DNA from: a virus
IMG/VR virus record: IMGVR_UViG_3300045988_128110
Location: 1 to 64,000 of that record
DNA: 64,000 bases
Reading direction: 5' to 3' (one strand)
Shown: positions 1 to 64,000 of the stretch, in pieces
Layout: the number at the start of each line of letters is the position of its first letter
Position numbering within the stretch: position 1 is the first letter of the stretch
The notes under the pieces: model-generated
Told to the model about the DNA's origin: nothing
The model's input: only the letters and a program-made list of their open reading frames with translations
Database searches by the model: none
Translations under genes and position numbers: made by a program

Positions 1-48
1 CGAGATTACTACGCGTCTCGTGGGCTCGGAGATGTGTATAAGAGACAG
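1..48. other. Illumina Nextera i7 adapter remnant (CGAGAT + 8-nt index TACTACGC + GTCTCGTGGGCTCGG + Tn5 mosaic end AGATGTGTATAAGAGACAG); non-biological sequence at the contig terminus
   Basis: Exact match to the Nextera read-2 transposase adapter and mosaic-end sequence at positions 7-48, preceded by the P7 primer tail CGAGAT. Confidence 0.9.
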
Positions 49-107
49 TGTATATTCAGCGTTGAAAGTATGTAACAAGATTCGTGTGTTTAAGGTTAAG
101 TTTTAAT

Positions 108-329
108 ATGGAAGTATTTTGAATAACTGGTAGAGGAGCAATATTAAAAGTTTCTGACCGTAATAAAGAATATAAGGTTGGGGAATCTGTAGAGATTAAA
201 AATCGACTATATGAGATAACTGGAATTGAAGGTATGATGCTGTTAACAGAACCTCCTAAAAAAGTTACTGTAGGATTACGATTGAAAATGACTAAAGAAG
301 AGTATAATCAAATAATTTCTAAATTATAA
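108..329 (+). CDS. small hypothetical protein (73 aa) with an in-frame TGA at codon 5
   Basis: ATG at 108, open to TAA at 327-329 if TGA is read as Trp; no recognisable motif. Confidence 0.3.
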
Positions 330-337
330 TTTTACTG

Positions 338-408
338 GGCCATGTAGTGTAAAGGCGAGCACATTTCCTTTGCAAGGAAATAGAGGGGTTCGAATCCCAC
401 ATGTGTCC
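338..408 (+). tRNA. tRNA-like element, possibly degenerate tRNA-Ala (anticodon UGC)
   Basis: Good D-arm (gtgt/aaaggcga/gcac) and anticodon arm (tttcc-tttgcaa-ggaaa, anticodon TGC) and a GGTTCGAATCC T-loop, but the acceptor stem pairs poorly and the variable loop is only 3 nt. Confidence 0.35.
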
Positions 409-526
409 ACAATCTTCTATAAACTAGAGTTCTATATAGAAAGAGTACTGTAATCTGTTAAGGGCTTATAAATCAGACGTTAAAGAAAAAAGTCATCGGG
501 GCTGAAGAGCCCTGCTATGAACTTAA

Positions 527-551
527 TTCCAGTAGAAATACTGGAATTTTT
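527..551 (+). terminator. rho-independent terminator-like hairpin (ttccagta-gaaa-tactggaa followed by TTTTT)
   Basis: 8-bp perfect stem, GNRA-like loop, then a T5 run. Confidence 0.45.
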
Positions 552-554
552 ATT

Positions 555-627
555 GGGACTGCGGTGTGCGTGGTGCGCTCGTTGGACTGAAAATCCAAAG
601 GTGAACGTTCGACTCGTTCCAGTCCCA
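555..627 (+). tRNA. tRNA-Phe (anticodon GAA)
   Basis: 7-bp acceptor gggactg/cagtccc, anticodon arm ttgga-ctgaaaa-tccaa, T-arm gaacg-ttcgact-cgttc, discriminator A; no encoded CCA. Confidence 0.8.
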
Positions 628-715
628 CTAATAGGCTACATACAGCAATTATCTTCTTAATGTATATTTTTTGGATGATAGCGTAGCCTTTCTTTGAAAT
701 TAATTATTACAAAAT

Positions 716-1204
716 ATGACTTGGTATTTAATTTTATTAGTAATCTCTGCTTGTGTCTTAATTGGACAGACAGTCTTATCCTTTATTGGAGGAGAGATTG
801 ATGTTGATATGGATGCAGACTTAGATTCGAGTGACATGTTATCTTTTAAGGGTATTGTTCACTTTGTATTTGGATTTTCTCTAACATTAACTACAATGGG
901 AGGAGTTTCAGTACTATCTACTTTCGTAGCTGTTTTGGTGGGATTGTTATTTACTGTGATTCTGTTCTATCTTTACAGATACATATATAAACATCTTCGT
1001 CAAGAAATCATCTATCAAGATGAAATTAAGGATACTTCCGCACAGGTTTATTATTGGGACTCCGAGTTAAATAAAGGAGAGGTAGTAGTGAAGCTGGAAG
1101 GAAGATTAGTATATGTGGATGCAACATCTACAAAGAATGTTAACTATCAACCTGGAGAATCAGTTATAGTGGAAGGTACACGACATCAAGTAACAATTAA
1201 ATAA
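716..1204 (+). CDS. NfeD-like membrane protein (N-terminal TM helices plus C-terminal OB-fold), partner of the SPFH protein
   Basis: Hydrophobic N-terminus, C-terminal beta-rich soluble domain, sits immediately upstream of an SPFH/flotillin gene as in bacterial nfeD-SPFH operons. Confidence 0.5.
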   Translation: MTWYLILLVISACVLIGQTVLSFIGGEIDVDMDADLDSSDMLSFKGIVHFVFGFSLTLTTMGGVSVLSTFVAVLVGLLFTVILFYLYRYIYKHLRQEIIYQDEIKDTSAQVYYWDSELNKGEVVVKLEGRLVYVDATSTKNVNYQPGESVIVEGTRHQVTIK

Positions 1205-1211
1205 TTAAAAG

Positions 1212-2825
1212 ATGACTCTATTTATCATTCTCGGTGCAGCACTACTGTTAGTGTTGCTCTCAGTAGTGGGAATTCTCTCACGGTACAGAAAATGTCCTTC
1301 TGACAAGATTCTTGTAATCTTTGGTAAGACGGGGGGCGGAAAATCTGCTAAGTGCATCCATGGAGGAGCGGCTTTCGTGGTGCCTATCGTACAGGGTTAC
1401 AGTTTCATGTCACTTAAACCTTTGCAGTTTGAGTGTAATCTTCAGAAAGCTCTGTCTTCACAGAATATCCGAGTAGATGTTCCAACTACTGTGACTGTAG
1501 GTATTTCTACAGAACCTGAAGTAATGCAAATGGCTGCAGAGCGATTGCTTGGATTGACTACTGACCAGATTGAAGATCTCGTTAAGGATATTGTATATGG
1601 TCAGATGCGTCTAATTGTGTCTAATATGACCATTGAAGAGCTGAACTCTGAACGAGACAAGTTCCTGGAAGAAGTGAAGAATGTTGTTGGTGGAGAGCTC
1701 CGTAAGATTGGCCTGCATCTTATCAACGTCAACATCACTGATATCAGGGATGAAGCAGGTTATATCATCGCATTAGGCCAGAAGGACAAAGCAATTGCTC
1801 TTAATAAGGCAAATGTTGAAATCGCTAAGGCTGAAAAGGACGGTGCAACTCAAACTGCAGAGCAGAACAAAATTAAGAACTCTGAAGTTGCTGCAACTCA
1901 ACGTGAGGAAGCAGTTGCGGTCGCAGTGGCAAATGCTGAGCGAGATTCCAAGGTTGCAGAAACTCAGCGTACTCGTGATATCAATGTGGCAACTGCTAAA
2001 GCAGAAGGTGAGATTGGTAAAATCGAAGCTGAGAAGACTGTAACAAACAAGAATGCTGAGTTGGAAGTTGTGCGAGCAGATGCTGAAAAGGCTGCAAACA
2101 CAGCTCGTGTAAAGGCAGACGCTGAAGTCGCTAAGGAGAAAGAGCTTGCTCAGGTAGAGGTCGTTAAGGCTGAAGCAAAAGTGCTGCAAGAGCAGGAACT
2201 CGCTCAGAAGACTGCAGAAGAAGCTCGTGCTCAGCGTCAAGAAGCAGCCTTACGTGCTGATAAGATTGTACCTGCAGAAATTTCTAAGAAAGAGAGTCTG
2301 CTGCGTGCTGAAGCTTATCAGCTGGAACAGGAAAAAATCGCAGAAACCAATGCTAATAAGACTAAAATCGAAGCTGATGGTAAAGCGCAAGCTGAAGCTC
2401 TCAAGGGTGAAGGTGAGGCTAAAGCCATTACTGCTAAAGGTCTTGCTGAAGCAGAGGTTGTTCGTCAGAAAGGTTTGGCTCAGGCAGAAGCAGAGAAAGC
2501 TTCTCTTAAGGCTCAGGCAGATGGTTTCCGTGAGATGATCGAAGCTGCCAAAACTGATCCTGCGATTGCAATTCAGTTCAAGATGGTTCAAGAAGGAACC
2601 TACGAAAACATTGCTAAGCAACAGGTTGAGGCTTACAAGCACATGAACTTCGGTAATGTGACCATCATGGACACTACGAAGGGTGGAGGCCTCACAAATG
2701 TGATGCAGAGCCTTCTGTCTCAAGTATCCCCCATGCTGAATGTTATGAAAGAAATGAAAATTCCTGGAGTATCAAAGGCATTGGAAGAGAAAACTGAGGA
2801 TGCTAAATTTCCTGAAGTTAAATAA
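1212..2825 (+). CDS. SPFH/band-7 (flotillin-like) protein with a long Ala/Glu/Lys-rich coiled-coil repeat region
   Basis: N-terminal TM segment then a band-7 core, followed by an extended AEAKAxA low-complexity coiled coil; GC-richer, host-like codon usage; no in-frame TGA. Confidence 0.65.
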   Translation: MTLFIILGAALLLVLLSVVGILSRYRKCPSDKILVIFGKTGGGKSAKCIHGGAAFVVPIVQGYSFMSLKPLQFECNLQKALSSQNIRVDVPTTVTVGISTEPEVMQMAAERLLGLTTDQIEDLVKDIVYGQMRLIVSNMTIEELNSERDKFLEEVKNVVGGELRKIGLHLINVNITDIRDEAGYIIALGQKDKAIALNKANVEIAKAEKDGATQTAEQNKIKNSEVAATQREEAVAVAVANAERDSKVAETQRTRDINVATAKAEGEIGKIEAEKTVTNKNAELEVVRADAEKAANTARVKADAEVAKEKELAQVEVVKAEAKVLQEQELAQKTAEEARAQRQEAALRADKIVPAEISKKESLLRAEAYQLEQEKIAETNANKTKIEADGKAQAEALKGEGEAKAITAKGLAEAEVVRQKGLAQAEAEKASLKAQADGFREMIEAAKTDPAIAIQFKMVQEGTYENIAKQQVEAYKHMNFGNVTIMDTTKGGGLTNVMQSLLSQVSPMLNVMKEMKIPGVSKALEEKTEDAKFPEVK

Positions 2826-2843
2826 TTAACTTCTTTGATTTTT

Positions 2844-2869
2844 CTAGTGGGCTGAAATACGCCCACTAG
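2844..2869 (+). terminator. intrinsic terminator hairpin (ctagtgggc-tgaaatac-gcccactag)
   Basis: 9-bp perfect inverted repeat directly after the SPFH stop codon, followed by AT-rich sequence. Confidence 0.55.
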
Positions 2870-2885
2870 AATTTAACTTTATTTT

Positions 2886-3283
2886 ATGTTTTCACATTTA
2901 AAAAATTCTAAACTGCAAGGAAATGTTGGGATGGCATATGCTATCGCATTTTATTCAAAATTAGGGTGAATAGTATCTATTCCTATGACAGATTCTCAGG
3001 ACTACGATTTACTCGTAGATAATGGGAAAATATATTGAAGATTCAAGTTAAAACTACCACGCAGGTAGATAAAAGGACTGGAAATTTCCAAGTAGGATTG
3101 AGAACTTGTGGAGGAAATCGAAAGAATTATTGAGCTAAGACTTTCAATAATAACTCTAGTGATTTTCTATTTGTTGTAACTTCTTTCAAAGAATTTTATT
3201 CAATTCCAGTTAAAGAACTTGAAGGAATTAGAACATCAATTTCCTTATGTGGTAAATATGATAAATATAAAGTAGAGTTATAA
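2886..3283 (+). pseudogene. PD-(D/E)xK nuclease (Hjc/homing-endonuclease-like) disrupted by a 1-nt frameshift in an A4 run near 3027-3030
   Basis: Frame 0 encodes MFSHLKNSKLQGNVGMAYAIAFYSKLGWIVSIPMTDSQDYDLLVDNGK, then frame +2 continues (E)NILKIQVKTTTQVDKRTGNFQVGLRTCGGNRKNYW...KYDKYKVEL. The D..D...E/K-IQVKTT arrangement is the classic PD-(D/E)xK motif, and one extra A in gggaaaa restores a single ORF. Confidence 0.5.
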
Positions 3284-3286
3284 AAT

Positions 3287-3381
3287 CCCGACGTAACACC
3301 GTTTGACTGTAAATCAAATCCCCGTTAATAAATTGGTGTAGTGGACTCTGGGGTAGTGAGGTTCGAATCCTCACGGCGGGA
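3287..3381 (+). tRNA. atypical tRNA-like element; anticodon-like hairpin tttga-ctgtaaa-tcaaa (GUA) plus a canonical T-arm and a 3' acceptor strand; the structure is unresolved
   Basis: Perfect T-arm tgagg-ttcgaat-cctca; 5' cccgacg pairs 6/7 with 3' cggcggg; no normal D-arm can be placed; 95 nt long. Confidence 0.3.
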
Positions 3382-3396
3382 CTAATTTATATTGGT

Positions 3397-3867
3397 ATGA
3401 AAATTGTAGATAATTTTATATTCTTCTGGGGAGGTTGGTTAAGTAACTTTCATCCTTGTAGAATAGTATTTGGCTCTAAAGTTTTTAAATCATCTGAACA
3501 GCTTTTTATGTATCTTAAAGCTTTACATTTTGGTGATGTAGAAACAGCAGAGAAGATTCTATTAGCAGAGACTCCAAAGGAAGCTAAAAACCTTGGTAGG
3601 GAGGTTAGAAACTTTGATGAGAAATCCTGGAATGAGGTTAAGATTCAGAAAATGTATCTTGCCTTGGAAGGTAAGTTTAGCCAAAATAAAGACTTAATGG
3701 ATAAACTTAAAGACCCAGCATTAGACGGGAAATTCTTTGTTGAAGCATCTCCCTTTGATAGAATCTGGGGTATAGGCTATGATCAAGATCATGCACTTCA
3801 AAACCAATCAAATTGGGGAGAAAATCTACTTGGTAAGACTCTTACCTTTTACAGAGGATCTTTATAA
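3397..3867 (+). CDS. NADAR-domain (YbiA-like) protein, a putative ADP-ribose/NAD-derived N-glycosidase
   Basis: FFWGGWLSNF, a following SSEQ.FM..KA motif, EASP.D.IWGIG; these are the diagnostic NADAR (DUF1768) motifs. Confidence 0.7.
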   Translation: MKIVDNFIFFWGGWLSNFHPCRIVFGSKVFKSSEQLFMYLKALHFGDVETAEKILLAETPKEAKNLGREVRNFDEKSWNEVKIQKMYLALEGKFSQNKDLMDKLKDPALDGKFFVEASPFDRIWGIGYDQDHALQNQSNWGENLLGKTLTFYRGSL

Positions 3868-3924
3868 ACAATTTGCGGATATTGACATCGTTCAATATCC
3901 GCTTTATTTTTAAAACTTAATAAG

Positions 3925-5616
3925 ATGTTTGAAGCAAAAAAGAAAACATTATTTGCTGTTGATAACAGTAAATCGGCATCTAAATCAGCCTTTATTCAGG
4001 CAGGATTAAAAACTGCAGCAGAAACCACTACAGGTAACGGTGGCAAAGCCTATTCCAGTACAGGGGATCCCTTCGTTGACCAGTTTGGCAGTACATCTAA
4101 GTACAGAGAGATCCGCCCATTTGCAGAAATTGCAAAAGACTGTGAAATTCTCTGGGCAGAAAATAAAGAAGATACTGTTAAATTTATCTTTTTCTTGCGA
4201 ATGATTTGTCGTAAGATTAATGATAAAAAGTATGGTACCAAAGAAGCACAAAAGGGTTCTGAACTTCGTCATGAAGGTATTATGCGTCTCATCTGGCTAC
4301 ATACCAAAGATAAAGAAGTATTCTGGAAGAATGCTTGGCTGATTCCCTTGGTGGGTTCTTGGAAAGATCTCTTCGTTATGCTTCGTTATGACTTAGTTTA
4401 TAACGGCTGGGAACACCGAGTTCTGGATTGGCGTCGTTTTGCAGATCTGATTACTGCAGGTCTTGGCTCTGATTCTCAAACGAATCTCATTCGTAAGTAT
4501 CTTCCTCAGATCAAGGCACGTTCCAAGTGTACTACAGTAGAGGCACAAGCAAATTGTATGATTGCAAAATGGCTGTGTTCAGAACTTTACGGCGCGTCAG
4601 GAGTAAGGACAGATGCTGAAAAGTATCAAGTATATCGTTCTTATGCAAGGATGAAAGCTGCAGGAACAGCACATAGCTGGCAACAGCTTATTTCAAAGCA
4701 ACGATATACGGAGATTGACTTTGATAAGATTCATGGTCGTGCCTTAAACCTTCTTGTACATTCCAAGTTCTTAGAGAATCATAATCTCAAAGAGAAGTAT
4801 CAGGAATGGATAGGAGCTTCAGAGACAAAGGAGGTGAAGTACACAGGTTTCGTACATGAGCTCTTTAAACCTATTTGTAACACTGCTCCTCGTAATATAG
4901 AGCAGCATATCAAAGATACTATTAACAAGCAATTTATGACCCTTGTTAATAAGTGTAAGGAAGAGGGCAATACTACAGACCTTATCGTAGTACGTGATAC
5001 TTCTGGTTCAATGGGTGCAGAAGCAACTGGAACTTCCATGTCTTGCTACAATGTAGGTAAGGCAATTGCTCTGTATTTCTCTTATTTCTTAAGAGGGAGA
5101 TTCCAAAATGCATGGATTGAGTTTAACTCAAAAGCTATGATGCATGAGTGGAAAGGAGAAACTCCTCTGGAGAAATGGTTTAATGACCATTCGGGGTACT
5201 ATGGAAGTACAAACTTTGAGGGTGTTATTAACCTCTTTGCTCAGTTGAAGCTTGAAGGTGTTCCAGAAGAGGAATTTCCTAAAGGAATTCTTTGTATCAG
5301 TGATTGTGAGTTTGATGCTTCAAGTCTGAATAAGACTTCAGTTGAAAGAGTCCATGATACATTGACAGCTGCAGGATTTTCTAAAGAGTATGTTGACAAT
5401 TTTGTCATTTGCCTTTGGAATTTGAGAAATGATTACTACGGAGATACTGCGCAGAATCGCACTCCATTCCAAACTTATGGTGATGTCAAGAATGTCTACT
5501 ACATGTCTGGATATTCAGCACAGATTGTATCTTTCTTAAATGGAAAGGTACAGACTACACGGGATCTGTTTGATGAGGCTATGAATCAAGAGATTCTGTC
5601 TCTCATTAAGATGTAA
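3925..5616 (+). CDS. large hypothetical protein (563 aa) with a C-terminal vWA-like domain (VVRDTSGSM)
   Basis: DxSGSM MIDAS-like motif at about residue 345; no other recognisable domain. Confidence 0.45.
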   Translation: MFEAKKKTLFAVDNSKSASKSAFIQAGLKTAAETTTGNGGKAYSSTGDPFVDQFGSTSKYREIRPFAEIAKDCEILWAENKEDTVKFIFFLRMICRKINDKKYGTKEAQKGSELRHEGIMRLIWLHTKDKEVFWKNAWLIPLVGSWKDLFVMLRYDLVYNGWEHRVLDWRRFADLITAGLGSDSQTNLIRKYLPQIKARSKCTTVEAQANCMIAKWLCSELYGASGVRTDAEKYQVYRSYARMKAAGTAHSWQQLISKQRYTEIDFDKIHGRALNLLVHSKFLENHNLKEKYQEWIGASETKEVKYTGFVHELFKPICNTAPRNIEQHIKDTINKQFMTLVNKCKEEGNTTDLIVVRDTSGSMGAEATGTSMSCYNVGKAIALYFSYFLRGRFQNAWIEFNSKAMMHEWKGETPLEKWFNDHSGYYGSTNFEGVINLFAQLKLEGVPEEEFPKGILCISDCEFDASSLNKTSVERVHDTLTAAGFSKEYVDNFVICLWNLRNDYYGDTAQNRTPFQTYGDVKNVYYMSGYSAQIVSFLNGKVQTTRDLFDEAMNQEILSLIKM

Positions 5617-5624
5617 ACTCAATA

Positions 5625-5653
5625 GGCTCTAGTAGAAGTACTAGAGCCTTTTT
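5625..5653 (+). terminator. strong rho-independent terminator (ggctctagta-gaag-tactagagcc followed by TTTTT)
   Basis: 10-bp perfect stem, 4-nt loop, T5 run, 9 nt after the stop of the preceding gene. Confidence 0.75.
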
Positions 5654-5799
5654 ATTAATAATCTAATTATGGGTAAGTACCTTAAAGATTATCAAATTCC
5701 TGATTATTGTGAGGAGGATAAACCTAGAATGCCAAAACGGCCTAAGAAGTTTAAAGACCAAGAGGGAGGAAAACCTTTAGTAAAGAAAAAGTTCAAGCG

Positions 5800-6102
5800 A
5801 TGAAGAGATGATTCTTAAGAATATTTAGAAGGTTTAATGAACCATCAACTGATAGTTCAAAAGAATTTCCTAAAAAAGTAATTGACTTAGAACAATTTGA
5901 CGATGTATTTATAATTACTAATAAAAAGGTATATAAGGCCTGGGTTATGAAAAGAACCAGTAGACTTCTACAGATTTTTATTTGGGAGTCTAAAAAGGAG
6001 GTAATTATAAATACAATTGGACAAGCTAATTCTAGTGTTATTCCTTTTGGCAAGGATAGCTATTTAATTATAAATAAAAAAGATATATGCGATTACTTGT
6101 AG
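5800..6102 (+). CDS. hypothetical protein (100 aa) with one in-frame TGA; overlaps the pncA-like start
   Basis: ATG at 5800, open to TAG at 6100-6102 with TGA read as Trp; it competes with a minus-strand shadow ORF 5793-6053. Confidence 0.25.
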
Positions 6103-6668
6103 TAGTTGATATGCAAGAAGACTTCATCAGAGGTGCATTAACGGTTCCTGGTGCTGAAGAAATAATTTCTCCTATAGAGAGATTAGTTAAAGAGTATATA
6201 ACAGCAGATGATGCTGTTCTTTTTACTCGGGATACTCATTATGAGCATAGTGATACTAGGGGATTTGGCTACGCTATGACTCGTGAAGGTAGAAATCTTC
6301 CAATTCTTCATTGCGTTTGTGGAACTGAAGGTCATAAGCTTATTAAGGAGTTTAAGCCTTATCTTCGTTCCTGCTATGTAATGGATAAACTAAATAGGTT
6401 TGGATTTATCCAGGATGAGTTTAATGATGCTAAGACAGGTGATGGAGAATATTTATTCGACATCGCTGATTGCATTACAGAAATTACTTTGGTTGGTGTA
6501 GTAACTAATCTTTGTGTTATTTCATGTGCTGTAAGTTTTCAGCAAACATTCCCTGATGCAGATATCATCATAGATGCTTCCTGCTGTCGTTCTAATAATA
6601 ATGAACTTCATAACAAAGCTTTAGATGTTATGGAGGGTTTACAAATGACTATAATTAATCGTTATTAA
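6087..6668 (+). CDS. pncA: isochorismatase-family hydrolase, probably a nicotinamidase (PncA-like)
   Basis: N-terminal LLVVVDMQ.DF motif of the isochorismatase/nicotinamidase family; located next to nadV and nadE. Confidence 0.6.
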   Translation: MRLLVVVDMQEDFIRGALTVPGAEEIISPIERLVKEYITADDAVLFTRDTHYEHSDTRGFGYAMTREGRNLPILHCVCGTEGHKLIKEFKPYLRSCYVMDKLNRFGFIQDEFNDAKTGDGEYLFDIADCITEITLVGVVTNLCVISCAVSFQQTFPDADIIIDASCCRSNNNELHNKALDVMEGLQMTIINRY

Positions 6669-6669
6669 T

Positions 6670-8154
6670 ATGTTTAAACCTTGTGGAGCTCTACTGACTG
6701 ATTTTTATAAACAATGTCATGCAGAGCAATATGACCCTAGCATCACTAAGGTAGTTTCTTACTATGTACCTCGTAAAACTAGGATTCCTGAATTTGATAA
6801 GGTAGTAGTTTTTGGTATTCAAGCATTTATTGAGGAGTATCTGATTGAATACATGAATGAAACTTTCTTTAGTCGTTCTTTAGAAGAAGTTATTGCAGAA
6901 TATGAATTTGTAATTTCTTCTACTATGGGAGCAGACCGTGTTAATTCGGATAAAATTAAAAAGCTTCATGAGTTAGGATATCTTCCTATCGAGATCTGGG
7001 CACTTCCTGAGGGATATAAAGTAGGAATGAATGTCCCCTGTATCGAGATTTCTAATACTAATCCAGAATTTGCATGGTGTACTAATTTCATTGAAACCTT
7101 GATGCTCTCTGAGCTTTGGTATCCAATGTGTGTTGCAACTGCTGTAACTAAATATCGTAGTATCGTAAATGATTTTTATTCTAAAACTTCTGATATTTCT
7201 GGTCGTTCTGCTATTTCTGAGTTCGGATTTAGAAGTTTAGTTGGACTTCATGGCGCTATTAAAGCTTCATGTGGGTTTTTGCTCTCTTTTAATAAGACTG
7301 CGACTATTCCTGGCATTATATATGCTTCAAAGTATTATCATACCCCAATGTCTGTAGTAGGTGGAGGTATGGCTTCTACTGAGCACTCCGTAATGTGTAG
7401 TTCTGCTGCCATTGATGGGGATGAAAAAGTTATGATTCGACGCCTCCTTACTGAGGTCTACCCTAATGGATCATTCTCTATGGTAAGTGATTCCTATGAT
7501 TACTGGAATATTGTCGATGAAATTCTCCCATCTCTTAAGGAAGAAATTCTCAGTAGAAACGGCACTTTGTATGTTCGTGGTGACTCTGGAGATCCTGTAG
7601 AAATTGTAACTGAGACAGTTTTCTCTCTTTGGGAGACTTTTGGAGGTACTGTCAACTCTAAAGGGTATAAAGTCTTAGATCCTCATGTTCGAGCTTTGTA
7701 TGGTGATGGTATCACTCAGTTACGTGCAAAACAGATTTATCAGATTTTGTACGATACGGGATTCTCTGCAGAAAATGTTGCACTTGGTGCAGGAGGATTT
7801 TCTATGCTTTCTTACATGGACGAGTTTGGAAATGTCGATATGTTCTCTCGTGATACATTTAATGTAGCAATTAAGTGTAGCTATGTAGAACAAACCATTG
7901 ATGGAAAAACTAAATCTATTATGGTTTACAAAGATCCTAAAACAGATTCAGGAATGAAGAAGTCCCATAAAGGATGCTGTGCTGTTTTCTACAACCATGT
8001 AACTGGTGAGTTTGATTGTGATGAGGGTATGACACTGAAAGAAGCTCATAATGAGCCTTTTAATTTACTTCGTCCTATCTTTTCAAATGGAAAAATGAGA
8101 GAGCAAACCACTCTCACAGAAATTCGTAGAACTCTTTGGAACGGAGAATTTTAA
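6670..8154 (+). CDS. nadV: nicotinamide phosphoribosyltransferase (NAMPT/NadV)
   Basis: LLTDFYKQCH N-terminus and the overall length and motifs of type II NAPRT/NAMPT. Confidence 0.75.
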   Translation: MFKPCGALLTDFYKQCHAEQYDPSITKVVSYYVPRKTRIPEFDKVVVFGIQAFIEEYLIEYMNETFFSRSLEEVIAEYEFVISSTMGADRVNSDKIKKLHELGYLPIEIWALPEGYKVGMNVPCIEISNTNPEFAWCTNFIETLMLSELWYPMCVATAVTKYRSIVNDFYSKTSDISGRSAISEFGFRSLVGLHGAIKASCGFLLSFNKTATIPGIIYASKYYHTPMSVVGGGMASTEHSVMCSSAAIDGDEKVMIRRLLTEVYPNGSFSMVSDSYDYWNIVDEILPSLKEEILSRNGTLYVRGDSGDPVEIVTETVFSLWETFGGTVNSKGYKVLDPHVRALYGDGITQLRAKQIYQILYDTGFSAENVALGAGGFSMLSYMDEFGNVDMFSRDTFNVAIKCSYVEQTIDGKTKSIMVYKDPKTDSGMKKSHKGCCAVFYNHVTGEFDCDEGMTLKEAHNEPFNLLRPIFSNGKMREQTTLTEIRRTLWNGEF

Positions 8155-8948
8155 TGGAAAAAGAATATAAAAAAATAATATCCTTCCTTAAGGATTACCA
8201 AACTCACACTAATGCTCGTGGTTATGTTCTGGGCATTAGTGGAGGGAAGGATTCTACTATAGTAGCTAAGCTTCTAGTGGATGCTATAGGAAAAGAAAAT
8301 GTATTAGGTGTTTTAATGCCTGATGGGGAGCAAAAGGATATCAGTGATAGTTTAGAAGTATGCAAATATTTAGATATCAGACATATACTAATAAATATTT
8401 CACATCCTTTTACCTCACTATTGAGTTCTATCGAAAGAACCACTCTAGAAAAATCCATAGATGTAGGAATTCCTAATCTTGTTTCAGATGGTTCCCCAAT
8501 TATAATTTCTGATAAAGCTTTAACTAATATTGCACCTCGCATTCGCATGGCAACTCTATATGCGATTGCTCAGTCTTTGGGTTACGGAGTAGCTGGAACA
8601 GGTAACAAGTCCGAAGCATTTATTGGATGGTGTACAAAATGGGGAGATATGGCTTGTGATATTAATCCAATTGCACACTTGACTTGTACAGAAGTTGTAA
8701 AACTGGGAGACTTCATGGAGTTGCCTTATAATTTAGTTCATAAAGTCCCTGCAGATGGATTAACAGGCAGATCTGATGAAGAAAATTTTGGATTTACTTA
8801 TCAAGAGCTTGATGTTCTCATTGAAAAAATGGAGCGATTAGATCGTACAGGACATCTTACGAGTCCATTTACTGAAATTGAATTACAAATCTTAAAATTA
8901 CATGAAGCTGCGTATCACAAAGATCATGTAATTAAAATACATTATTAA
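8136..8948 (+). CDS. nadE: NH3-dependent NAD+ synthetase (NadE)
   Basis: PP-loop GISGGKDST, then GTGNKSE and TKWGD motifs. Confidence 0.8.
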   Translation: MERRILMEKEYKKIISFLKDYQTHTNARGYVLGISGGKDSTIVAKLLVDAIGKENVLGVLMPDGEQKDISDSLEVCKYLDIRHILINISHPFTSLLSSIERTTLEKSIDVGIPNLVSDGSPIIISDKALTNIAPRIRMATLYAIAQSLGYGVAGTGNKSEAFIGWCTKWGDMACDINPIAHLTCTEVVKLGDFMELPYNLVHKVPADGLTGRSDEENFGFTYQELDVLIEKMERLDRTGHLTSPFTEIELQILKLHEAAYHKDHVIKIHY

Positions 8949-8949
8949 T

Positions 8950-9840
8950 ATGGGAAGCGGATCATGGAGTTCTAGCACATATAAAGCTTTTGCTGATAGC
9001 TATACTAAAAAATCCAGAGAAGAAATCTTTCATCAAAGATCTCTACACGAAGAAATGGATCTTACAAAAAGTAAGACACATATTCGAGAATCTAGAGATT
9101 CTGAGGAACACCCAGAATCTCTTCCAGTTTTCATTGCATTAGATGAAACTGGTTCAATGGGTTCAATTCCTGATAAGATGATCAGGGATTATCTTCCGAA
9201 GTTAATGGATTCTATTATTGATTCTATTGGAGTTAAACACCCTCAAATTCTTTTTATGGGAGTGGGAGATCATGAATGTGATTACTACCCGTGTCAGGTA
9301 GGTCAATTCGAATCTTCAACTGTTGCAATTAATCAGTGTCTCTCTAAAATTTATTTGGAGGGTCGTGGTGGAGGTAATAGTGGAGAATCCTACTTACTTC
9401 CTTGGATTATTGCAGGAAATCATACGTCAATTGATAGTTGGGAAAAGCGAAAGCAAAAAGGATTCCTTTTTACAGTTGGTGATGAACCTACTTTGACAAG
9501 AATAAGTAGGGGAACTTTGGCAGCTCTCACTGGAATGGAGTATGAGCGTGATTATACCTGGCAGGAGGCTTATGAACTTGCCTGTGAGAAATATCATGTG
9601 TTTCATATTCATGTTCGACATGGAAGTGAACATTATGATGAGGTAGTAGCTAAACAAATGAAAGAAATTCTTAGAGAAAACTTTATTGTGTGCAAGCCTG
9701 ATGAAGTTGTAGAAGCCATTTGTGAAGCTATGGGTAAAACTCTAAAAGGTAGCTCTTCAGTAATTGAAGAGATTTCTGCAGAAGGAACTGTAGAAAATAC
9801 AGAATCAAAACCTAATATATTTGACATACATCGACGATAA
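8950..9840 (+). CDS. vWA-domain protein (FIALDETGSMGS)
   Basis: DxTGSM MIDAS motif; a second vWA protein in the window. Confidence 0.45.
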   Translation: MGSGSWSSSTYKAFADSYTKKSREEIFHQRSLHEEMDLTKSKTHIRESRDSEEHPESLPVFIALDETGSMGSIPDKMIRDYLPKLMDSIIDSIGVKHPQILFMGVGDHECDYYPCQVGQFESSTVAINQCLSKIYLEGRGGGNSGESYLLPWIIAGNHTSIDSWEKRKQKGFLFTVGDEPTLTRISRGTLAALTGMEYERDYTWQEAYELACEKYHVFHIHVRHGSEHYDEVVAKQMKEILRENFIVCKPDEVVEAICEAMGKTLKGSSSVIEEISAEGTVENTESKPNIFDIHRR

Positions 9841-10934
9841 TGTATAATATTGTAGTGGGTTGTACGTTTGGCGACGAGGGCAAGGGTCAAGTGACTCATG
9901 CCCTCTGTTGCGACGCTAAAAGAAAACATTTAAAACCTCTAGTTGTTAGATTTTCTGGAGGGCATCAAGCAGGGCACACAGTAGTTACTTCGTCTGGAAC
10001 AATGCATATATTTTCTTGCTTTGGGTCTGGAACATTTGCTAAGGCACCTACTTATTGGACGAAACAATGTGTTATGGATCCACTACAATGGATGCGGGAG
10101 CGAGAGGAGTTAGATTTCCTAGGATGTAATATCCCTATCCAATATTTTGATCCATATGTACAAATAACAACTCCTTTTGATGTAATGTTGAATTCTGAAA
10201 GGGGTAAAGGTTCTACAGTAGGGAAAGGAATATGGGAGACTATTCAGAGACAAAGAGAAGGATTAGCTTTATATGTAAAAGATTTAGCTTTTCCTCAAGT
10301 TGTAAAAATGAAGCTCCGATTAATTAGAGAATGGGCGGAAGATAGACTCCAGTTTAAGGAAACTTATTCAAGATTTGCTCATGTTTTCGATAACTTAGAT
10401 TCTTTAGTACATACTTATTGTAAGATTTTTTATCCCAATATAGTATTGGAGGATACGTTATCTAAATTAGCATGGAAAGAAAAGACTTCTGTGATATTTG
10501 AGGGTTCTCAAGGAGTACTTTTGGACCCTAATATTGGATTTTCACATGAATATACTACCCCACTTCCATGTTGTCCATCGTGGAACAATCTCCCATTCTT
10601 TTTAACTGATGATCAACTAATATTTAATTTTGTATATAGATCTTATTTAACAAGACATGGTAAAGGGCCTGTTGGAGATTCTATATTTAAGGAGATTAAT
10701 AACCCTTATGAAACAAATTTAAATAATCCTTTTCAAGGAGAATTTCAAACTTATGAATTCAATAAGGAATTAGTCTTATATGGAATTGATCATGTTAAAT
10801 CACACTTTAATCCTGAATATAAAGTAAGGTTGATTGAAACATGTTGTGACATATGTGTAGGACATGACTTAGGAATTCCTTATAATTACTCTATCAAAAC
10901 CTGCAAAAAGAATTTTGACTCTGTATGCAAATAA
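9840..10934 (+). CDS. purA: adenylosuccinate synthetase-like protein (PurA family)
   Basis: GDEGKGQ P-loop and a SGGHQAGHT motif, matching the PurA GDEGKGK / GGHNAGHT signatures. Confidence 0.6.
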   Translation: MYNIVVGCTFGDEGKGQVTHALCCDAKRKHLKPLVVRFSGGHQAGHTVVTSSGTMHIFSCFGSGTFAKAPTYWTKQCVMDPLQWMREREELDFLGCNIPIQYFDPYVQITTPFDVMLNSERGKGSTVGKGIWETIQRQREGLALYVKDLAFPQVVKMKLRLIREWAEDRLQFKETYSRFAHVFDNLDSLVHTYCKIFYPNIVLEDTLSKLAWKEKTSVIFEGSQGVLLDPNIGFSHEYTTPLPCCPSWNNLPFFLTDDQLIFNFVYRSYLTRHGKGPVGDSIFKEINNPYETNLNNPFQGEFQTYEFNKELVLYGIDHVKSHFNPEYKVRLIETCCDICVGHDLGIPYNYSIKTCKKNFDSVCK

Positions 10935-11731
10935 TTAACTTTTTATACCCAGAAAAGTCAGAAATAAAGTATCGAATTGATACTTATCCTGATTCCCAAT
11001 CCCATCTTGTACTTGAGTCTGAAATGGATAGACGAAAGTCCCTGCTGATCTATACTAGATTATCCAATTTGAATGATATTTGGATTCTAATGCAATTAGC
11101 GGATATTTGTCATCGTCAAGGTATCCAGATTTCCTATCTACAAATAGCTTATTTGTTTGCAGCGCGAACTGATAGATTATTTTCTTTTAATGAGGCATTA
11201 GATTTGGAGCTTGTTAAAAAATGTCTTATCTTTGTACAAGCACAGCAAATTCTAGTACTGGATCCTCATTCTAAGCGTTTGATTACAGAAGGGGTAATTG
11301 ATAATGACTGGCCTGCATTCTTTGCTTTAAAACCAGGTTCTAATATTCCAGAGAATGTTTTATTCCCTGACGAAGGTGCCTATCATCGTTACAGTGAGCT
11401 TTTTGACTTTGATACGACATACTATGCTACAAAGCATAGGATTTCAAGAGATAAGTTAGAGGTAAAATTACCTTCTAGAATAAAGCCAAATACTTCTATT
11501 CTAGTTTTTGATGACTTATGTGATGGTGGAGGAACTTTCTTTGCAATTTATAAAGCATTACAAGACATGGGAGTAACTGATGTGCATTTACGTGTCACAC
11601 ATGCTATCCAAAAAGAACCTTTAGTAAAGTTGTCAGAACTTTACAAAACAATAACAATTACCAATTCTTATAAGGATTGGGATAAAGAAGAACTTCCAAA
11701 CAATATAAAAGTAATAAAAGTTTATGAATAA
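10925..11731 (+). CDS. prs: phosphoribosyltransferase-domain protein, probably ribose-phosphate pyrophosphokinase (PRPP synthetase)-like
   Basis: VFDDLCDGGGTF PRPP-binding motif; sits next to nadV as in phage NAD salvage cassettes. Confidence 0.5.
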   Translation: MQIINFLYPEKSEIKYRIDTYPDSQSHLVLESEMDRRKSLLIYTRLSNLNDIWILMQLADICHRQGIQISYLQIAYLFAARTDRLFSFNEALDLELVKKCLIFVQAQQILVLDPHSKRLITEGVIDNDWPAFFALKPGSNIPENVLFPDEGAYHRYSELFDFDTTYYATKHRISRDKLEVKLPSRIKPNTSILVFDDLCDGGGTFFAIYKALQDMGVTDVHLRVTHAIQKEPLVKLSELYKTITITNSYKDWDKEELPNNIKVIKVYE

Positions 11732-12074
11732 ATTTAATGAAATTCTGAGTGCTACTGGAACTGCAGTACTCAAGAAACGTGCTGAAATCATCAATGCTGA
11801 TGCCCGCGAAGCAGCTAAGGATCAGGTTAATCTCATTGAGAAAGAGATTCGTCAGATTAAGTCCAAGATTATGAATCTGGAGGATCTGTCGATTAAATCG
11901 ACCGAATCACTGGTTGTAGGTACGGACTTTAAGGCAGATGAGTGGGTAACTCAGATGTTCAAGCTTCGTGATGACCTGCGCAACGCTGAAATCTGTCTGG
12001 AAATTGCTCAGAATATTTATAATGAGTATTTCACAGAACTTCCTGAAGTAGACTGTGATAAGAAAGCAGAATAG
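11724..12074 (+). CDS. hypothetical coiled-coil protein (116 aa), GC-richer codon usage
   Basis: Complete ORF followed directly by a strong terminator. Confidence 0.4.
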   Translation: MNKFNEILSATGTAVLKKRAEIINADAREAAKDQVNLIEKEIRQIKSKIMNLEDLSIKSTESLVVGTDFKADEWVTQMFKLRDDLRNAEICLEIAQNIYNEYFTELPEVDCDKKAE

Positions 12075-12080
12075 CTTTAC

Positions 12081-12102
12081 AGGCGGAGTAAATCCGCCTT
12101 TT
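12081..12102 (+). terminator. rho-independent terminator (aggcgga-gtaaa-tccgcct followed by TTTT)
   Basis: 7-bp GC-rich stem plus a T run, 7 nt after the stop codon. Confidence 0.75.
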
Positions 12103-12174
12103 GGTTCTATAGTTTAATTGGAAAAATTTTAGAATACGAATCTAAAGATGAGAGTTCGAATCTTTCTAGAACCT
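12103..12174 (+). tRNA. tRNA-Arg (anticodon ACG)
   Basis: Acceptor ggttcta/tagaacc, anticodon arm ttaga-atacgaa-tctaa, T-arm gagag-ttcgaat-ctttc; no CCA. Confidence 0.8.
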
Positions 12175-12191
12175 CAAATATTATTAATGCT

Positions 12192-12512
12192 ATGAAAACA
12201 AATTCTTTTTTTGTTGTTTATTATAATAATGGGGAATTAAAAAAATATGATATAATTCCTTACTTAGTTGATAAGTATGAATCTTTGTCTAGAAAAAATC
12301 GTCCAAATCTTAGACTTTATAACTCGGTGAAGGAATTTATTGTTAAAGAATGCCGTTATCAATTTTGGTCTCGATGTGAGTATGAAATTATTATATCTTC
12401 ATGGCCTAATGAGATCAATAAGAAAAAGATAGATGTTTATGATCAGATAGTACTAAATATTGATATTATTACTAAAATATTAACCTCCTATCTTACTATG
12501 TTAGGTTATTAA
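12192..12512 (+). CDS. hypothetical protein (106 aa)
   Basis: Complete ORF between two tRNA genes. Confidence 0.35.
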   Translation: MKTNSFFVVYYNNGELKKYDIIPYLVDKYESLSRKNRPNLRLYNSVKEFIVKECRYQFWSRCEYEIIISSWPNEINKKKIDVYDQIVLNIDIITKILTSYLTMLGY

Positions 12513-12520
12513 TTTATTTT

Positions 12521-12594
12521 AGGGAGTTGGCGCAATTGGTTAGCGCAGGAATCTTATACATTCAAGGTTATGAGTTCGAGTCTCATATTCCCTA
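12521..12594 (+). tRNA. tRNA-Ile (anticodon UAU, reads AUA)
   Basis: Acceptor agggagt/attccct, D-arm gcgc-aattggtta-gcgc, anticodon loop cttatac, T-arm atgag-ttcgagt-ctcat. Confidence 0.65.
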
Positions 12595-12787
12595 CCTATG
12601 AAAACTGTTTTATATAGAATACAATCAATTGAAGCTCCCGAAGGAGAGGGGTTTCGATATAATTCATTAAGAACATTATCTGATACAAAAGTGAATGAAG
12701 AAATGTGCTTAAGGAATGAATTTGGAGATCATTATTTAATTAATGATCCTGATTACTGAATTTGTGAGATTTTAAAGGAAATAGAAG

Positions 12788-13849
12788 ATGATGTATAGTT
12801 TAGATGAAATAGGTATTTTACCTAGTTCAAAAGCCACGGATATTACAAGTCGTAGTGAGTGTAGTCCTTTAGGAGACTTAGGAACATATCCTATTTTCGT
12901 TTCTCCTATGACATCCGTTATTGATGAATCAAATTATCAATTTTTTACAAAGGCTAATGTTCTTCCAATTATTCCAAGACGTGTAGATAATTTACAGTTT
13001 AGACTTAATGCATGTAACCATGTTTGGTGTGCCTTTAGTTTAAAGGAATTTGAAATGTACTTTTGTGAAGGAGAAGTCTCTGATGAATGTCCTTTAGTAC
13101 TTATTGATCTGGCTAATGGTCATATGAAGAAAATTTATGATTTAGTTAAAAAAGCTAAAGAAAGATGGAGTACTATTATCATAATGGTTGGAAATATCGC
13201 ACACCCAGATATTTATTGGGAATGTTGTGACGCAGGAGTAGATTATGTTCGTGTAGGTATTGGAACAGGTAGTGTATGTACTACAGGTGTAAAAACTGGA
13301 ATACATGCTTCGATGGAATGGTTACTACGAAAGTTATCCACCTGTAAGACACTAATTAATGCTTCTCCTAAACCTATGAAAGCTCCTAAAATTATTGCAG
13401 ATGGAGGCATTTCTACAATAGATAGAGCTATAAAGTGTTTAGCTTTAGGTGCTGATTATGTTATGATGGGCAAAATGTTTGCACAATGTGAGGAGGCTTG
13501 CGGGCAAACTCGGACAAAAGGACTAGATGATAATCCTGAGACGCTTAGATATTTTATGTCTCTAACTAAAGCAGACAGAGAACGAGTTATTGGACTGTAC
13601 CCCAAAGAAAGACTATACTACGGAATGGCAAGTGAACGTGGTCAAAAGGACATTTCTGATACTAAAAAGGCTGAAGAAGGAATCAAGATTTGGGTTCCTG
13701 TTGAATGTACTCTTGAGTCTTTACTTTCTCAATTTGATTCCGCATTAAGATCTGCTATGTCTTATACTGGATGTAGAACTCTTCAAGAGTTTAAGAATGT
13801 AGAATGGGAATATATGTCTCCTTCTGAAAGAAATGCTTATTACAAATAA
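12788..13849 (+). CDS. IMP dehydrogenase/GMP reductase family protein
   Basis: GIGTGSVCTTG catalytic-loop motif (compare GIGPGSICTT) and a TIM-barrel layout. Confidence 0.65.
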   Translation: MMYSLDEIGILPSSKATDITSRSECSPLGDLGTYPIFVSPMTSVIDESNYQFFTKANVLPIIPRRVDNLQFRLNACNHVWCAFSLKEFEMYFCEGEVSDECPLVLIDLANGHMKKIYDLVKKAKERWSTIIIMVGNIAHPDIYWECCDAGVDYVRVGIGTGSVCTTGVKTGIHASMEWLLRKLSTCKTLINASPKPMKAPKIIADGGISTIDRAIKCLALGADYVMMGKMFAQCEEACGQTRTKGLDDNPETLRYFMSLTKADRERVIGLYPKERLYYGMASERGQKDISDTKKAEEGIKIWVPVECTLESLLSQFDSALRSAMSYTGCRTLQEFKNVEWEYMSPSERNAYYK

Positions 13850-14027
13850 AATGAATAATCTTGGTTTATACACAGTAATAGTTTTTGGAATCTTTGTTTT
13901 ATGTTTATTATTAGGACTTGGATTTGCATTAACTATGTGGTCTGCTCCTTGGGGAATATTCTACTTTGGAGGAATGATCGTACTTACTATTTATTATCTT
14001 AATATATTAAAAGATAGAATAGAGTAA
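13833..14027 (+). CDS. small membrane protein (64 aa)
   Basis: Two hydrophobic helices. Confidence 0.3.
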   Translation: MLITNKMNNLGLYTVIVFGIFVLCLLLGLGFALTMWSAPWGIFYFGGMIVLTIYYLNILKDRIE

Positions 14028-14037
14028 TTAAAGGTTT

Positions 14038-14122
14038 GCGGAGGTGACCAGAATGGATAATGGACCAGTCTTCTAAACTGGCGGCTGAATAGTCATTGTG
14101 GGTTCGAGTCCCACCCTCCGTA
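14038..14122 (+). tRNA. class II (long variable arm) tRNA with anticodon UCU (nominally Arg, AGA) and discriminator A73
   Basis: Acceptor gcggagg/cctccgt, anticodon arm ccagt-cttctaa-actgg, a 16-nt variable region with a ggct/agtc hairpin, T-arm gtggg-ttcgagt-cccac; 85 nt. Confidence 0.55.
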
Positions 14123-14138
14123 CTAATAACATTATAAT

Positions 14139-14513
14139 ATGGCATGGATATATAGAGATAAAAATGGAGACCTAATGTTCTCCAAAGTAAAACCTGAAAA
14201 AGTTTATATTTTCAGGTTTAAAAATTGTGAAATTCATAAAGAATCAGAAAGTACATGGTCTCCATTTCTGGACTACAACCATATTATAACAGCTAGGATA
14301 CCTGAAAGTTATTTTGAAACTCCTGGTTATTATGAAGTGAATGATTATGGAGATGACAATGTGCTTAGAAAGGTTTATAAAAATGAATGTGTTTTTGAAG
14401 GAGACTACACTATGGGTTTTCCTGTAGAATTTAAACCTGAGACTATTTCTGCTTTAAAACCTATTGTTGATTTAGAAAATCTTACTATTGAGGATGGATT
14501 AATTGAACTATAA
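14139..14513 (+). CDS. hypothetical protein (124 aa)
   Basis: Complete ORF. Confidence 0.35.
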   Translation: MAWIYRDKNGDLMFSKVKPEKVYIFRFKNCEIHKESESTWSPFLDYNHIITARIPESYFETPGYYEVNDYGDDNVLRKVYKNECVFEGDYTMGFPVEFKPETISALKPIVDLENLTIEDGLIEL

Positions 14514-14776
14514 TGAAAGAGATTAAAATTAACAATAACATTGAAGAAGATCATGTTCCTTTATATAATCCTGAAGGTAAGTTAGTTGGAATTATAGAAA
14601 ATGAACTAGCTTTTAATGATGTTCGTATTCAAATCATGGAAAACAAACTAAGAGGGTACTATATTGTATATAAAGGTCAGGTATGTCGAATAGATATTCA
14701 TGGAGAATTAGATATTTGGCCTAATGACTTATATAGGACAAATGTAGACCAACTATCAAAATTATTATGCTTTTAG
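14513..14776 (+). CDS. hypothetical protein (87 aa)
   Basis: Complete ORF with an ATGA start/stop overlap. Confidence 0.35.
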   Translation: MKEIKINNNIEEDHVPLYNPEGKLVGIIENELAFNDVRIQIMENKLRGYYIVYKGQVCRIDIHGELDIWPNDLYRTNVDQLSKLLCF

Positions 14777-14777
14777 T

Positions 14778-14966
14778 ATGAAACAAATAAAAACATACTG
14801 TCCAAATTGTGGTAGGGAAACTATTCATGTTATTTATACAGAAGATGGATATGGGGCTTCTGGTGTAGCAAGAATTTTTTCAAGTTTACTTTCCCTTGGA
14901 ACGTCTAATTTAGCTTGTACTACATACAGTAAATGTATTAGTTGTGGAAAGACTAAAGAATTATAA
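14778..14966 (+). CDS. small zinc-ribbon protein (CPNCG...CISCG)
   Basis: Two CxxC pairs. Confidence 0.35.
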   Translation: MKQIKTYCPNCGRETIHVIYTEDGYGASGVARIFSSLLSLGTSNLACTTYSKCISCGKTKEL

Positions 14967-15231
14967 AATGATTAATGACCAAATTAAAAAGTTAGCTAAT
15001 AAAAAGATTCCATTATATAATAACTCTTCTAGTTTATATGATATTTTGGATTGGCTACGGGAGAAAAAATTCCTACATGTAGAGATACAATGGTATCCTC
15101 ATGGTTGGATGTTTGTTATTTATAAAATTGATTCTCAAGAGGATGAACCATATGATACTTTCTCTGAAGTATATACTAGTTATCTAGATTGTTTAGAAGC
15201 TGGAATTATAAGAGCATTAAATCTTATATAG
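14944..15231 (+). CDS. hypothetical protein (95 aa)
   Basis: Complete ORF. Confidence 0.3.
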   Translation: MERLKNYKMINDQIKKLANKKIPLYNNSSSLYDILDWLREKKFLHVEIQWYPHGWMFVIYKIDSQEDEPYDTFSEVYTSYLDCLEAGIIRALNLI

Positions 15232-15421
15232 TAAGTTAAAGTACAATGACAAAATGAGAATACAAGGAAGATACTTTTACTCCATATCAAGGTGAGGATT
15301 TTATTGATTGGCTAAATTTACACGGAGATCAAGGATGGGAACTTATACAAGAAGTTGTTATACCTCAATTTGCACCTTTATATAAATACCTCTGTATATT
15401 TAAAAGAAAAATTCAGGAATA

Positions 15422-15853
15422 ATGAGAACACTTCTTTGGGTAGATGATGCTCGTAATCCAATGGAAGATGATTGGATGAATTTTAGTCCAATTGGTAGAA
15501 ATTGTAAAGTAATATGGGCTCAATCTTACCAAGAAGCAATTGATTTTCTTGAGAAAGAATGGCCTGATGCAATTTGTCTAGATCATGATTTAGGGGAAGA
15601 GAAATCTGGATATGATATAGCTAAGTATATTGTGGATCGGTGTATTGATGAGGGTAAAAAACTTCCTGAGTTTGCTAGTCAGTCTGCTAATCCTGTTGGA
15701 AGGGAAAATATTATTACATTATTGAGCAATTATAAGAGACATGAACTTCTAGATCATATTCAAAAAGTTATTGATTATAAACATGATTGGCGGAAAGCAG
15801 TACAAGAAGGAAAAAGTTTGCCAAAATGGAATGGAAAAATTAAAGTCAATTAA
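15422..15853 (+). CDS. hypothetical protein, possibly a CheY-like receiver-fold domain (LLWVDD ... LDHDLG)
   Basis: Acidic N-terminal DD pair and an LDxD motif at about residue 55, as in receiver domains; weak. Confidence 0.3.
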   Translation: MRTLLWVDDARNPMEDDWMNFSPIGRNCKVIWAQSYQEAIDFLEKEWPDAICLDHDLGEEKSGYDIAKYIVDRCIDEGKKLPEFASQSANPVGRENIITLLSNYKRHELLDHIQKVIDYKHDWRKAVQEGKSLPKWNGKIKVN

Positions 15854-15856
15854 TTT

Positions 15857-16069
15857 ATGACACAGTATATTTATATACATACAAACAAATTTTCTAGGTG
15901 GTTCCTTTTAAGATATCTTAAAAAGAAAGGTTATACTTTTAGAAATAACATGACTCAGGAGCATATTTTTATTCATCCTTATGGCAGATATGCTTTTTGC
16001 ATGTGTGAGAAAATCATAGCTTATGAGGAAGTATGGGCTTGGGTTGTTTTTAACAGTATATTTAAATAA
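15857..16069 (+). CDS. hypothetical protein (70 aa)
   Basis: Complete ORF. Confidence 0.3.
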   Translation: MTQYIYIHTNKFSRWFLLRYLKKKGYTFRNNMTQEHIFIHPYGRYAFCMCEKIIAYEEVWAWVVFNSIFK

Positions 16070-16198
16070 TTTTAACAATGCTTTACTGTAATATATGTGG
16101 ATCTCCTTTACGATATATAGGAGAAACTAAGGATGCTAATGGAAATGTTATAAGCATCTATTCGTGTCCAAAATGTAACAAGCTAGTTTATATTTAGT

Positions 16199-16579
16199 AT
16201 GTTCTTTCTTAATTTAGCTGTATTAATTTTTTGTGGAGCAGTTCTTGGATATGAAAGACAAAAAACTAACAAGGTAATTGGAATTCGTTCCGTTGTTCTA
16301 CTGATGTTAGGATCTTTTATATTTACATATATCTCTACAAGAATAGGTGGAGACCCTTCTAGAGTAGCTGCCCAGATAGCTTCTGGAGTTGGCTTTATTG
16401 GTGCTGGAATCATTTGGAAGGACAAATCCACTAATATAGCTAACTTAACAACAGCAATTCTCATTTGGGTTATTGCAGCTCTAGGAAGTATGATTTCTAT
16501 TGGATTACTTGCTGAAGCAATAGTAATAACAGGAATAATTTACATTGTCCTTAGATTTAATTTTTTAAAGGACGTCTAA
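16199..16579 (+). CDS. mgtC: MgtC/SapB-family membrane protein
   Basis: GYERQ, a following GIRS motif, ASGVGFIGAG, NLTTA..IW..AA.G; these match the MgtC N-terminal domain signatures. Confidence 0.65.
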   Translation: MFFLNLAVLIFCGAVLGYERQKTNKVIGIRSVVLLMLGSFIFTYISTRIGGDPSRVAAQIASGVGFIGAGIIWKDKSTNIANLTTAILIWVIAALGSMISIGLLAEAIVITGIIYIVLRFNFLKDV

Positions 16580-16585
16580 AGGTTT

Positions 16586-16670
16586 GGAGAGTAATCCTTG
16601 ATGGTGATAGGGCTTGCCTGCTAAGCAATGTGTGCCTTTCTGGCATGTGGTTCGATTCCACTGCTCTCCG
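16586..16670 (+). tRNA. tRNA-Ser (anticodon GCU), class II
   Basis: Acceptor ggagagt/gctctcc, discriminator G, anticodon loop ctgctaa, long variable arm (tgcc/ggca), T-arm with ttcgatt. Confidence 0.7.
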
Positions 16671-16694
16671 CAAATAAATTAATATTAAAAGGAT

Positions 16695-16889
16695 ATGGAA
16701 TTTAAAGTAATCAGAATCACTTTTGATAACGGAACAGAACAGGTTTTTAATTTTCAACATGTAAGAGATTTCAGTTATAATGAAAAAAATAAATCTGCAA
16801 CTATAACTATAAAAGGAAACGGACCAAATTGGGATACTCAGATATTTACTAATAATATTACTGAATTATATGTTTCGAATCTAGAGTAA
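16695..16889 (+). CDS. hypothetical protein (64 aa)
   Basis: Complete ORF between tRNA genes. Confidence 0.3.
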   Translation: MEFKVIRITFDNGTEQVFNFQHVRDFSYNEKNKSATITIKGNGPNWDTQIFTNNITELYVSNLE

Positions 16890-16897
16890 TTAAGAAT

Positions 16898-16980
16898 GCC
16901 TCTGTGGTGGAATTGGTAGACACGTGTGCCTTAGGAGCACATGGACCTAGTCCATGCAGGTTCGAGTCCTGTCAGGGGTA
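16898..16980 (+). tRNA. tRNA-Leu (anticodon UAG), class II
   Basis: Acceptor gcctctg/caggggt, D-arm gtg-gaattggtaga-cac, anticodon arm tgtgc-cttagga-gcaca, variable arm tggac-cta-gtcca, discriminator A. Confidence 0.7.
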
Positions 16981-17007
16981 CTTAATAATATTTAAAACTA
17001 ATATAAA

Positions 17008-17592
17008 ATGAATATTGAAAATTTTTCAACGGCAAATCTTCCTGGTCTAGCAGACCTAGGAGATACTAAAAATTGAGCGAGTATTAAAGGGGATGATCCA
17101 GGGCCTAAAGGGCCTATAGGTACTGCGGGATGTTCAGCAACAGGTGTAGGCAGTGGAAATCTTACTTCTACTACCTCAAATTGATACATCCCTTCAACTG
17201 GAATCTATACTAATAATATCATTGTAGGCTCTAGTAATCCGTATGCATATGGAACAATTAAAACAGAAAGACTTCCTATGAGTGAAGAACTTTATTTATA
17301 TATAACTGGAGGTAAATCCTGTATTTCTACAGCACCTCCTACTTGGAATAGTCAGGAGAACTGTCTTTGGCATGCAAAAGGTTCCCGAGTACTTTCTATA
17401 GAAGGTGATTATGGACTATCTCGTCTTATAAAATCTTATATTGGTTCTGAATTAGATATAATTTACACATATCTTACTATAAATGGATTTAATGTTTATG
17501 CTACTATTTTAGGGCCTTCTGGAGAACTATTTGTAGAAAAGGCACCTATTAAAGGTAAAGAGGATCTAATTCATAGAAATCGAAAGAAATAA
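17008..17592 (+). CDS. hypothetical protein with a short collagen-like Gly-X-Y repeat (KGDDPGPKGPIGTAG); two in-frame TGA codons
   Basis: ATG at 17008 lies in frame with tracked ORF 17278-17592 through two TGAs (90 codons upstream, counted); the minus-strand ORF 16998-17189 is a shadow. Confidence 0.45.
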
Positions 17593-17603
17593 TAGAAAGA
17601 ATT

Positions 17604-17693
17604 GCGCCTGACCCGAGGCGGGGGGGAGGTCTTCAAAACCTCTATGCTGTTGGTCCATCTTCAGCCCTGTGGGATCGTTACCTACCAGGCGTG
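17604..17693 (+). tRNA. candidate TGA suppressor tRNA (anticodon UCA) with an atypical 90-nt architecture (long variable region, short D-region, A54/U58-swapped T-loop, discriminator G)
   Basis: Acceptor gcgcctg/caggcgt (7 bp incl. one GU), anticodon arm (g)gaggt-cttcaaa-acctc(t) with UCA at 17633-17635, T-arm gtggg-atcgtta-cctac, 25-nt variable region; no standard 76-nt tRNA can be fitted. Confidence 0.5.
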
Positions 17694-17709
17694 CAAATAA
17701 GAAGTAAAT

Positions 17710-18294
17710 ATGACTATTAAGGAACAATGTATACATTTACGGGAAGAAGGAAAAACTTATAACGAAATTTGTACTATTCTACACTGTTCTAAAAGTACAG
17801 TTGCATATCATTTGAATACGACTACTAAGATAGCAGCTACAAAATGACAAAGCGAAAACAAATGTAAGGATTGAAAGTACAAATTTATGCATAGTTGTTC
17901 CAACTTTCTAAATCGAAGAGATAGATCTAAACATATCAGAACAATGTGTTCAGATTGAAATAAAAAGTTTAGAACTCACGTATCAGAGTTCAATAATAGA
18001 TATAAAAACAAAGGAAATTTGGCTAATAAATGTTATTACAAGGATGTGTTAACATATCTTAATGGAACTAATGTTAAATGTTATTTAACAGGTACACCTA
18101 TTGATTTGACAAAAGATGATTATTGTTTTGATCATATAGTTCCTGTATCAAAAGGAGGAACTAATGAATTATCAAATCTAGGAGTAACTATTCCCTCAGC
18201 TAATTATTCTAAACATGATTTAACTATAGAGGAATATTTGTCTTTATGTAAACAGGTTTTAGAACACCATGGGTATACTGTAAGTAAAACTTAA
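17710..18294 (+). CDS. HNH homing endonuclease with an N-terminal helix-turn-helix; three in-frame TGA codons
   Basis: HTH GKTYNEICTILHCSKSTVAYHL; HNH motif CYLTG...DHIVPVSKGG...N; ATG at 17710 is in frame with tracked ORF 18019-18294 (103 codons, counted). Confidence 0.65.
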
Positions 18295-18298
18295 AGAT

Positions 18299-18802
18299 AT
18301 GACTTATAAACAAATTTTTATTGGAGGGATTACTATTCTGGGTATGTATATGCTACTGGGTTTGATGTTAAATTTCCCATGTAAATCAGAAGTGCCTCCA
18401 GTAAACTCTCCTGTAATTATTACAGAAGATTGTGATTCTCTTACAGAGTGGCAAGTTTTTATCATGGCACTTGTTGAAGTAGAATGTGAGAGAAATCCAA
18501 AAGTAAAATCTAGTAAAAATGCAATAGGCCCATTCCAAATCACTAAAATTTATGTTGATGAAGTTAATAACTTATATAACACTAGTTTTGTGTTAGAAGA
18601 TGCTTGGGATCTTGATAAAGCTTTAACTATGTTCGAAATGATGAATGACCATTATAATCCAACTAGAGATATTGATAGAGCAATTAAACTACATAATCCT
18701 GGGGCTGGTAAATGGTATGGGAAAAGAATAAAAGATCGTATGGAACTAATTCGATTTAGTGAAGCACTAAGATTCAAAATTGTTGAACTTTACGATAATT
18801 AA
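18299..18802 (+). CDS. lytic transglycosylase (SLT-domain) endolysin with an N-terminal signal-anchor
   Basis: N-terminal TM helix, then VECERNPK...SKNAIGPFQI, matching the SLT E...GLMQ(I) catalytic motif. Confidence 0.55.
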   Translation: MTYKQIFIGGITILGMYMLLGLMLNFPCKSEVPPVNSPVIITEDCDSLTEWQVFIMALVEVECERNPKVKSSKNAIGPFQITKIYVDEVNNLYNTSFVLEDAWDLDKALTMFEMMNDHYNPTRDIDRAIKLHNPGAGKWYGKRIKDRMELIRFSEALRFKIVELYDN

Positions 18803-18803
18803 T

Positions 18804-18905
18804 ATGTGGTGGTTGATTGGATTACTATTAGCTATTGCTATCATACTTAGTCCTATGTTATGGGCTATTTATAAACATATAACGTATGAGAAGTTGAATA
18901 ACTAA
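18804..18905 (+). CDS. small membrane protein (33 aa), possibly a holin- or antiholin-like lysis cassette component
   Basis: MWWLIGLLLAIAIILSPMLWAIYKH, a single TM helix directly after the endolysin. Confidence 0.3.
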   Translation: MWWLIGLLLAIAIILSPMLWAIYKHITYEKLNN

Positions 18906-19497
18906 AATTTTAAGTGGAGTTGCAATTATTTTAGGAATAACTGTTTACTTCATGAATGTAAGGATAAATGATTTAAATAAATCATTAGACATATCCGTTA
19001 ATAATGAAAAAGCATACTCGGCTGAAAATTCAGCTTTAAAGGAAAGTAATATAGTTTTCAAATCTGAGTTAGCTCAAATGACCCACATGAATGATTCAAT
19101 TCTTGTGAAAATGCGAGAAGTAGCCCAAGAACTCAAAATAAAGGATAAGAAATTAGAATCTTTACAATATCAGTTAGAACATATTTCTAAGTCAGATACT
19201 ATTTTTATTAGAGATACTATATTTAAAGATCCTGGTTTTAAACTTGATACGTGTATTCAAGATAAATGGGCTAAAACTTGTCTACATCTTGAATATCCAA
19301 ATGAAGTAGGAGTGTCAAGCGAGTTTAACAATGAAAAGTATATTATTACTTCTTGGAAAAAAGAACCAATTAAGCAAAGGAAGTGGTTCCTTCCAAGATG
19401 GTTTACGAAAAAACAAAAAATTGTAACTGTTGACGTAGTAGATAAGAATCCTTATGTAACTACAGAAAGACAGAGATTTGTACAAATTGTAGATTAA
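18886..19497 (+). CDS. i-spanin-like protein (N-terminal TM helix plus periplasmic coiled coil); one in-frame TGA
   Basis: MRSWITKILSGVAIILGITVYF precedes the tracked ORF 18952-19497 in frame via a TGA (22 codons); the remainder is coiled-coil rich. Confidence 0.4.
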
Positions 19498-19764
19498 ATG
19501 ATTACAACAATACCTACAAAATATGATATAGGGCAGAAAGTATATTTAAAGAAAACTGCTCTTGACTTTTCTCGAGGATATTTCATTGATGTTGAAGTTC
19601 CAGATCCAACTCCTTACATAATTACATCTATTAGAATTCATGTATATCCTGATTATACAAGTATTTATTACCGTATCGATGGAAAACAGGAATCTATTAG
19701 GGAGGATAAAGTATTTAGTTCTTTAGAAGAGGTAGAAGCCCATTGTAAGCATGATTCAGAATAG
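19498..19764 (+). CDS. hypothetical protein (88 aa)
   Basis: Complete ORF; TAAATG junction. Confidence 0.35.
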   Translation: MITTIPTKYDIGQKVYLKKTALDFSRGYFIDVEVPDPTPYIITSIRIHVYPDYTSIYYRIDGKQESIREDKVFSSLEEVEAHCKHDSE

Positions 19765-20245
19765 CTTTTTGGAAAAAGGTAAAGAGAAAGAATTAGAATT
19801 TGCCTTAGCTCTTTGCAAAGCTAAAAGTCTTTCGTCCTCTATAATAGAAGAAGCTAGCAAGGAAGATGACATTTATCGTCATATTGATATCTGGGTAGGA
19901 GCAAATAGTTTCGATGTTAAAGCTGCAAAGAAAACTAACCGCTCTGATTTACTTCCTAATTATGATATTCATTGGATAGAACTTAGAAACGTTCATGGAG
20001 ACAAAGGTTGGCTATTCGGGCAGGCTGATTATATAGCCTTTGAGTTGGGAACTACTTGGTGCATCTGTCCAAGAATTTCTTTAATACGGTCTCTAAAGGG
20101 CAGAATTGATTTTTCCAATTTTACTACTAATAGAGATGATATGTTTAGAGTATATAGACGTAAAGATAGATTAGATGCTATTGTTAAAGTCGATAGTGAT
20201 TTTTTGACCAAGGTTACGTCTAGTTTTTTAATTCCTAAAGAATAG
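19751..20245 (+). CDS. hypothetical protein (164 aa); terminates at TAG
   Basis: Complete ORF; the TAG stop is followed 3 nt later by the next ATG, which argues that TAG is a genuine stop. Confidence 0.35.
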   Translation: MIQNSFLEKGKEKELEFALALCKAKSLSSSIIEEASKEDDIYRHIDIWVGANSFDVKAAKKTNRSDLLPNYDIHWIELRNVHGDKGWLFGQADYIAFELGTTWCICPRISLIRSLKGRIDFSNFTTNRDDMFRVYRRKDRLDAIVKVDSDFLTKVTSSFLIPKE

Positions 20246-20248
20246 ACT

Positions 20249-20431
20249 ATGATTTTCTCTTTAGTGTATTACTTGATTTGTGCAGGTATTATTTTTGGTT
20301 CTGATGACGGAAAACCTTGGAAGTTTTCAGATTATATACTTTTATTGTTTGCAGGTATTTATGCTCCTTTAAGTGTAGGAGTTTATATTGGTAAACATTT
20401 AAGGGAACACAAGGTATATAAGGAGGATTAA
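20249..20431 (+). CDS. small membrane protein (60 aa)
   Basis: Two hydrophobic helices; followed by an aggagg/cctcct hairpin. Confidence 0.3.
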   Translation: MIFSLVYYLICAGIIFGSDDGKPWKFSDYILLLFAGIYAPLSVGVYIGKHLREHKVYKED

Positions 20432-20441
20432 CCTCCTATAT

Positions 20442-20517
20442 GGTGTATATAGCTCAGTTGGTTTAGAGCGCCAGATTGTGGCTCTGGAGGTCACCGATTC
20501 GAATTCGGTTATACACC
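20442..20517 (+). tRNA. tRNA-His (anticodon GUG) with encoded G-1
   Basis: G-1 plus acceptor gtgtata/tatacac, discriminator C, canonical D-arm tagctcagttggtttagagc, anticodon loop ttgtggc, T-arm accga-ttcgaat-tcggt. Confidence 0.85.
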
Positions 20518-20531
20518 CTAAAATATGAATT

Positions 20532-20855
20532 ATGATTGAACAAAAACTATATCTTAAGAATGGATTCTTATTTGCAAATGGTTTTGAAAGAGTAGTTCAT
20601 GGAGGTAGAGGAGATTATATTGAGTTAACAAGAGCACAAATTAAATTACCTTTACTATCTAGATTTGGAAATAAGAATTGGGAAACTACTAATTCTGAGG
20701 ATATTTACTATTACTGGTTGTTTCCTGTAGGGTTTCCTGATGTTAAAATTTATAAACAGTGTAAAACCGTAAAATATGCTGATTATAAGGTAGGATATTA
20801 TTATATTTCTCCTAATGAGTTACTTAATTTTAAAGATCCAGAAGAATTATTTTAA
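20532..20855 (+). CDS. hypothetical protein (107 aa)
   Basis: Complete ORF. Confidence 0.35.
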   Translation: MIEQKLYLKNGFLFANGFERVVHGGRGDYIELTRAQIKLPLLSRFGNKNWETTNSEDIYYYWLFPVGFPDVKIYKQCKTVKYADYKVGYYYISPNELLNFKDPEELF

Positions 20856-20857
20856 AT

Positions 20858-21346
20858 ATGAAAAAATTAAACATTGCACTTGTTGCACATGATGCAAGGA
20901 AAAAGGAATTAATTGATTGGGTTAAATTCAATAAACAGTCATTATATAATCATCATATTATTGCTACAGGCACTACAGGTAAGTTACTTGGCAATATCAT
21001 GGTTAAACAAGTTGCAGAAACAGACTGGAAAGGAAATGAATATTTTGTAAATAAATATTTAAATGTAACCTCTGTTCTTTCTGGACCTCTTGGAGGAGAT
21101 CAAATGATTGGTGCAATGATTGCACAAGGTCAAATTGATGTATTAATCTTCTTCTGTGATAATCTTATTACACAAGGACATCAAACAGATATTTCTGCAT
21201 TAACTCGATTGGCATCCTTATATAATATTGCATTTGCAACAAATAGAACTACAGCAGACATGATTCTTACTTCGTCATTATTTGCGAATGAAGAATATTG
21301 TCCTGTAAAAGCAGATTTTAGTAGTTATTTAAATCGCAAACTTTAG
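20858..21346 (+). CDS. mgsA: methylglyoxal synthase-like (MGS domain) protein
   Basis: IALVAHDARK...IIATGTTG...GPLGGDQMIGAMI...IDVLIFFCD.L matches the MgsA motifs, including the catalytic His-Asp region. Confidence 0.55.
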   Translation: MKKLNIALVAHDARKKELIDWVKFNKQSLYNHHIIATGTTGKLLGNIMVKQVAETDWKGNEYFVNKYLNVTSVLSGPLGGDQMIGAMIAQGQIDVLIFFCDNLITQGHQTDISALTRLASLYNIAFATNRTTADMILTSSLFANEEYCPVKADFSSYLNRKL

Positions 21347-21348
21347 TT

Positions 21349-21606
21349 ATGTCAAAAAGTCGCAAACTTCCAATTTTTAAAGATAAAGGTCTTAAAGGCA
21401 TTTATCACAGAATCGTTAAAAGGAGAATAAAAAATTATTTAAAGAGTAATTTTTTAAGATTACAAGATGAGGATTTTGATTGTAATATTCCAAATCCTAA
21501 AACAATAGTTAGCGACTACAATTATAGCGATTATACAATCGATTTACGTTATGAAAAAGGTAAAAGATGGGGAGAAGAGTGGAAAGCTAAATTCTCTAGA
21601 AAATAA
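21349..21606 (+). CDS. hypothetical basic protein (85 aa)
   Basis: Complete ORF. Confidence 0.3.
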   Translation: MSKSRKLPIFKDKGLKGIYHRIVKRRIKNYLKSNFLRLQDEDFDCNIPNPKTIVSDYNYSDYTIDLRYEKGKRWGEEWKAKFSRK

Positions 21607-21668
21607 ACGTATCTTAGATTACATAAAGGCTGTAAGGAAGAAATCAAGGGAAGAGGAGATCCAATTGT

Positions 21669-23105
21669 ATGGAAAACCTCTTCCTAAAACTAAGATTAAA
21701 GAATCAAAAAAGATATATAAGAGAAATAAAAAATGACTGCATTAGATTTTTTTATGATGAGTTTGTTGCATTTTGCAATAAGTATGATCTAGTGGAACAA
21801 TTTAATAAAGGGTTGCAGATAAAAGGTTTTCCTTACGAGTTAAGCTGTAAACCCTTTATTTTATCTAGGTTATCTCCAGAAATATTTAATTACTCTTTAC
21901 ATTGGGCAGAGACTCCCACCCCAAAATCACATTCATGGAGAGAAATTCATGATCTTTGGGTAGAAAAAAGTGTAGAGATAGAAAATAGCTTCAAGAAGAA
22001 ATCAAAAGTATTTGAATCATTTCCAGTATACTACTTTAAGTATGAAGATGATTATTTAGACTATGTTTCCGATCATATTAGGCAGTTATACTATGCAGAT
22101 CAGTTAATTCCAGTAAGAGTTAAAGATGCAGAACAAGTAGATGTAAAAAATGGATGCCCAAAAGGTGTACATATTATTTCAAATATGTCCATGTGGGCAT
22201 TAGAAATGGTAACTAAGTATAAGGGTGTTGTTGAATATAAGGAGTATGACTTAGGAAAGAACATTATTAGAATGTTTGATAAGTTTACATCTATTATGAA
22301 AGCATTCCCAGCTGGATTATCTGCCATTCTAGAACTAAATCCTTCTAAAAAGGTCAATTATCTAGATATTGACTATAATACAGGCAAAGTTTCTTATCTT
22401 CCTATAGAGAAAACTCTTAAAAAGGATTTTGAGCCCACACGTGCATATATAGATAGTAATAGGAAAACAACTACTATAGGACGATTACTCAATAAGTTCA
22501 ATTGGGCCCTTTATCTGGATAGATGTGATATCGAAAGGATATCCAATTTTGTTTCTGGATATGGAGAAACTCTTAGTGTAGAAATTTGGGAACCTGAAAA
22601 AATACGTATAGCATATTTAGAAGATAATTATGCAGAAGAATTAAGATGTATAAAATCTACATTACATAATTCTTGTATGCGACATGCTGAGTGTCAAGAT
22701 TTTTTTGAGTTTTATGAAAAAGCTGATGTAAAGATTGCTGTAGCACTTGATGAAAAAGGCAAAGTTTGTGCCAGAGCAATACTTTGGCAAATCAATGATT
22801 CTTTATACTTTCTGGATAGAATTTACTCAATTAGTCCTTTTTACTATGTAAAGTTCGCAAAAGCTGTTGCAAGTAAGGTTCCTATAGACTTTTATAAAGT
22901 AGATAGAACTATATACAGTATAAAGACTCTCACTGAAGTAGAAATGCCAGTTTATAGATTATTTAGACCGAAGTTAATAAATTATGAAGGATTGGTTCCC
23001 TATGTAGATACTTTCTATATATTTGATTCTACTTGTGGAGAACTATCGACTGATGCAAAAATTTTTAGACTTCAAACTACCGAAGGAAATTTAATACATA
23101 TATAA
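21669..23105 (+). CDS. large hypothetical protein (478 aa), paralog of 38008-39408 (shared NSCM.H.EC ... ARA(I/L)(L/V)W ... DR(I/V)Y region)
   Basis: Clear motif-level similarity to the second large protein; no known domain recognised. Confidence 0.45.
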   Translation: MENLFLKLRLKNQKRYIREIKNDCIRFFYDEFVAFCNKYDLVEQFNKGLQIKGFPYELSCKPFILSRLSPEIFNYSLHWAETPTPKSHSWREIHDLWVEKSVEIENSFKKKSKVFESFPVYYFKYEDDYLDYVSDHIRQLYYADQLIPVRVKDAEQVDVKNGCPKGVHIISNMSMWALEMVTKYKGVVEYKEYDLGKNIIRMFDKFTSIMKAFPAGLSAILELNPSKKVNYLDIDYNTGKVSYLPIEKTLKKDFEPTRAYIDSNRKTTTIGRLLNKFNWALYLDRCDIERISNFVSGYGETLSVEIWEPEKIRIAYLEDNYAEELRCIKSTLHNSCMRHAECQDFFEFYEKADVKIAVALDEKGKVCARAILWQINDSLYFLDRIYSISPFYYVKFAKAVASKVPIDFYKVDRTIYSIKTLTEVEMPVYRLFRPKLINYEGLVPYVDTFYIFDSTCGELSTDAKIFRLQTTEGNLIHI

Positions 23106-23106
23106 T

Positions 23107-23472
23107 ATGAAAAATGCACGTTTTTATTACAGTGTTCCGCTGAGCACTGTAAAGGCTTTAGTTGTAGGAACTCAAGATTTTACTCTTGATGATGTTGTTG
23201 GTTTTTACAAATCTTCAATTCAGCCTATGCCTCGAATTACTATTTGTAGTCTGCTTAACGAAGATCGTACAAAATTATCTTTTGGAGTAGCTGTATGTTC
23301 AGCTAAAGATCGTTTCGTAAAGAAGGTTGGTCGTGAGTTAGCTTACAAAAGAGCCCTTGAACATCCTTTCAAAGTAGCTGAAGTTACTAAAGATAATATT
23401 CGTGAAGTACGAATGAATGTATCTCAGGCTATTGAAGAAGAAATATGGGCAATGAATCCTAAGAAATTCTAA
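23107..23472 (+). CDS. hypothetical protein (121 aa)
   Basis: Complete ORF. Confidence 0.35.
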   Translation: MKNARFYYSVPLSTVKALVVGTQDFTLDDVVGFYKSSIQPMPRITICSLLNEDRTKLSFGVAVCSAKDRFVKKVGRELAYKRALEHPFKVAEVTKDNIREVRMNVSQAIEEEIWAMNPKKF

Positions 23473-23622
23473 TGGAGTACGAAGTTATAATTCATGGTAA
23501 AGTTTCTACTAAAAATGTAGATAAATTTAAAGAATGCTTTTTCAAAGCATTAACAGATAGTGAATCCACCTTTAGGGGGAATACTTATATCTATGAATTT
23601 ACAGAATACGAAGAGGTAAAAG

Positions 23623-24036
23623 ATGATACAGAAAGCTAGGGAATTTACTGTTCCTATTCTTAATGTTAAAGTGTCAATCCTAATTGGAAGTCCACTATCC
23701 GTAGAAAGTTACCTTCAGGATGTTCATAACAAAGTATTCGGACATAGTGCACCAAATGTAGTTGCAGAAACCTTTTATTCTACTGAATCAGATGCTGATG
23801 AGTTTTTGTATATTGCATTATACGATGATACAGATATAAAAGATTCTGCATATAACGTTATACATGAATGTCTTCATGCTGCTCATAAAATCTGCACTTT
23901 CAGAGGAGTTGAGTTAGATGAAGAGTTTCTATGTTATTTGCAGGAATTCTTAATTAACGAGGTATTTAAATGTTTGAATGCTGAACTGATGGTAGTTACA
24001 AACCATCAATTAACTGCGGAGGATACTCTGCAATAA
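23623..24036 (+). CDS. hypothetical protein (137 aa)
   Basis: Complete ORF; overlaps the RNase H start by about 66 nt. Confidence 0.35.
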   Translation: MIQKAREFTVPILNVKVSILIGSPLSVESYLQDVHNKVFGHSAPNVVAETFYSTESDADEFLYIALYDDTDIKDSAYNVIHECLHAAHKICTFRGVELDEEFLCYLQEFLINEVFKCLNAELMVVTNHQLTAEDTLQ

Positions 24037-24413
24037 TAACTCAAAATGGCAAAGTTATAAAAAAGCTTTACAGGGGTTATAAAAACACTACTAACAACCG
24101 TATGGAGCTTCTAGGGGTTTTAGAATGTCTTAGATATTTTACAAATCCTGAACAAATAACCATATATTCGGATTCTCAATATGTAGTATCGAGTATTAAC
24201 AACAAGCATCTTACCAAGTGGGTTGAAGACAATGATCAATCCAAAAAGAATCTTGATTTGTGATATCCGATTTATGAATTATTGAAGTTTCATACGGTTA
24301 CTTTTGTGTGAGTAAAAGGCCACAATAATAACAAATTTAATGAGTTAGCGGATTTATTTGCAACTCATGCAAGTGATTGTTTAGATCTACCAGAAGATAA
24401 TGGTTCATTTTAA
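23970..24413 (+). CDS. rnhA: ribonuclease H (RNase HI) with three in-frame TGA codons read as Trp
   Basis: MFECWTDGSY...YRGYKNTTNNRMEL...IYSDSQYV...KKNLDLWYPI...VTFVWVKGHNNNKFNELADLFA; the TGAs fall exactly on the conserved W of TDGS-proximal, DLW and WVKGH motifs; TAA stop at 24411-24413. Confidence 0.85.
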
Positions 24414-24765
24414 GATTAAAAAAGTCGGAAATCACTGGTATCCATGTGTTAATCATGAATATGACAGTGATATATCGTTGGATCCAAAAATTGAGAAATA
24501 TCTCAATAACTACTCTGTAAAATCTGGATATGTGGATGAAGTTACAATAGAGTTGGAAGAGATTCCAATGATAACAGAAGATATTAACTTAATCTTCTTT
24601 AACGAGTCTGATATTACAAGATATTATACTACTGATGACGATTTCAATCTTAGGTTTGAAATCAATGACCATGAATTTGAGATTGATGCATATTTATTTG
24701 GATGCTTTGAATTGCAATTCAATTTAAATTTCCATGAAAATCTCTATAAATTACATATCTGGTAA
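24400..24765 (+). CDS. hypothetical protein (121 aa)
   Basis: Complete ORF. Confidence 0.35.
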   Translation: MVHFKIKKVGNHWYPCVNHEYDSDISLDPKIEKYLNNYSVKSGYVDEVTIELEEIPMITEDINLIFFNESDITRYYTTDDDFNLRFEINDHEFEIDAYLFGCFELQFNLNFHENLYKLHIW

Positions 24766-24912
24766 TGAAATATGAAATCAGAATAGTGCAGATTACTCCC
24801 AATGGTTGTTGTTTAGTATATGCTAAAGATTGTGAAACCGATGAGGAAATTAAAGAGATGACAGCGTATAATAAGAAATTACGCTGTTTCATGACAAAGG
24901 AATGCAAAGACA

Positions 24913-25488
24913 ATGAAATTAAAAACTGAGGCACAGGAATCAACAGAGAAATTAGATATTAAGAGAAGGAAGTGTACTTTATCTGAGAATATTCAAAAAC
25001 TTTTACTGCGGCAATTAAAGCACGAACTGTATAATCATAATCTCTATATGAGTTTTTCTAACTTTTATGGAGTGCAAGGATTAGCTGTTCTAGAACAGTA
25101 TTATAAAGAACGTGCAGATGAAGAATATCATCATCATTCATGGATTCGTACATATATGAATGAGAATGATGCAGCATATATTTACCCTGATATTCCTGCC
25201 ATTAGTGAAACTTTTGAAGATAATGTAACGCCATTTAAGTTAACTGTAGATAAGGAGATTCAAACAACTCAACTTATTTATGAAATTGTGGATGCAGCTC
25301 TTGAAGAGGGGGACTGGGCCACTTTTAATTGGCTAAATGGAGATAACGATGAAACTGGACGACTTGTTCAAGAACAAGTTGAAGAAGAATCAATTTCACG
25401 TACTGCTCTAGATATTGCTATGGAGGAAGGTTCTTGGCTTCGTAAGGAGAAATCCATTATGAATGCTTATAAAGGAGATGTTGATTAA
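24913..25488 (+). CDS. ferritin-like superfamily protein
   Basis: LKHELYNHNLYMSFSNFY...EEYHHHSW pattern of helical di-iron ligand residues (E, ExxH). Confidence 0.45.
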   Translation: MKLKTEAQESTEKLDIKRRKCTLSENIQKLLLRQLKHELYNHNLYMSFSNFYGVQGLAVLEQYYKERADEEYHHHSWIRTYMNENDAAYIYPDIPAISETFEDNVTPFKLTVDKEIQTTQLIYEIVDAALEEGDWATFNWLNGDNDETGRLVQEQVEEESISRTALDIAMEEGSWLRKEKSIMNAYKGDVD

Positions 25489-26218
25489 GTTACCCGAAGA
25501 CATTAATGATCTATATTTCTGTGGTGATATTCATGGTAATTTAGATTATTTAAAGTATTTTATAAATACAGGAGTTGGATTCCCACAAAAGATATCTAAC
25601 TCCTGTATTGTTTTATGTGGAGATGTAGGATTAGGATTTTCTCCTGATCTTGAAAGTATGAAGATCTCTTTCTTAAATAAGCTCTGCGAAAAAACTAATA
25701 ATTATATTATCGCCATAAGAGGGAATCACGATGATCCTCAACAGTTTAAAAACCTTTATAACAAGAGATTCAAAGCGGTTGAAGATTATTCTGTAATTCA
25801 ATATAAAGATAAAAATATCTTGTGTATTGGAGGTGGAACTTCTATAGATAGAATCTATAGAAAAAATAATAAATGGGGATATTGGGAAGATGAAAAGATT
25901 GTTGAGTTGGACAATTTTGATTCAATTCCATATTGTCAAATTATTGCGTCCCATTGTGCTCCTACCTGTGCATACCCTTATGGAATAGGAAAGTTAGTAA
26001 TGGAATTCTGTGATGGAGATGATTCATTACTGGAAGAATTACTTTGGGAGAGAAATTATCTTCAAACTTGCTACGAAGAAATGTCTAAAAAAGGACCAGT
26101 AGAAGATTGGTATTATGGGCATTACCATAGTACTATGGATACTACTGTAGATAATACGAGGTTTCATTTACTTGGTATTAATTACCTTTCTAGATATTGT
26201 TATAATGATTACAATTAA
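25463..26218 (+). CDS. Ser/Thr protein phosphatase-like metallophosphoesterase
   Basis: GDIHGN, GDVGLG, GNHDDP motifs (GDxHG / GDxxDRG / GNHE family). Confidence 0.6.
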   Translation: MLIKEMLIKLPEDINDLYFCGDIHGNLDYLKYFINTGVGFPQKISNSCIVLCGDVGLGFSPDLESMKISFLNKLCEKTNNYIIAIRGNHDDPQQFKNLYNKRFKAVEDYSVIQYKDKNILCIGGGTSIDRIYRKNNKWGYWEDEKIVELDNFDSIPYCQIIASHCAPTCAYPYGIGKLVMEFCDGDDSLLEELLWERNYLQTCYEEMSKKGPVEDWYYGHYHSTMDTTVDNTRFHLLGINYLSRYCYNDYN

Positions 26219-26522
26219 ATGTTGTTTAGTTGCAGTTCAGACTGGACAATATTCTAAATTGGTGTTTGAGGACCTTAATAGAGATCCTTGCGATGATTTA
26301 AAATATGTCACTGTTGTAATGCTTCCAAATTGAGACTATAAAGACACTCTCAAAATTGGAGATACTGGATATCTGCAATTTGAAAGTGTGAAAGCTGGAG
26401 AAACTCAGTGATATAATAGAGAAATACAAGATTTTGCAGTTTATAAATTTAATGCTAATTATTTTATAAACTTCATTAAACACAAAGAGATAAATAATAT
26501 GAAAGAATTTAAGTTTGATTAA
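26205..26522 (+). CDS. hypothetical protein (105 aa) with two in-frame TGA
   Basis: ATG at 26205, open to TAA at 26520-26522 if TGA is read as Trp; overlaps the minus-strand shadow ORF 26298-26483. Confidence 0.3.
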
Positions 26523-26524
26523 AT

Positions 26525-27355
26525 ATGGATACAGAATTTGGAGCTAAGTTAAAGGAAGCTATAACGGCTAAAGACAATGATATTAATAGCTTGGTATGAA
26601 AAGACAAAACTGGTGTAAACATTCGTTTAATGGATATTTCCCAGAATGAACTAAAGCGATATCATCGTCATTGCGAACAAATGCTAACTAACAGGGACAT
26701 TTACAAACCTGGTAAATTAGTAATTCGCGAAAACATCCAAAAATGTTGAGATTCTTGTAATGCTGAATTGTTTGCAAGATATTTAATGCATGATTGTGAG
26801 ACAGATATTAAAACTAATAAAGATCTACTTGACTTTATCAATGTCCAAAGAAAAGCAAATAACGTAGATGTGGAAGACAGTATTTCAGTTTTATTTACTG
26901 GACTTCCTCCTATCTATGAGAAAGTTACTGTAGGGAAGTTAATGGATGTATGTTTTGATAAGCTTGATGTACTTAACAAAAAGATGATTACAGACAAGTT
27001 TATTATTGCGCAGGGAATCTGACTCACAGACGAAGAAAAACAAGAGCTTACAGAATTAGAAACAGGAGGTAAAATTAGAAATCGAATGGAAGTTATCAAG
27101 GAAAGACTTTGTCTTAATCCTGATATTAGACTGCGTGTAAGTCCTACAGGACTTTCATTTGCTGAGTTTAGAGCTTTAATTCAACTTTCTGATCTCCCTA
27201 AAATATCTTCCTTGTCTACAATTGCTCTTAAAACTCTTAGAGACAAAGTTTTACTACTTTTGGACAATGATCTTGATTATCATATCAATAAATGGATGAA
27301 AATTAAGAAGGATATTGAACGAGTAGCAGAATATAAAAATTGGAATTTAGATTAG
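26525..27355 (+). CDS. hypothetical protein (276 aa) with three in-frame TGA
   Basis: ATG at 26525 lies 81 codons upstream of tracked ORF 26768 in frame; ORFs 26768-27022 and 27086-27355 are joined by a TGA; terminates at TAG. Confidence 0.5.
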
Positions 27356-27380
27356 GTTCTGAAAATTAATTTTAGTAATT

Positions 27381-28319
27381 TTGGAACAAGTAAATACAAC
27401 ACTATTAAAAGCTCTATGCGAAATAGTACATCCTTCTAGACAGGAACAGTCCATGATAACTTATATACTTAACTTCTGTTATACAATAGAAGGTATACAA
27501 TTTGAAATGGATGATGAAAATAATCTTTTTATTACAAAAAATACTACTAATCCAGCAGTATATCCTTGTCTAGTAGCACATCTTGATGAAATCTTACATT
27601 ATACAGGTGTAAAATGTGCAAAAATTAAAGGGAATAAAATTTATGGCTATTATAAGAAGACAGGAAAACAATGTGGACTTGGATTAGATGACTGTTTTGG
27701 TATCTATATTTGTCTACATTGTTTATATTGTCTGCCAGACCTAAAGGTTTGTTTCACAACTCAAGAAGAAATGGGTTGTATAGGAGCAGAAATTGCAGGT
27801 TTAAATATTGATTTCTTTGATAATTGCAGATTCCTGTTACAAGCTGATAGAATGGGAGGTCAAGATTTGATTACACATACTAATGGCATAGACATTACTT
27901 CAGATGAGTTTCTAGAAGATATAGATAGTCTTTTAGAAAAATATAAGTACAAAGAGGCATGAGGTACAATGACAGATGTTGGAACTTTAAAAGAAAACAT
28001 TAATCTGTCTGCAGTTAATATTTCGTGTGGATATTATTGTGCTCATACACACAAAGAATATGGAAATTTAACGGAGTTAAATAATTGTTTAAATTTTATC
28101 TTAGAGATTATTAGGCTTAATGATAAAGTTTATGAACATACAGCTGATCTTTCTGGATCATATGCAAGGTATTCAGATTTTGATTGGCCTCCTGGAGAAT
28201 CTAAGCATGTTTATGCTTACCAAGATTCTGATGAAGCTTTCTATGAAAATCTTGCAGATAAGTGTTCCAACTGTAAGACTTATAGATGTGATGAGTGCGG
28301 TTACTATTGACGTGACTAA
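27381..28319 (+). CDS. metallopeptidase-like protein (M20/M28/M42-type metal-ligand pattern) with a C-terminal Cys-rich tail; TGA-joined
   Basis: HLDEI, GLGLDDCFG, TQEEMGCIGA spacing resembles a co-catalytic zinc peptidase; ORFs 27381-27962 and 27969-28310 are joined by TGA; true stop TAA at 28317-28319. Confidence 0.4.
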
Positions 28320-29539
28320 TGGACAAAACTCAACGTCAACGATTAGGCGTTCAAAAATGAATTAATAATAAAGGAAATGGGATTTGGGTTTGAAGTACTG
28401 GTGTTGGTAAATCATTTGGAGCTTTAATGGCTTGTGTGAAATTACTAAAAATTAGACCAGATGCTAAAATTCTAATTTCTGTACCTACAACAATTCTCAA
28501 GGAACAATGACTAAGGGACGTAGCTAAAACTAAATTCTTTGGAAATGTTACTGTTGAGGTTATTAATTCTATTTTAAAAAAATCTTGAGAAGTTGATTTT
28601 CTAATAATTGATGAGCTTCATACTGCGGTATCGGAGCAGTCGATAAAAATATTTGATCAAGTTAAATATGATTTCTTTCTGGGGCTTACAGCTACTTTAG
28701 AAAGACTTGATGGAAGAGAGGAATTACTATCTTTATATACTAAAGTAATCGATGTCATTACAACTGAAGAAGCAATAAAAAATGGATGATTATCGCCATT
28801 TAGGTATTACAAAGTTCTTGTGGAGGTTGATGACATGGATACTTATTATGTAATGAACCAAAAGTTTAATTCAGTCTTTGCGTTCTTTAATTTTGATTTC
28901 AATTCTGCAATGAAATGTGCAACTAATTGAAAGTTCCGTAATAATTATGCTTATAAGATGGGATATGATAGAAAGCAGGTTTTAAATGCTGCTATGGCGT
29001 GGATGCAATTAATGCAGAAGCGCAAAAAATTTGTTATGTCTCACCCTAAAAAGTTTGAAATAGCGAAAAAAATTATAGAAGCAAGAAAAGATAAAAAAAT
29101 TATTACTTTTTCAGCCACTATTAAGGATGCGGAATCTTTAAAAGTTGGATATACTCTTCATAGCAAAAAGAAAAAACAAGAAAACTCAGAAACTATTGCA
29201 TTGTTTAAGTCTCAATCTTCAGGGGTTCTTAATACATCTAAAGCAGCTAATGCAGGATTAGATTGCCCTGATATAAATTGTGAGATTAGAATTAGTGGAA
29301 CTAGTTCTGGAATTGATGCAAGGCAGATTTTGGGAAGGGGATTGCGTTATGTTAATAATAAGATAACTGAAGTTTTTACTTTGGTTGTTAAAGGCACTAA
29401 CGAAGAATCCTGGTTTAATAAGGCCCATCAAGGAATTTCATATATTACTATCACTGAAGATCAACTTGACTTAGTTTTAAAAGGAGAAGAAGTAATCACA
29501 AGAAAACGAGATGATGTAATTACTAACTATAGATTTTAA
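28319..29539 (+). CDS. SF2 DEAD/DEAH-box-like DNA/RNA helicase with seven in-frame TGA codons
   Basis: Walker A STGVGKS, LKEQW (TGA at the conserved QW), IIDELH (DExH), TAT, a GWL(S)P motif, QILGRGLRY (motif VI); TAATG overlap with the upstream gene. Confidence 0.8.
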
Positions 29540-29604
29540 ACAGTACTAAGTATCGTAATAACCGTAGGTACTTAGATTTGAATTTAACTTCCAAAACTAT
29601 ATAA

Positions 29605-30204
29605 ATGGAGTTAAATACCATACTTAACATAATGGCTGAATATCATATTAGTGCAGACGAACTGTTACTAATATGATTAACTCTCTATGCTCGGGATGAA
29701 GAAGGCCATTCTGAGCTTTTCTTAAAGTGGTGGACAGATTGTGAGGGAAAACAGAAACTGAAAACCATGTTTGAGAGCCTAAAAGAAAAATCCATAATCA
29801 AGAAAAATTATAATCCAGAATCTTATGTTCCTAATGATATCGAATTTAATAAAAATTTTCTAAAGAAGTATTATAAACAATCAGGAGTTCTTGGAAAGGA
29901 ACTATTTGATAACTATGAACCATTTATCCAAATTAATGGAAAGATGGCTAGTCTTAGGAATATTGCTAAGAAATTTTATACTTTAGAGGAATTTTACTTT
30001 TATTATTCTTCTCAAATAGGGCATAATCCAGAAAAGCATAAAGAGGTGATGGAAATTTTACGATGGGCTCGTGAAAACAAGCTTTGTAAGGTTTCTATTC
30101 TTGAGTTCGTTGCTTCTCATAAATGGAATGAATTTGCACAGATGAAGGCTGAAGGATTTAGTCCTGATGTTGGTACTTCTTTTGATGTTTATCAGGATTT
30201 TTAA
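29605..30204 (+). CDS. hypothetical protein (199 aa), possibly a helicase-associated N-terminal partner; one TGA
   Basis: ATG at 29605 lies 54 codons upstream of tracked ORF 29767 in frame via a TGA. Confidence 0.4.
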
Positions 30205-31298
30205 TGGAGGATCTAAATTTACTTTGGCATTTAATTGAGCAAGGTAGAAAAGGGGAAAATAAAGGTTTGTCTGTAGGATTACCTAAATTAGACAAGATTA
30301 TAGGTGGAATACAACCCTCAAGATACTATTGTATATCTGGAGCATCTTCTGCAGGTAAAACTGCTTTAGTTCTGTATTTTATATATCGGCTTTTTAAGGA
30401 TTATCCTAAAGAACCTATATATCTTGTTTATTTTAGTTTGGAGATTGGTTCTGAAGTGCTACTAGCGAAGCTTATGGCTTTGTATTGTGCAGAAGAATTT
30501 GGAGTATATCTTACTATAAATGATATCCTTTCCTTTGATTCTATTCTCAGTGATTCTGATTATCAGTATCTAAAGAAGGCAAGAGACTGGATTGCAACTC
30601 TTGGTTCCAGGTTAATTATTCTTGATAAGGGTCTTAATGCTCGCATTCTATATAAAGAGATCTGTGAGCTTATGAAGAAATTAGGTTCTATAGAAAATGT
30701 AGGAAATAAAGAAGTTTATGTTCCAAAACATCCTAGGCAAAGAGTAATTGGAGTTATTGATCATATGTCATTAATTAGACCAGAAGAAGGAAGAACCTTA
30801 AAAGCTGAAATTGATTTAACTTCGTCTTTTATGGTTACACTAAAACGTAAGTTTTATCTTTCTTGAATGGCTTTAATGCAGCAGAATAGAGAATCTTCTT
30901 CTATGGATAGAAGAAAAGCAGAACTTAATGAACCAGGTTTAAATGACGTAAAGGATTCAGGAGGACCTGTTCAAGATAGTGATGTAGTTCTTCAACTATA
31001 TTATCCTGCAAGAGACAAAATTCCAACATACCGAGAGTATAAAATTCTCGGACCTCATAGTTTAGCTGGAAGATTTAGAAGTATTATTGTATCTAAGAAT
31101 AGATATGGTATTGCAGACAGAGTAATAGGATGTGGATTTTATGGAGAAGTTGGGTGGTTTAAAGAGCTTCCACTAGGAAGAGATATTACTGACTTCACAA
31201 AATATTTGGACATTAACGCTAACATTAGAGGTATAGATACAACTGTAGTAGGTACAGTAGAAATAGATAAGAACAACATCGTATATAGTTTATCATAA
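30204..31298 (+). CDS. DnaB-like replicative helicase (RecA-fold C-terminal domain); TGA-joined
   Basis: GLSVGLPKLDKIIGGIQPSRYYCISGASSAGKTALVLYF matches the DnaB C-terminal Walker A region; ORFs 30204-30866 and 30867-31298 are joined by a TGA. Confidence 0.6.
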
Positions 31299-31299
31299 T

Positions 31300-32037
31300 A
31301 TGTCTATTGTATTACCAACAGCGAAGGTTCCCGCTGAAACTCAGGATCCTAAAAACTTAATTCTATTTGGACTTCCTAAAGTAGGAAAAACTACCATTCT
31401 TAGTACACTGGAAAATAATCTTATTCTTGACTTTGAAAATGGTTCTACATATGTAGATGCTCTTAAAGTTAAGGTTTCTAGTTTAAAAGAGCTGAAAGAG
31501 GTTATTAAAGCTATCAAGGATGCAGGAAAGCCATATACTTATATTACAATTGATACAATCACAGCCTTAGAAGAAATGACCAAAGATATGGCTCTTAAAA
31601 TGTGGCAAAATTCTCCTCAGTTTACTACAAAGTATGAAATTAAGGACGTTACACAAATTCCCAATGGAGCTGGATATAGTTTTTGAAGACAGGCACTGGA
31701 AGCAGTTATTGACTTAATTGCCTCTGCTGCTCCTAACTTAATTATTTGTGGTCACGTTAAAGATACAGCATTATCTGAAGGTCTTGATGGATCTGTAAAA
31801 GATCTTGATCTTGTAGGTAAAACTAAAAGAGTATTATCTGCTAAATCTGATGCAATTGGATTTGTTCATCGTGATGAAGAGTCTAATTTGTGTATCAATT
31901 TTGGTATGAATGGAGAAGTACTTTGTGGTGCTCGTCCTGCTCATTTGGCAAATAAAGATATCATTGTAGCTGAGTATCAAGAAGATGGTACATTTGTATC
32001 TCATTGGGAGAGAATCTATCCCTCTCTGTCTAAATAA
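31300..32037 (+). CDS. Sak4-like RecA-family ATPase (putative single-strand annealing/recombination protein); one TGA
   Basis: Walker A LILFGLPKVGKTT, DTITALEE Walker B-like motif; the tracked ORF ends at TGA 31684-31686 and continues to TAA 32035-32037. Confidence 0.5.
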
Positions 32038-32042
32038 ATCAT

Positions 32043-32543
32043 ATGTTTAAAGTAACATTTGAATTTGATGAAACAACCAAGTCTATTAGTAACTTAAAGT
32101 GTGAAGAAATTAAATCTTCAAAACCAAAGGTTAACTCTAATGGACAACCAATCATTGAAGTAGGAGAAAATAAGTTAATTATTTCCCCTGAAGCAGCCGC
32201 TCTAATCGGAGCAACTGCTGGAGATAGAATCTCAATTGCTTATTCTCAAAAATCTAATGAGGTAACTATTCCTCTTATTGGCAAATCTGAAATGTTTGCG
32301 GATAAAGATGCTGGGAACAAGTTAACTAAATCAAATACTGTTTCTTTTAAAGGTAAGCAAAGAACTATGCTATTACAATATGGTTCTATATTCAAACTAG
32401 AGCAAAGTACTAGAGATCAGGTATTTGACCTGATAGCAGTTACTGAAGATTCTAGTACAGAATTGGCTTCAGAGGAATTAAAAGAGGAGACCCTTGATTT
32501 AGATATAACAAATTTTGAAGAATTAGATAAATTACCTTTTTAA
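32043..32543 (+). CDS. hypothetical protein (166 aa)
   Basis: Complete ORF. Confidence 0.35.
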   Translation: MFKVTFEFDETTKSISNLKCEEIKSSKPKVNSNGQPIIEVGENKLIISPEAAALIGATAGDRISIAYSQKSNEVTIPLIGKSEMFADKDAGNKLTKSNTVSFKGKQRTMLLQYGSIFKLEQSTRDQVFDLIAVTEDSSTELASEELKEETLDLDITNFEELDKLPF

Positions 32544-32558
32544 TAAAAAATAAATAAT

Positions 32559-33248
32559 ATGGGAATGTATGATGCTACCAGCGCGGCTCGTGCTGAGGTT
32601 AAACCCGCAGCGAGTTATTTGCGTGCAGGTATTCACAATGTAAGATTCACTGGTGTTGAGAAAGGAACTAGCGAATATTCAACAATTGATTTTTCCTTTG
32701 AGGGTGTTGATGAAGGAGAAGTAGGTGCTCTTCATAATGAGCGTATGTTCGAGCCTAAGTCCTCAGAACGTATGCCTAATCGTTTCAATTCAGCTATTAC
32801 TGATCCTTCTCAGGCAGAACAGTTTATGTGTAAACTTATGCATATTATTGCTGCACTAAATCCTGCTGCACATAAAAAGATTCAGGATGGGACTGCCAAG
32901 TTTGCACCAAGTGATTTTGACACTCTTATTAAACTGGTTAAGAAGATTCTCGATCCAGTAGTTGGTACAGAGGTTCAGATTAAACTTCTGCCTAATGGTC
33001 GTTTCTGTGGTTTTCCAGGATTTCCTGCAAGAATCAGCAAGAATGGAGATCTCTTCTTGAGTACTTCATTCATTGGGCAGGATCTAACTTTATCTGCCTA
33101 TGAAAAGGCACAAATTGATAAAGCAAACGCTGCTCAGCCTACTAATATGGCTAATACTGGTTCTGAACTCGACAGCATGCGTCGTGATATTGATGAATTG
33201 GAAGAAGAGAGTTCCAGTTCAATTGATGACGACGATTTGCCTTTCTAA
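32559..33248 (+). CDS. ssb: single-stranded DNA-binding protein (acidic C-terminal tail DDDDLPF)
   Basis: C-terminal D-D-D-D-L-P-F tail is the hallmark of the SSB partner-binding tip; GC-richer codon usage; follows the Sak4-like gene. Confidence 0.55.
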   Translation: MGMYDATSAARAEVKPAASYLRAGIHNVRFTGVEKGTSEYSTIDFSFEGVDEGEVGALHNERMFEPKSSERMPNRFNSAITDPSQAEQFMCKLMHIIAALNPAAHKKIQDGTAKFAPSDFDTLIKLVKKILDPVVGTEVQIKLLPNGRFCGFPGFPARISKNGDLFLSTSFIGQDLTLSAYEKAQIDKANAAQPTNMANTGSELDSMRRDIDELEEESSSSIDDDDLPF

Positions 33249-33262
33249 ATTTAGAAGTTTAA

Positions 33263-34306
33263 ATGCAATTTACATTAGGACCGACCACTGTTACTAAAGA
33301 ACTAATTCTGAACAGTGTAAGTGAAGAAACTTTAATGGAGCATTATTTAGGAGTCCCTGTGAAAAAGGGGCTCCTAAAATCTCCGTTAAGACAAGATAAT
33401 AAACCCACTTGTGCTTTTTATAGAAACAAGAAAGGAGATCTTATATTTAAGGACTTCCGTGGTGATTTTTCAGGTAATTTCATTTCGGTTGTAATGTATA
33501 AATTTCAATGCTCTTACGGAAAAGCCTTAAATATTATTGCTAATGACTTTGGAATAGTCTCTCGACCTAAGCTGCAAGTTAATCCCCCTCTTATTAAATA
33601 TACAAATAAAAAGTTTGAGGAAACACAAGAAGCTATTATACAAATAGAAGTGAAGGATTTTGAGCAGTATGAGTTAGATTGATGGCTAAAATTTGGAGTT
33701 ACTAGAAAGATATTAAGGAAATTTAGAATATTTTCCTGTAAGAACGTTTTTCTAAATGGAAACATATTTCATCTTCATAAAGATAAACAATTAGTTTTTG
33801 GGTATTTTGGAGGTATTCGAGAAGATATTGAACGCTGGAGAATATATTTTCCTGGCAATACAAAGTATAAATTTATATCTAATTGAAAATCTTTTAGGTT
33901 GCAGGGAGCACATGCTCTTCCCAAAGAGGGAGGAGAATATCTTGCAATTACTAAATCTTTAAAAGATGTTGCATGTTTATATAGTTGTGGTATTACAGCT
34001 ATAGCCCCAATTTCTGAGAACTGTTTTGTTACAGAGGCTCAATTTGAAAGGCTAAGTAAAAAATTTAAAAAAATTATTCTTTTTTACGATAATGACTCTG
34101 CTGGAATAACTCACATGAATAAGTTTAGAAAACAATTTCCAGATGTTTATGTGTTATGAATCCCCCGTCATTTTGGCGCGAAAGATATTTCTGACTATTA
34201 TAAGAAGTATGGTAGGGAAAAAACATTGAACTTAATCGAACAAGCTAAACTTAAGGTTAATGCCGAAGAAGAAAGAAGAAGAAAGTCCAAAGAAGAAGAG
34301 GTCTAA
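33263..34306 (+). CDS. DNA primase (TOPRIM, DnaG-like) with five in-frame TGA codons
   Basis: TOPRIM KIILFYDNDSAG, an N-terminal Cys/His putative zinc-binding region; ORFs 33263-33682 and 33899-34159 are joined only by TGAs; TAA at 34304-34306. Confidence 0.65.
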
Positions 34307-34655
34307 ATCATACTCTAGAACTAAAGGACATTCATATGAAACTAAAATAGCTAAGGAACTTAGGGAATTAGGATATGAAGGAATTGTTACCTCCAGGTCT
34401 GAGTCTAAATCTACTGATGATAAGAAAGTAGATTTGATTGATACTCAAAACCAGTTTCCTTACTATGTTCAGTTAAAGTGTACTCAGAATACTCCAGCAT
34501 ATCATCAAATAAGTGCAGAGTGTCCATTAAAGGATAAACCATTTATTTTAATCTGAAATAAACAAGTTAAAAAGCAAACTAATATTTGCTCAGCTGGAGA
34601 AGTTGTTATTATTCCTAAAGAAGAATTTTATAAATTAATTAAATTGAAAGAGTAG
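34260..34655 (+). CDS. PD-(D/E)xK Holliday-junction-resolvase-like nuclease (Hjc/RecU-like); one TGA
   Basis: HSYETKIAKELRELGYEGIVTSRS...VDLIDTQ...YVQLK; the tracked ORF continues through a TGA to TAG at 34653-34655. Confidence 0.45.
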
Positions 34656-34679
34656 AAGAGGGATCTTCTACTCTTTTTT
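34651..34679 (+). terminator. rho-independent terminator (agtagaag-agggat-cttctact followed by T6)
   Basis: 8-bp perfect stem plus a T6 run at the end of the replication gene block. Confidence 0.65.
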
Positions 34680-34684
34680 GTTAT

Positions 34685-35191
34685 ATGAAAACATTATTTG
34701 TATTTCAAATTCAATCATTTACTAATGTGGTTACAAATAGTTCTAGTGAGCTGTTTGTATTTACTGGAACCACTGGAGTTGTAAGTGATATGTTAGATTC
34801 TAATGTTCCAGGATGGGAGCACGAATATGATGACCCACAGTCAGTACAGGATTTAAGTCCCAACTCTTTAGAAACGTATCTTTCTTATGCTTACGACAAT
34901 TATGATCGGAACTGGGACAATAAGCGAATAACTAGAGAGACAAGTAGACAAACTCGTTGGGCTAGAGAATTTAATATTGACCCAAATGAACTTTACAAAA
35001 ACTATAAAGAATGGGATCCAAATTCTGAAAAATGGGAAATTTCTCAATTACAACTTAAAGAAGGTTGGGATAAACTCATTAAACAAAAACTTAATTCAAA
35101 CTTAGTTTTTGTTTTCTCAAAGGGGGAAAATCCAGATTGGGAGCGACAAGAAAAGATGATGACCTTTGGTTCCCGCTATCATTTAGGATAA
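34685..35191 (+). CDS. paralog 1 of a tandem small-protein family (conserved VTNSSSELF motif)
   Basis: Shares (V/I)(V/I)TNSS(S/T)E(I/L)(F/Y) near the N-terminus with the two downstream ORFs. Confidence 0.45.
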   Translation: MKTLFVFQIQSFTNVVTNSSSELFVFTGTTGVVSDMLDSNVPGWEHEYDDPQSVQDLSPNSLETYLSYAYDNYDRNWDNKRITRETSRQTRWAREFNIDPNELYKNYKEWDPNSEKWEISQLQLKEGWDKLIKQKLNSNLVFVFSKGENPDWERQEKMMTFGSRYHLG

Positions 35192-35192
35192 T

Positions 35193-35525
35193 ATGAAAAT
35201 AAAAATAAATATACAATCTGAATCGGATTTAATTACAAATTCATCTAGTGAGATCTTTTGTGCTATATCTTCTTTATCTGAAGATTCAATAAAGATGGTT
35301 CAGGAATATCTTAATTCATTCCTTCCTGATGGTGTTAAGTATTCAAGTCCTTCTGATATCTTTACAATTGATGAATCTAGATATGTTATTACGTTTCAAA
35401 TTAGTTACTCAGAAGACCATGAAAAGACTGGAAGACAGATGTACACTTTAATAAAACAATTATTAAAGGAGCATTTTCCAGGGGATAATTCATTTACTGT
35501 TGAAGATGGAGAGAATTATAATTAA
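35193..35525 (+). CDS. paralog 2 of the tandem small-protein family (ITNSSSEIF)
   Basis: Same motif; IQSESDLITNSSSEIF. Confidence 0.45.
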   Translation: MKIKINIQSESDLITNSSSEIFCAISSLSEDSIKMVQEYLNSFLPDGVKYSSPSDIFTIDESRYVITFQISYSEDHEKTGRQMYTLIKQLLKEHFPGDNSFTVEDGENYN

Positions 35526-35787
35526 AATACAATCTGTTTCTGATGTAATTACAAACAGCAGTACAGAGATTTATACGGTTTGTACAGAATATACTTTAGA
35601 TAGATTAAAAGATATTGTTAATAGTATCTTAAAAATCGCTGATTCTACACTTACAGCAGATGACTTATTTACCTTTGAGTTAGAGGAAGAACCTGATGAG
35701 TACTATAACTATTATGATAGAGGTTATAAAGTTATCCCAAAAAAAAAGAAAACTACACTGAAGCTGCCAAATATTTATCTAATATAA
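35500..35787 (+). CDS. paralog 3 of the tandem small-protein family (ITNSSTEIY)
   Basis: Same motif; IQSVSDVITNSSTEIY; the exact start is uncertain (overlaps paralog 2). Confidence 0.4.
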   Translation: MKMERIIIKIQSVSDVITNSSTEIYTVCTEYTLDRLKDIVNSILKIADSTLTADDLFTFELEEEPDEYYNYYDRGYKVIPKKKKTTLKLPNIYLI

Positions 35788-35830
35788 TGGATATATTTGA
35801 ACAAAATGCTTCTTTTGATTCTTAATAAAA

Positions 35831-36739
35831 ATGAAAGATTGGAAAGCATGGGGAATTAAGAAAAGAGTATTCCCAGATAAGAATTATAATGCAATTTGGC
35901 ATGATTTAAAGACTGTTCGATTAGGTTCTGGGCAAGCTAAAGAATTAGATTACCCAGAATTCTACGATGTTGGAATTAATACTCTTTGTAATCTAGGATG
36001 CCCATTTTGTTATGTTGGAGCCACATCTAAAGGAGTAAATCATGATCATATATGTGAAAAGGCTAAATTTTTCTTTGGCAACATGACTGAGAATGAGAAA
36101 CCTTTTCAGATTGCAATTGGTTCTACAGGAGAACCTACAATTCATCCTGAGTTTTGTGAGTTTCTCAAAACAATATATAGTTTGGGGATCGTTCCTAACT
36201 ATACAACTAATGGAATCTCAATAGCCAAATATGATGGTAATGCAGAAGAAATTTTAGCAGCCACTTCCAAATATGTAGGAGGAGTTGCTGTTTCAGCAAA
36301 TACATGGAATCCAGAAATAGATTCTGCTTGGAGAAGTGCTGTAGTACTTCTGCATGAATTTGGGAACACTAATATCAATATTCATTATATAATTAGTGAT
36401 AAAAAGTCTGTTGATGACTTTATTAAAATTTATAATCAATATAAAGATATTGTTCTATACTTTGTACTACTTCCTTTGATGCCTTCTGGTCGGTCATCAA
36501 ATAAATACTCGCAAGAAGCATTTGAATATCTTCTTGAACAAGATATAGACTTTAAACAAGTTGCATTTGGAGCACATTTCTATGACTCTTTATGTAATCA
36601 AAATAAGTTAGGATGCTATTTATATCCTCCTGAAAGTCTATCTAAAAACCTTATTTTAGGAGAGAAGATTATGGTTACTCCAAGTTCCTTTAATCTTACT
36701 CCTATTAAGGAAATTAATTTCAATTATGAAAACTTGTAA
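35831..36739 (+). CDS. radical SAM enzyme (CxxxCxxC), possibly with a partial SPASM/twitch-like C-terminal Cys motif
   Basis: CNLGCPFCY cluster-binding motif, IGSTGEPTIHPEF SAM-binding GGE-like motif, C-terminal CNQNKLGCYLYP. Confidence 0.7.
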   Translation: MKDWKAWGIKKRVFPDKNYNAIWHDLKTVRLGSGQAKELDYPEFYDVGINTLCNLGCPFCYVGATSKGVNHDHICEKAKFFFGNMTENEKPFQIAIGSTGEPTIHPEFCEFLKTIYSLGIVPNYTTNGISIAKYDGNAEEILAATSKYVGGVAVSANTWNPEIDSAWRSAVVLLHEFGNTNINIHYIISDKKSVDDFIKIYNQYKDIVLYFVLLPLMPSGRSSNKYSQEAFEYLLEQDIDFKQVAFGAHFYDSLCNQNKLGCYLYPPESLSKNLILGEKIMVTPSSFNLTPIKEINFNYENL

Positions 36740-36917
36740 AGTAATTTTTAGAGATGAAACTTTAGCACAAGACAGTATCGTGGATTGTTGATTAAACGAT
36801 GTTGGAGATTTAGAGTTTAAATTGTACTTTGATCCTCCAGTAACAGAAACTTCTGACCTTGGTTCATTAGCTGGACAGTTATGCTATAGTTTCTGTAAAG
36901 CTTTAAAGGATGAATAA
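36726..36917 (+). CDS. small hypothetical protein (63 aa) with one TGA
   Basis: ATG at 36726 to TAA at 36915-36917. Confidence 0.3.
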
Positions 36918-38007
36918 AATCATATTGTTAAATGCAATTGTTGGAAGTCAGGCGTATGGAACAAATACGCCTGACTCTGACATTGATACAAAGGGAGTAT
37001 ATCTTCAGGATCCTATGGAAGTCTTAGGGATGGAATATAAGGAACAGATTAACCTGGATAAGGATGCCTGCTTATATGAAGTTAGAAGATTTTTGCAACT
37101 ACTTTGTAGTGGAAATCCTACAATGTTGGAACTTTTGTATATTCCTGAAGATTGTATTCTAGAAAAGCACCCTTTGTGGGATATTATATCGAAACATAGA
37201 AGTGCATTTCTAACTAAACAATGCTACTTTAGTTTTGCTGGTTATGCATACCAACAAGTAGAAAAGGCTAAAGGGCTAAATAAGAAAATGAATTGGGAGG
37301 CTGATAAAGTAAAAAGAAAAAGGCCAATTGATTTTCTAAAAGTTATTGATAACTGTAAAACATATCCTCTTGCTGAATGGTTAAAGCGTAATCAGATGCA
37401 TGAGGATTGCTGTGGACTTGCTAAAGTCAATGATTCAGAGAATCTTTATGCTTTGTGGTATGATGACATTAAAGAAATGTCTAAGACCAAAGACTTGTCT
37501 AATCCTAGATATAAAGATTGGAAAGATTTTGGATATAAAGGAGTTTGTAATGATGTTGAATTACTACTTTCAGAGATTCCAGAATGGCAAATTCCTATGT
37601 GTAGGTGCAACCTTTACTACAATAGGAATGGTTGGGGAGAGCATTGTAAAGACTATAATTCCTACCAAACTTGGCTGAAAGAAAGAAACACACAAAGATA
37701 TGTAGATATTCAAAATCATGGACAAAAGATCGATGGCAAAAATATGTTACATTGTATAAGATTATTACAATGTGCTAATGATATCTTAGATCTTAAAACT
37801 ATTAATGTTAGAGTTAAGAACCCTGAATATTTACTATCTATTAGACATGGAAAAGTATCCTTAGAAGAATTACTTGAATCAGCAAGAAATCAAATTAAAG
37901 GGTTGAAGCAAAAATTTGAAGACAGTGATTTACCACATTCAGTAGATCCAGATTTAGTCAAATCAATATTGAATGAAATAAGAAAAGAATCATTAAATTT
38001 GTTTTAA
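36910..38007 (+). CDS. Pol-beta-superfamily nucleotidyltransferase (GS-x5-G...SDxD motif), 365 aa
   Basis: VGSQAYGTNTPDSDIDTKGVY is the hG[GS]x9-13Dh[DE]h NTase signature seen in class-I CCA-adding enzymes, SMODS and CD-NTase-like families; the rest of the protein is unassigned. Confidence 0.5.
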   Translation: MNKIILLNAIVGSQAYGTNTPDSDIDTKGVYLQDPMEVLGMEYKEQINLDKDACLYEVRRFLQLLCSGNPTMLELLYIPEDCILEKHPLWDIISKHRSAFLTKQCYFSFAGYAYQQVEKAKGLNKKMNWEADKVKRKRPIDFLKVIDNCKTYPLAEWLKRNQMHEDCCGLAKVNDSENLYALWYDDIKEMSKTKDLSNPRYKDWKDFGYKGVCNDVELLLSEIPEWQIPMCRCNLYYNRNGWGEHCKDYNSYQTWLKERNTQRYVDIQNHGQKIDGKNMLHCIRLLQCANDILDLKTINVRVKNPEYLLSIRHGKVSLEELLESARNQIKGLKQKFEDSDLPHSVDPDLVKSILNEIRKESLNLF

Positions 38008-39408
38008 ATGAAATCGGAATTTATTACATTACAATTACTCTCAGAGAGTTTTGAGGATAAATTGGCATGACTAGTTGCAAATAATGAAGATAAAGTGTCT
38101 AAGTATCTTCTGGAAGCTAATCAATTAATTAAAATTTATACTAAGACAAAAGCAGAGAACTCTGAAAGTTTGTTTCCAATTCCCGATACTGTTTTAGAAG
38201 GGTTTATAAATGCAATTAAGGAAAAATTGTCAGACTATGGACGGCAACTAACTCTTAAAACTGATGCTTTCGAAGTTTCATTTCTTCCTAAAGGCTGTAC
38301 TCCTGAATATACTAAAAGTGGTAAATGGGCAAAAAAGAACAGACAATCAGGAAAACCTGGTAAAATTATACAAAAAGTAATTGGAACTGGTGTCTTTTCT
38401 AACTCTGATTATGAAAAATTTGTATATGCTCTTAAAGCACTCTGGTCTTATGGTGGATATGAAATTAAATTGGTAGAAGGAGAAGACATTAGATACTGGT
38501 ATGATTCGGAAAATTATTATGCCATTACTAATACTTTGGGTAATTCATGTATGTCTCATAAAGAATGTAGTGGTTATTTTGATCTCTATTGTACACAACC
38601 AGAGTGTCGAATGCTGGTCGCATTAAAGGAGGACAAATTAGCAGCGAGAGCTTTAGTATGGACCATTGGGGATAAAACCTTTATGGATCGTGTTTATTAC
38701 ATAGAAGATTCTTTATATAATATCTTTATTAACTATGCTAAAGAAAATAAATGGTATATCCGAGAGAGTAATTGCCCTCTTAGTGATGGTGACGATCAAG
38801 TATTTTTATCTCCAAAGGATAACTATACTGAACCTGTAACTGAACACTTTGTTTTGAACTTAGTTAAGATTTATCCTGAATGGCCTTATATTGATAGTTT
38901 TAGATATTTAGATCTTGAGGAGAAGGTCTTAACAACATATCGAAGACGTAATACCTACACATGCTCGTTTACAGATGGAAATTACGAAGATTCAGAGGAT
39001 TGGGATGAAGAATATCAATGTGAGAATTGTGGATGCCAATATAGTGACGAGGATGAGTTAGTATATTCAGAATACTTTGATACACCAGGATGTACTTCTT
39101 GTATGTCATGGTCAGAAATTATGCAAGATTGGATTCCAGATAACAAAGTTGTCTACGTTAAAACTGATTACGCATGTCACAATGGTGAGGTTTGTTGTAG
39201 TGAATATCTAGCATCGTGTCCAGAAGAATATGTCTATATTGAAGGTTCCTGGTACTCAACAGAATTCAAAGGGATTTGTAAAAATCAGGATGGGGATTGG
39301 GTAGTTATACATCTGGATAAAGCATCCACTTCATCAGATATGTTTAGTGTGACTTCGTCTATTTCTGCAGCATCTGGAATTATGTTATTTGATCCTAGAA
39401 CATATTAA
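38008..39408 (+). CDS. large hypothetical protein (466 aa), paralog of 21669-23105, with a Cys-rich C-terminal region; one TGA near the N-terminus
   Basis: ATG at 38008 directly after the TAA of the upstream gene, in frame with tracked ORF 38095; shared NSCMSHKEC...ARALVW...DRVYY motifs with the paralog. Confidence 0.45.
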
Positions 39409-39411
39409 ACA

Positions 39412-40176
39412 ATGAAAGAAAAAATTAGATATGATTTAGTTCCAGCACATGGGATTAAAGAAATATCTCGTGTCCTAACTAGAAAGTTGGACACATATGA
39501 AGAAAATCAGTGGAAAAAAGGGATGAAATGGACAGAAGTTCTTTCATCTCTTAAGAAGCATCTCAACGAATTTGAGATGGGAAATGATTACACTGAAGAA
39601 GGACTGCTCAATATAGCAGAGGTAGCCAATAATGCATTAATTCTATGCGAATTCTATCATATTTATCCCCAAGGGGATGATAGAATTATGGCTCCCACAA
39701 CAAAACCAATAGTTGCCTTAGACTTAGATAATGTCATCTTTGATTTCAATGGTGCATATGAAGCTAAGTTTGGCACTAAAATGAATCCTTATTGGAAAGC
39801 TAATTATGAAATGTCAGAGCATTTAAAGCAGTTAGAAAAAGATAAGGATTTTTGGGTAAATATCCCAATTCTACATAAACCTTGTTTCGAAGTAGATTAT
39901 TATATAACTGCTCGGAATATTCCAGTTGAATGGATTGAAGAAAGTTTACAAAAGAATGGCCTTCCATGTGCTCCAGTTCATGTTGTCCCTTGGGATCAAA
40001 GTAAATTGGCACATTTACGTGATTTAAAAATTGATATATTTATCGACGATAAATATGAAAATTATAAGGAAGCAACTGATGCTGGAATCTTTTGCTACTT
40101 AATGGATGCTCCTCATAATCAATACTATAATGTTGGTCATAGGAGAATTTATAACCTTGATATACCAATTAAATAG
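39412..40176 (+). CDS. 5'(3')-deoxyribonucleotidase (HAD, NT5C family) with an N-terminal helical extension
   Basis: VALDLDNVIF DxDxV phosphatase motif I and IFIDD motif; the N-terminal 90 aa is unassigned. Confidence 0.5.
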   Translation: MKEKIRYDLVPAHGIKEISRVLTRKLDTYEENQWKKGMKWTEVLSSLKKHLNEFEMGNDYTEEGLLNIAEVANNALILCEFYHIYPQGDDRIMAPTTKPIVALDLDNVIFDFNGAYEAKFGTKMNPYWKANYEMSEHLKQLEKDKDFWVNIPILHKPCFEVDYYITARNIPVEWIEESLQKNGLPCAPVHVVPWDQSKLAHLRDLKIDIFIDDKYENYKEATDAGIFCYLMDAPHNQYYNVGHRRIYNLDIPIK

Positions 40177-40674
40177 ATGGAAGAATTTTTATTAGACATC
40201 CTTGGGTGGGATCGCTCTGAAGCAACCTGGTTGCTTAGGTTATTTACTAGATTTAATTCCAATGGGGATAGTTTTCCTATTATGTGTGAAGAAGCTGAAT
40301 TAGATCCTTCTGATTGCATCTATGGTGATAGAGTTGAACCAGAGGCTCTAGAAACGATATTCTTACAGAATTTATTTGCAAGGAAATTAGATAGAGAGGA
40401 TTTTAAATTTTCTGATAACATTCTTACTGTTAAGGATGTTATAGTAGAAACGAATCATGGTGAGAATGTAGAAAATATATACGATGACTATTATTGTACA
40501 TTGTCATTTGCAGAACTTACTGTGATAAAGCCACTTATTTTAGAACTTGAAGAGTTTTATACTAAGGAACATTCAGAGATTACACATAAACAGACCAGTA
40601 TTCCTGAAAGTTCTACTCCTATTGCAAAATCTATATTTGAAAGAATCTATGGAAGTAAGACTAGCCGACGTTAA
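40177..40674 (+). CDS. hypothetical acidic protein (165 aa)
   Basis: Complete ORF. Confidence 0.35.
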   Translation: MEEFLLDILGWDRSEATWLLRLFTRFNSNGDSFPIMCEEAELDPSDCIYGDRVEPEALETIFLQNLFARKLDREDFKFSDNILTVKDVIVETNHGENVENIYDDYYCTLSFAELTVIKPLILELEEFYTKEHSEITHKQTSIPESSTPIAKSIFERIYGSKTSRR

Positions 40675-41686
40675 ACTTACTCCATTACTACACACTGTTC
40701 AGAGATTAAAGATTTCTGACGAGGAGTATTTTTCAAGTAAGTATAGAGAATACATCTCTAACTCTAGATTAAAATACATCAACCCTGACCAAGATGGTAG
40801 TCCTTCGAAGTATAAAAATGGTATACAACAAGAAACTACACGGTCATTGCAGTTAGGTTCAGCTATTCATGAGGTCTTTTTACAACCAGAATCCTTCTCA
40901 TTAGAGGAGGATCTGGGAAGGCCTTCTGCTAAACTTGGTGATGTATGTGATTATGCAATGAAGCAAAGAGCTGAAGGAAAGGGTATATATGACTCAATAG
41001 TTTTAGCTTGCAATGAAATTGGTTACTATGCAAATAGTTTAACCGCTAATAGAGTTAAACAAATTATCTCTAAAGGATTTCCTTACTATGTAAAGAGTAA
41101 GATTGCTGGAAATACAGATAAGATTGTATTATCCAGTAAAGATAGAGAAGTTTGTGTTAACTGCCTAAACTCTTTAAATTCCCATAGAGGAGCAATGAAA
41201 CTTATACGTCCAACTGATATATTTGGTGATGCTATTGCTTCTTATAATGAAGATGCAATTTTTATGGATGTCAAGTGTGAATATAATGGGAAGAGTACAA
41301 TTCTCAAGTTAAAGATGAAAGCAGACAACTGGACTATAGATGAGGATTCTAAAAAGTTAGTTTTGAATGATCTCAAGACAACTGGAAAACCAATAGGATT
41401 TTTTATGCAAGATTATGGTTCATTTGTGCATTATCATTATGCCCGTCAGATGGGTATGTATATGTGGATGTTGTTTCATCTATGTAAGAAGGAGTTTAAC
41501 GTGGACAAAACCTGGAATATTTCGTCTAATATCATTGCTGTAGAAACAGTAGGTGAGAATAGAGCTGGAGTATTTAGAGTGTCCAAAAGTCAGCTTACTG
41601 CTGGCAAAAAAGAATTCCAACGTCTATTGAAGATGGTTGGTGTCTGCCAGATTGAAGGATTCGATGATAATATAAAATTTAGTTAA
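40649..41686 (+). CDS. RecE-like PD-(D/E)xK exonuclease (exodeoxyribonuclease VIII family)
   Basis: LGSAIHEVFLQPESF resembles the RecE/PDDEXK_8 GTA.HA..LEP..F motif; ATG at 40649 lies inside the tracked ORF 40547-41686. Confidence 0.45.
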   Translation: MEVRLADVKLTPLLHTVQRLKISDEEYFSSKYREYISNSRLKYINPDQDGSPSKYKNGIQQETTRSLQLGSAIHEVFLQPESFSLEEDLGRPSAKLGDVCDYAMKQRAEGKGIYDSIVLACNEIGYYANSLTANRVKQIISKGFPYYVKSKIAGNTDKIVLSSKDREVCVNCLNSLNSHRGAMKLIRPTDIFGDAIASYNEDAIFMDVKCEYNGKSTILKLKMKADNWTIDEDSKKLVLNDLKTTGKPIGFFMQDYGSFVHYHYARQMGMYMWMLFHLCKKEFNVDKTWNISSNIIAVETVGENRAGVFRVSKSQLTAGKKEFQRLLKMVGVCQIEGFDDNIKFS

Positions 41687-41754
41687 TCTGCAAATATTTT
41701 TAAGAGTAAATTTAGAATTTATTTTCTTAAAATTTTATGGAGAATTTGCAGATT
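41685..41754. promoter_or_regulatory. perfect 11-bp inverted repeat (aatctgcaaat ... atttgcagatt) separated by a 48-nt AT-rich spacer, upstream of gene 41819
   Basis: Exact reverse complement arms in an intergenic region preceding a codon-optimised gene that ends in a strong terminator. Confidence 0.35.
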
Positions 41755-41818
41755 CATAATTTTAGTATTATCTTTGTATCACAATCGGAAGAATAATATG
41801 AACTAATGTTTAATTTTA

Positions 41819-42361
41819 ATGTTTTTTAAAATGAAGAAATTTGAAGTTTCGGCTTATAGCCTTGAGGAAGCAAAAGCAACTGCACTGAGTGAGTATGGTC
41901 TCAAAGTAACGCAGAATGTATCACAGTCATGGAAGAATGCAGGTTCGCCTGTTTCAGGTAAAGAATTTGAAGGATTCTGCATTGACATGCTGGATAAGAA
42001 ACGTCTGACTGGCGTAGAGGGTGTTGGTCTGGTAATTGCAATTACCCCAGGATCAAAGGATACTCGCGAGCGTCCTTACAAGTACAAGAATGTAACCAAT
42101 GAGGGTAAACGTCAGATGGAGCGTGTTGTTGAGATTCGTCTGAAGGCAACTGATGAAGTAGTTGGTACTGCTAAGAACAAGGGTGAAGCTGAGAAGCTTG
42201 CTAAGAAACTTATGCTTACCTATAAGCAGGATATGGTAGCAGTTATTGTCTATCATGTTAAGGACGGTAAGGAAACAGCTTTTGAGCTGGATTATGCACC
42301 TTCGCAGTCCGCACAAAAGGGTCGTTACATTGTCTTTGGTAACGAAAAGAGTGGTTTTTAA
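41819..42361 (+). CDS. hypothetical protein (180 aa) with GC-rich, translationally optimised codons; likely highly expressed
   Basis: Codon usage differs from the neighbours (gct/aag/ggt-rich); flanked by an IR-containing upstream region and a strong terminator. Confidence 0.45.
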   Translation: MFFKMKKFEVSAYSLEEAKATALSEYGLKVTQNVSQSWKNAGSPVSGKEFEGFCIDMLDKKRLTGVEGVGLVIAITPGSKDTRERPYKYKNVTNEGKRQMERVVEIRLKATDEVVGTAKNKGEAEKLAKKLMLTYKQDMVAVIVYHVKDGKETAFELDYAPSQSAQKGRYIVFGNEKSGF

Positions 42362-42380
42362 TTAAACTATATTTAGAGAA

Positions 42381-42419
42381 AGCAGGGTTGGATTAAATTC
42401 CAATCCTGCTTATTTTTTA
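42381..42419 (+). terminator. strong rho-independent terminator (agcagggttgg-attaaatt-ccaatcctgct followed by T-rich)
   Basis: 11-bp stem with one GU, then TTATTTTTT. Confidence 0.75.
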
Positions 42420-42425
42420 AGATTT

Positions 42426-42923
42426 ATGACAGTAGATATATTCAAGCATCCATTATTCACATCTTGTGGATTCTTAGGAGTATGACCAGGAGATAATTCC
42501 TCTTTTATTGATCAATTCCATTTAGGAGGAGAATATTGTGTTTATGTATTACTAGATTCATGATGTAAACATGATACAACCCTTTGTGGATGATCCTTTC
42601 CCTATGCTATTAAGTATATAGGAATGGGCCCCTACCCAGTAGGGTGAGGAAAAACAGGTAAGCGTCCACTAAATCATAAAAATGACTTATTTAGTGACCA
42701 TCTTAAATTAGACCCAAATCGTTATATATTGACCTTTCCATCAACATGCTTAGACAAACAGTCTGCCTTTGATTTAGAATCAATATTAATAGATGCTGCA
42801 TTGAAGGATTCTTATACATTATCCCCTAGAGGTTTAAGAAATGTTAGAACTCCAGATTTTCAGTTAATAAACAAAATAAGAGGTCATAAGATTAATGGAA
42901 GTTACCTTAGACAAGCTGCTTAG
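42426..42923 (+). CDS. GIY-YIG-like homing endonuclease with four in-frame TGA codons
   Basis: EYCVYVLLDSWCKHD...AIKYIGMG resembles the GIY-x10-YIG core; ATG at 42426 is in frame (101 codons) with the tracked ORF 42729-42923; ends at TAG. Confidence 0.5.
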
Positions 42924-43653
42924 TGGCAAATCAACACGAATTAATTCAAAAGATTTTCTTTCAACAGAAGACTATGTAAAGCCTTTTATTGAAGAAATGA
43001 GTAAATTCACTTCTACTTATAGAATAGAAGCTATCCCTCCCTCTCAAGTTACTACAGATAAAGAAGGAGAGGATATTACCTATAACAGGGTATTAGTGCA
43101 GGCAATCATGCCTACTCAAATAGATGAGTATAATGAAATATATACTTTGGCATATTCTTTAGACATAAGAAGACCTATTTATAAAGTATATAAAGCAATG
43201 TTTAATAATACTACTAATTCAATAATTGCATTTGATCCAAATTGATTGGTAGTTAATGAGATTAAACCAGCAGAGACCTTTACACTTCCAATTCAAAACT
43301 TAATGAGTTTTACAAGTGACTTTGAAGTTAAACTCAAGAAATATAAAAACGATACTTTATCTACTAAAGAAAATGATCGTTATGTAAGACTAGGTTCTTG
43401 GATTGAAAAATGTCAGTTTGCAGTATGGCAAAATGACTTTGGAGGAAAGGTTAAATGGTCTCCAACAAATGTTGTTAAGGCTTATAATAACATTTATATA
43501 AATACATCAAGTGATTATTATGTTGGTGATAAGGACTCATCTGTAATTAATACATATAATTCATTTGCACAGTTAATTGCAGATGATAAAAAAGATATTT
43601 GCAATAAGTTTGAGAAAACTATGCTAATTAATTTATTATTAGAATTAAAGTAA
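42895..43653 (+). CDS. hypothetical protein (252 aa); TGA-joined
   Basis: ORFs 42895-43245 and 43246-43653 share a frame and are separated only by a TGA. Confidence 0.4.
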
Positions 43654-45896
43654 TGACAGTTGAGCAATGGTTAAATAATGACGAATTAGCTATTACTATC
43701 TGGAAGAATAAATATAGGTTTGAAGATGAATCGCTAGACGATTGGTTCAAAAGAGTTTCTGGAGGTAATGAAATCGTAGAAGAACAGATTAGAGCTAAAA
43801 AATTTATTTTTGGAGGCAGAATCCTTGCTAATAGAGGGTTATCTGATAAAAATAGAAAAATAACATATTCAAACTGTTATGTAGTTGCTCCTCCTGAAGA
43901 TAATCTTGAATCTATTTTTGAGTGTGGGACAAAGTTAGCAAGAACATTCAGCTACGGGGGAGGTTGTGGAATTGATATTTCTAATTTGAGACCTTCTGGA
44001 GCAAAAGTTAATAATGCTGCAAAAACTACTTCTGGGGCTGTAAGCTTTATGGATTTCTATTCATATATTACTGGACTAATCGGTCAGAGTGGTCGTAGGG
44101 GAGCACTAATGATTTCTATTTCTTGCGATCATCCAGATCTTGAAGAGTTTATTGAGATTAAGTCTGACTTAGATAAAGTTACAAAAGCTAATATCTCTGT
44201 TAGAGTTAGTGACAAATTTATGGAAGCAGTTATTAAAGGTGAAACTTTAATATTGAAATTCGTAACTGATACTGGTGAAACAATTACTAAAGAGGTAGAA
44301 GCATATCCTATTTTTAGGAAGCTTGCTCAAATGAACTGGGATTATGCTGAACCTGGTATATTGTTTTGGGATAGAATAACTAGCTGGAACTTATTATCAA
44401 ATAATAAAGAATTTTCTTATGCAGGAGTAAATCCCTGTGCTGAAGAACCTCTGCCAGCTGGAGGGAGCTGTCTTCTTGGAAGCATAAACCTTGCAGAATT
44501 TGTTACAAAAGAAAGAAAACTTGATCTTATCTCCTTAAGAGAAACTATTCGAGTTGCAGTTATTGCTTTGAATGAAGTTCTTGATGAGGGTCTTCCTTTA
44601 CATCCTTTACAAGAACAAAGGGATTCCGTAGCAGAGTGGAGACAAATTGGTCTTGGTGTTATGGGTTTGGCTGATATGCTTATCAAATTAAGAGTCAAAT
44701 ACGGTAGTGCTACTTCTAGATCCGTTTTAGAGTCAATTGGACATGAATTAATCATGACTGCTCTGGAAACTTCTTCTATGTTAGCTGCTAACTATGGACC
44801 ATATCCTAAATTTAATCGCGATTGTGTTATACAAACTCCTTTCTTTAAGAATTTAGATTCTGGGGATATGAATGATTTGCGTTTCCAAAGTTTGCACGAT
44901 GTTATATGTAAGTATGGTTTACGCAATTCTCAATTACTTACTTGTGCTCCAACTGGCAGTATTGCAACCATGCTAGGAGTGTCTACAGGTTGTGAACCAA
45001 TTTTTGCAACCTCTTATACACGTAAGACTGAATCTTTAGTAAATGAGGAAAAGTATTATAAAGTATATACCCCAATTATAAAGAAGCTTATTGATGAAGG
45101 ATTTTCTGAAGAAGCTTTACCCGAGTATGTGGTTACATCAGAACAGATTCCATATAGAGAAAGAATTAAGGTTCAAGCAACTTTACAGGAGTTTATTGAT
45201 GCTTCTATTTCTTCTACTATAAATCTTCCAGAGTCAGCTACTGTTGATGATGTAGAAACTATTTATAGATTAGCTTGGGAGGAAGGTTTAAAGGGTGTTA
45301 CAGTTTATCGTTCTGGATGCAAAAGGGGTGCAGTCTTATCAAAGAATCCCGTAATTAAAGAATGCCTAAAACGTCCTGAATCTGTTGAAGCTAAACTAAT
45401 TAGATTTAAGAATGGTTTTGAGAATTGGATTGCATTTGTAGGTCTCATTGATGGAAGGCCTTATGAAATTTTTACTGGTATTAACAATATAGAAGATTTT
45501 CCAATTCCCACCTCAATCACTGAGGGAGAAATTATTAAAGTAAAAGACTCTTTAGGCAAACGATATGATTTTCAATATACTGATAAATACGGGTATACTA
45601 ACCGTTTAGGAGGATTGTCTCGCATCTTTAATCAAGAATACTGGAATTACGCTAAATTAATATCTGCTTTATTAAGAGGTGGTATTGAATTAGATAAGGT
45701 AGTTAAGATTATTGATGGAATGCATTTTGAGTCAGATACTCTAAATACTTGGAAGAATGGTGTAAAGCGTGCTATTAAAACTTTTATAGTTGATGGAGTT
45801 GCTTCACATGAAGTTTGCCCAGATTGTGGTGAGCATTTGATATACGAAGGGGGATGTACTATATGTAAAAATTGTGGGTTTAGTAAATGTGGATAG
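43653..45896 (+). CDS. ribonucleotide reductase catalytic subunit (probably class II, B12-dependent) with a C-terminal zinc ribbon
   Basis: KFIFGGRILANRG N-terminal RNR motif, a CGT/SNC active-site region, C-terminal CPDCG...CTICKNCG; no NrdB-like gene nearby. Confidence 0.65.
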   Translation: MTVEQWLNNDELAITIWKNKYRFEDESLDDWFKRVSGGNEIVEEQIRAKKFIFGGRILANRGLSDKNRKITYSNCYVVAPPEDNLESIFECGTKLARTFSYGGGCGIDISNLRPSGAKVNNAAKTTSGAVSFMDFYSYITGLIGQSGRRGALMISISCDHPDLEEFIEIKSDLDKVTKANISVRVSDKFMEAVIKGETLILKFVTDTGETITKEVEAYPIFRKLAQMNWDYAEPGILFWDRITSWNLLSNNKEFSYAGVNPCAEEPLPAGGSCLLGSINLAEFVTKERKLDLISLRETIRVAVIALNEVLDEGLPLHPLQEQRDSVAEWRQIGLGVMGLADMLIKLRVKYGSATSRSVLESIGHELIMTALETSSMLAANYGPYPKFNRDCVIQTPFFKNLDSGDMNDLRFQSLHDVICKYGLRNSQLLTCAPTGSIATMLGVSTGCEPIFATSYTRKTESLVNEEKYYKVYTPIIKKLIDEGFSEEALPEYVVTSEQIPYRERIKVQATLQEFIDASISSTINLPESATVDDVETIYRLAWEEGLKGVTVYRSGCKRGAVLSKNPVIKECLKRPESVEAKLIRFKNGFENWIAFVGLIDGRPYEIFTGINNIEDFPIPTSITEGEIIKVKDSLGKRYDFQYTDKYGYTNRLGGLSRIFNQEYWNYAKLISALLRGGIELDKVVKIIDGMHFESDTLNTWKNGVKRAIKTFIVDGVASHEVCPDCGEHLIYEGGCTICKNCGFSKCG

Positions 45897-46237
45897 ATCC
45901 GTACTTTAGACAACAAGGTATTGCCAAGTATAAAGAATTAAAAGATGATGGCAAGTTTGAAGGGCTAACTAGAGTACAAATTATTAAATTACTACGTAGT
46001 GAAACTGGACTTGGTTTAGCAGAATGTTCATCTATCTATAGAGAATTAAATACTATGACTATTCTATTAGATAAACTAACTGATGATAAAACTGTTATAG
46101 GTAATATTCTCACTGGGCTTAAAAAGAAAGGCGGCTATTGCCCATGTAAAATTGGGAAAGAAGACGAAAATCTCTGCCCTTGTAAAGAATATCGTGATAC
46201 AGGACATTGTCATTGTACATTATACAAGAATGCCTAA
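45887..46237 (+). CDS. ferredoxin-thioredoxin-reductase catalytic-subunit-like Cys-rich protein (CPCK...CPC...HCHC)
   Basis: GGYCPCKIGKEDENLCPCKEYRDTGHCHCTLY matches the FTR beta-chain CPC/CHC signature; adjacent to the RNR. Confidence 0.45.
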   Translation: MWIDPYFRQQGIAKYKELKDDGKFEGLTRVQIIKLLRSETGLGLAECSSIYRELNTMTILLDKLTDDKTVIGNILTGLKKKGGYCPCKIGKEDENLCPCKEYRDTGHCHCTLYKNA

Positions 46238-46414
46238 ATATACATTACACGTTCCTGTTTATGGATCATTAGATCTTGTAATTACAGCAGAGAACGAACA
46301 AGAAGTACTAGAGAGGTACTTAGAAGAAAGAGATAACTTATTAAAGTTTAATGATGGAAAACTGCAAGATGATTTAGATATATCATATGTAGTTCAAATT
46401 AATGATAAGACACA

Positions 46415-46612
46415 ATGTTAAAAATTATTATCCTTATCTTTTTAGGGTTGGAAATTCTTTCACGTGCAATGGCGTTAGGGAATGATGACCTCAGAAATAA
46501 AATGGCAACGATGCTGGAAGATTCTGCAAAAGATTTCAGACTGAATGGTTCTAAAACCAAAATGAGCCTTGCAGTATGGATATTATTCTTTATTGCAGTT
46601 CTTTTATGCTAG
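46415..46612 (+). CDS. small membrane protein (65 aa)
   Basis: Two hydrophobic helices. Confidence 0.3.
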   Translation: MLKIIILIFLGLEILSRAMALGNDDLRNKMATMLEDSAKDFRLNGSKTKMSLAVWILFFIAVLLC

Positions 46613-47115
46613 TAAATATAAAGAAATTAGTTCCTGAGGCTGTACTTCCACTATATGCTAAAGTGGGGGATGCTGGAATGGATTTAGTTGCTACTTCAGT
46701 TGATTATAGTAATGAGTACTATATCGAATATGGAACTGGGTTAGCTGTTGAAATCCCTGAAGGCTATGTTGGTTTGATCTTTCCTAGAAGTTCTAATAGT
46801 AAAAAAGATTTACAGCTTTGTAATTCAGTGGGTGTAATAGACTCTGGTTATAGAGGAGAAATCAAATTACGTTATCGGAGAATTATTAACCCTACTCCTA
46901 AAAGAAATTTTGTAGTAACTGACGTACAATGACAAGAAGAACTAGATAGTAATACGCCTATACAACGTATAAAAGCGGATTTCTCTTGTTATGGCATCGG
47001 AGATAAGGTAGGACAAATTATAATTATGCCAATTCCATTTATTACCTTTATAGAAGTTCAGGAATTATCCGAGACTGTTAGAGGTGATGGTGGGTTTGGT
47101 TCAACAGGAAAATAA
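46576..47115 (+). CDS. dut: dUTPase with one in-frame TGA before motif V
   Basis: AKVGDAGMDL, PRSS, GVIDSGYRGEI, and after the TGA at 46933-46935 a C-terminal RGDGGFGSTGK (motif V); TAA at 47113-47115. Confidence 0.85.
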
Positions 47116-48563
47116 TGACCTCAGAAGAAATAACACAAACTCTACGAGACGATTTAGTGCAAACTATCTATAATTTACAAGATAAATTTCTTAATTTTGA
47201 ACTTGGAGATGAACAAGTAGATGTACTAGTCTCAATCTTCGCCTTCTTACATAAGAAAGGGTTTGATGAGTTAGTTCTTTCTGGCCCTGGAGGAAGTGGA
47301 AAATCTGCTATAACCAAATTAATCGTTCTATACCTTGAGAAGCAATGTATTCCTTACATTTTAGCAACTCCAACAAATAAAGCTTGCGGAGTACTTCATA
47401 ATTATACAGAACGTGACGTTGTAACACTTCATAAACTTCTAACTTTAAAACCTACTATTGATATAATTAATCTTGACTTTAAAGACCTTCAATGGAATGC
47501 TGATTCAATCTCTTCAGGCATTCCATTGAATGGGGTTTTAATTATTGATGAGTGTTCTATGATTAACTCCGATTTATATGAGTTTATCAAAGAGAGAGCT
47601 AAGATTAAGCAATGTAAAGTAATTTATACTGGAGATGATAAACAACTATATCCAGTTAAAGAAAAGGAACTATCTAAACCTTTTCAATGCAATCATCAAT
47701 ATTATTTAAGTAAAGTTTATAGACAGCAGGAAAATAATCCTCTATTGGATATTTTAAACACACTTAGAGATCATTCAATTAAACAATTTTATGAAATTCG
47801 TTCTCCTGAAGGTAATCTTGTAATATTCCATCATTGGAGAAAGTTTGTGTCTTCTGCCTCACATTTATTTAAAAAATCAGTAGATTTAGGTAATCCAGGG
47901 ATTGTGAAATTACTTGCCTATACAAATAAGCGAGTAGAAGCTTTTAATCATATTCTTCGAGATTCTATATTTCAGAATGAATCTGAATATAATGTTGGAG
48001 AAATTTTAATGGGTTATGATACTTGTAGTTACAAAGACAAACGAGTATTCAAATCTATGGAATTTGAAATTATAAACTCTGCAGAATACATTGTGACGAA
48101 TATAGTTCCTGGACATTGTCAATTAGGATACATTACATATAAAGGATATTATTTAACCCTTCGTCCAATTAACACAGAATATTCAGAGGATGAAATATTT
48201 ATTATTTCAAGAGATACTAATGAGAAAGACTTAACTGCTTTAGCTGCATATATAGAACTAATGCGTTTAGATGCAATTCAAGCGCGTTCAAAAATAGCAG
48301 CATCAAAATTATGGAAAGAGTATTTTCGAGTTATGGAATCTTTTACTACCCCTGTTGATTTAGTCTATGGAAATAGAACCGTAAGAAAGAAAACTCTTGA
48401 CTATGGTTACTGTTTATCTGTCCATAAATCTCAGGGTTCAAATTATGATAACATATTAATAGATATGGGTAATTTATTTACCTGTAAAAATAAAGAAGAG
48501 TTAAGGCAGCTACAATATGTAGCTTTATCCAGAACTCGTAATAATATTAGTATGCTTATTTAA
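47115..48563 (+). CDS. SF1 Dda/RecD-like DNA helicase
   Basis: Walker A LSGPGGSGKSAI, DEAQM-like IIDECSMI, C-terminal helicase motifs. Confidence 0.7.
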   Translation: MTSEEITQTLRDDLVQTIYNLQDKFLNFELGDEQVDVLVSIFAFLHKKGFDELVLSGPGGSGKSAITKLIVLYLEKQCIPYILATPTNKACGVLHNYTERDVVTLHKLLTLKPTIDIINLDFKDLQWNADSISSGIPLNGVLIIDECSMINSDLYEFIKERAKIKQCKVIYTGDDKQLYPVKEKELSKPFQCNHQYYLSKVYRQQENNPLLDILNTLRDHSIKQFYEIRSPEGNLVIFHHWRKFVSSASHLFKKSVDLGNPGIVKLLAYTNKRVEAFNHILRDSIFQNESEYNVGEILMGYDTCSYKDKRVFKSMEFEIINSAEYIVTNIVPGHCQLGYITYKGYYLTLRPINTEYSEDEIFIISRDTNEKDLTALAAYIELMRLDAIQARSKIAASKLWKEYFRVMESFTTPVDLVYGNRTVRKKTLDYGYCLSVHKSQGSNYDNILIDMGNLFTCKNKEELRQLQYVALSRTRNNISMLI

Positions 48564-49730
48564 ATGCATGATATATTAATTTCTAGAGATTCTAGAGGAA
48601 AGGTTAGAGTTGTTGATATTTCTTACGAATGAAATGATACAACTCATAGCTTTCTAATTATTAGGAAAACATCTCAATGAGGAGGCAAAGTAACTAATCA
48701 GCCTATTATTGAAGTTAAAAGAGGAAAGGCACAGCGTACAGCTGCAGAACAAGTTAAGTTGGAATATAACAGTAATGTTAAAAAATATCTTGATAAAGGA
48801 TATAAAAATATTCGAGATTTTAAAATCGAATCACTGGATGATATAGATGATCCAGGAAAACTACTTGGAGATATAACCACAGACCAATCTGGTGCTCCCA
48901 AACCAATGTTGGCTAAAAGCTTTGATGGTGTGGCCACCTCAACATTTGAGCATGAATTTTATGGCTCAACAAAAATAGACGGAACACGATGCCTTATGCA
49001 TTGGAATGGTTCTGAAGTTGTGACTTCTTCAAGGGGAGGAAATAACTATGATGTCGCAGCTAACTATATTAGGAAGGATCCAAAAGTGATGAAGTGACTT
49101 AAAGAGAATCCAAATATATGATTAGATGGAGAATTATATGTGCATGGACTGCCCTTATCATATATTTCTGGTATTGTTAGACTTCAAACCTTAGATGATA
49201 AGCACAAGCAATTAAAGTATTATGTTTACGATTTAGCTATCCCTGATGTAAAATTTAAGGATAGATTAAAGATTTTAGAGGATTTTGAGAAAGCTGTTTC
49301 TGATTCTGACAAAATTGTAATGGTTAAACATGTAAAAATATCAGGTTGGCTAAATATGAAAGCTCTTCACGATCAATATGTTAATGATGGTTGGGAAGGT
49401 TTAGTGATCAGAAATCCAGATAAAGAATACAAGTTTGGCACACGAGATAATCGTATGATTAAACTTAAAATGTTTGAAGATCACGAATATAAAATTCTAG
49501 ATTTAGTAGATGGCCTCAGAGATGAGGATTTATGTTTCTTAATGGAAACTAAAGAAGGATATCAATTCAAGGCTAAGCCTATGGGAGATAGAGCTTTAAA
49601 ACAATGATATCGTGATCACATTGAAGAATTAAAAGGTCAAATGGGTACTGTAAAACATTTTGGAATGACTAAAACAAATACTCCAGTACCTAATCTCCCT
49701 GTATTTAAAGCAGTTCGAAATTATGAATAA
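48564..49730 (+). CDS. ATP-dependent DNA ligase with five in-frame TGA codons
   Basis: Motif I KIDGTR, motif III LDGELYV, motif IV EGLVIRNP, motif V R.IKLK; ATG at 48564 lies 65 codons upstream of tracked ORF 48759; ORFs 48759-49097 and 49140-49607 are TGA-joined; TAA at 49728-49730. Confidence 0.8.
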
Positions 49731-50295
49731 AAATTTAGAAAACATTATTAATCAACTAATTGATTATTACAAGGAAGTAAATGATCTAAAAGAATCAGGA
49801 ATAGATATATCTAAATTAGCTGCTCACAAAGTATTATATAATTTATATACTCAAATGCTAATTGATTCTGTTGGATTAAGTAGAGCTTTAGCAATTCAAA
49901 GATATGCAGAATATCCTACATGTTCTATAGAAGACTTTAATATTTATCTTGATGATCAATATCCAGAAAGGAAAATAGTAGATCGTCCTGATGTAAAAGA
50001 GTTTGAAGAGGATGCTAAAGAAAAGTTTGTCAGAGAACGAATTGAATCTGGAGATTATATACGTGAATCAGGCTCGGGACAGGTTGTTAATTCCGTTACA
50101 GGAAATATCATGGAGTCTGATATACTGGAGAAACTATCTGAAGCAACAAAGGATGAGAAAGTTGTTAAAGATGTATGTCAAAAACTTCCTGAATATTATA
50201 TAAATGGGAAGAAAGTAGCTAAAGAAGCATATGATGAAGCTATGCTTAAAGTAGATAAAATTATTGAAAAATTATTTAAAATAATCGATGAATAA
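49723..50295 (+). CDS. hypothetical protein (190 aa)
   Basis: Complete ORF. Confidence 0.35.
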   Translation: MNKNLENIINQLIDYYKEVNDLKESGIDISKLAAHKVLYNLYTQMLIDSVGLSRALAIQRYAEYPTCSIEDFNIYLDDQYPERKIVDRPDVKEFEEDAKEKFVRERIESGDYIRESGSGQVVNSVTGNIMESDILEKLSEATKDEKVVKDVCQKLPEYYINGKKVAKEAYDEAMLKVDKIIEKLFKIIDE

Positions 50296-50704
50296 CATTT
50301 CTTTTATTGATTTTGTAAATTCAAATATTGAAAAGTATATGAAAGAACAAAATCACAAAATGCTTATTGCATCTAGAAACATCAAATCTGAGTATGTTTA
50401 TATGAAGGAGAAATCTGGAGAAACTGATACTGAGATTATTAAAAAGATGTTTAATAAACGAAAGGAAACTTGTGAGATTTACAAGGATAAGAACCTGGAA
50501 CTCTTTGAAGCTGAAAATCGAGAGATGGTTATTCTTCATCCCTTCCTTCCTGTAAGTGTTCCTAAGAATGTCGTTCTACAATACCTTAATAGGCTTTCTA
50601 TTACAAAAGACAAGAAAAACTTTAAAGCTTTTCAAGATGCTTGTATGGAAGAATTTGGAGAAAAAGTTGAGTCTTCGATTATCTTAGAACACATAAATTC
50701 GTAA
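50288..50704 (+). CDS. hypothetical protein (138 aa)
   Basis: Complete ORF. Confidence 0.35.
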   Translation: MNNISFIDFVNSNIEKYMKEQNHKMLIASRNIKSEYVYMKEKSGETDTEIIKKMFNKRKETCEIYKDKNLELFEAENREMVILHPFLPVSVPKNVVLQYLNRLSITKDKKNFKAFQDACMEEFGEKVESSIILEHINS

Positions 50705-50711
50705 TTTTCAT

Positions 50712-50782
50712 GCCTCAAATTTTGATTAAATTATTATTTTGAAGAGGTAGTTCCAATTAAAATTATAATCGAAATTTGAGGC
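50712..50782. promoter_or_regulatory. perfect 11-bp inverted repeat (gcctcaaattt ... aaatttgaggc) with a 49-nt AT-rich spacer
   Basis: Same architecture as the 41685-41754 repeat, with different arm sequence; intergenic. Confidence 0.35.
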
Positions 50783-50796
50783 TTATTTTTAATATT

Positions 50797-51401
50797 ATGT
50801 CACTATATACAGATTTACAAAGTTGTAAGGTAGAATCAGATGTAGCTATCGTTTACAATAATTTATTCAAGTCACAGTTTGGAATTACTCCTGAACAGAA
50901 AAATAACTGTGATTCATACTTCTATTTGGGGGGGGGATCCCTGTTTTAGTGGAATTCAAATATAATGAAAACTTTAATAATAGAGTTAGCTTAGTTAAGG
51001 TTTTTATTCAAGTTTTATTTTACTTAAAATCTTTTAAGGAACCACCTTTGGTTACAATTATTGCTGATTTAAATGAATTTATTATAATTAATAATTCAGT
51101 ATTGTTTGACTATCTAGAAGAAGATCTAGATTGGAGCGTAAATCCCTCTATTGCTCCTAAATGTAATCAGGGTTTAATAGATAAGATGCTATTAGATTCT
51201 AATCTAATGAAAACGATTGTATACCCAATTAAAGAGACTACTGCTGATGAAGAACTTTCCTCTTTAATTTTGGCAAAAAGTAAGGAATCAATTATCTATT
51301 ATATTTATGATTGTGTAAACAAATTTAAAAGTTCTAAAGCTAAAGGGCTCGATAAACAGATCTCAAAGCTATTTAAGAATCTAAGTATATATTGTAAGTA
51401 A
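50797..51401 (+). pseudogene. hypothetical gene split by a frameshift at a G9 homopolymer (50928-50936); one extra G fuses ORF 50797-50949 (frame 1) with tracked ORF 50949-51401 (frame 0)
   Basis: Codon-by-codon reading shows frame 1 reaches TAG at 50947-50949, 11 nt after the G-run, while frame 0 is open from 50907 through 51401; G10 gives one 201-aa protein. Confidence 0.4.
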
Positions 51402-51537
51402 ATTATGTTAAAAATAATATTTAATAAGGAGGATTTAGGGTGTCGCAAGGTGTTTTTCACCAGCGACACTCATTAGTTACTTTCGTCATGGTAACATAAT
51501 TAAGTATTGTGATCGTCCATTTAATAGTATTCAAGAA

Positions 51538-52053
51538 ATGGATCATGCATTGATTCAAAACTGGAATAAAGTGGTTAGTGAGGATGATATAGTTTTTCAT
51601 TTGGGCGATTTTGCTTTTGCAGATAAAAGTAAATGGCGCCAAATAGCTAATGCTCTTAAAGGTAGAAAATATCTTATTCAAGGCAATCATGATAGAAGTG
51701 ATGATATTCCTACTGAGTGTTTTGAAGCTGTAGGAGACATGATGCAAGTATCTATTTATGATACAGAATTAGAAGACTACTCAACTTTTATCATGACTCA
51801 TTATCCTTTAGCTACATGGGCAGGAATCAACAGAAGTATTTGTAACTTGCATGGGCATATTCATAGCACTCCTGATTTAAAAGGAACAGGATTTGACATT
51901 GTAATTGCTAAAAATGCACCATGGAATCAGTACGATGTAGGAGTAGACAGAAATAATTTTACTCCAGTTAGCTATGAAGATTTGAAAACTATCTTTACAA
52001 AACGAATGCTTTATGGAAATAAATCAATTAAGGGTTCACGAAAGAGTGATTAA
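51538..52053 (+). CDS. metallophosphoesterase (calcineurin-like)
   Basis: HLGDFAF and GNHD motifs; the frame is open upstream without an ATG, so the start is uncertain. Confidence 0.55.
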   Translation: MDHALIQNWNKVVSEDDIVFHLGDFAFADKSKWRQIANALKGRKYLIQGNHDRSDDIPTECFEAVGDMMQVSIYDTELEDYSTFIMTHYPLATWAGINRSICNLHGHIHSTPDLKGTGFDIVIAKNAPWNQYDVGVDRNNFTPVSYEDLKTIFTKRMLYGNKSIKGSRKSD

Positions 52054-52182
52054 CTTTCTTTATAGAAATTTTGAACAGGGAGTGTTCAGAGTTGATGAAG
52101 AAGGGTACGAATATGTGGATGAAAAATATATTAATTTATATGATTCATTAGCATCTAAAATTTGGGAAACCGAATCTCTAAT

Positions 52183-52614
52183 ATGGATTTAAATATTTAT
52201 GTAGAGAAATTGTATCAGGCTTGAATTAAATATAAAGGAGTTAGAATTCTTGTAGACTATGATGATACAATTAAACCGTATAATACAGCTTCTGAAGCTC
52301 TTTGTAAAGACATAATTAATACTTTAATTGAAGCCCAAGAACTAGGAGCTACGGTAGTTCTATGGACCTGTAGATCTGGGACCCGTTTAAAGGAAGCTGT
52401 AAATTATTGTAAATCTGTAGGATTAGAATTTACTGATATCAATCCTGTAGAACCTTTCTTACCAGGGTATTCTATGAAAGCCTATGGTAATATACTACTT
52501 GATGATAAAGCTGGATTAGAACAAGCTTTAATTACATTAAAATTAGCATTATACAAATATAAAAAGTTCGTTTATGAAATTAACGAGAAGCAAAGATTGC
52601 AATCCTAACTACCT
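52183..52614 (+). CDS. hypothetical protein (143 aa) with one TGA
   Basis: ATG at 52183 to TAA at about 52612-52614; overlaps the start of the RNA ligase gene. Confidence 0.3.
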
Positions 52615-53953
52615 TGCTAAGATTGTACAAATTGATTCATTTAGACCTCACCCTAATGCTGAGCGTCTAAAGTTAGCAACTGTTGATGGATATATAATTT
52701 CCACATCAATTGATTCTGCAGAGGGAATCTATGTATATTTTCCTGTTGAATGTGTTATCAATTCCGACTTTTTGAAGGTTAATAATCTTTACAGAAAAGC
52801 AGACCTTAATCTTGATCCTACTAAACAAGGATTTTTTGAAGAGTCTGGTCGAGTAAAATGTATTAAACTAAGAGGACTTGCATCAGAAGGGCTTATCATG
52901 CCTATCTATGAGTTGTGTAAATTTGCTGGAGAAGGAATTGCAGAACCTATAGATTCTGTTGAAATGTCAAAATTAGTAGGAACAGAATTTGATACTGTAA
53001 ATGATAAATTGTTTGTCTGGAAGTATGTAATTCCTACTAAAACTTCTGGTGGAGGAATTAATGGCTCAGCTAAAGAAAAGAAGAAAGTTCTTAATATAGT
53101 TGACGATCAATTCCATTTTCACATTGATACAGAACAGCTACAGAAAAATATTCATAAGGTTCAGCCAACTGACATCATTAATATCTCTTGGAAAGAGCAT
53201 GGAACAAGTTTGATCCTATGTAACCTACTTACTAAGAAAAATCTTTCTCTGAAGGAAAAAATTGCTAAATTCTTTGGAGTTCCTGTATCTGAAAGTGAAT
53301 ATAAGAAATTCTGTTCATCTAGAAAGGTTATCAAAAACCCTGAACTAAATCCTGGTATGACCAAAGGATATTACGATTGTGATATTTGGAATCTTGCCTT
53401 CGAAGTATTAAAGGATTACTTATCTAAGGGGCTTTCTATCTACGCAGAAATTGTGGGATATATGCCTACAGGATCTATGATTCAATCTGGATATGATTAT
53501 CAATGTATCTATGATCCTAAAACTTATGAGTATTCAAAAATGACTCCTAAACAAATGTATGATGCAAAACTGTTTGACATTATTGTTTACAGAATTACAT
53601 ACACTAATGTAGAGGGAAGAGTTTTTGAATTCTCTACTCAACAAATGAAGACCTTCTGTGAAAAGTATGGAATTCATTGTATTAAAGAGCTCTACTATGG
53701 AACAGCACAACAACTATTCCCTGAGTTGAATCCCAATGAGCATTGGCATGAAAATTTCTTGCAAGCATTGAGAGATAAATATTTAGAGAGAGAGTCTGTT
53801 CTTTGTAACAACAAAGTTCCCGAAGAGGGAATTGTACTTCGTAGAGAAGTAAGTGAAATTGATGTTTATAAACTTAAGTCAGTAGCATTCCTTGAGAGAG
53901 AAACTAAGATGCTCGATAAGGGGGAAGCTGACATTGAATCAGGACAAGAATAA
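52574..53953 (+). CDS. RNA ligase (Rnl2-like nucleotidyltransferase) with an N-terminal extension
   Basis: Motif I KEHGTS (KxHGT), motif IV EGIVLR, motif V YKLK. Confidence 0.6.
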   Translation: MKLTRSKDCNPNYLAKIVQIDSFRPHPNAERLKLATVDGYIISTSIDSAEGIYVYFPVECVINSDFLKVNNLYRKADLNLDPTKQGFFEESGRVKCIKLRGLASEGLIMPIYELCKFAGEGIAEPIDSVEMSKLVGTEFDTVNDKLFVWKYVIPTKTSGGGINGSAKEKKKVLNIVDDQFHFHIDTEQLQKNIHKVQPTDIINISWKEHGTSLILCNLLTKKNLSLKEKIAKFFGVPVSESEYKKFCSSRKVIKNPELNPGMTKGYYDCDIWNLAFEVLKDYLSKGLSIYAEIVGYMPTGSMIQSGYDYQCIYDPKTYEYSKMTPKQMYDAKLFDIIVYRITYTNVEGRVFEFSTQQMKTFCEKYGIHCIKELYYGTAQQLFPELNPNEHWHENFLQALRDKYLERESVLCNNKVPEEGIVLRREVSEIDVYKLKSVAFLERETKMLDKGEADIESGQE

Positions 53954-54468
53954 TGAGGTCGTTTTCTAAAGAAGAAATTCAGGCACTCAAAGAAAACAAG
54001 GAAGTTTTATATTTTTATAAGCTTCCTTGTTCTTTATTTGATTCTGGATTTCAATATATTATTGTTACTGATGCTCTAGAACCTCCTGAAAAATATGATA
54101 ATGTAAAATATCTTTCTTCTCAGTGTTGGTTTCAAAGAATGCAAAATGGGAGTTTACTCCCAATAGTTTGCACATCACTTGGAAAATCCTATAAGATAAA
54201 AGAATATGTATCTGTCTATGTAAAGCCAGATATTATAAAGCTTAGAAAATTACTGGAAAACAGTTTATTAGGAGCTTGTAAATATCCTTGAAGTTTATCT
54301 GATGATGAAATTATACAAGAATCTTTATGGGGAATCCAAGTAATTAAAGAGGGAAGAGTGAATAGAATTGATGTATTTAAATCAATTTATAAGGTGACTG
54401 AAGCTTTTAGTGAATTTTTAGAAGTATCTGCACCAATGTATCAAATGTGGAGGGAGAATAATGAGTAA
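53953..54468 (+). CDS. hypothetical protein (171 aa); one TGA
   Basis: The tracked ORF ends at a TGA and continues to TAA at 54466-54468. Confidence 0.35.
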
Positions 54469-55360
54469 GATGATCGTACTTCAAGGCTGTCCTGCTTCAG
54501 GTAAAAGTACCTGGGCTAAAGAGTTTATAAAGGATAAGCCTAACTGGGTAATTGTATCCAGAGATGAAATTAGAGAGGGAACTGGTAAATATTGAGTTCC
54601 ATCTCGTGAAAATTATATTTCTGATATTGAAGAATTTTCTATTAGAGCAGCTATTAATCATAACTTAAACGTTATTGTAGATGCCACTAATCTTAATCAG
54701 AAAACTATTGATAAGTTAACTAAACTCGCTACTGAACTAAAGGTAGACATAGAGTTTAAAAAGTTTGTTATTTCATTTAATGAAGCGTACTGGCGTGATA
54801 CGAAAAGAACTCGTAAAGTAGGACTGGCAGTATTACGTAGGTTCTTTAATACATATTTTCCTGATATGTCTCAGGAAATTGTAAACCAAGAAAAGGAATC
54901 TTCAGCTAAAGAAAGATTTATTCTTAAACAAGATGAAACTCTTCCTCATGCTATTATTTGTGATATTGATGGAACTTTATCATTAATGAATGGAAGAGGT
55001 CCGTTTGAGTATCATCGAGTAAATGAGGATCTTCCAAATAATCCTGTCATTGATTTAGTTAACTCTTTATCAAAGATGTATCAAATTATTATTGTTACAG
55101 GTCGTGAAGATACCGAAGTATGTAGGAAAGAAACTCTTAAATGGCTGAATAGATATTTAACATGTAGCGATTTTTTATTCTATATGAGAAAAGAAAAAGA
55201 TTATAGAAAGGATGCTATTGTTAAGACTGAAATTTATAATGAACACATTAAAGATAAATATTGTGTAGCTGCGGTATTCGACGATCGAGACCAGGTTGTG
55301 AACGATTGTTGGAGAAAGCTAGGATTACTATGCAATCAGGTTTGGAAAGGAGATTTTTAA
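54461..55360 (+). CDS. pnk: polynucleotide 5'-kinase/3'-phosphatase (T4 Pnk-like) with two in-frame TGA
   Basis: Kinase P-loop GCPASGKST at the N-terminus; HAD phosphatase ICDIDGTL; ATG at 54461 lies 135 codons upstream of tracked ORF 54866 in frame. Confidence 0.8.
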
Positions 55361-55361
55361 T

Positions 55362-55625
55362 ATGACTGTTGATGAATTTAATGATAAATGGAAGAACCAT
55401 TTAGAAGAAGGATTTGAAGGATTGGAGTTTAGTGATGCTGAAGGGAAGGTTGTGGATTGGTTAGATAAACATTTTGTTTTATTTGAATTAATAAATCCAG
55501 AGTTTACTTATGTGCAAATTAAACTCAAATTTGGAATGGCTAGAGTATATCTTCAAGGGCTTCCTAGTACATGTGCACAAATAGCAGAAGATGCAATAAA
55601 TAAAATTATGAAATGCGAACTTTAA
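55362..55625 (+). CDS. hypothetical protein (87 aa)
   Basis: Complete ORF. Confidence 0.3.
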   Translation: MTVDEFNDKWKNHLEEGFEGLEFSDAEGKVVDWLDKHFVLFELINPEFTYVQIKLKFGMARVYLQGLPSTCAQIAEDAINKIMKCEL

Positions 55626-56352
55626 TTAAATTATATCAGATGCTTTATATAGGAGTATGTAGGATGAATTACTGCATTACTCCTATATATGAGCCTATTC
55701 TATTATTTATTAGTTCTTATGTCTAAGAATATTCCTGATAGCTGTTGAGATAATGATCCTTCAGCACCTTGGAATGATATACAAGTAACTTATAATTATA
55801 GGTTATATGTAAATCTCGATGGTATTCTATTTGCTTCCGAAATTATAAGAGAAGTAACTACATTTGGCCACTTTGAAATCAAATCTCCAGATGATTGGTC
55901 TTTTCTTGAAAATGATATCTATCAAGTTATAGAAGATAATCTTGGGGATGAAATTAAGGAATGTAACTACAAGATTGACTTACTAAACTGAAGCTATAAT
56001 GAATAAATATGTAATTGTAGAATGACCAGATATTCAATTTTTAATGACTGAATCTGGTTTTAACGAACATGCCTGTCTCATTAATGATGATGAATGAGTG
56101 TCTAAATATGGTTCTTCTGCATACTTTGTTGAAGAAGAATGATTAAATAGAATATCATATGAAAGCTAAAGTTAAAGGATTTGATCTTGAAGTTGAACCA
56201 ATGACAAAATATGATTATAATGATCGTATTTTGAAACTTCAAGTACAACATAGAGAAAATAAGAGAATCAATGGATTCTATTGCAACTGGAATGGTTATA
56301 AGTTCTGAATAGATGAAATTGATTTTAACAAGATATATACTATTGAAGAATA

Positions 56353-58344
56353 ATGATATACTTAGTCACTAACGCTCCAGCCTTAATAAAACCCACTAAA
56401 TATACTTGTATTTCTGTTAAAGAAGCTTTAAGTATGTTGGAAAGGTTAAAGATTGTTGGTGTGGATACTGAAACTGAGGGTTTCGATGTCTATACTAAAA
56501 AACTGTTATCTCTTCAGCTAGGATGCTTTGATTTTCAGGTAGTTATTGATTGTACAACAGTTAATGTTTTGTTATTTAAAGATTATCTTGAATCTGAGCG
56601 ATTATTTCTTTTTTGAAATGCAAAATTTGACTTAAAATTTTTATACTACTATGGAATTATTCCAAGATATGTATGGGATGGGTATCTTGCAGAGAAGCTT
56701 ATGTGGCTCGGATATCCTTCTGGTATGCATGGAATGGGTCTTAAAGATGCAGGAATAAATTATCTTGGAGTAGAACTGGATAAGACTGTTCGAGGTCAAA
56801 TTATAAATAAGGGTTTAACAGAAGATGTTATAGTTTATGCTGGAACAGATGTTAAATACCTAGAACCTATAATGGAGAAGCAAAAAGAAAAACTTAAAGA
56901 ACAAGGACTTCTTGATGCTATCCGTGTTGAAAACACATTTGTTAGATGTTTAGCTTATATTGAATTCTGTGGAGCTAAAATTGATCCAGAGAAATGGAAA
57001 AAGAAACTGGAGAATGATTCTAACTTATGTGAAGATTTAATCTGTCAACTCAATAAATGAGTTGAAGATAATATGGGAGGTAAGTATACAACTGTAAATA
57101 GACAAGGTGATCTGTTTGATGGATTTGATACTCGTCCCAGATGTCATATTAATTGAAAGAGTGCACAACAAGTGATTCCTCTTTTTGAAGATCTTGGTTT
57201 AAATCTTTCAGTAATTGATCCTAAGACCAAACGTCCAAAAAAGTCTACTGATATTAAAGTTATAGGACCGCAAGCTTCTAAAAGTCCATTAATTTCTATA
57301 TTTATGGAGTATAAGAAAGCTGCGATTTTAGTAGATACCTTCGGAGAAAAGTTTTTAGATCTTATAAATCCAAAGACTAAACGCATTCATGCTAATTTTA
57401 ACCAGTTAGGCACTGATACAGGCCGATTGAGTTCAACTAATCCGAATCTTCAAAATCTCCCAAGTGATGCTTTAACACGTTCTTGTTTCATTGCAGAGCC
57501 AGGCAATAAATGGATTTCAGCTGACTATTCTGGCCAAGAAAGTTTTTTAATGGCATCCATTGCCAATGATAAAGCTATGCTTGACGAATTAGTGAATGGT
57601 TCAGGAGACTTACATAGCCTAACTGCTAAAATGGTATTCCTTGAAATTCCAAGAGACACTCCACTTAAAGCAATTAAAACAGAGTATCATCATCTAAGAA
57701 AAGAAGCAAAGGGCTATGAATTCTGTTTTAATTATGGAGGAATGGATAATACTCTTGTTAGAAATTATGGAATTTCTGAAGAGCGGGCCAAAGAAATCTA
57801 TACTAACTACATGGAGGGTTTCTCAGGACTGAGAGACTATCAAAAGTTTAGAAGAAAGGATGTAATGGAAAAAGGATATATACTTTTAAGTCCAATTACT
57901 GGGCATAAAGCATATATCTATGACTTTGCTGAACTTAAACGCCTCTGGAAAAAACAATGTGAGAAAGGATTCTGGGAGTATTATAGAGAAATGAAACGAG
58001 ATGCCCCAGATTGTGAAACTGTACAAAATGTTAGAAAATTAGCAAAAAGACGTGCAGAGTCCGAGAAACAGTCAATCAACTACCCTATTCAGGCCGCTGG
58101 CGCCCTTACATTCAAGTATGCGTCTATTTTTCTATTTAAATATTTACAGGAACATAATTTATTGTTTAAAGTAAAGTATTGTATACCTGTGCACGATGAA
58201 ATTAATCTTGAGGCTCCTGCGGAGATTGCAGAAGAGATAGGAAAAGTTCTTGTACAATGTATGGAGAAGGCTGGTGCAGTATTTTGTAAAAGAGCTAAGC
58301 TTAGTGCTGATTTGACTATTGGAGATTATTGGATACATGAATAA
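56353..58344 (+). CDS. polA: family A DNA polymerase (Pol I-like, with 3'-5' exonuclease domain); three tracked ORFs joined by three TGA codons
   Basis: Exo motifs VGVDTETEG and NAKFDLKFL; motif A DYSGQE; KEAKGYEFCFNYGG; motif C VHDEI; ORFs 56353-56616, 56701-57060 and 57172-58344 are in one frame with only TGAs between them. Confidence 0.85.
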
Positions 58345-58352
58345 TTATAAAT

Positions 58353-58613
58353 ATGATAAAATTAATTAAATTTGGAGCATCATGGTGCGGTCCTTGCCGT
58401 GCCATGATGCCTATTCTTGAAGAACTCAAAAATAAAATAGAAATAGAAGATATTGATGTGGATGAAGTGGATCCTATTGTGTTAACTAACTATAAAATTA
58501 GAAATATTCCTGTACTTATTTTACTACAGGATAATAAGGAAGTTTGGAGGCATGTAGGAAGTATTTCTAAAGTAGAATTAGAAGATAAAATTAAAGAATA
58601 TGAGGCTAATTAA
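58353..58613 (+). CDS. trx: thioredoxin
   Basis: WCGPC active site. Confidence 0.8.
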   Translation: MIKLIKFGASWCGPCRAMMPILEELKNKIEIEDIDVDEVDPIVLTNYKIRNIPVLILLQDNKEVWRHVGSISKVELEDKIKEYEAN

Positions 58614-59526
58614 ATCATCTTTTGAAATACTTGAACAGGAACCAGGTATTCAAGGAATATATAAACAAATTGAACGAGCAGGGAGAACGTGCTACAAATC
58701 AGAGGATCGTATTACAGAGGATTCTGCAGAGAAGTTTGTTAATATGATTAAGGATAGACAGCACACAGCTATGCTAGAACATGGTACTGTATATTTAGAA
58801 ACAGAAAACCCCAGAGTGTATTATAAGTATGTTAATAAGCAGTACAGTAAAGTTAATATTATTAAATACACTAAAACTGGTTCTGATATAATTACTCCAC
58901 AAAATCCTTTATATGAAAGAGGACATGTTACCACTAATTACCGAGTTTTATATGAAAATAACTGGCTTGATGATCTAAAATATCTCTGTGAACCTACTGA
59001 GCATCATGAAAAACGAATTACAGTAAAGTTCCTTCTTCCAATTTCTATAAGTCGTGAATTTTGTCGTCATCGCGTGTTCTCATTTGCGGAAATGAGCACT
59101 AGGTACTGTAATTATAACGCTGATAAATTTAATAATGAACTTACTTTTATTATCCCCTATTGGTCCTCTTTAAAGGAAGCTAGATATGTTTATTGGGATG
59201 GAGATTATGTAGAAAATACTACTCCAGAATCTTTACCACATAAGATTTTAAAACATGTTGTTGGTGATGAAGATGATATGTTTTTATCTGTATGTGAACA
59301 ATCTGAATTAACTTACAGATTTTTGACTAATAAAGGAATGAAAGCACAAGAAGCTAGAGAAGTTCTTCCTCTATGCACAAAAACAGAACTAATTATGACT
59401 GGAACTGTTGAACAATGGAAAGGGTTTTTCAAACTACGATGTGATAAAGCTGCACATCCCCAAGCTCGCGAACTAGCTGTTCCTTTAAAAGAGGAATTCA
59501 TAAAAAGAAACTTAATAAATAGTTAA
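58600..59526 (+). CDS. thyX: flavin-dependent thymidylate synthase (ThyX)
   Basis: RHR motif REFCRHRVFSFAEMSTRY and an upstream LEHGT. Confidence 0.8.
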   Translation: MRLIKSSFEILEQEPGIQGIYKQIERAGRTCYKSEDRITEDSAEKFVNMIKDRQHTAMLEHGTVYLETENPRVYYKYVNKQYSKVNIIKYTKTGSDIITPQNPLYERGHVTTNYRVLYENNWLDDLKYLCEPTEHHEKRITVKFLLPISISREFCRHRVFSFAEMSTRYCNYNADKFNNELTFIIPYWSSLKEARYVYWDGDYVENTTPESLPHKILKHVVGDEDDMFLSVCEQSELTYRFLTNKGMKAQEAREVLPLCTKTELIMTGTVEQWKGFFKLRCDKAAHPQARELAVPLKEEFIKRNLINS

Positions 59527-59690
59527 TATATGGAAGAAATTTGTGGAGATAATAGGTTCGAAATAATTGCTAAAGCTAAAGAAGATATAATGTCAAGTAC
59601 TAATATTAAATCATCTTCAGATGAGATGAAAGTACTTGATAATTTTCTATTTAGATGTTGGCAAATGGGATGGTTAAATAAATATGAATA

Positions 59691-59981
59691 ATGACTAGAT
59701 TAGAATTTTCAGAAATGTATCCCTACGCTGTAGATGGTTCCAGAAGAAGTGCAATTTTTGGAGAAAAGAGAGCACTTCTTGTTAAAATTTTACAGCAAGG
59801 ATCCCCAATATATCAAGATACTTTTTATTATGGTCATGCAGAAAAATCAGACCATTTTAAGGAAGTAACAGTTGATGATATTGATAGTATAGCTGGATGG
59901 AGAGATTGCCATTATTACACTCTATATACAGATAGACAAGGTAATAGTGCTTGGATTTTATCAGGAGGAAGATACGATTAA
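59691..59981 (+). CDS. hypothetical protein (96 aa)
   Basis: Complete ORF. Confidence 0.3.
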   Translation: MTRLEFSEMYPYAVDGSRRSAIFGEKRALLVKILQQGSPIYQDTFYYGHAEKSDHFKEVTVDDIDSIAGWRDCHYYTLYTDRQGNSAWILSGGRYD

Positions 59982-59998
59982 TATGGAGATAAATAAAT

Positions 59999-61120
59999 AT
60001 GGATCTGATTAAAGCTTGTAAACAACTTGTAGTTAAAGATCCTTTTTATGGTTTATTTCTATTATCTTTAAATAAATATTATTCTAAAGATGATGCAACA
60101 GCATGAGTTACAAGAAACGGGATTAACTATGAATTATGTGTTAATCCCGATTTTTGAAATACTTTAACTGATGACGAACAGTTAGGAATATTAAAACATG
60201 AGCTGTTGCATATTGCATTTAAACATTTGTTAATGCAAGAATCTTTTAATGATAAAAAAGTATTTAATATTGCCGCTGACGCAGAAGTAAATCAATATAT
60301 TGATGTTCTTCCAAAAGATGCTATTGATATCAAAGATATTGATCCCATGCTTCCCCCGAAAGCAGGAACCAAATACTATTATGAATACCTTTATAAAGAT
60401 AAGAAAGACTCTTCTGGGGGGCCGAAAAACCATAATCACTGAAAGGATTTTTCTGATTTATCAGATGCAGAAAAAACTTTAATTAACAATCAAACTGACC
60501 ACATTGTAAAACAGGTTGCAACTCAAGTAATTAAATCTAGAGGAACTATTCCTTCCGAGCTAAAAGCATATGTGGATAAATTGTTTAAAATAAAACCTTC
60601 TATATTTAACTGGAAGGCCTATTTTAGACGACTTTTAGGATTTGCTATTGATGTCTTTGTAAAAAAGACACATCGCAAAGTATCTAAACGGTTTGAGGGA
60701 GCTGCGGGTATTAAACTAAAACATAAACATGATATTTTAGTTGCTATTGATACCTCTGGTTCTGTTAGTACTAAGGAGTTAAAAGATTTTATTAGTGAGA
60801 TTTATCACATCTGGAAAGCTGGGGCAGGTGTTGATGTAATTGAGTGCGACGCTAGAATACATAGGATATATCCATTCAAAGGGACTTTTGATGGTACATT
60901 CACTGGTAGAGGAGGTACAGACTTCAAACCTGTTATTGACTACTACAATCAATGTAGAAAACAATACTCTACTTTAGTATTCTTTACAGATGGCTATGCA
61001 CCTACAGATACTTTTAAAGTAATGAAGCAGATGATCTGGGTAATTACCTCTAATGGTAATAGAAATAATCATTATCCAGGTTACAGTATGTTTATCCCAT
61101 CTGATAATGGAGCTGAATAA
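59999..61120 (+). CDS. vWA-domain protein with an N-terminal HExxH putative metallopeptidase domain (DUF2201-like, MoxR-associated); three in-frame TGA
   Basis: ILKHELLHIAFKH (HExxH), VAIDTSGSV MIDAS motif; ATG at 59999 lies 69 codons upstream of tracked ORF 60206; ORFs 60206-60442 and 60572-61120 are TGA-joined. Confidence 0.6.
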
Positions 61121-62318
61121 AGTTAATTTAGAAGAATTTAAAACTATATTTCAATATATTATTGAGAATAACAAACGTTTAGTGGAAGTTGGAAAAATTC
61201 CCACTGCAATCTCATTGGAAGCCGATTCAGGAATTGGAAAGACTTCTACAATTTTACAAATAGCTGAAGAACTGAATATGGGATTCATCAAATTGAATCT
61301 TTCTCAGTGTGAAGAATTGGGTGACCTAATTGGATTCCCCATAAAAGAGTATTATGTATGTTCTGATGAAGGTGAATGTCAATGAGTTTCAAGTGATTTG
61401 CTGGCATACTATCTTCAAAATGGATACAAGGTTCAGAACTTAACTCGAATGTCTTATGCGCCCCCTACGTGGATGCCGAAAGAGGATAATGAAAATGGAT
61501 GTATACTTCTTCTTGATGACTATTCAAGAGCACTTCCTATGTTCTTGCAGGCAACTATGGAGCTTATTGATAGAGGTGAATATATTTCTTGGAAACTTCC
61601 AAAGAACTGTACTATAGTATTAACTTCTAATCCTGATAATGGAGACTATAATGTTAGTACTATGGATAATGCTCAGAAAACTCGATATATTAACTTTGAA
61701 ATTGATTTTGATGTTAATGTATGGGCACGTTGGGCTGAAACTGACAAATTAGATTCCAGAGCTATTAACTTTGCATTATTATATCCTGAAATATTTGAAA
61801 AAGAGGGAAATGTGCAGAAGATTAATCCAAGAAGTTATGTTACCTTCTGTAATGCTATTTCTGGTTTAAAGGATTGGAGCACCTCAGCAAATCTAGCAAT
61901 GATTCTTAATATTGCTAAAGGATGTTTTACATCTAAAGAAAATATTGTTGGAAACTTATTTACTACGTTTATTGCTAATAAACTGGATAAGCTAATTGCT
62001 CCTAAAGATATGCTGTTTGAACCTTGGGATACTGTAAAAACTAAAATTAAAAGTTGTGTATATGATAGTAATGGATATCGTCCAGATATAGCTTCTGTAT
62101 TATCTACACGATTACTTAATTATAGTCTTTTATATTTCGGAGAAAAGGGAGCTAAAACGGAAGTAGTTCAAGATCGATTACTTGAATTTATCAATTCTCC
62201 TGAACCTTTACTAACTGAAGACTTATTGTTTCATTTAATTAAAACGATTACTACAAAGTTTTCAGGAAGGGCAAATAAGTTAATTATGAATCCTAAAATC
62301 AGAGCTAAAATTTTATAA
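61107..62318 (+). CDS. MoxR-like AAA+ ATPase; one in-frame TGA
   Basis: Walker A DSGIGKTST, Walker B LLLDD; ORFs 61053-61385 and 61398-62318 are TGA-joined; likely start ATG at 61107. Confidence 0.65.
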
Positions 62319-62319
62319 T

Positions 62320-63372
62320 ATGAAATTAAACGGAATTAATATTGCATTTCTCGTTCCTTATAGGAGAAATAGTGGGTCAGCAAATTTATGTAAATGGTCT
62401 TCATATCATTCAGAAAATATACATTTTCCAGTTAGAACTTCAATGGTGCTACATACCCCTGAAGAAGTAAATACTGCGCTAACTAATAAACTTACAGATC
62501 TATCGGATGTAACTAAGCTATATTTTGACTCTAGTTCAACCTATCCACGGTTCAAAATTAGGGATACAAAATTTCAAAGAGTTATTAAGGTAGCAAGATG
62601 TGATGCTGCTATAATTCCAGATTCTCTTAACTATTATCCTAGTAGTGGAGAGTATTATTTATTTGAATATGTTAAAGAGGATCAAACTAAAATAATTTAT
62701 AGTATTTGTCCAAAATTGTTTAAAGATAGTGATTCATTTATTTATAATGATGTTTGCTCTCAGGGAACAGACTTTATAGATGGCGTCAAAACTATAAATA
62801 CCTTACCTAAAGGTTCCACTTTGATTTACAGTGGAAAGTTAGTATTTTGTGATGAAACCTATGTAGAAATAATTAATAACATAGTTTCTGTATATCCAAA
62901 ATATGCAAAAGAAAGTACTCTAGATAAACTAGTTAATGGCACATTGGAAAAGATTACCGAAGAAAGTATCTTGTCATTAAATGATATGCTAGCATCAACC
63001 GATAATACTACTGTGGAACTGGGATTAAAAATTTTACAAGGAATGAATGTTACAGAAAGCCCTGCTGCAGTAACATGTTTATTATATGGGAATTTCGATA
63101 ATATATCTAAGAATAAAGCCATGGGAACAACAGGAGTATCTCAAGTTTTTAAGTCCTTAAATGTAAATACAAGATATGCTCCTTATGATCCCATTACTGG
63201 AATAGCTAAAGCGTTAGAGTCAAACACTTGGAAAAATGCAACATCTGAGGATAAATCTTTAACATATACTTTATGTAGGGGTATCCTTTCTAATTTTTAT
63301 AGAGAAAAAGATAGACAAGTTATGGATACTCTTCATAACCTCCCATTTAAAATCAAAACATATGTCGACTAG
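62320..63372 (+). CDS. hypothetical protein (350 aa) downstream of the MoxR/vWA pair
   Basis: Complete ORF ending in TAG. Confidence 0.35.
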   Translation: MKLNGINIAFLVPYRRNSGSANLCKWSSYHSENIHFPVRTSMVLHTPEEVNTALTNKLTDLSDVTKLYFDSSSTYPRFKIRDTKFQRVIKVARCDAAIIPDSLNYYPSSGEYYLFEYVKEDQTKIIYSICPKLFKDSDSFIYNDVCSQGTDFIDGVKTINTLPKGSTLIYSGKLVFCDETYVEIINNIVSVYPKYAKESTLDKLVNGTLEKITEESILSLNDMLASTDNTTVELGLKILQGMNVTESPAAVTCLLYGNFDNISKNKAMGTTGVSQVFKSLNVNTRYAPYDPITGIAKALESNTWKNATSEDKSLTYTLCRGILSNFYREKDRQVMDTLHNLPFKIKTYVD

Positions 63373-64000
63373 AAATATTTTATGTATAGCTGGTTTAAAG
63401 GGGAGTGGTAAGGATGAGAGTGCTAAAATGCTTCAATTTTGTTTGAATTCTCCAAGATGAATGCAAACATATTGAATGTATAAACATTGTAATATCTTTA
63501 CAGAGGGAAAGTTTAAGATTTGTAGATTTGCTGATACTTTAAAATGTCTTCTTTCAATACTCCTTAATGTTAGTGTTGAAAGATTTGAAGATAGACAATT
63601 TAAAGAGGACTATTACGTAGATTTCAGTACTTTAACAATTCATCATAAGAATTTTGTAGAAAGAGAAAAAATTCTAGTAGATAATAAGTTTTCAAAGTTA
63701 GCCAAGGATCTTAATCCTTCTTTAACTGAAGATTACTGACTTTCTATTAGGCAGGTTTTGCAATACTTTGGAACTGAAATAATGAGATATTATTTTGGGG
63801 ATAAATTATGGATTTTAACTACATATGAGCAAGAGTGCAAAAATATGATTATCTCAGATCTGCGATTCCAGATTGAATTTGAAGAATCAAAGAAACGAGG
63901 AGGGAAAGTTATTTATATCCATAGACCAGAGTGTAAGGCAGGCTCCCATGCCTCAGAAAGAGAGCTTTTAACGTTATATGGAAATGGAGACTATGACTAT
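63362..64000 (+). CDS. dNMP kinase-like P-loop protein (T4 gp1-like), truncated by the window end; several TGA
   Basis: GLKGSGKDES P-loop; ATG at 63362 is in frame with tracked ORF 63476-63739 (38 codons) and continues through TGAs to position 64000. Confidence 0.5.

Follow-up and report, generated by a model that had tools for sequence, protein, structure and literature searches.

In-frame TGA codons in the replication genes of a crAss-like phage, and a candidate opal suppressor tRNA at the edge of the recoded block

Introduction

How can a phage make its replication proteins if their genes contain in-frame TGA codons? The question is raised by positions 1-64,000 of IMGVR_UViG_3300045988_128110 ("the window", the 64,000 nucleotides that we analyzed). 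A first-pass annotation had placed such codons in the genes for PolA, primase, a DnaB-like helicase, an SF2 helicase, DNA ligase, RNase H, and Pnk, and had proposed that either a suppressor tRNA is expressed immediately or the host natively reads UGA as tryptophan.

The best matches of the window's PolA are from crAss-like Bacteroides phages, and its identity to crAss-like phages that are cultured or named is at most 64.6%. Related contigs measure 170-178 kb, and Shine-Dalgarno motifs are not enriched at gene starts in the window. These features fit the Zeta group of crAss-like phages. (Membership is judged from PolA similarity and the sizes of related contigs; the genes for MCP, TerL, and RNAP, the structural and lysis genes, and ~110 kb of the genome lie outside the window.) Opal reassignment (TGA to Trp) is known from the Zeta group (Yutin et al. 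2021, PMC7886860; see also the "Lera"/Echekviridae proposal, PMC12386605). We think it likely that the window comes from a ~175-kb Zeta-type gut phage in which TGA has changed from a stop to a Trp codon and whose host uses the standard code.

Results

In-frame TGA codons reach the replisome

We curated 81 + strand genes (19 in a leader block and 62 from 17 kb on), and we counted in-frame TGAs only downstream of each gene's best start codon. The TGAs at 56344, at 28289, 28292, and 28313, and at 30165 and 30183 lie in stop-to-stop frames upstream of the real starts and were not counted. From 17 kb on, at least 28 of the 62 genes have TGA at Trp positions, the core replisome included, and about half of the replication and DNA-metabolism genes use TGA for Trp. 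The genes discussed here are:

17008..17592, + strand: first TGA-bearing gene, which opens the recoded block; TGA at 17074 (TGG in some relatives) and 17182
17710..18294, + strand: HTH and probable HNH endonuclease, free-standing, directly 3' of a tRNA-like gene; 3 TGA (17845, 17872, 17956), 0 TGG
18886..19497, + strand: TM/coiled-coil protein, putatively spanin-like; 1 TGA (18895), at codon 4
23970..24413, + strand: RNase HI (Pfam RNase_H); 3 TGA (23982, 24261, 24309)
28319..29539, + strand: XPB/Rad25-like SF2 helicase (Pfam match); 6 TGA, 3 TGG
30204..31298, + strand: DnaB-like replicative helicase; 1 TGA (30864), within the DnaB_C match
31300..32037, + strand: AAA_24 ATPase; 1 TGA (31684; TGG in 23 relatives, TGA in 10)
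33263..34306, + strand: Toprim primase; 3 TGA (33680, 33884, 34157)
42426..42923, + strand: small gene; 4 TGA, 0 TGG; TGAs kept in 16-17 relatives
43653..45896, + strand: ribonucleotide reductase, a TGA-free example within the recoded block; 0 TGA, 11 TGG
48564..49730, + strand: ATP-dependent DNA ligase; 5 TGA, 3 TGG
54461..55360, + strand: polynucleotide kinase/phosphatase (Pnk); 1 TGA (54593)
56353..58344, + strand: family A DNA polymerase (PolA) with a 3'-5' exonuclease domain; 3 TGA (56614, 57058, 57154), 7 TGG

The large gene with the heaviest recoding is the SF2 helicase. The curated counts bear out the first-pass list of replication genes and its inclusion of the spanin-like gene (for which a PHROG search gave no match). 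Both of the genes that it called homing endonucleases do contain TGAs (3 and 4), but their labels differ in support: HNH is probable for 17710..18294, from several sub-threshold HNH matches along with the HTH, while 42426..42923 has no Pfam or PHROG support.

Evidence that TGA encodes tryptophan

Pfam domain matches cross the TGAs in RNase H, SF2, DnaB, AAA_24, primase, ligase, Pnk, and PolA, and PDB alignments pass through those of RNase H and the SF2 helicase. For example, the RNase HI alignment spans all three TGAs, with 24261 opposite W, 23982 opposite Y/F, and 24309 opposite K/F in the chains shown. (E. coli RNase HI has W at the position that matches 24309, in WVKGH.)

We also aligned codons across more than 100 related loci. 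In close relatives, the counterpart of the window's TGAs is TGA; in distant relatives with the standard code, it is TGG. The first-pass merges of reading frames across TGA were correct. In PolA, the relatives have TGG (48) or TGA (14) at 56614, and TGG (50) or TGA (14) at 57154. The TGA in Pnk is found in the window's genome alone: all 48 aligned relatives have TGG. In alignments at under 70% identity, W lies opposite 54% of TGA sites, compared to 61% of true TGG sites. TGAs are retained across 10-38 independent assemblies. The interchange of TGA with TGG and the Trp-like substitution profile indicate, at the level of sequence comparison, that TGA is read as Trp.

A TGA-free leader precedes the recoded block

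Recoding begins after a block that can be read the same way under either code, since it has no TGA:

1..16981, + strand: code-neutral leader block; 19 curated genes and 7 tRNA genes; 0 TGA, 68 TGG

Its auxiliary metabolic genes, among them genes of NAD and purine metabolism, are Band7, NADAR, PncA-like, NAMPT, NadE, PurA-like, GMP reductase/IMPDH-family, and MgtC. None of the 19 genes ends in TGA; given that 40% of genes in standard-code relatives do, the probability of this is about 6e-5. In fact, no gene of the whole window uses TGA as its stop. In relatives, a ~10 kb tRNA array lies upstream of the window's 17-kb leader, for a total of at least 27 kb.

From 17 to 64 kb, TGA accounts for 27% of Trp codons (61/230, versus 0/68 in the leader; P = 2e-8, Fisher exact test), and it is clustered by gene. 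The same blocks in relatives have 2% TGA (12 TGA and 600 TGG, or 12/612) and 27% TGA (1055/3858), respectively. Other A-ending purine codons are used 68-83% of the time, so TGA is about threefold under-used. Low use and clustering fit a costly, suppressor-dependent codon.

A UCA tRNA-like gene at the block boundary

At the junction of the leader and the recoded block, and on the same strand as both, ARAGORN found an unusual tRNA-like gene, which it labelled "SeC":

17604..17694, + strand: five-arm non-canonical tRNA-like gene with a UCA anticodon (allele 1); 91 nt

Its acceptor stem has 7 bp (unlike that of tRNA-Trp) and its D arm is reduced. The anticodon arm reads GGAGGU-CUUCAAA-ACCUCU and the long extra arm GCUG-UUGGUCCAUCUU-CAGC, the T-arm loop is AUCGUUA, and the discriminator is G. 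In its acceptor/T geometry the element is 7/5 and not 8/5. The minimum free energy structure from RNAfold is a cloverleaf (-34.4 kcal/mol), and the Rfam models for tRNA and tRNA-Sec give no match to the element. Its copies at 9 related loci (11 contigs in a scan of the collection) are 100% identical, and at two of these the neighboring protein is only 60-61% identical. Two contigs have a compensatory change (G>A/C>T) in the anticodon stem. Searches of the window and of 40 kb of flanking sequence from relatives gave no other UCA tRNA. From these sequence features, the element is probably the opal suppressor that drives the reading of TGA as Trp.

At the same site, 20 related contigs have a tRNA-Trp-like UCA tRNA (A/G1, U8, A9, G73) with a 341-633-nt intron (allele 2). 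In its acceptor stem, whose two strands lie on either side of the intron, 4 of the 7 pairs have compensatory changes, and the loop of its extra arm, which is joined by linkers of 5 and 4 nt, copies a Trp anticodon loop (CUCCAAA). The insertion is in the anticodon loop (the 5' exon ends with U and the insert with G), and it bears an endonuclease ORF (PDDEXK_5). The Rfam group I model matched neither the ORF-containing insert nor a 360-nt insert without an ORF. In 6 relatives, allele 2 stands in place of both the tRNA and the HNH gene of the window. Alleles with and without the intron coexist, and the free-standing HNH gene adjoins the intron-less one.

Bacteria have tRNA genes with introns in the anticodon loop, and phage tRNA clusters hold homing endonucleases such as T4 SegB. 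The insert in allele 2, with its endonuclease ORF and its presence or absence among relatives, resembles these systems. There is also a likeness to class II tRNAs, which have a long variable arm, and to "allo-tRNAs" (Mukai et al., PMC5389517): an extra arm lies between the anticodon and T arms, and unusual anticodons include readers of stop codons. However, allele 2 has a tRNA-Trp-like body (class I), with acceptor/T 7/5.

Is the UCA element the decoder?

The recoding could be real without the 91-nt element being a working suppressor, and we give this a small but appreciable chance. UGA might be decoded by a tRNA elsewhere in the genome (~110 kb is beyond our view), by near-cognate reading with the phage's tRNA-Trp(CCA) or a host tRNA, or with the help of a phage product that inactivates RF2. 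In favor of this view, the element fails the covariance models and is aberrant in its T loop and D arm, and relatives encode, upstream of the window, a CTA tRNA as well as a normal tRNA-Trp(CCA). Against this, the element is perfectly conserved while flanking genes diverge to 60%, the change in its anticodon stem is compensatory, it shares its site with the clearly tRNA-Trp-derived UCA tRNA of sister genomes, it sits at the code boundary, and the search of the window and flanks gave no second UCA tRNA.

Which code does the host use?

The first-pass annotation was fair in offering two options, an immediate suppressor or a code-4 host. The evidence favors a host with the standard code and a phage suppressor that is made early: a UCA tRNA lies at the 5' edge of the recoded block, preceded on the same strand by the TGA-free leader. 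A host that natively reads UGA as Trp (Mollicutes-like or code 4), with a phage that mirrors it and a UCA tRNA that merely supplements the host's, is unlikely. This would account for TGA being Trp and never a stop, as in phages of Mollicutes, and phage tRNAs that duplicate host functions are common. But TGA is a minority Trp codon here and is patchy by gene, a native code-4 host would give no reason for a TGA-poor leader across the clade, and relatives use other codes: among those with PolA at 50-65% identity, some are TAG-recoded, and the others keep the standard code and end 40% of their genes in TGA. The crAss-like lineage and the absence of Shine-Dalgarno motifs also argue against a code-4 host.

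For apparently similar opal polA Zeta genomes, published iPHoP predictions give Faecalibacillus and Holdemanella as hosts (PMC12386605), and the naming of Erysipelotrichaceae for similar genomes (PMC12386605) is a point in favor of a code-4 host. The nearest bacterial homologs of the window's NadE are from Clostridia (at most 49% identity). Erysipelotrichaceae is a family of Bacillota that was once classed with Mollicutes, but the lineages of the predicted hosts and of the nearest NadE homologs are not known to deviate from the standard code. Both kinds of host evidence are at odds with the Bacteroidota-like absence of Shine-Dalgarno motifs.

Finally, the TGAs might not be Trp codons at all. 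They could encode selenocysteine or glycine, or could stem from pseudogene lesions, from assembly errors, or from the boundaries of introns or inteins. This idea could draw on the "SeC" label, on the many introns and inteins of Zeta-group phages (PMC7886860), and on a ligase site that pairs with GGA in 16 relatives, but it is effectively refuted by the codon alignments, which have W opposite TGA about as for true TGG sites. The retention of TGAs in independent assemblies, the protein alignments that continue in frame across them, and, for selenocysteine, the tRNA's geometry and the failure of the tRNA-Sec model also speak against it.

Discussion

Comparison to other recoded phages

The likeness to the Zeta group extends to genome size (the related contigs are within the reported 145-192 kb), a family A PolA, GC of ~32-33%, a big tRNA array by the replication block, mobile introns, homing endonucleases, and TGA as Trp. 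TGAs within DNA-processing genes are known from one Zeta PolB and from the helicase and RNAP of Lera (PMC7886860, PMC12386605). Published summaries of the Zeta group emphasize late genes, while in the window, few parts are recoded as heavily as the replisome module. For two opal polA genomes, ctvkg4 and ctPTU4 (176 kb, GC 32-33%), a suppressor tRNA was reported to be undetectable (PMC7886860, PMC12386605), which matches a tRNA that standard models miss.

The Mgcod study (bioRxiv 10.1101/2022.06.29.495998) described an architecture in which the early block is dual-coded and the suppressor lies where the recoded block starts. Similarly, one block of the window is the same under codes 11 and 4, and the candidate suppressor is at the start of the other, which implies that the suppressor comes first and the recoded genes next. 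However, the genes in their dual-coded block are for replication and transcription, and the code changes after a switch of strand, while in the window, the dual-coded block contains tRNAs and metabolic genes, the replication genes are recoded, and both blocks are on one strand.

Borges et al. described TGA-recoded Agate and Jade phages and TAG-recoded Lak phages (bioRxiv 10.1101/2021.08.26.457843), which are also recoded phages with suppressor tRNAs and standard-code hosts, but from another lineage. They found the recoding of replication genes to be "variable" among clades and nearly complete in Lak (bioRxiv 10.1101/2021.08.26.457843). The replication genes of the Agate example are free of TGA, but its intron homing endonuclease is preferentially recoded, as are the HNH gene and the 42426 gene here (100% TGA). 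Some Jade phages have a TrpRS/RF1 operon, and we saw nothing similar in the window. Since published reports of variable recoding of replication genes already cover Lak phages, Zeta crAss-like phages, and others, the novelty implied by the first-pass annotation was overstated.

A possible order of events

If the element is the suppressor, then upon infection, the leader with its tRNA array and suppressor would be expressed first, by unmodified host translation. (The leader is predicted to be early from gene order and codon content.) The suppressor does not need to be translated, so it could build up quickly. The host's TrpRS would charge it with Trp, and it would compete with RF2; the replication and nucleotide-metabolism genes downstream would then become translatable. 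A gene with six TGAs would demand very efficient suppression against the host's RF2, and within the window, we saw no genes for release factors, anti-RF2 proteins, or TrpRS.

The earlier claim that recoding extends into early genes stands insofar as it reaches the replisome, but "early" was an assumption: the replication genes come after a leader that spans at least 27 kb, and they may instead be "middle" genes that are gated by the suppressor. The homing-endonuclease-like genes, in which 100% of Trp codons are TGA, would be gated most tightly. Opal recoding of DNA-processing genes is already published for the Zeta crAss-like group, and the suppressor tRNA is the more novel lead.

Gene content of the window

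We delimited open reading frames by TAA and TAG only, translated them with TGA masked as X, scanned the products against Pfam, and curated 81 genes with start codons. Every gene is on the + strand. GC content is about 0.32 overall and 0.38 in the first 12 kb. ARAGORN identified nine tRNA genes, one of which has a UCA anticodon and lies where two blocks of genes meet.

Main features of the window (protein families are from Pfam)
1-17 kb, + strand: leader, with metabolic genes among the tRNAs (Band7, NADAR, isochorismatase/PncA-like, NAMPT, NadE, PurA-like, GMP reductase/IMPDH-family, MgtC)
17604-17694, + strand: tRNA-like gene with a UCA anticodon
17-64 kb, + strand: recoded block, with a replication and nucleotide module (HTH-HNH, RNase H, SF2 helicase, DnaB-like helicase, AAA_24, Toprim primase; radical SAM, RlaP, RNR, dUTPase, SF1 helicase; ATP-dependent DNA ligase, RNA ligase, Pnk, PolA, thioredoxin, ThyX, dNMP kinase)

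The Pfam scan found no structural genes within the 64-kb window. Genes for release factors or TrpRS are also absent from these 64 kb, while about 110 kb of the genome lies outside. Within positions 1-12000, a cluster for NAD salvage and purines (PncA-like, NAMPT, NadE, PurA-like, PRPP-synthetase-like, and GMP reductase) has a GC content of 0.36-0.38, versus about 0.32 elsewhere. An apparent RNA (tRNA) repair set, comprising a radical SAM enzyme, an RlaP-type nucleotidyltransferase, RNA ligase, and Pnk (35831-38007 and 52574-55360), accompanies the large complement of tRNAs.

In-frame TGA codons align with tryptophan

The first-pass annotation had proposed that TGA is recoded even in genes for DNA replication. 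With curated starts, every gene that it named has one or more in-frame TGAs downstream of the best start. Across the 81 curated genes, there are 61 in-frame TGAs in 28 genes.

In-frame TGA codons per gene
HNH gene: 3
Transmembrane ("spanin-like") gene: 1
RNase H: 3
SF2 helicase: 6
DnaB-like helicase: 1
Primase: 3
Gene at 42426-42923: 4
DNA ligase: 5
Pnk: 1
PolA: 3

The merging of fragments across TGA codons also held up. Pfam matches enclose the TGAs in RNase H, SF2 helicase, DnaB, AAA_24, primase, ligase, Pnk, and both domains of PolA, and for RNase H and the XPB-like helicase, alignments to solved structures keep their frame across the TGAs. (The RNase H alignment covers the catalytic motifs, and one TGA lies opposite the W of a conserved "DLW.") The original frames ran from stop to stop; they do contain real in-frame TGAs, but those at 56344, 28289, 28292, 28313, 30165, and 30183 precede the true starts. 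Some of the gene names need revision. PHROGs had no family for the "spanin-like" gene, the SLT-like gene, several hypothetical genes, or the gene at 42426-42923; this last gene had been called a second homing endonuclease, which has no family support in PHROGs or Pfam at E ≤ 0.01. The HNH gene owes its name to several sub-threshold HNH matches plus an HTH.

To see what TGA encodes, we used four scans of IMG/VR, which yielded over 100 related loci for codon-level alignment. TGAs in the window are opposite TGA in near relatives and opposite TGG in distant ones.

Codons in relatives that align with TGAs in the window
PolA, 56614: TGG 48, TGA 14
PolA, 57154: TGG 50, TGA 14
Pnk, 54593: TGG 48/48
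AAA_24, 31684: TGG 23, TGA 10

In relatives with under 70% identity, W is opposite TGA sites in 54% of cases, with Y, E, and F next; opposite true TGG sites, W accounts for 61%. Given the interchange of TGA with TGG and this W-like profile, the alignments indicate that TGA is tryptophan. We reject selenocysteine and glycine because the sites align to Trp. Nor are these codons lesions in pseudogenes, since the same TGAs recur in 10-38 independent assemblies.

We also considered reassignment of AGA, which was prompted by a class-II-like tRNA(UCU), but AGA sites align to R or K just as CGT sites do. The tRNA in question (14038-14123) is 86 nt long and has the anticodon UCU for Arg (AGA), a class II shape with a long variable arm, and discriminator A; some relatives have an ordinary 73-nt tRNA-Arg(UCU) in its place.

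TGA is absent from the leader and uneven in the recoded block

Among curated genes before 17 kb, there are 0 TGA versus 68 TGG codons. From 17,008 on, there are 61 TGA versus 169 TGG (27% TGA), and 28 of 62 genes contain TGA (P = 2 · 10−8 between the blocks, Fisher exact test). The relatives show the same division: TGA makes up 12 of 612 Trp codons in the leader versus 1055 of 3858 in the recoded block. No gene in the window terminates with TGA. For the leader, in which the choice of code has no bearing on where genes end, the count is 0 of 19. In standard-code crAss-like relatives, 40% of genes end in TGA. With no TGA as sense or as stop, the leader is "code-neutral": it reads the same with or without UGA suppression.

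Within the recoded block, TGA density per gene is uneven. TGAs are clustered by gene, with 62 runs versus 90.7 ± 5.9 expected (P < 2 · 10−4, gene-level chi-square test). High TGA content marks the replisome stretch from 24 to 30 kb as well as the ligase and the endonuclease-like genes; no TGA occurs in RNR, SF1 helicase, ThyX, RNA ligase, the radical SAM enzyme, or RlaP. TGA is also about threefold below expectation, as other pairs of purine-ending codons are 68-83% A-ending. Just 2 of the 61 TGAs have a TAA no more than 6 codons away, close to the number expected by chance. A scan for sigma-70 promoters and terminators across 11.5-21 kb gave counts that were not above those for shuffled sequence, so it cannot define transcription units.

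A five-arm UCA tRNA at the edge of the recoded block

The gene at 17008-17592 is the first to carry TGA, and the UCA tRNA (17604-17694) is next to it, at the 5' end of the recoded block and on the same strand. The minimum-free-energy fold of this 91-nt element is a cloverleaf with an extra arm (−34.4 kcal/mol). The D arm is reduced, the T loop is AUCGUUA, and the extra arm has a 12-nt loop that contains UCCAU. The sequence is 100% identical in nine related loci, even though the neighboring protein is just 60-61% identical in two of them, and two further contigs have a compensatory G>A/C>T change in the anticodon stem. When we searched by the anticodon arm, this type of tRNA was confined to its own clade (13 contigs with two sequence variants); the remaining matches, outside of the clade, were to unrelated coding DNA.

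The Rfam models for tRNA and tRNA-Sec both missed the 91-nt tRNA, at the gathering threshold and at E ≤ 10. The tRNA-Sec model matched only 19 nt of the anticodon arm (11.5 bits). ARAGORN labels the element a selenocysteine tRNA, but the acceptor/T geometry is 7/5 and not 8/5, and the TGA sites are Trp and not Cys or Sec. A further atypical phage tRNA, the tRNA-Ser(GCU) at 16586-16671, was also missed by Rfam's tRNA model at the gathering score, and it scored 41.9 bits with the tRNA-Sec model, which is below the threshold of 47.

Relatives have a split UCA tRNA at the same site

Six other close relatives have neither this UCA tRNA nor the HNH gene; a split gene takes their place at the same site.

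Split allele in relatives
L072:5956-6658 (a related locus), with equivalents in the related loci L065, L068, L071, L075, L079, and L185-L204; the site corresponds to 17602-18285 of the window

With introns allowed, ARAGORN assembles the split gene as a UCA tRNA of 94 nt, with the insert of 605-629 nt between positions 33 and 34 of the anticodon loop (gtctt^caaaa). In locus L070, it is the window's type of allele that a related insert splits, and the position is the same. Across the collection, a scan located 20 contigs with the second allele, whose inserts are 341-633 nt long.

Among seven distinct spliced sequences, 4 of 7 acceptor pairs and one T-stem pair show compensatory changes across the insert. 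The spliced structure is 97.8% paired, versus 38-50% if the partners are slid out of register. By this covariation and in-register pairing, the two exons clearly work as one tRNA. It resembles tRNA-Trp, with an acceptor that begins AGGGG, U8 and A9, canonical D and T arms, and G73. Between the UCA arm and the T arm is an extra hairpin whose loop, CUCCAAA, is the anticodon loop of tRNA-Trp. In the variants from L068 and L072, the stem of this arm is 5 bp and the mimicry is exact. In E. coli, the identity of tRNA-Trp is reported to depend on G73 and the CCA anticodon (PMC2965240).

In all 20 contigs, the junction is gtctt^...aag^caaaa, with an exon U before the splice site and a G at the end of the intron, which is a group I-like feature. 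Neither the 605-nt nor the 360-nt insert matched a group I ribozyme core in Rfam at E ≤ 1. The longer inserts contain an ORF for a PDDEXK_5 endonuclease (E = 10−14). The ORF in the L068 insert has only sub-threshold matches to Endonuclease_7 and HNH_3, with an HNH-like motif by eye. Both an anticodon-loop intron and homing endonucleases may have a hotspot in the UCA tRNA gene.

The window has a PD-(D/E)XK (PDDEXK_5) gene of the same family as the ORF within the relatives' tRNA insert. This gene (2877-3283) contains in-frame TGAs and is split into two overlapping frames (2877-3068 and 3023-3283), which could reflect a frameshift, a pseudogene, or programmed frameshifting.

Relatives and host

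Among deposited phages, the best matches for PolA are cr111_1 (64.6% identity) and Bacteroides phage crAss001 and IAS virus (about 54%). RNR likewise matches crAss-like phages. A blastn search of 40-48 kb against INPHARED for cultured close relatives found RNR only, at 65-70% identity. Relatives at 95-99% identity are contigs of 170-178 kb from human-gut data sets (the window itself is 64 kb), and their size falls within the 145-192 kb of the Zeta group. The published description of Zeta crAss-like phages gives a genome size of 145-192 kb, an abundance of introns and inteins, and frequent switching between the standard, amber, and opal codes (PMC7886860). Introns and homing endonucleases are abundant here too: relatives have the tRNA intron and an insertion in PolA, and the window has HNH and PDDEXK_5 genes. 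Our lineage matches this published picture, with the genes for MCP, TerL, portal, and the giant RNAP lying outside the window. A 2025 survey listed opal polA genomes of 176 kb and 32-33% GC with no detectable suppressor tRNA (PMC12386605, Table 1).

The PolA insertion is seen in the related loci L006-L010 and L027-L029, where the match to PolA spans 2.9 kb, versus 2.0 kb in the window (56353-58344). The insertion of about 925 nt, which the window lacks, is possibly an intron or an intein with an endonuclease. Also, in the part of a relative that lies immediately upstream of the window's position 1 (L139:1-10000), we found a dense array of 15 more tRNAs, including a normal tRNA-Trp(CCA). The array also holds an 81-nt tRNA whose anticodon, CTA, corresponds to the amber codon, although nothing in the clade points to TAG recoding.

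The standard code is the rule among relatives whose PolA is 50-65% identical, with a few that are TAG-recoded. One relative in this range is independently TGA-recoded and has an ordinary 74-nt UCA tRNA.

Shine-Dalgarno motifs are not enriched at gene starts (16 of 81 genes, versus 12.3 ± 3.2 for random positions), and the leaders of the genes are A/T-rich. Missing Shine-Dalgarno motifs with A/T-rich leaders are typical of Bacteroidota and their phages. When we compared NadE to bacterial genomes, the nearest matches were from Butyrivibrio (Lachnospiraceae) or other Clostridia, at 39-49% identity, which is too distant to name the host.

A phage-encoded suppressor or a host that reads UGA as tryptophan

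The first-pass annotation argued that, with recoding in early replication genes, either a suppressor is expressed at once or the host natively uses genetic code 4. We favor the first alternative: a host with the standard code, infected by a phage whose own suppressor is made as soon as infection begins. This would account for a leader without TGA, a candidate suppressor at the boundary, the minority and uneven use of TGA, and the other codes of sister lineages. Genes in the leader, being translated both before and after the switch, would avoid TGA as sense and as stop. The candidate suppressor, at the 5' edge of the recoded block and on the same strand, would be made first. On this model, the replication genes, whose recoding is real, would be gated by the suppressor and would fit the term "middle" better than "early."

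A native code-4 host seems very improbable to us. If UGA were always tryptophan, TGA should be used as freely as mutational bias allows, genome-wide, but it makes up 27% of Trp codons instead of 68-83%. A code-4 host also does not explain why TGA is avoided in the leader, in the window or in the relatives, and it does not account for the candidate suppressor at the block's edge or for sister lineages with other codes.

For a standard-code host with an early suppressor, the aberrant 91-nt RNA may be the working suppressor; it would need to be charged, and a gene with as many as six TGAs would have to evade the host's RF2. The five-arm UCA tRNA may be the suppressor that has been reported missing in this clade. 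A broader idea, which we offer tentatively and would not bet on, is that the missing opal suppressor of an entire clade within the Zeta-type crAss-like phages is a five-arm UCA tRNA, derived from tRNA-Trp and overlooked by standard tools, whose extra arm is a decoy for TrpRS. The loop of the extra arm (CUCCAAA, or UCCAU in the window's allele) would be the decoy identity element; this part is only a hypothesis. The host's TrpRS, which reads the CCA anticodon and G73, would then still charge a tRNA whose anticodon was changed. Our literature search found no description of a five-arm, intron-bearing, tRNA-Trp-derived UCA tRNA.

Comparison with other recoded phages

Recoding of replication genes has already been published for other phages. 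Among recoded phage clades, recoding of the replication machinery is "variable" and is nearly complete in Lak phages, and in Agate phages an intron endonuclease is preferentially recoded (Borges et al., 10.1101/2021.08.26.457843). One PolB from the Zeta group is full of TGAs (Yutin et al., PMC7886860). The Lera study reported TGAs in a helicase and in RNAP, and that TGA or TAG may be embedded in DNA-processing genes (PMC12386605). The Mgcod study described dual-coded early blocks with a suppressor at the head of the recoded block (10.1101/2022.06.29.495998). Given these precedents, the window is a further example of known recoding.

As in the Mgcod architecture, the window's first 17 kb read identically under both codes, and its UCA tRNA is at the 5' end of the recoded block. 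There are two departures from the usual description. In the Mgcod architecture, replication genes are in the dual-coded block, but the window's replisome genes are on the recoded side. And in Mgcod the code switches after a strand switch, but the window is all on the + strand, so its switch occurs without a strand change.

Practically, code 4 is required to annotate this phage; otherwise, about half of its replication genes fall into fragments. For host assignment, our results argue against taking TGA = Trp as a sign of a Mollicutes-like host. The sharp boundary, from a code-neutral leader to a candidate suppressor to recoded genes, is testable. If our favored reading is correct, then the core replisome, and not just virion or lysis genes, would depend on the phage's suppressor, and the code would switch very early in infection. 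If the tentative proposal about the five-arm tRNA is true, an unusual suppressor tRNA could explain the many opal-recoded phages that seemingly lack one. And should charging turn out to depend on the extra arm, the arm would be a naturally occurring way to re-target a tRNA in which the anticodon serves as an identity element.

Follow-up and report, generated by a model that had tools for sequence, protein, structure and literature searches.

We identified in phages a previously undescribed module that combines a radical SAM enzyme (rSAM) with tandem small proteins bearing a near-invariant Thr-Asn-Ser-Ser loop, and that probably represents an enzyme together with its own protein substrates. The strict, two-way linkage of the rSAM and the motif proteins extends over hundreds of large uncultured phages, and several of these derive from assemblies of the human gut. 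We posit, with a probability of about one half, that the rSAM of this two-component module modifies the invariant loop of its small acidic α/β partners.

Genomic context of the module

In the window (the whole 64-kb stretch of viral DNA under analysis), three small ORFs lie directly upstream of the rSAM gene, within a block of replication and nucleotide-metabolism genes and with no structural genes alongside; all four ORFs of the initial annotation were recovered at the same positions. A terminator-like hairpin (34646..34677, + strand), made of a 14-bp stem and then a T run, ends 8 nt before the ATG of the first ORF and delimits the module on its upstream side, and the preceding gene ends at 34655 under translation table 4. 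The window phage uses TGA as a sense codon. The four module ORFs all stop at TAA and hold no in-frame TGA, and their boundaries therefore stand. Their 12 TGG and 0 TGA codons compare with a genome-wide TGA share of 21% (p ~0.06), which is not significant, and TGA-free coding was thus rejected as a sign of early expression.

Partner protein 1 (ORF1; 34685..35191, + strand; 168 aa, pI 4.9) belongs to an “HLG” subclass, in which the N-terminal motif, here the loop QSFTNVVTNSSSELF (34712..34756, + strand), is combined with a C-terminal ...ENPDW...FGSRYHLG end that is common to 240-aa and 108-aa subfamilies. Partner protein 2 (ORF2; 35193..35525, + strand; 110 aa, pI 4.5) is of the commonest, ~100-aa form and carries the loop QSESDLITNSSSEIF (35214..35258, + strand), and partner protein 3 (ORF3; 35506..35787, + strand; 93 aa) carries QSVSDVITNSSTEIY (35530..35574, + strand). 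That these are three tandem paralogs sharing a motif, as first proposed from inspection, was borne out by BLASTP, with an E-value of 1e-8 and 39% identity across 57 aa between ORF2 and ORF3, and an E-value of 2e-4 between ORF1 and ORF2. A six-frame regex scan of the whole window found the TN-S-S-[ST]-E core at these three sites only.

A family of small acidic proteins with an invariant loop

We propose that the partners belong to a new family of “TNSS-loop” proteins, defined by an N-proximal h-x-h-[QH]-S-x-[SV]-D-h-h-T-N-S-S-[ST]-x-h-[FY] in a small acidic protein whose gene adjoins this rSAM clade, all of which holds for each of the three window ORFs. At 50% identity and an E-value of 1e-3 or better, the family falls into at least 1,344 clusters of acidic proteins of 95-243 aa, with the near-invariant, N-proximal motif h-x-h-Q-S-x-S-D-h-I-T-N-S-S-[ST]-E-h-[FY]. 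When the paralogs were aligned with their relatives, the suspected conservation of the motif held up: across 131 representatives with a mean column identity of 12%, N-S-S never varies, and S, D, I, T and E each reach a conservation of at least 90%. Every conserved motif residue uses all its synonymous codons, with serines written by both AGY and TCN, a pattern that indicates selection on the motif at the protein level; since synonymous codons vary freely, a DNA-level element was excluded.

Structurally, partner 2 is predicted by AlphaFold2 to form an α/β domain (pTM 0.70) of the order β1(2-7)-loop-β2(19-27)-α(30-41)-β(64-71)-α(76-94)-β(102-106), with the motif as a loop within the fold, and many family members align along the whole 100-aa domain. 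The motif loop (residues 11-20) has a pLDDT of 56, the lowest block of the model, with neighboring blocks at 81-89, and such low confidence in a conserved loop would fit a segment that is shaped by a binding partner.

The rest of the protein is far more fluid. The arrays are mixes of about 10 recurrent C-terminal families, the bodies diverge faster than the enzyme (e.g., 53-61% versus 78% identity), and 1-7 partner genes are found per locus across the family, with three here. Even among near-identical phages (rSAM identity ≥97%) the copy number is 2, 3 or 4, changing by recombination at the motif boundary, such that the bodies are shuffled like cassettes. This turnover suggests a role in an arms race.

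No match to the family was found in Pfam, NCBIfam, PHROGs or PADLOC with the three small ORFs and distant members, nor did 131 diverse members match any Pfam family, and a profile built from those 131 members retrieved nothing from PDB sequences at E-values up to 10. Searches of cultured phage genomes (blastn and tblastn) returned no relatives, a weak match in the UvsW gene of Synechococcus phage S-CAM1 being spurious, and a full-text literature search on the motif and on phage rSAM maturases yielded nothing relevant.

Enzyme and partners are linked in both directions

Each of the 80 IMG/VR loci retrieved through the rSAM (52-100% identity) contains 2-5 same-strand motif ORFs adjoining it, upstream in 78 and downstream in two. 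Of 25 rSAM clusters at 85% identity, 24 have the small family, the exception being a cut-off contig of 3.8 kb; the next commonest neighbor, a MazZ-like gene, occurs in 17 of the 25, and no other gene is conserved across the rSAM clades that these clusters sample. In the reverse direction, of 79 loci retrieved by the motif DNA pattern alone, 55 include the rSAM, and each of the remaining 24 breaks off <1.5 kb beyond its last motif gene; in two look-ups that used family members as seeds, the rSAM again lay directly downstream. The linkage holds at rSAM identities of 36-47%, among unrelated surrounding genes and where just one partner gene is present (loci L090, L091, L092, L093 and L095). Evolutionarily, the two components co-diverge, as the motif variant H-S-F-V-D...TNSST[TV] occurs with a divergent rSAM clade bearing CEGxCPWC (L092 and L272). 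Such strict pairing is how one enzyme with several substrates would be expected to look.

A radical SAM enzyme with a single cluster motif

The rSAM (35831..36739, + strand; 302 aa) carries CNLGCPFC (35987..36010, + strand; residues 53-60), the CxxxCxxC ligands of the [4Fe-4S] cluster, and exceeds the Pfam PF04055 gathering score (33.1 versus 29.5 bits), in agreement with the initial annotation of a radical SAM protein after the small ORFs; the motif, the above-threshold profile and a partial TIM-barrel fold together place it in the superfamily. It is built from an N-terminal three-strand extension (residues 10-31), a partial (β/α)6 core and a C-terminal region that is conserved and devoid of Cys, with LLPLMxSGRS, FGAHF, YPPESxSKN and ITPSSF. 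A further Cys motif (C265, C272) had been suggested as auxiliary, but this pair is missing from many homologs, and the only invariant cysteines in alignments of 15 and 42 sequences are C53, C57 and C60. Together with the lack of any match to PF13186 or TIGR04085, this rules out an auxiliary cluster of the SPASM or twitch type. No RRE is present: the enzyme has no PqqD match in Pfam, and its three-stranded N-terminal extension has no helices. An insertion splits the rSAM gene in some relatives and matches no intron family in Rfam.

Several assignments were considered and set aside. Housekeeping enzymes, which would have undercut the case for a dedicated maturase, are disfavored, as models for QueE, NrdG and methylthiotransferases come nowhere near their cutoffs. 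A viperin-like (pVip) identity was rejected, with NF038283 scoring 25.8 bits against a cutoff of 180 over residues 51-163 only, and the PADLOC pVip model matching residues 49-163 only (E=3.6e-9) with no full-length match. The anaerobic sulfatase-maturating type does not apply either, given that neither its (C/S)xPxR or (C/S)xAxR target nor its two auxiliary clusters are present. Pyruvate formate-lyase activating enzyme is a weaker match than the RiPP maturases, an NrdG2 model falls far below its cutoff, and the partner loop, unlike that of glycyl-radical proteins, has no Gly or RVxG.

The best structural neighbors of the rSAM are RiPP maturases. However, SkfB and SuiB (PDB 6efn, 5v1q) share just 14-17% sequence identity with it. 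Both contain auxiliary Fe-S clusters of the twitch or SPASM kind, and SuiB has an RRE as well, where the phage enzyme has three conserved cysteines and no RRE; they act on short peptides, with Cys or Lys-Trp as the target, as opposed to the predicted folded proteins with a T-N-S-S loop here. By sequence, the nearest cellular relatives are bacterial SPASM rSAMs of the MftC/PqqE/AhbD-NirJ group (e.g., Rhizobium sp. L124 5881-6915), which show 30-38% identity over residues 42-221 and have AIGSxGEPT and VPNYTTNG in common with the phage enzyme. They retain SPASM (TIGR04085, E=1.3e-7), which the phage rSAM lacks, and are themselves without the phage-type N- and C-terminal regions and without TNSSSE-type neighbors. 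The best explanation is that the phage enzyme descends from a peptide- or protein-maturase lineage and lost its SPASM domain.

The only relatives in cultured phages are rSAM-SPASM proteins of T4-like phages (phrog_7293; Citrobacter phage Miller gp165, Vibrio phage D479), which share 26-28% identity in a match that covers part of the N-terminal extension, but which are larger (about 385-400 aa) and have a SPASM domain. No TNSSSE proteins were found in the flanks of these genes. D479 encodes a look-alike, a 132-aa protein starting MKIRNGFVSNSSSSSF with SNSSSSSF, which gives a weak profile match; since the hhalign alignment spans 15 columns only and the protein, compared with 5.8 billion sequences, is an orphan, extension of the system to the T4-like SPASM clade was rejected and is kept as an unconfirmed lead.

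Possible functions of the module

Mechanistically, the loop that joins strand 1 to strand 2 in each partner would serve the rSAM as both docking and modification site. One residue of the T-N-S-S core would lose a hydrogen atom to the enzyme, which would install a post-translational change, and this change would mature the partners, whose fast-evolving, cassette-shuffled bodies would then perform different tasks, most plausibly host takeover or counter-defense. That the partners are substrates, and with it the residue modified, the chemistry and the role of the matured proteins, we infer from the linkage and conservation above, as we do the placement of the modification in the TNSSSE segment itself. 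The full version of this scheme, in which an rSAM without auxiliary clusters installs a novel modification on the Thr-Asn-Ser-Ser loop and thereby activates shuffled host-takeover or counter-defense effectors, is offered tentatively, at clearly lower odds than modification of the loop as such. A precedent, by analogy, for an rSAM that matures a protein in phage conflict is the HXS anti-phage system, in which the bacterial rSAM enzymes HxsB and HxsC mature the protein effector HxsA (PMC13128918). There too an rSAM acts on a protein with a short Ser-containing motif in phage-host conflict (PMC13128918), as would be the case here if the putative modification is real; but HXS is bacterial and uses two SPASM-type rSAMs plus HxsD, a His-Xaa-Ser repeat and a periplasmic effector, and there is no sequence relationship past the rSAM core, with the HxsC model (E=4.5e-6) matching the bacterial relative only.

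Several points count against the partners being substrates. The lack of an auxiliary cluster, or of a conserved Cys to serve as hydrogen donor or electron conduit, excludes the best-understood maturase mechanisms, and the motif is without Gly, Cys or a known rSAM target ((C/S)xPxR, RVxG, sactipeptide/ranthipeptide Cys), with no conserved Gly in the motif or in the rest of the 131-sequence alignment. The motif, modeled as built in between β1 and β2, could be the partner's own ligand-binding or catalytic loop. Finally, the strict linkage and co-divergence fit subunits of an enzyme equally well.

The strongest competitor, to which we give a minor but real share, is that the partners are interchangeable subunits or adaptors, whose loop docks on the rSAM while their variable bodies recruit the targets that it modifies, potentially host proteins, nucleic acids or nucleotides. 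Such an arrangement would suit the nucleotide- and DNA-metabolism genes of the neighborhood and the clade-specific N- and C-terminal regions of the rSAM, which are absent from its bacterial SPASM relatives (aligned over residues 42-221 only), and the invariant ITPSSF of the enzyme's C-terminal strand resembles the partner ITNSSSExF, a likeness suggestive of strand mimicry or exchange. Even if the partners are subunits, a strictly coupled rSAM-partner pair that is annotated in no library merits characterization.

Somewhat less probable is that the rSAM makes a small molecule to which the partners bind, as a carrier, sponge or sensor, with the Ser/Thr/Asn/Asp/Glu-rich loop as a ligand-, phosphate- or metal-binding site. 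This would leave both the shuffling of bodies and the presence of 2-7 divergent paralogs in each genome unexplained; the viperin and MoaA matches of the enzyme are confined to the common core with scores far below cutoffs, and no known ligand-binding family matches the partner profile.

T4 internal proteins carry a capsid-targeting sequence, and we take the general look of the module to resemble that of their loci, with tandem, fast-diverging small acidic proteins that have an N-terminal segment alone in common and change in copy number by recombination. The motif would on this account be a sorting or processing tag (for capsid targeting, a protease or injection) and its adjacency to the rSAM chemically meaningless, which we consider improbable given a two-way, order-independent linkage across unrelated contexts down to 36% enzyme identity, a motif predicted to lie within a fold rather than in a detachable peptide, and a location in the replication/nucleotide-metabolism block rather than among structural genes.

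Least probable of all is a classical RiPP cassette of leader-core precursors cleaved and exported as bioactive peptides, which the tandem paralogs with conserved N-termini and variable C-termini ahead of an rSAM, and the RiPP-maturase structural neighbors, would evoke, but against which stand partners of 95-243 aa that are predicted to fold, a conserved segment inside the domain, and the absence of RRE, SPASM or twitch domains and of any linked protease or transporter gene. The initial annotation as a RiPP-like or protein-modification cassette is thus upheld in part, for its paralogs and their pairing with one rSAM; with partners predicted to fold, a single cluster motif and no accessory protease, transporter or RRE, the module is RiPP-like in logic, but is not a RiPP cassette.

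If loop modification by the rSAM is correct, the module would represent a radical SAM reaction of a new kind, in which a minimal enzyme with one cluster acts on a Ser/Thr/Asn loop, and the first widespread phage-encoded protein-maturation system of such a type, a protein-scale counterpart of leader-guided RiPP maturation. It would also provide a functional handle on >1,000 clusters of phage “dark matter” proteins, and a short invariant tag recognized by one enzyme could serve site-specific protein modification.

Sequence variation at the locus

The window copy carries some peculiarities of its own. The motif of ORF1 has an Asn in place of the Asp that occurs in 206 of 212 family members, every close relative among them. 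For ORF3, annotated initially at 35500-35787, the reading frame and its paralogy were upheld but the TTG start at 35500 was not, and the ATG at 35506 (MERIII...), as in relatives, is the more likely start by comparison of sequences. The C-terminus of partner 3 is frameshifted: its last 15 residues are the product of a +2 frameshift in an A9 homopolymer (35739..35747, + strand), a site at which relatives have A6 to A9 or GAAGAAA. The closest relative has A7 and reads through to ...NYTEAAKYLSNIMDIFEQNASFDS, stopping 6 nt before the rSAM, and the ancestral frame in the window would stop at the TAA at 35823-35825. Partner 3 is also a recombinant, in which, by comparison with relatives that have four copies, the first 21 nt match paralog three and the remainder matches paralog four.

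Three tandem paralogs and a radical SAM gene

On the + strand, the ORF listing places three small-protein genes, ORF1 (34685-35191, 168 aa), ORF2 (35193-35525, 110 aa) and ORF3 (35500-35787, 95 aa with a TTG start, although the start is most likely the ATG at 35506), followed by a radical SAM (rSAM) gene (35831-36739, +, 302 aa). BLASTP aligned ORF2 with ORF3 at E=1e-8 and ORF1 with ORF2 at E=2e-4, and, judged by sequence, the relatedness of the three exceeds chance. Q-S, T-N-S-S and E are invariant in their three-way alignment, and a six-frame translation of the whole window holds the T-N-S-S-[ST]-E core at three sites only, those of ORF1-ORF3. The 302-aa protein carries CNLGCPFC and passes the Pfam Radical_SAM threshold. 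Thus, the arrangement described in the initial annotation, three tandem paralogs sharing a motif and then an rSAM gene, is real, and the alternative that it had weighed, a housekeeping QueE, NrdG or methylthiotransferase beside unrelated small ORFs, fails on both counts.

Within the array, ORF1 has Asn where 206 of 212 family members have Asp, and ORF3 is a junction product, its first 21 nt identical to the third of the paralogs in four-copy relatives and its remainder to the fourth, with the join just before the motif. An A9 run at 35739-35747 gives rise to the ORF3 tail, KKKKTTLKLPNIYLI. In L012, the closest relative (99.1% identity over 12.9 kb), the run is A7, and the resulting frame continues through ...IPKKENYTEAAKYLSNIMDIFEQNASFDS to a stop 6 nt upstream of the rSAM start codon. 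Close relatives carry A6, A7, A8, A9 or GAAGAAA at this homopolymer, leading to differing C-termini, and these differences could be homopolymer sequencing error or genuine length variation.

Linkage of the enzyme and its partners

At least 1,500 clusters in a 5.8-billion-protein collection are homologous to the rSAM, and, among those with a long contig on record, many come from contigs of 100-255 kb. Across the 80 IMG/VR loci in which the rSAM aligns at 52-100% identity, which include many close relatives and so are not independent events, 2-5 same-strand motif ORFs adjoin the enzyme without exception, lying upstream in 78 loci and downstream in two (L037, L042). Translation table 11 was used throughout, and in some TGA-recoded loci the paralog count may therefore be one gene out and lengths may be cut short. 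In a GTDB genome scan, all full-length rSAM relatives down to 36% identity have motif neighbours, on contigs binned with Mycoplasmatota, Cloacimonadota, Bacteroidales, Methanobacteriaceae and Woesebacteria MAGs, and some of these loci carry a single motif gene, so that an enzyme with one partner is the smallest form of the module. The scan found no motif neighbours beside the many bacterial chromosomal matches, SPASM-domain rSAMs that align at 30-38% identity over residues 42-221 only.

The better measure of linkage is given by 25 rSAM clusters at 85% identity, together with five distant GTDB loci. When all neighbours were clustered over these 25, the small family was present in 24, the exception being a 3.8-kb contig whose rSAM match starts 864 nt from the end, at residue 98; no other neighbour exceeded 17 of 25, a figure that reflects synteny inside one phage group. 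Searching in the opposite direction, with a degenerate DNA pattern built on the motif, recovered 79 new loci; the rSAM is present in 55, and in the remaining 24 the sequence runs out less than 1.5 kb past the last motif gene. The rSAM also lies directly downstream of the two divergent profile-search family members that were looked up (L272, L274).

A large family with one invariant loop

Among 212 unique proteins (95-243 aa), the motif begins ~5-15 residues from the N-terminus and reads h-x-h-Q-S-x-S-D-h-I-T-N-S-S-[S/T]-E-h-[F/Y], with Q in 211 and D in 206. Both the AGY and TCN boxes are used at every serine position, as are all synonymous codons for Q, D, T, N, E and F; since synonymous codons vary at conserved positions, conservation is at the protein level. 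Searched with the family profile, 1.84 billion representatives yielded 1,344 clusters with E no higher than 1e-3, the top 150 matches being small without exception (54-197 aa) and 148 of them aligning from within the first 15 residues, with two C-terminal fragments as the remainder. In 131 of these representatives, alignment columns average 12% identity, yet N-S-S never varies and conservation of S, D, I, T and E reaches at least 90%; minor variants include TNSSTT, TNSSTS, TNSSTV and Q to H. The partners are strongly acidic (median pI 4.5; 94% below 5 versus 29% of the window's other ORFs) and have no match in Pfam, NCBIfam, PHROGs, PADLOC or PDB sequences, nor in the literature searched.

Structurally, an AlphaFold2 model of ORF2 (pLDDT 74.8, pTM 0.70) predicts beta1 (2-7), a short turn, beta2 (19-27), and then alpha, beta, alpha and beta elements, with the motif covering the predicted beta1-beta2 loop, the least confident block (pLDDT 56); fold searches returned generic two-layer alpha/beta sandwiches only. 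The post-motif bodies form ~19 groups, nine of which recur in at least nine sequences. One set of groups, ORF1 included, ends in ...N-S-I-P-x-W...[RY]-H-L-G, another, ORF2 included, shares ...F-G-x-D-N-Y-x-I-x-Y, and arrays are differing mixtures of groups in differing orders. Partner copy number differs between phages with rSAMs at least 97% identical, and the bodies outpace the enzyme in divergence, partners sharing 53-61% identity where the rSAM shares 78%, and 25-45% where it shares about 60%.

The radical SAM enzyme

C53, C57 and C60 are the only invariant cysteines in 15- and 42-sequence alignments, and the two C-terminal cysteines that had been flagged as a possible auxiliary motif are conserved in neither. 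Further conserved blocks are QIAIGSxGEP, VPNYTTNG, GGVAVS, NIHYIIS, LLPLMxSGRS, FGAHF, YPPESxSKN and ITPSSF. NCBIfam matches cover the core only and fall far below their cutoffs, the best models being tungsten-cofactor maturase, TrsS, NirJ1, Tes, MftC and viperin (for NrdG2, 20 bits where the cutoff is 131), and the family profile matched GDGT-MAS only among solved-structure sequences (39.7 bits, residues 48-138).

Several relatives, L026 (4772-5990), L027, L033, L093 (4750-6196) and L094, carry a 1.2-1.5 kb insertion that splits the rSAM gene right after QIAIG (residue about 97), at the SAM-binding GxxGEP motif. The L093 insertion encodes a 330-aa GIY-YIG-type endonuclease-like ORF, L026 keeps degenerate remnants only, and no Rfam intron family matches.

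Possible function of the module

An rSAM enzyme with cognate, ribosomally made partners is an already-known kind of system; new here is one that is phage-encoded, without SPASM, and paired with a large unannotated folded-protein family bearing an invariant T-N-S-S loop. Its closest working likeness is a leader-guided maturase with several substrates, and it shows the defining features of none of anSME, GRE activases, viperins or QueE/NrdG. In the simplest reading, to which we give a probability of about 0.5, the rSAM would dock and react at the partner loop, and the small proteins would be its substrates. We favor this because one conserved enzyme accompanies partners that vary in number but have one invariant polar loop in common, and because of the two-way linkage, the co-divergence (H-S-F-V-D partners accompany a CEGxCPWC enzyme clade) and the enzyme's peptide/protein-maturase lineage. 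The motif, taken with the enzyme, offers no Gly, Cys, known target motif, auxiliary cluster or conserved Cys hydrogen donor, and the invariant T-N-S-S is the best candidate for the reaction site.

The partners might also be exchangeable subunits or adaptors, an unlikely but credible role; the enzyme's invariant I-T-P-S-S-F strand (residues 281-287, about 36671-36691) looks like the partner I-T-N-S-S-S-E-x-F. That they instead bind or carry a small-molecule product is rather doubtful, and a sorting tag, which would make the two-way linkage incidental, is improbable. A true RiPP cassette is most improbable; the module shows no peptide precursor, RRE, SPASM or twitch domain, and no protease or exporter.

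If the partners are indeed matured substrates, their acidity, quick turnover and position in a replication and nucleotide-metabolism block (DnaB, primase and a resolvase-like gene precede the module, and a nucleotidyltransferase and a MazZ-like gene follow it) suggest a role in host takeover or counter-defence. The bacterial HXS system provides a precedent for protein effectors that are matured by rSAM enzymes and act in phage-host conflict (PMC13128918).

On a Rhizobium sp. chromosome (L124 2451-6915), the rSAM-SPASM genes that are the closest bacterial relatives adjoin a SMEK-domain/Avs2-like NTPase and two small ORFs, which suggests that they belong to a defence-island system. Vibrio phage D479 (L001 2140-2538) encodes a 132-aa orphan starting MKIRNGFVSNSSSSSFVIT, 1.4 kb upstream of a SPASM-type rSAM homologue; its first 19 residues match phrog_7397 (E=2.6e-4), and the protein is possibly a remote analogue of the TNSS-loop family.

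TGA recoding and neighbouring genes

The window phage reads TGA as sense, as do relatives L008 and L274, and such recoding is known in gut phages (bioRxiv 10.1101/2021.08.26.457843). A primase that appears split in table 11 is one 347-aa ORF (33263-34306) in table 4, with its TGA codons at Trp-like positions; in-frame codons number 62 TGA versus 235 TGG, + strand ORFs of 100 aa or more total 14,719 residues in table 11 and 18,889 in table 4, and positions 17604-17694 encode a tRNA with a TCA anticodon. In the rest of the window, ORFs called with table 11 are therefore fragmented; ORF1-ORF3 and the rSAM are unaffected.

A short adenylosuccinate-synthetase homologue (9840-10934, 364 aa; PF00709; phrog_1211, '2-aminooxy adenylosuccinate synthetase', PurZ-like) and the MazZ-like gene, a dATP/dGTP diphosphohydrolase N-domain fused to an NT5C-like domain (39412-40176), together hint at 2-aminoadenine (Z-base) DNA. 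NAD salvage is represented by nicotinamide phosphoribosyltransferase (6670-8154) and NAD synthase (8136-8948), and, in distant locus L003, NAPRTase and an isochorismatase-family (PF00857) gene adjoin that locus's own module. The 171-nt gap after the rSAM (36739-36910) holds a remnant of a small ORF (…LNDVGDLEFKLYFDPPVTETSDLGSLAGQLCYSFCKALKDE), its 5' part broken by stop codons, that is intact in L008 (9793-9984, 63 aa). A Cys-rich protein of 437-466 aa (38008/38095-39408), matching no family, is kept beside the nucleotidyltransferase in L008.
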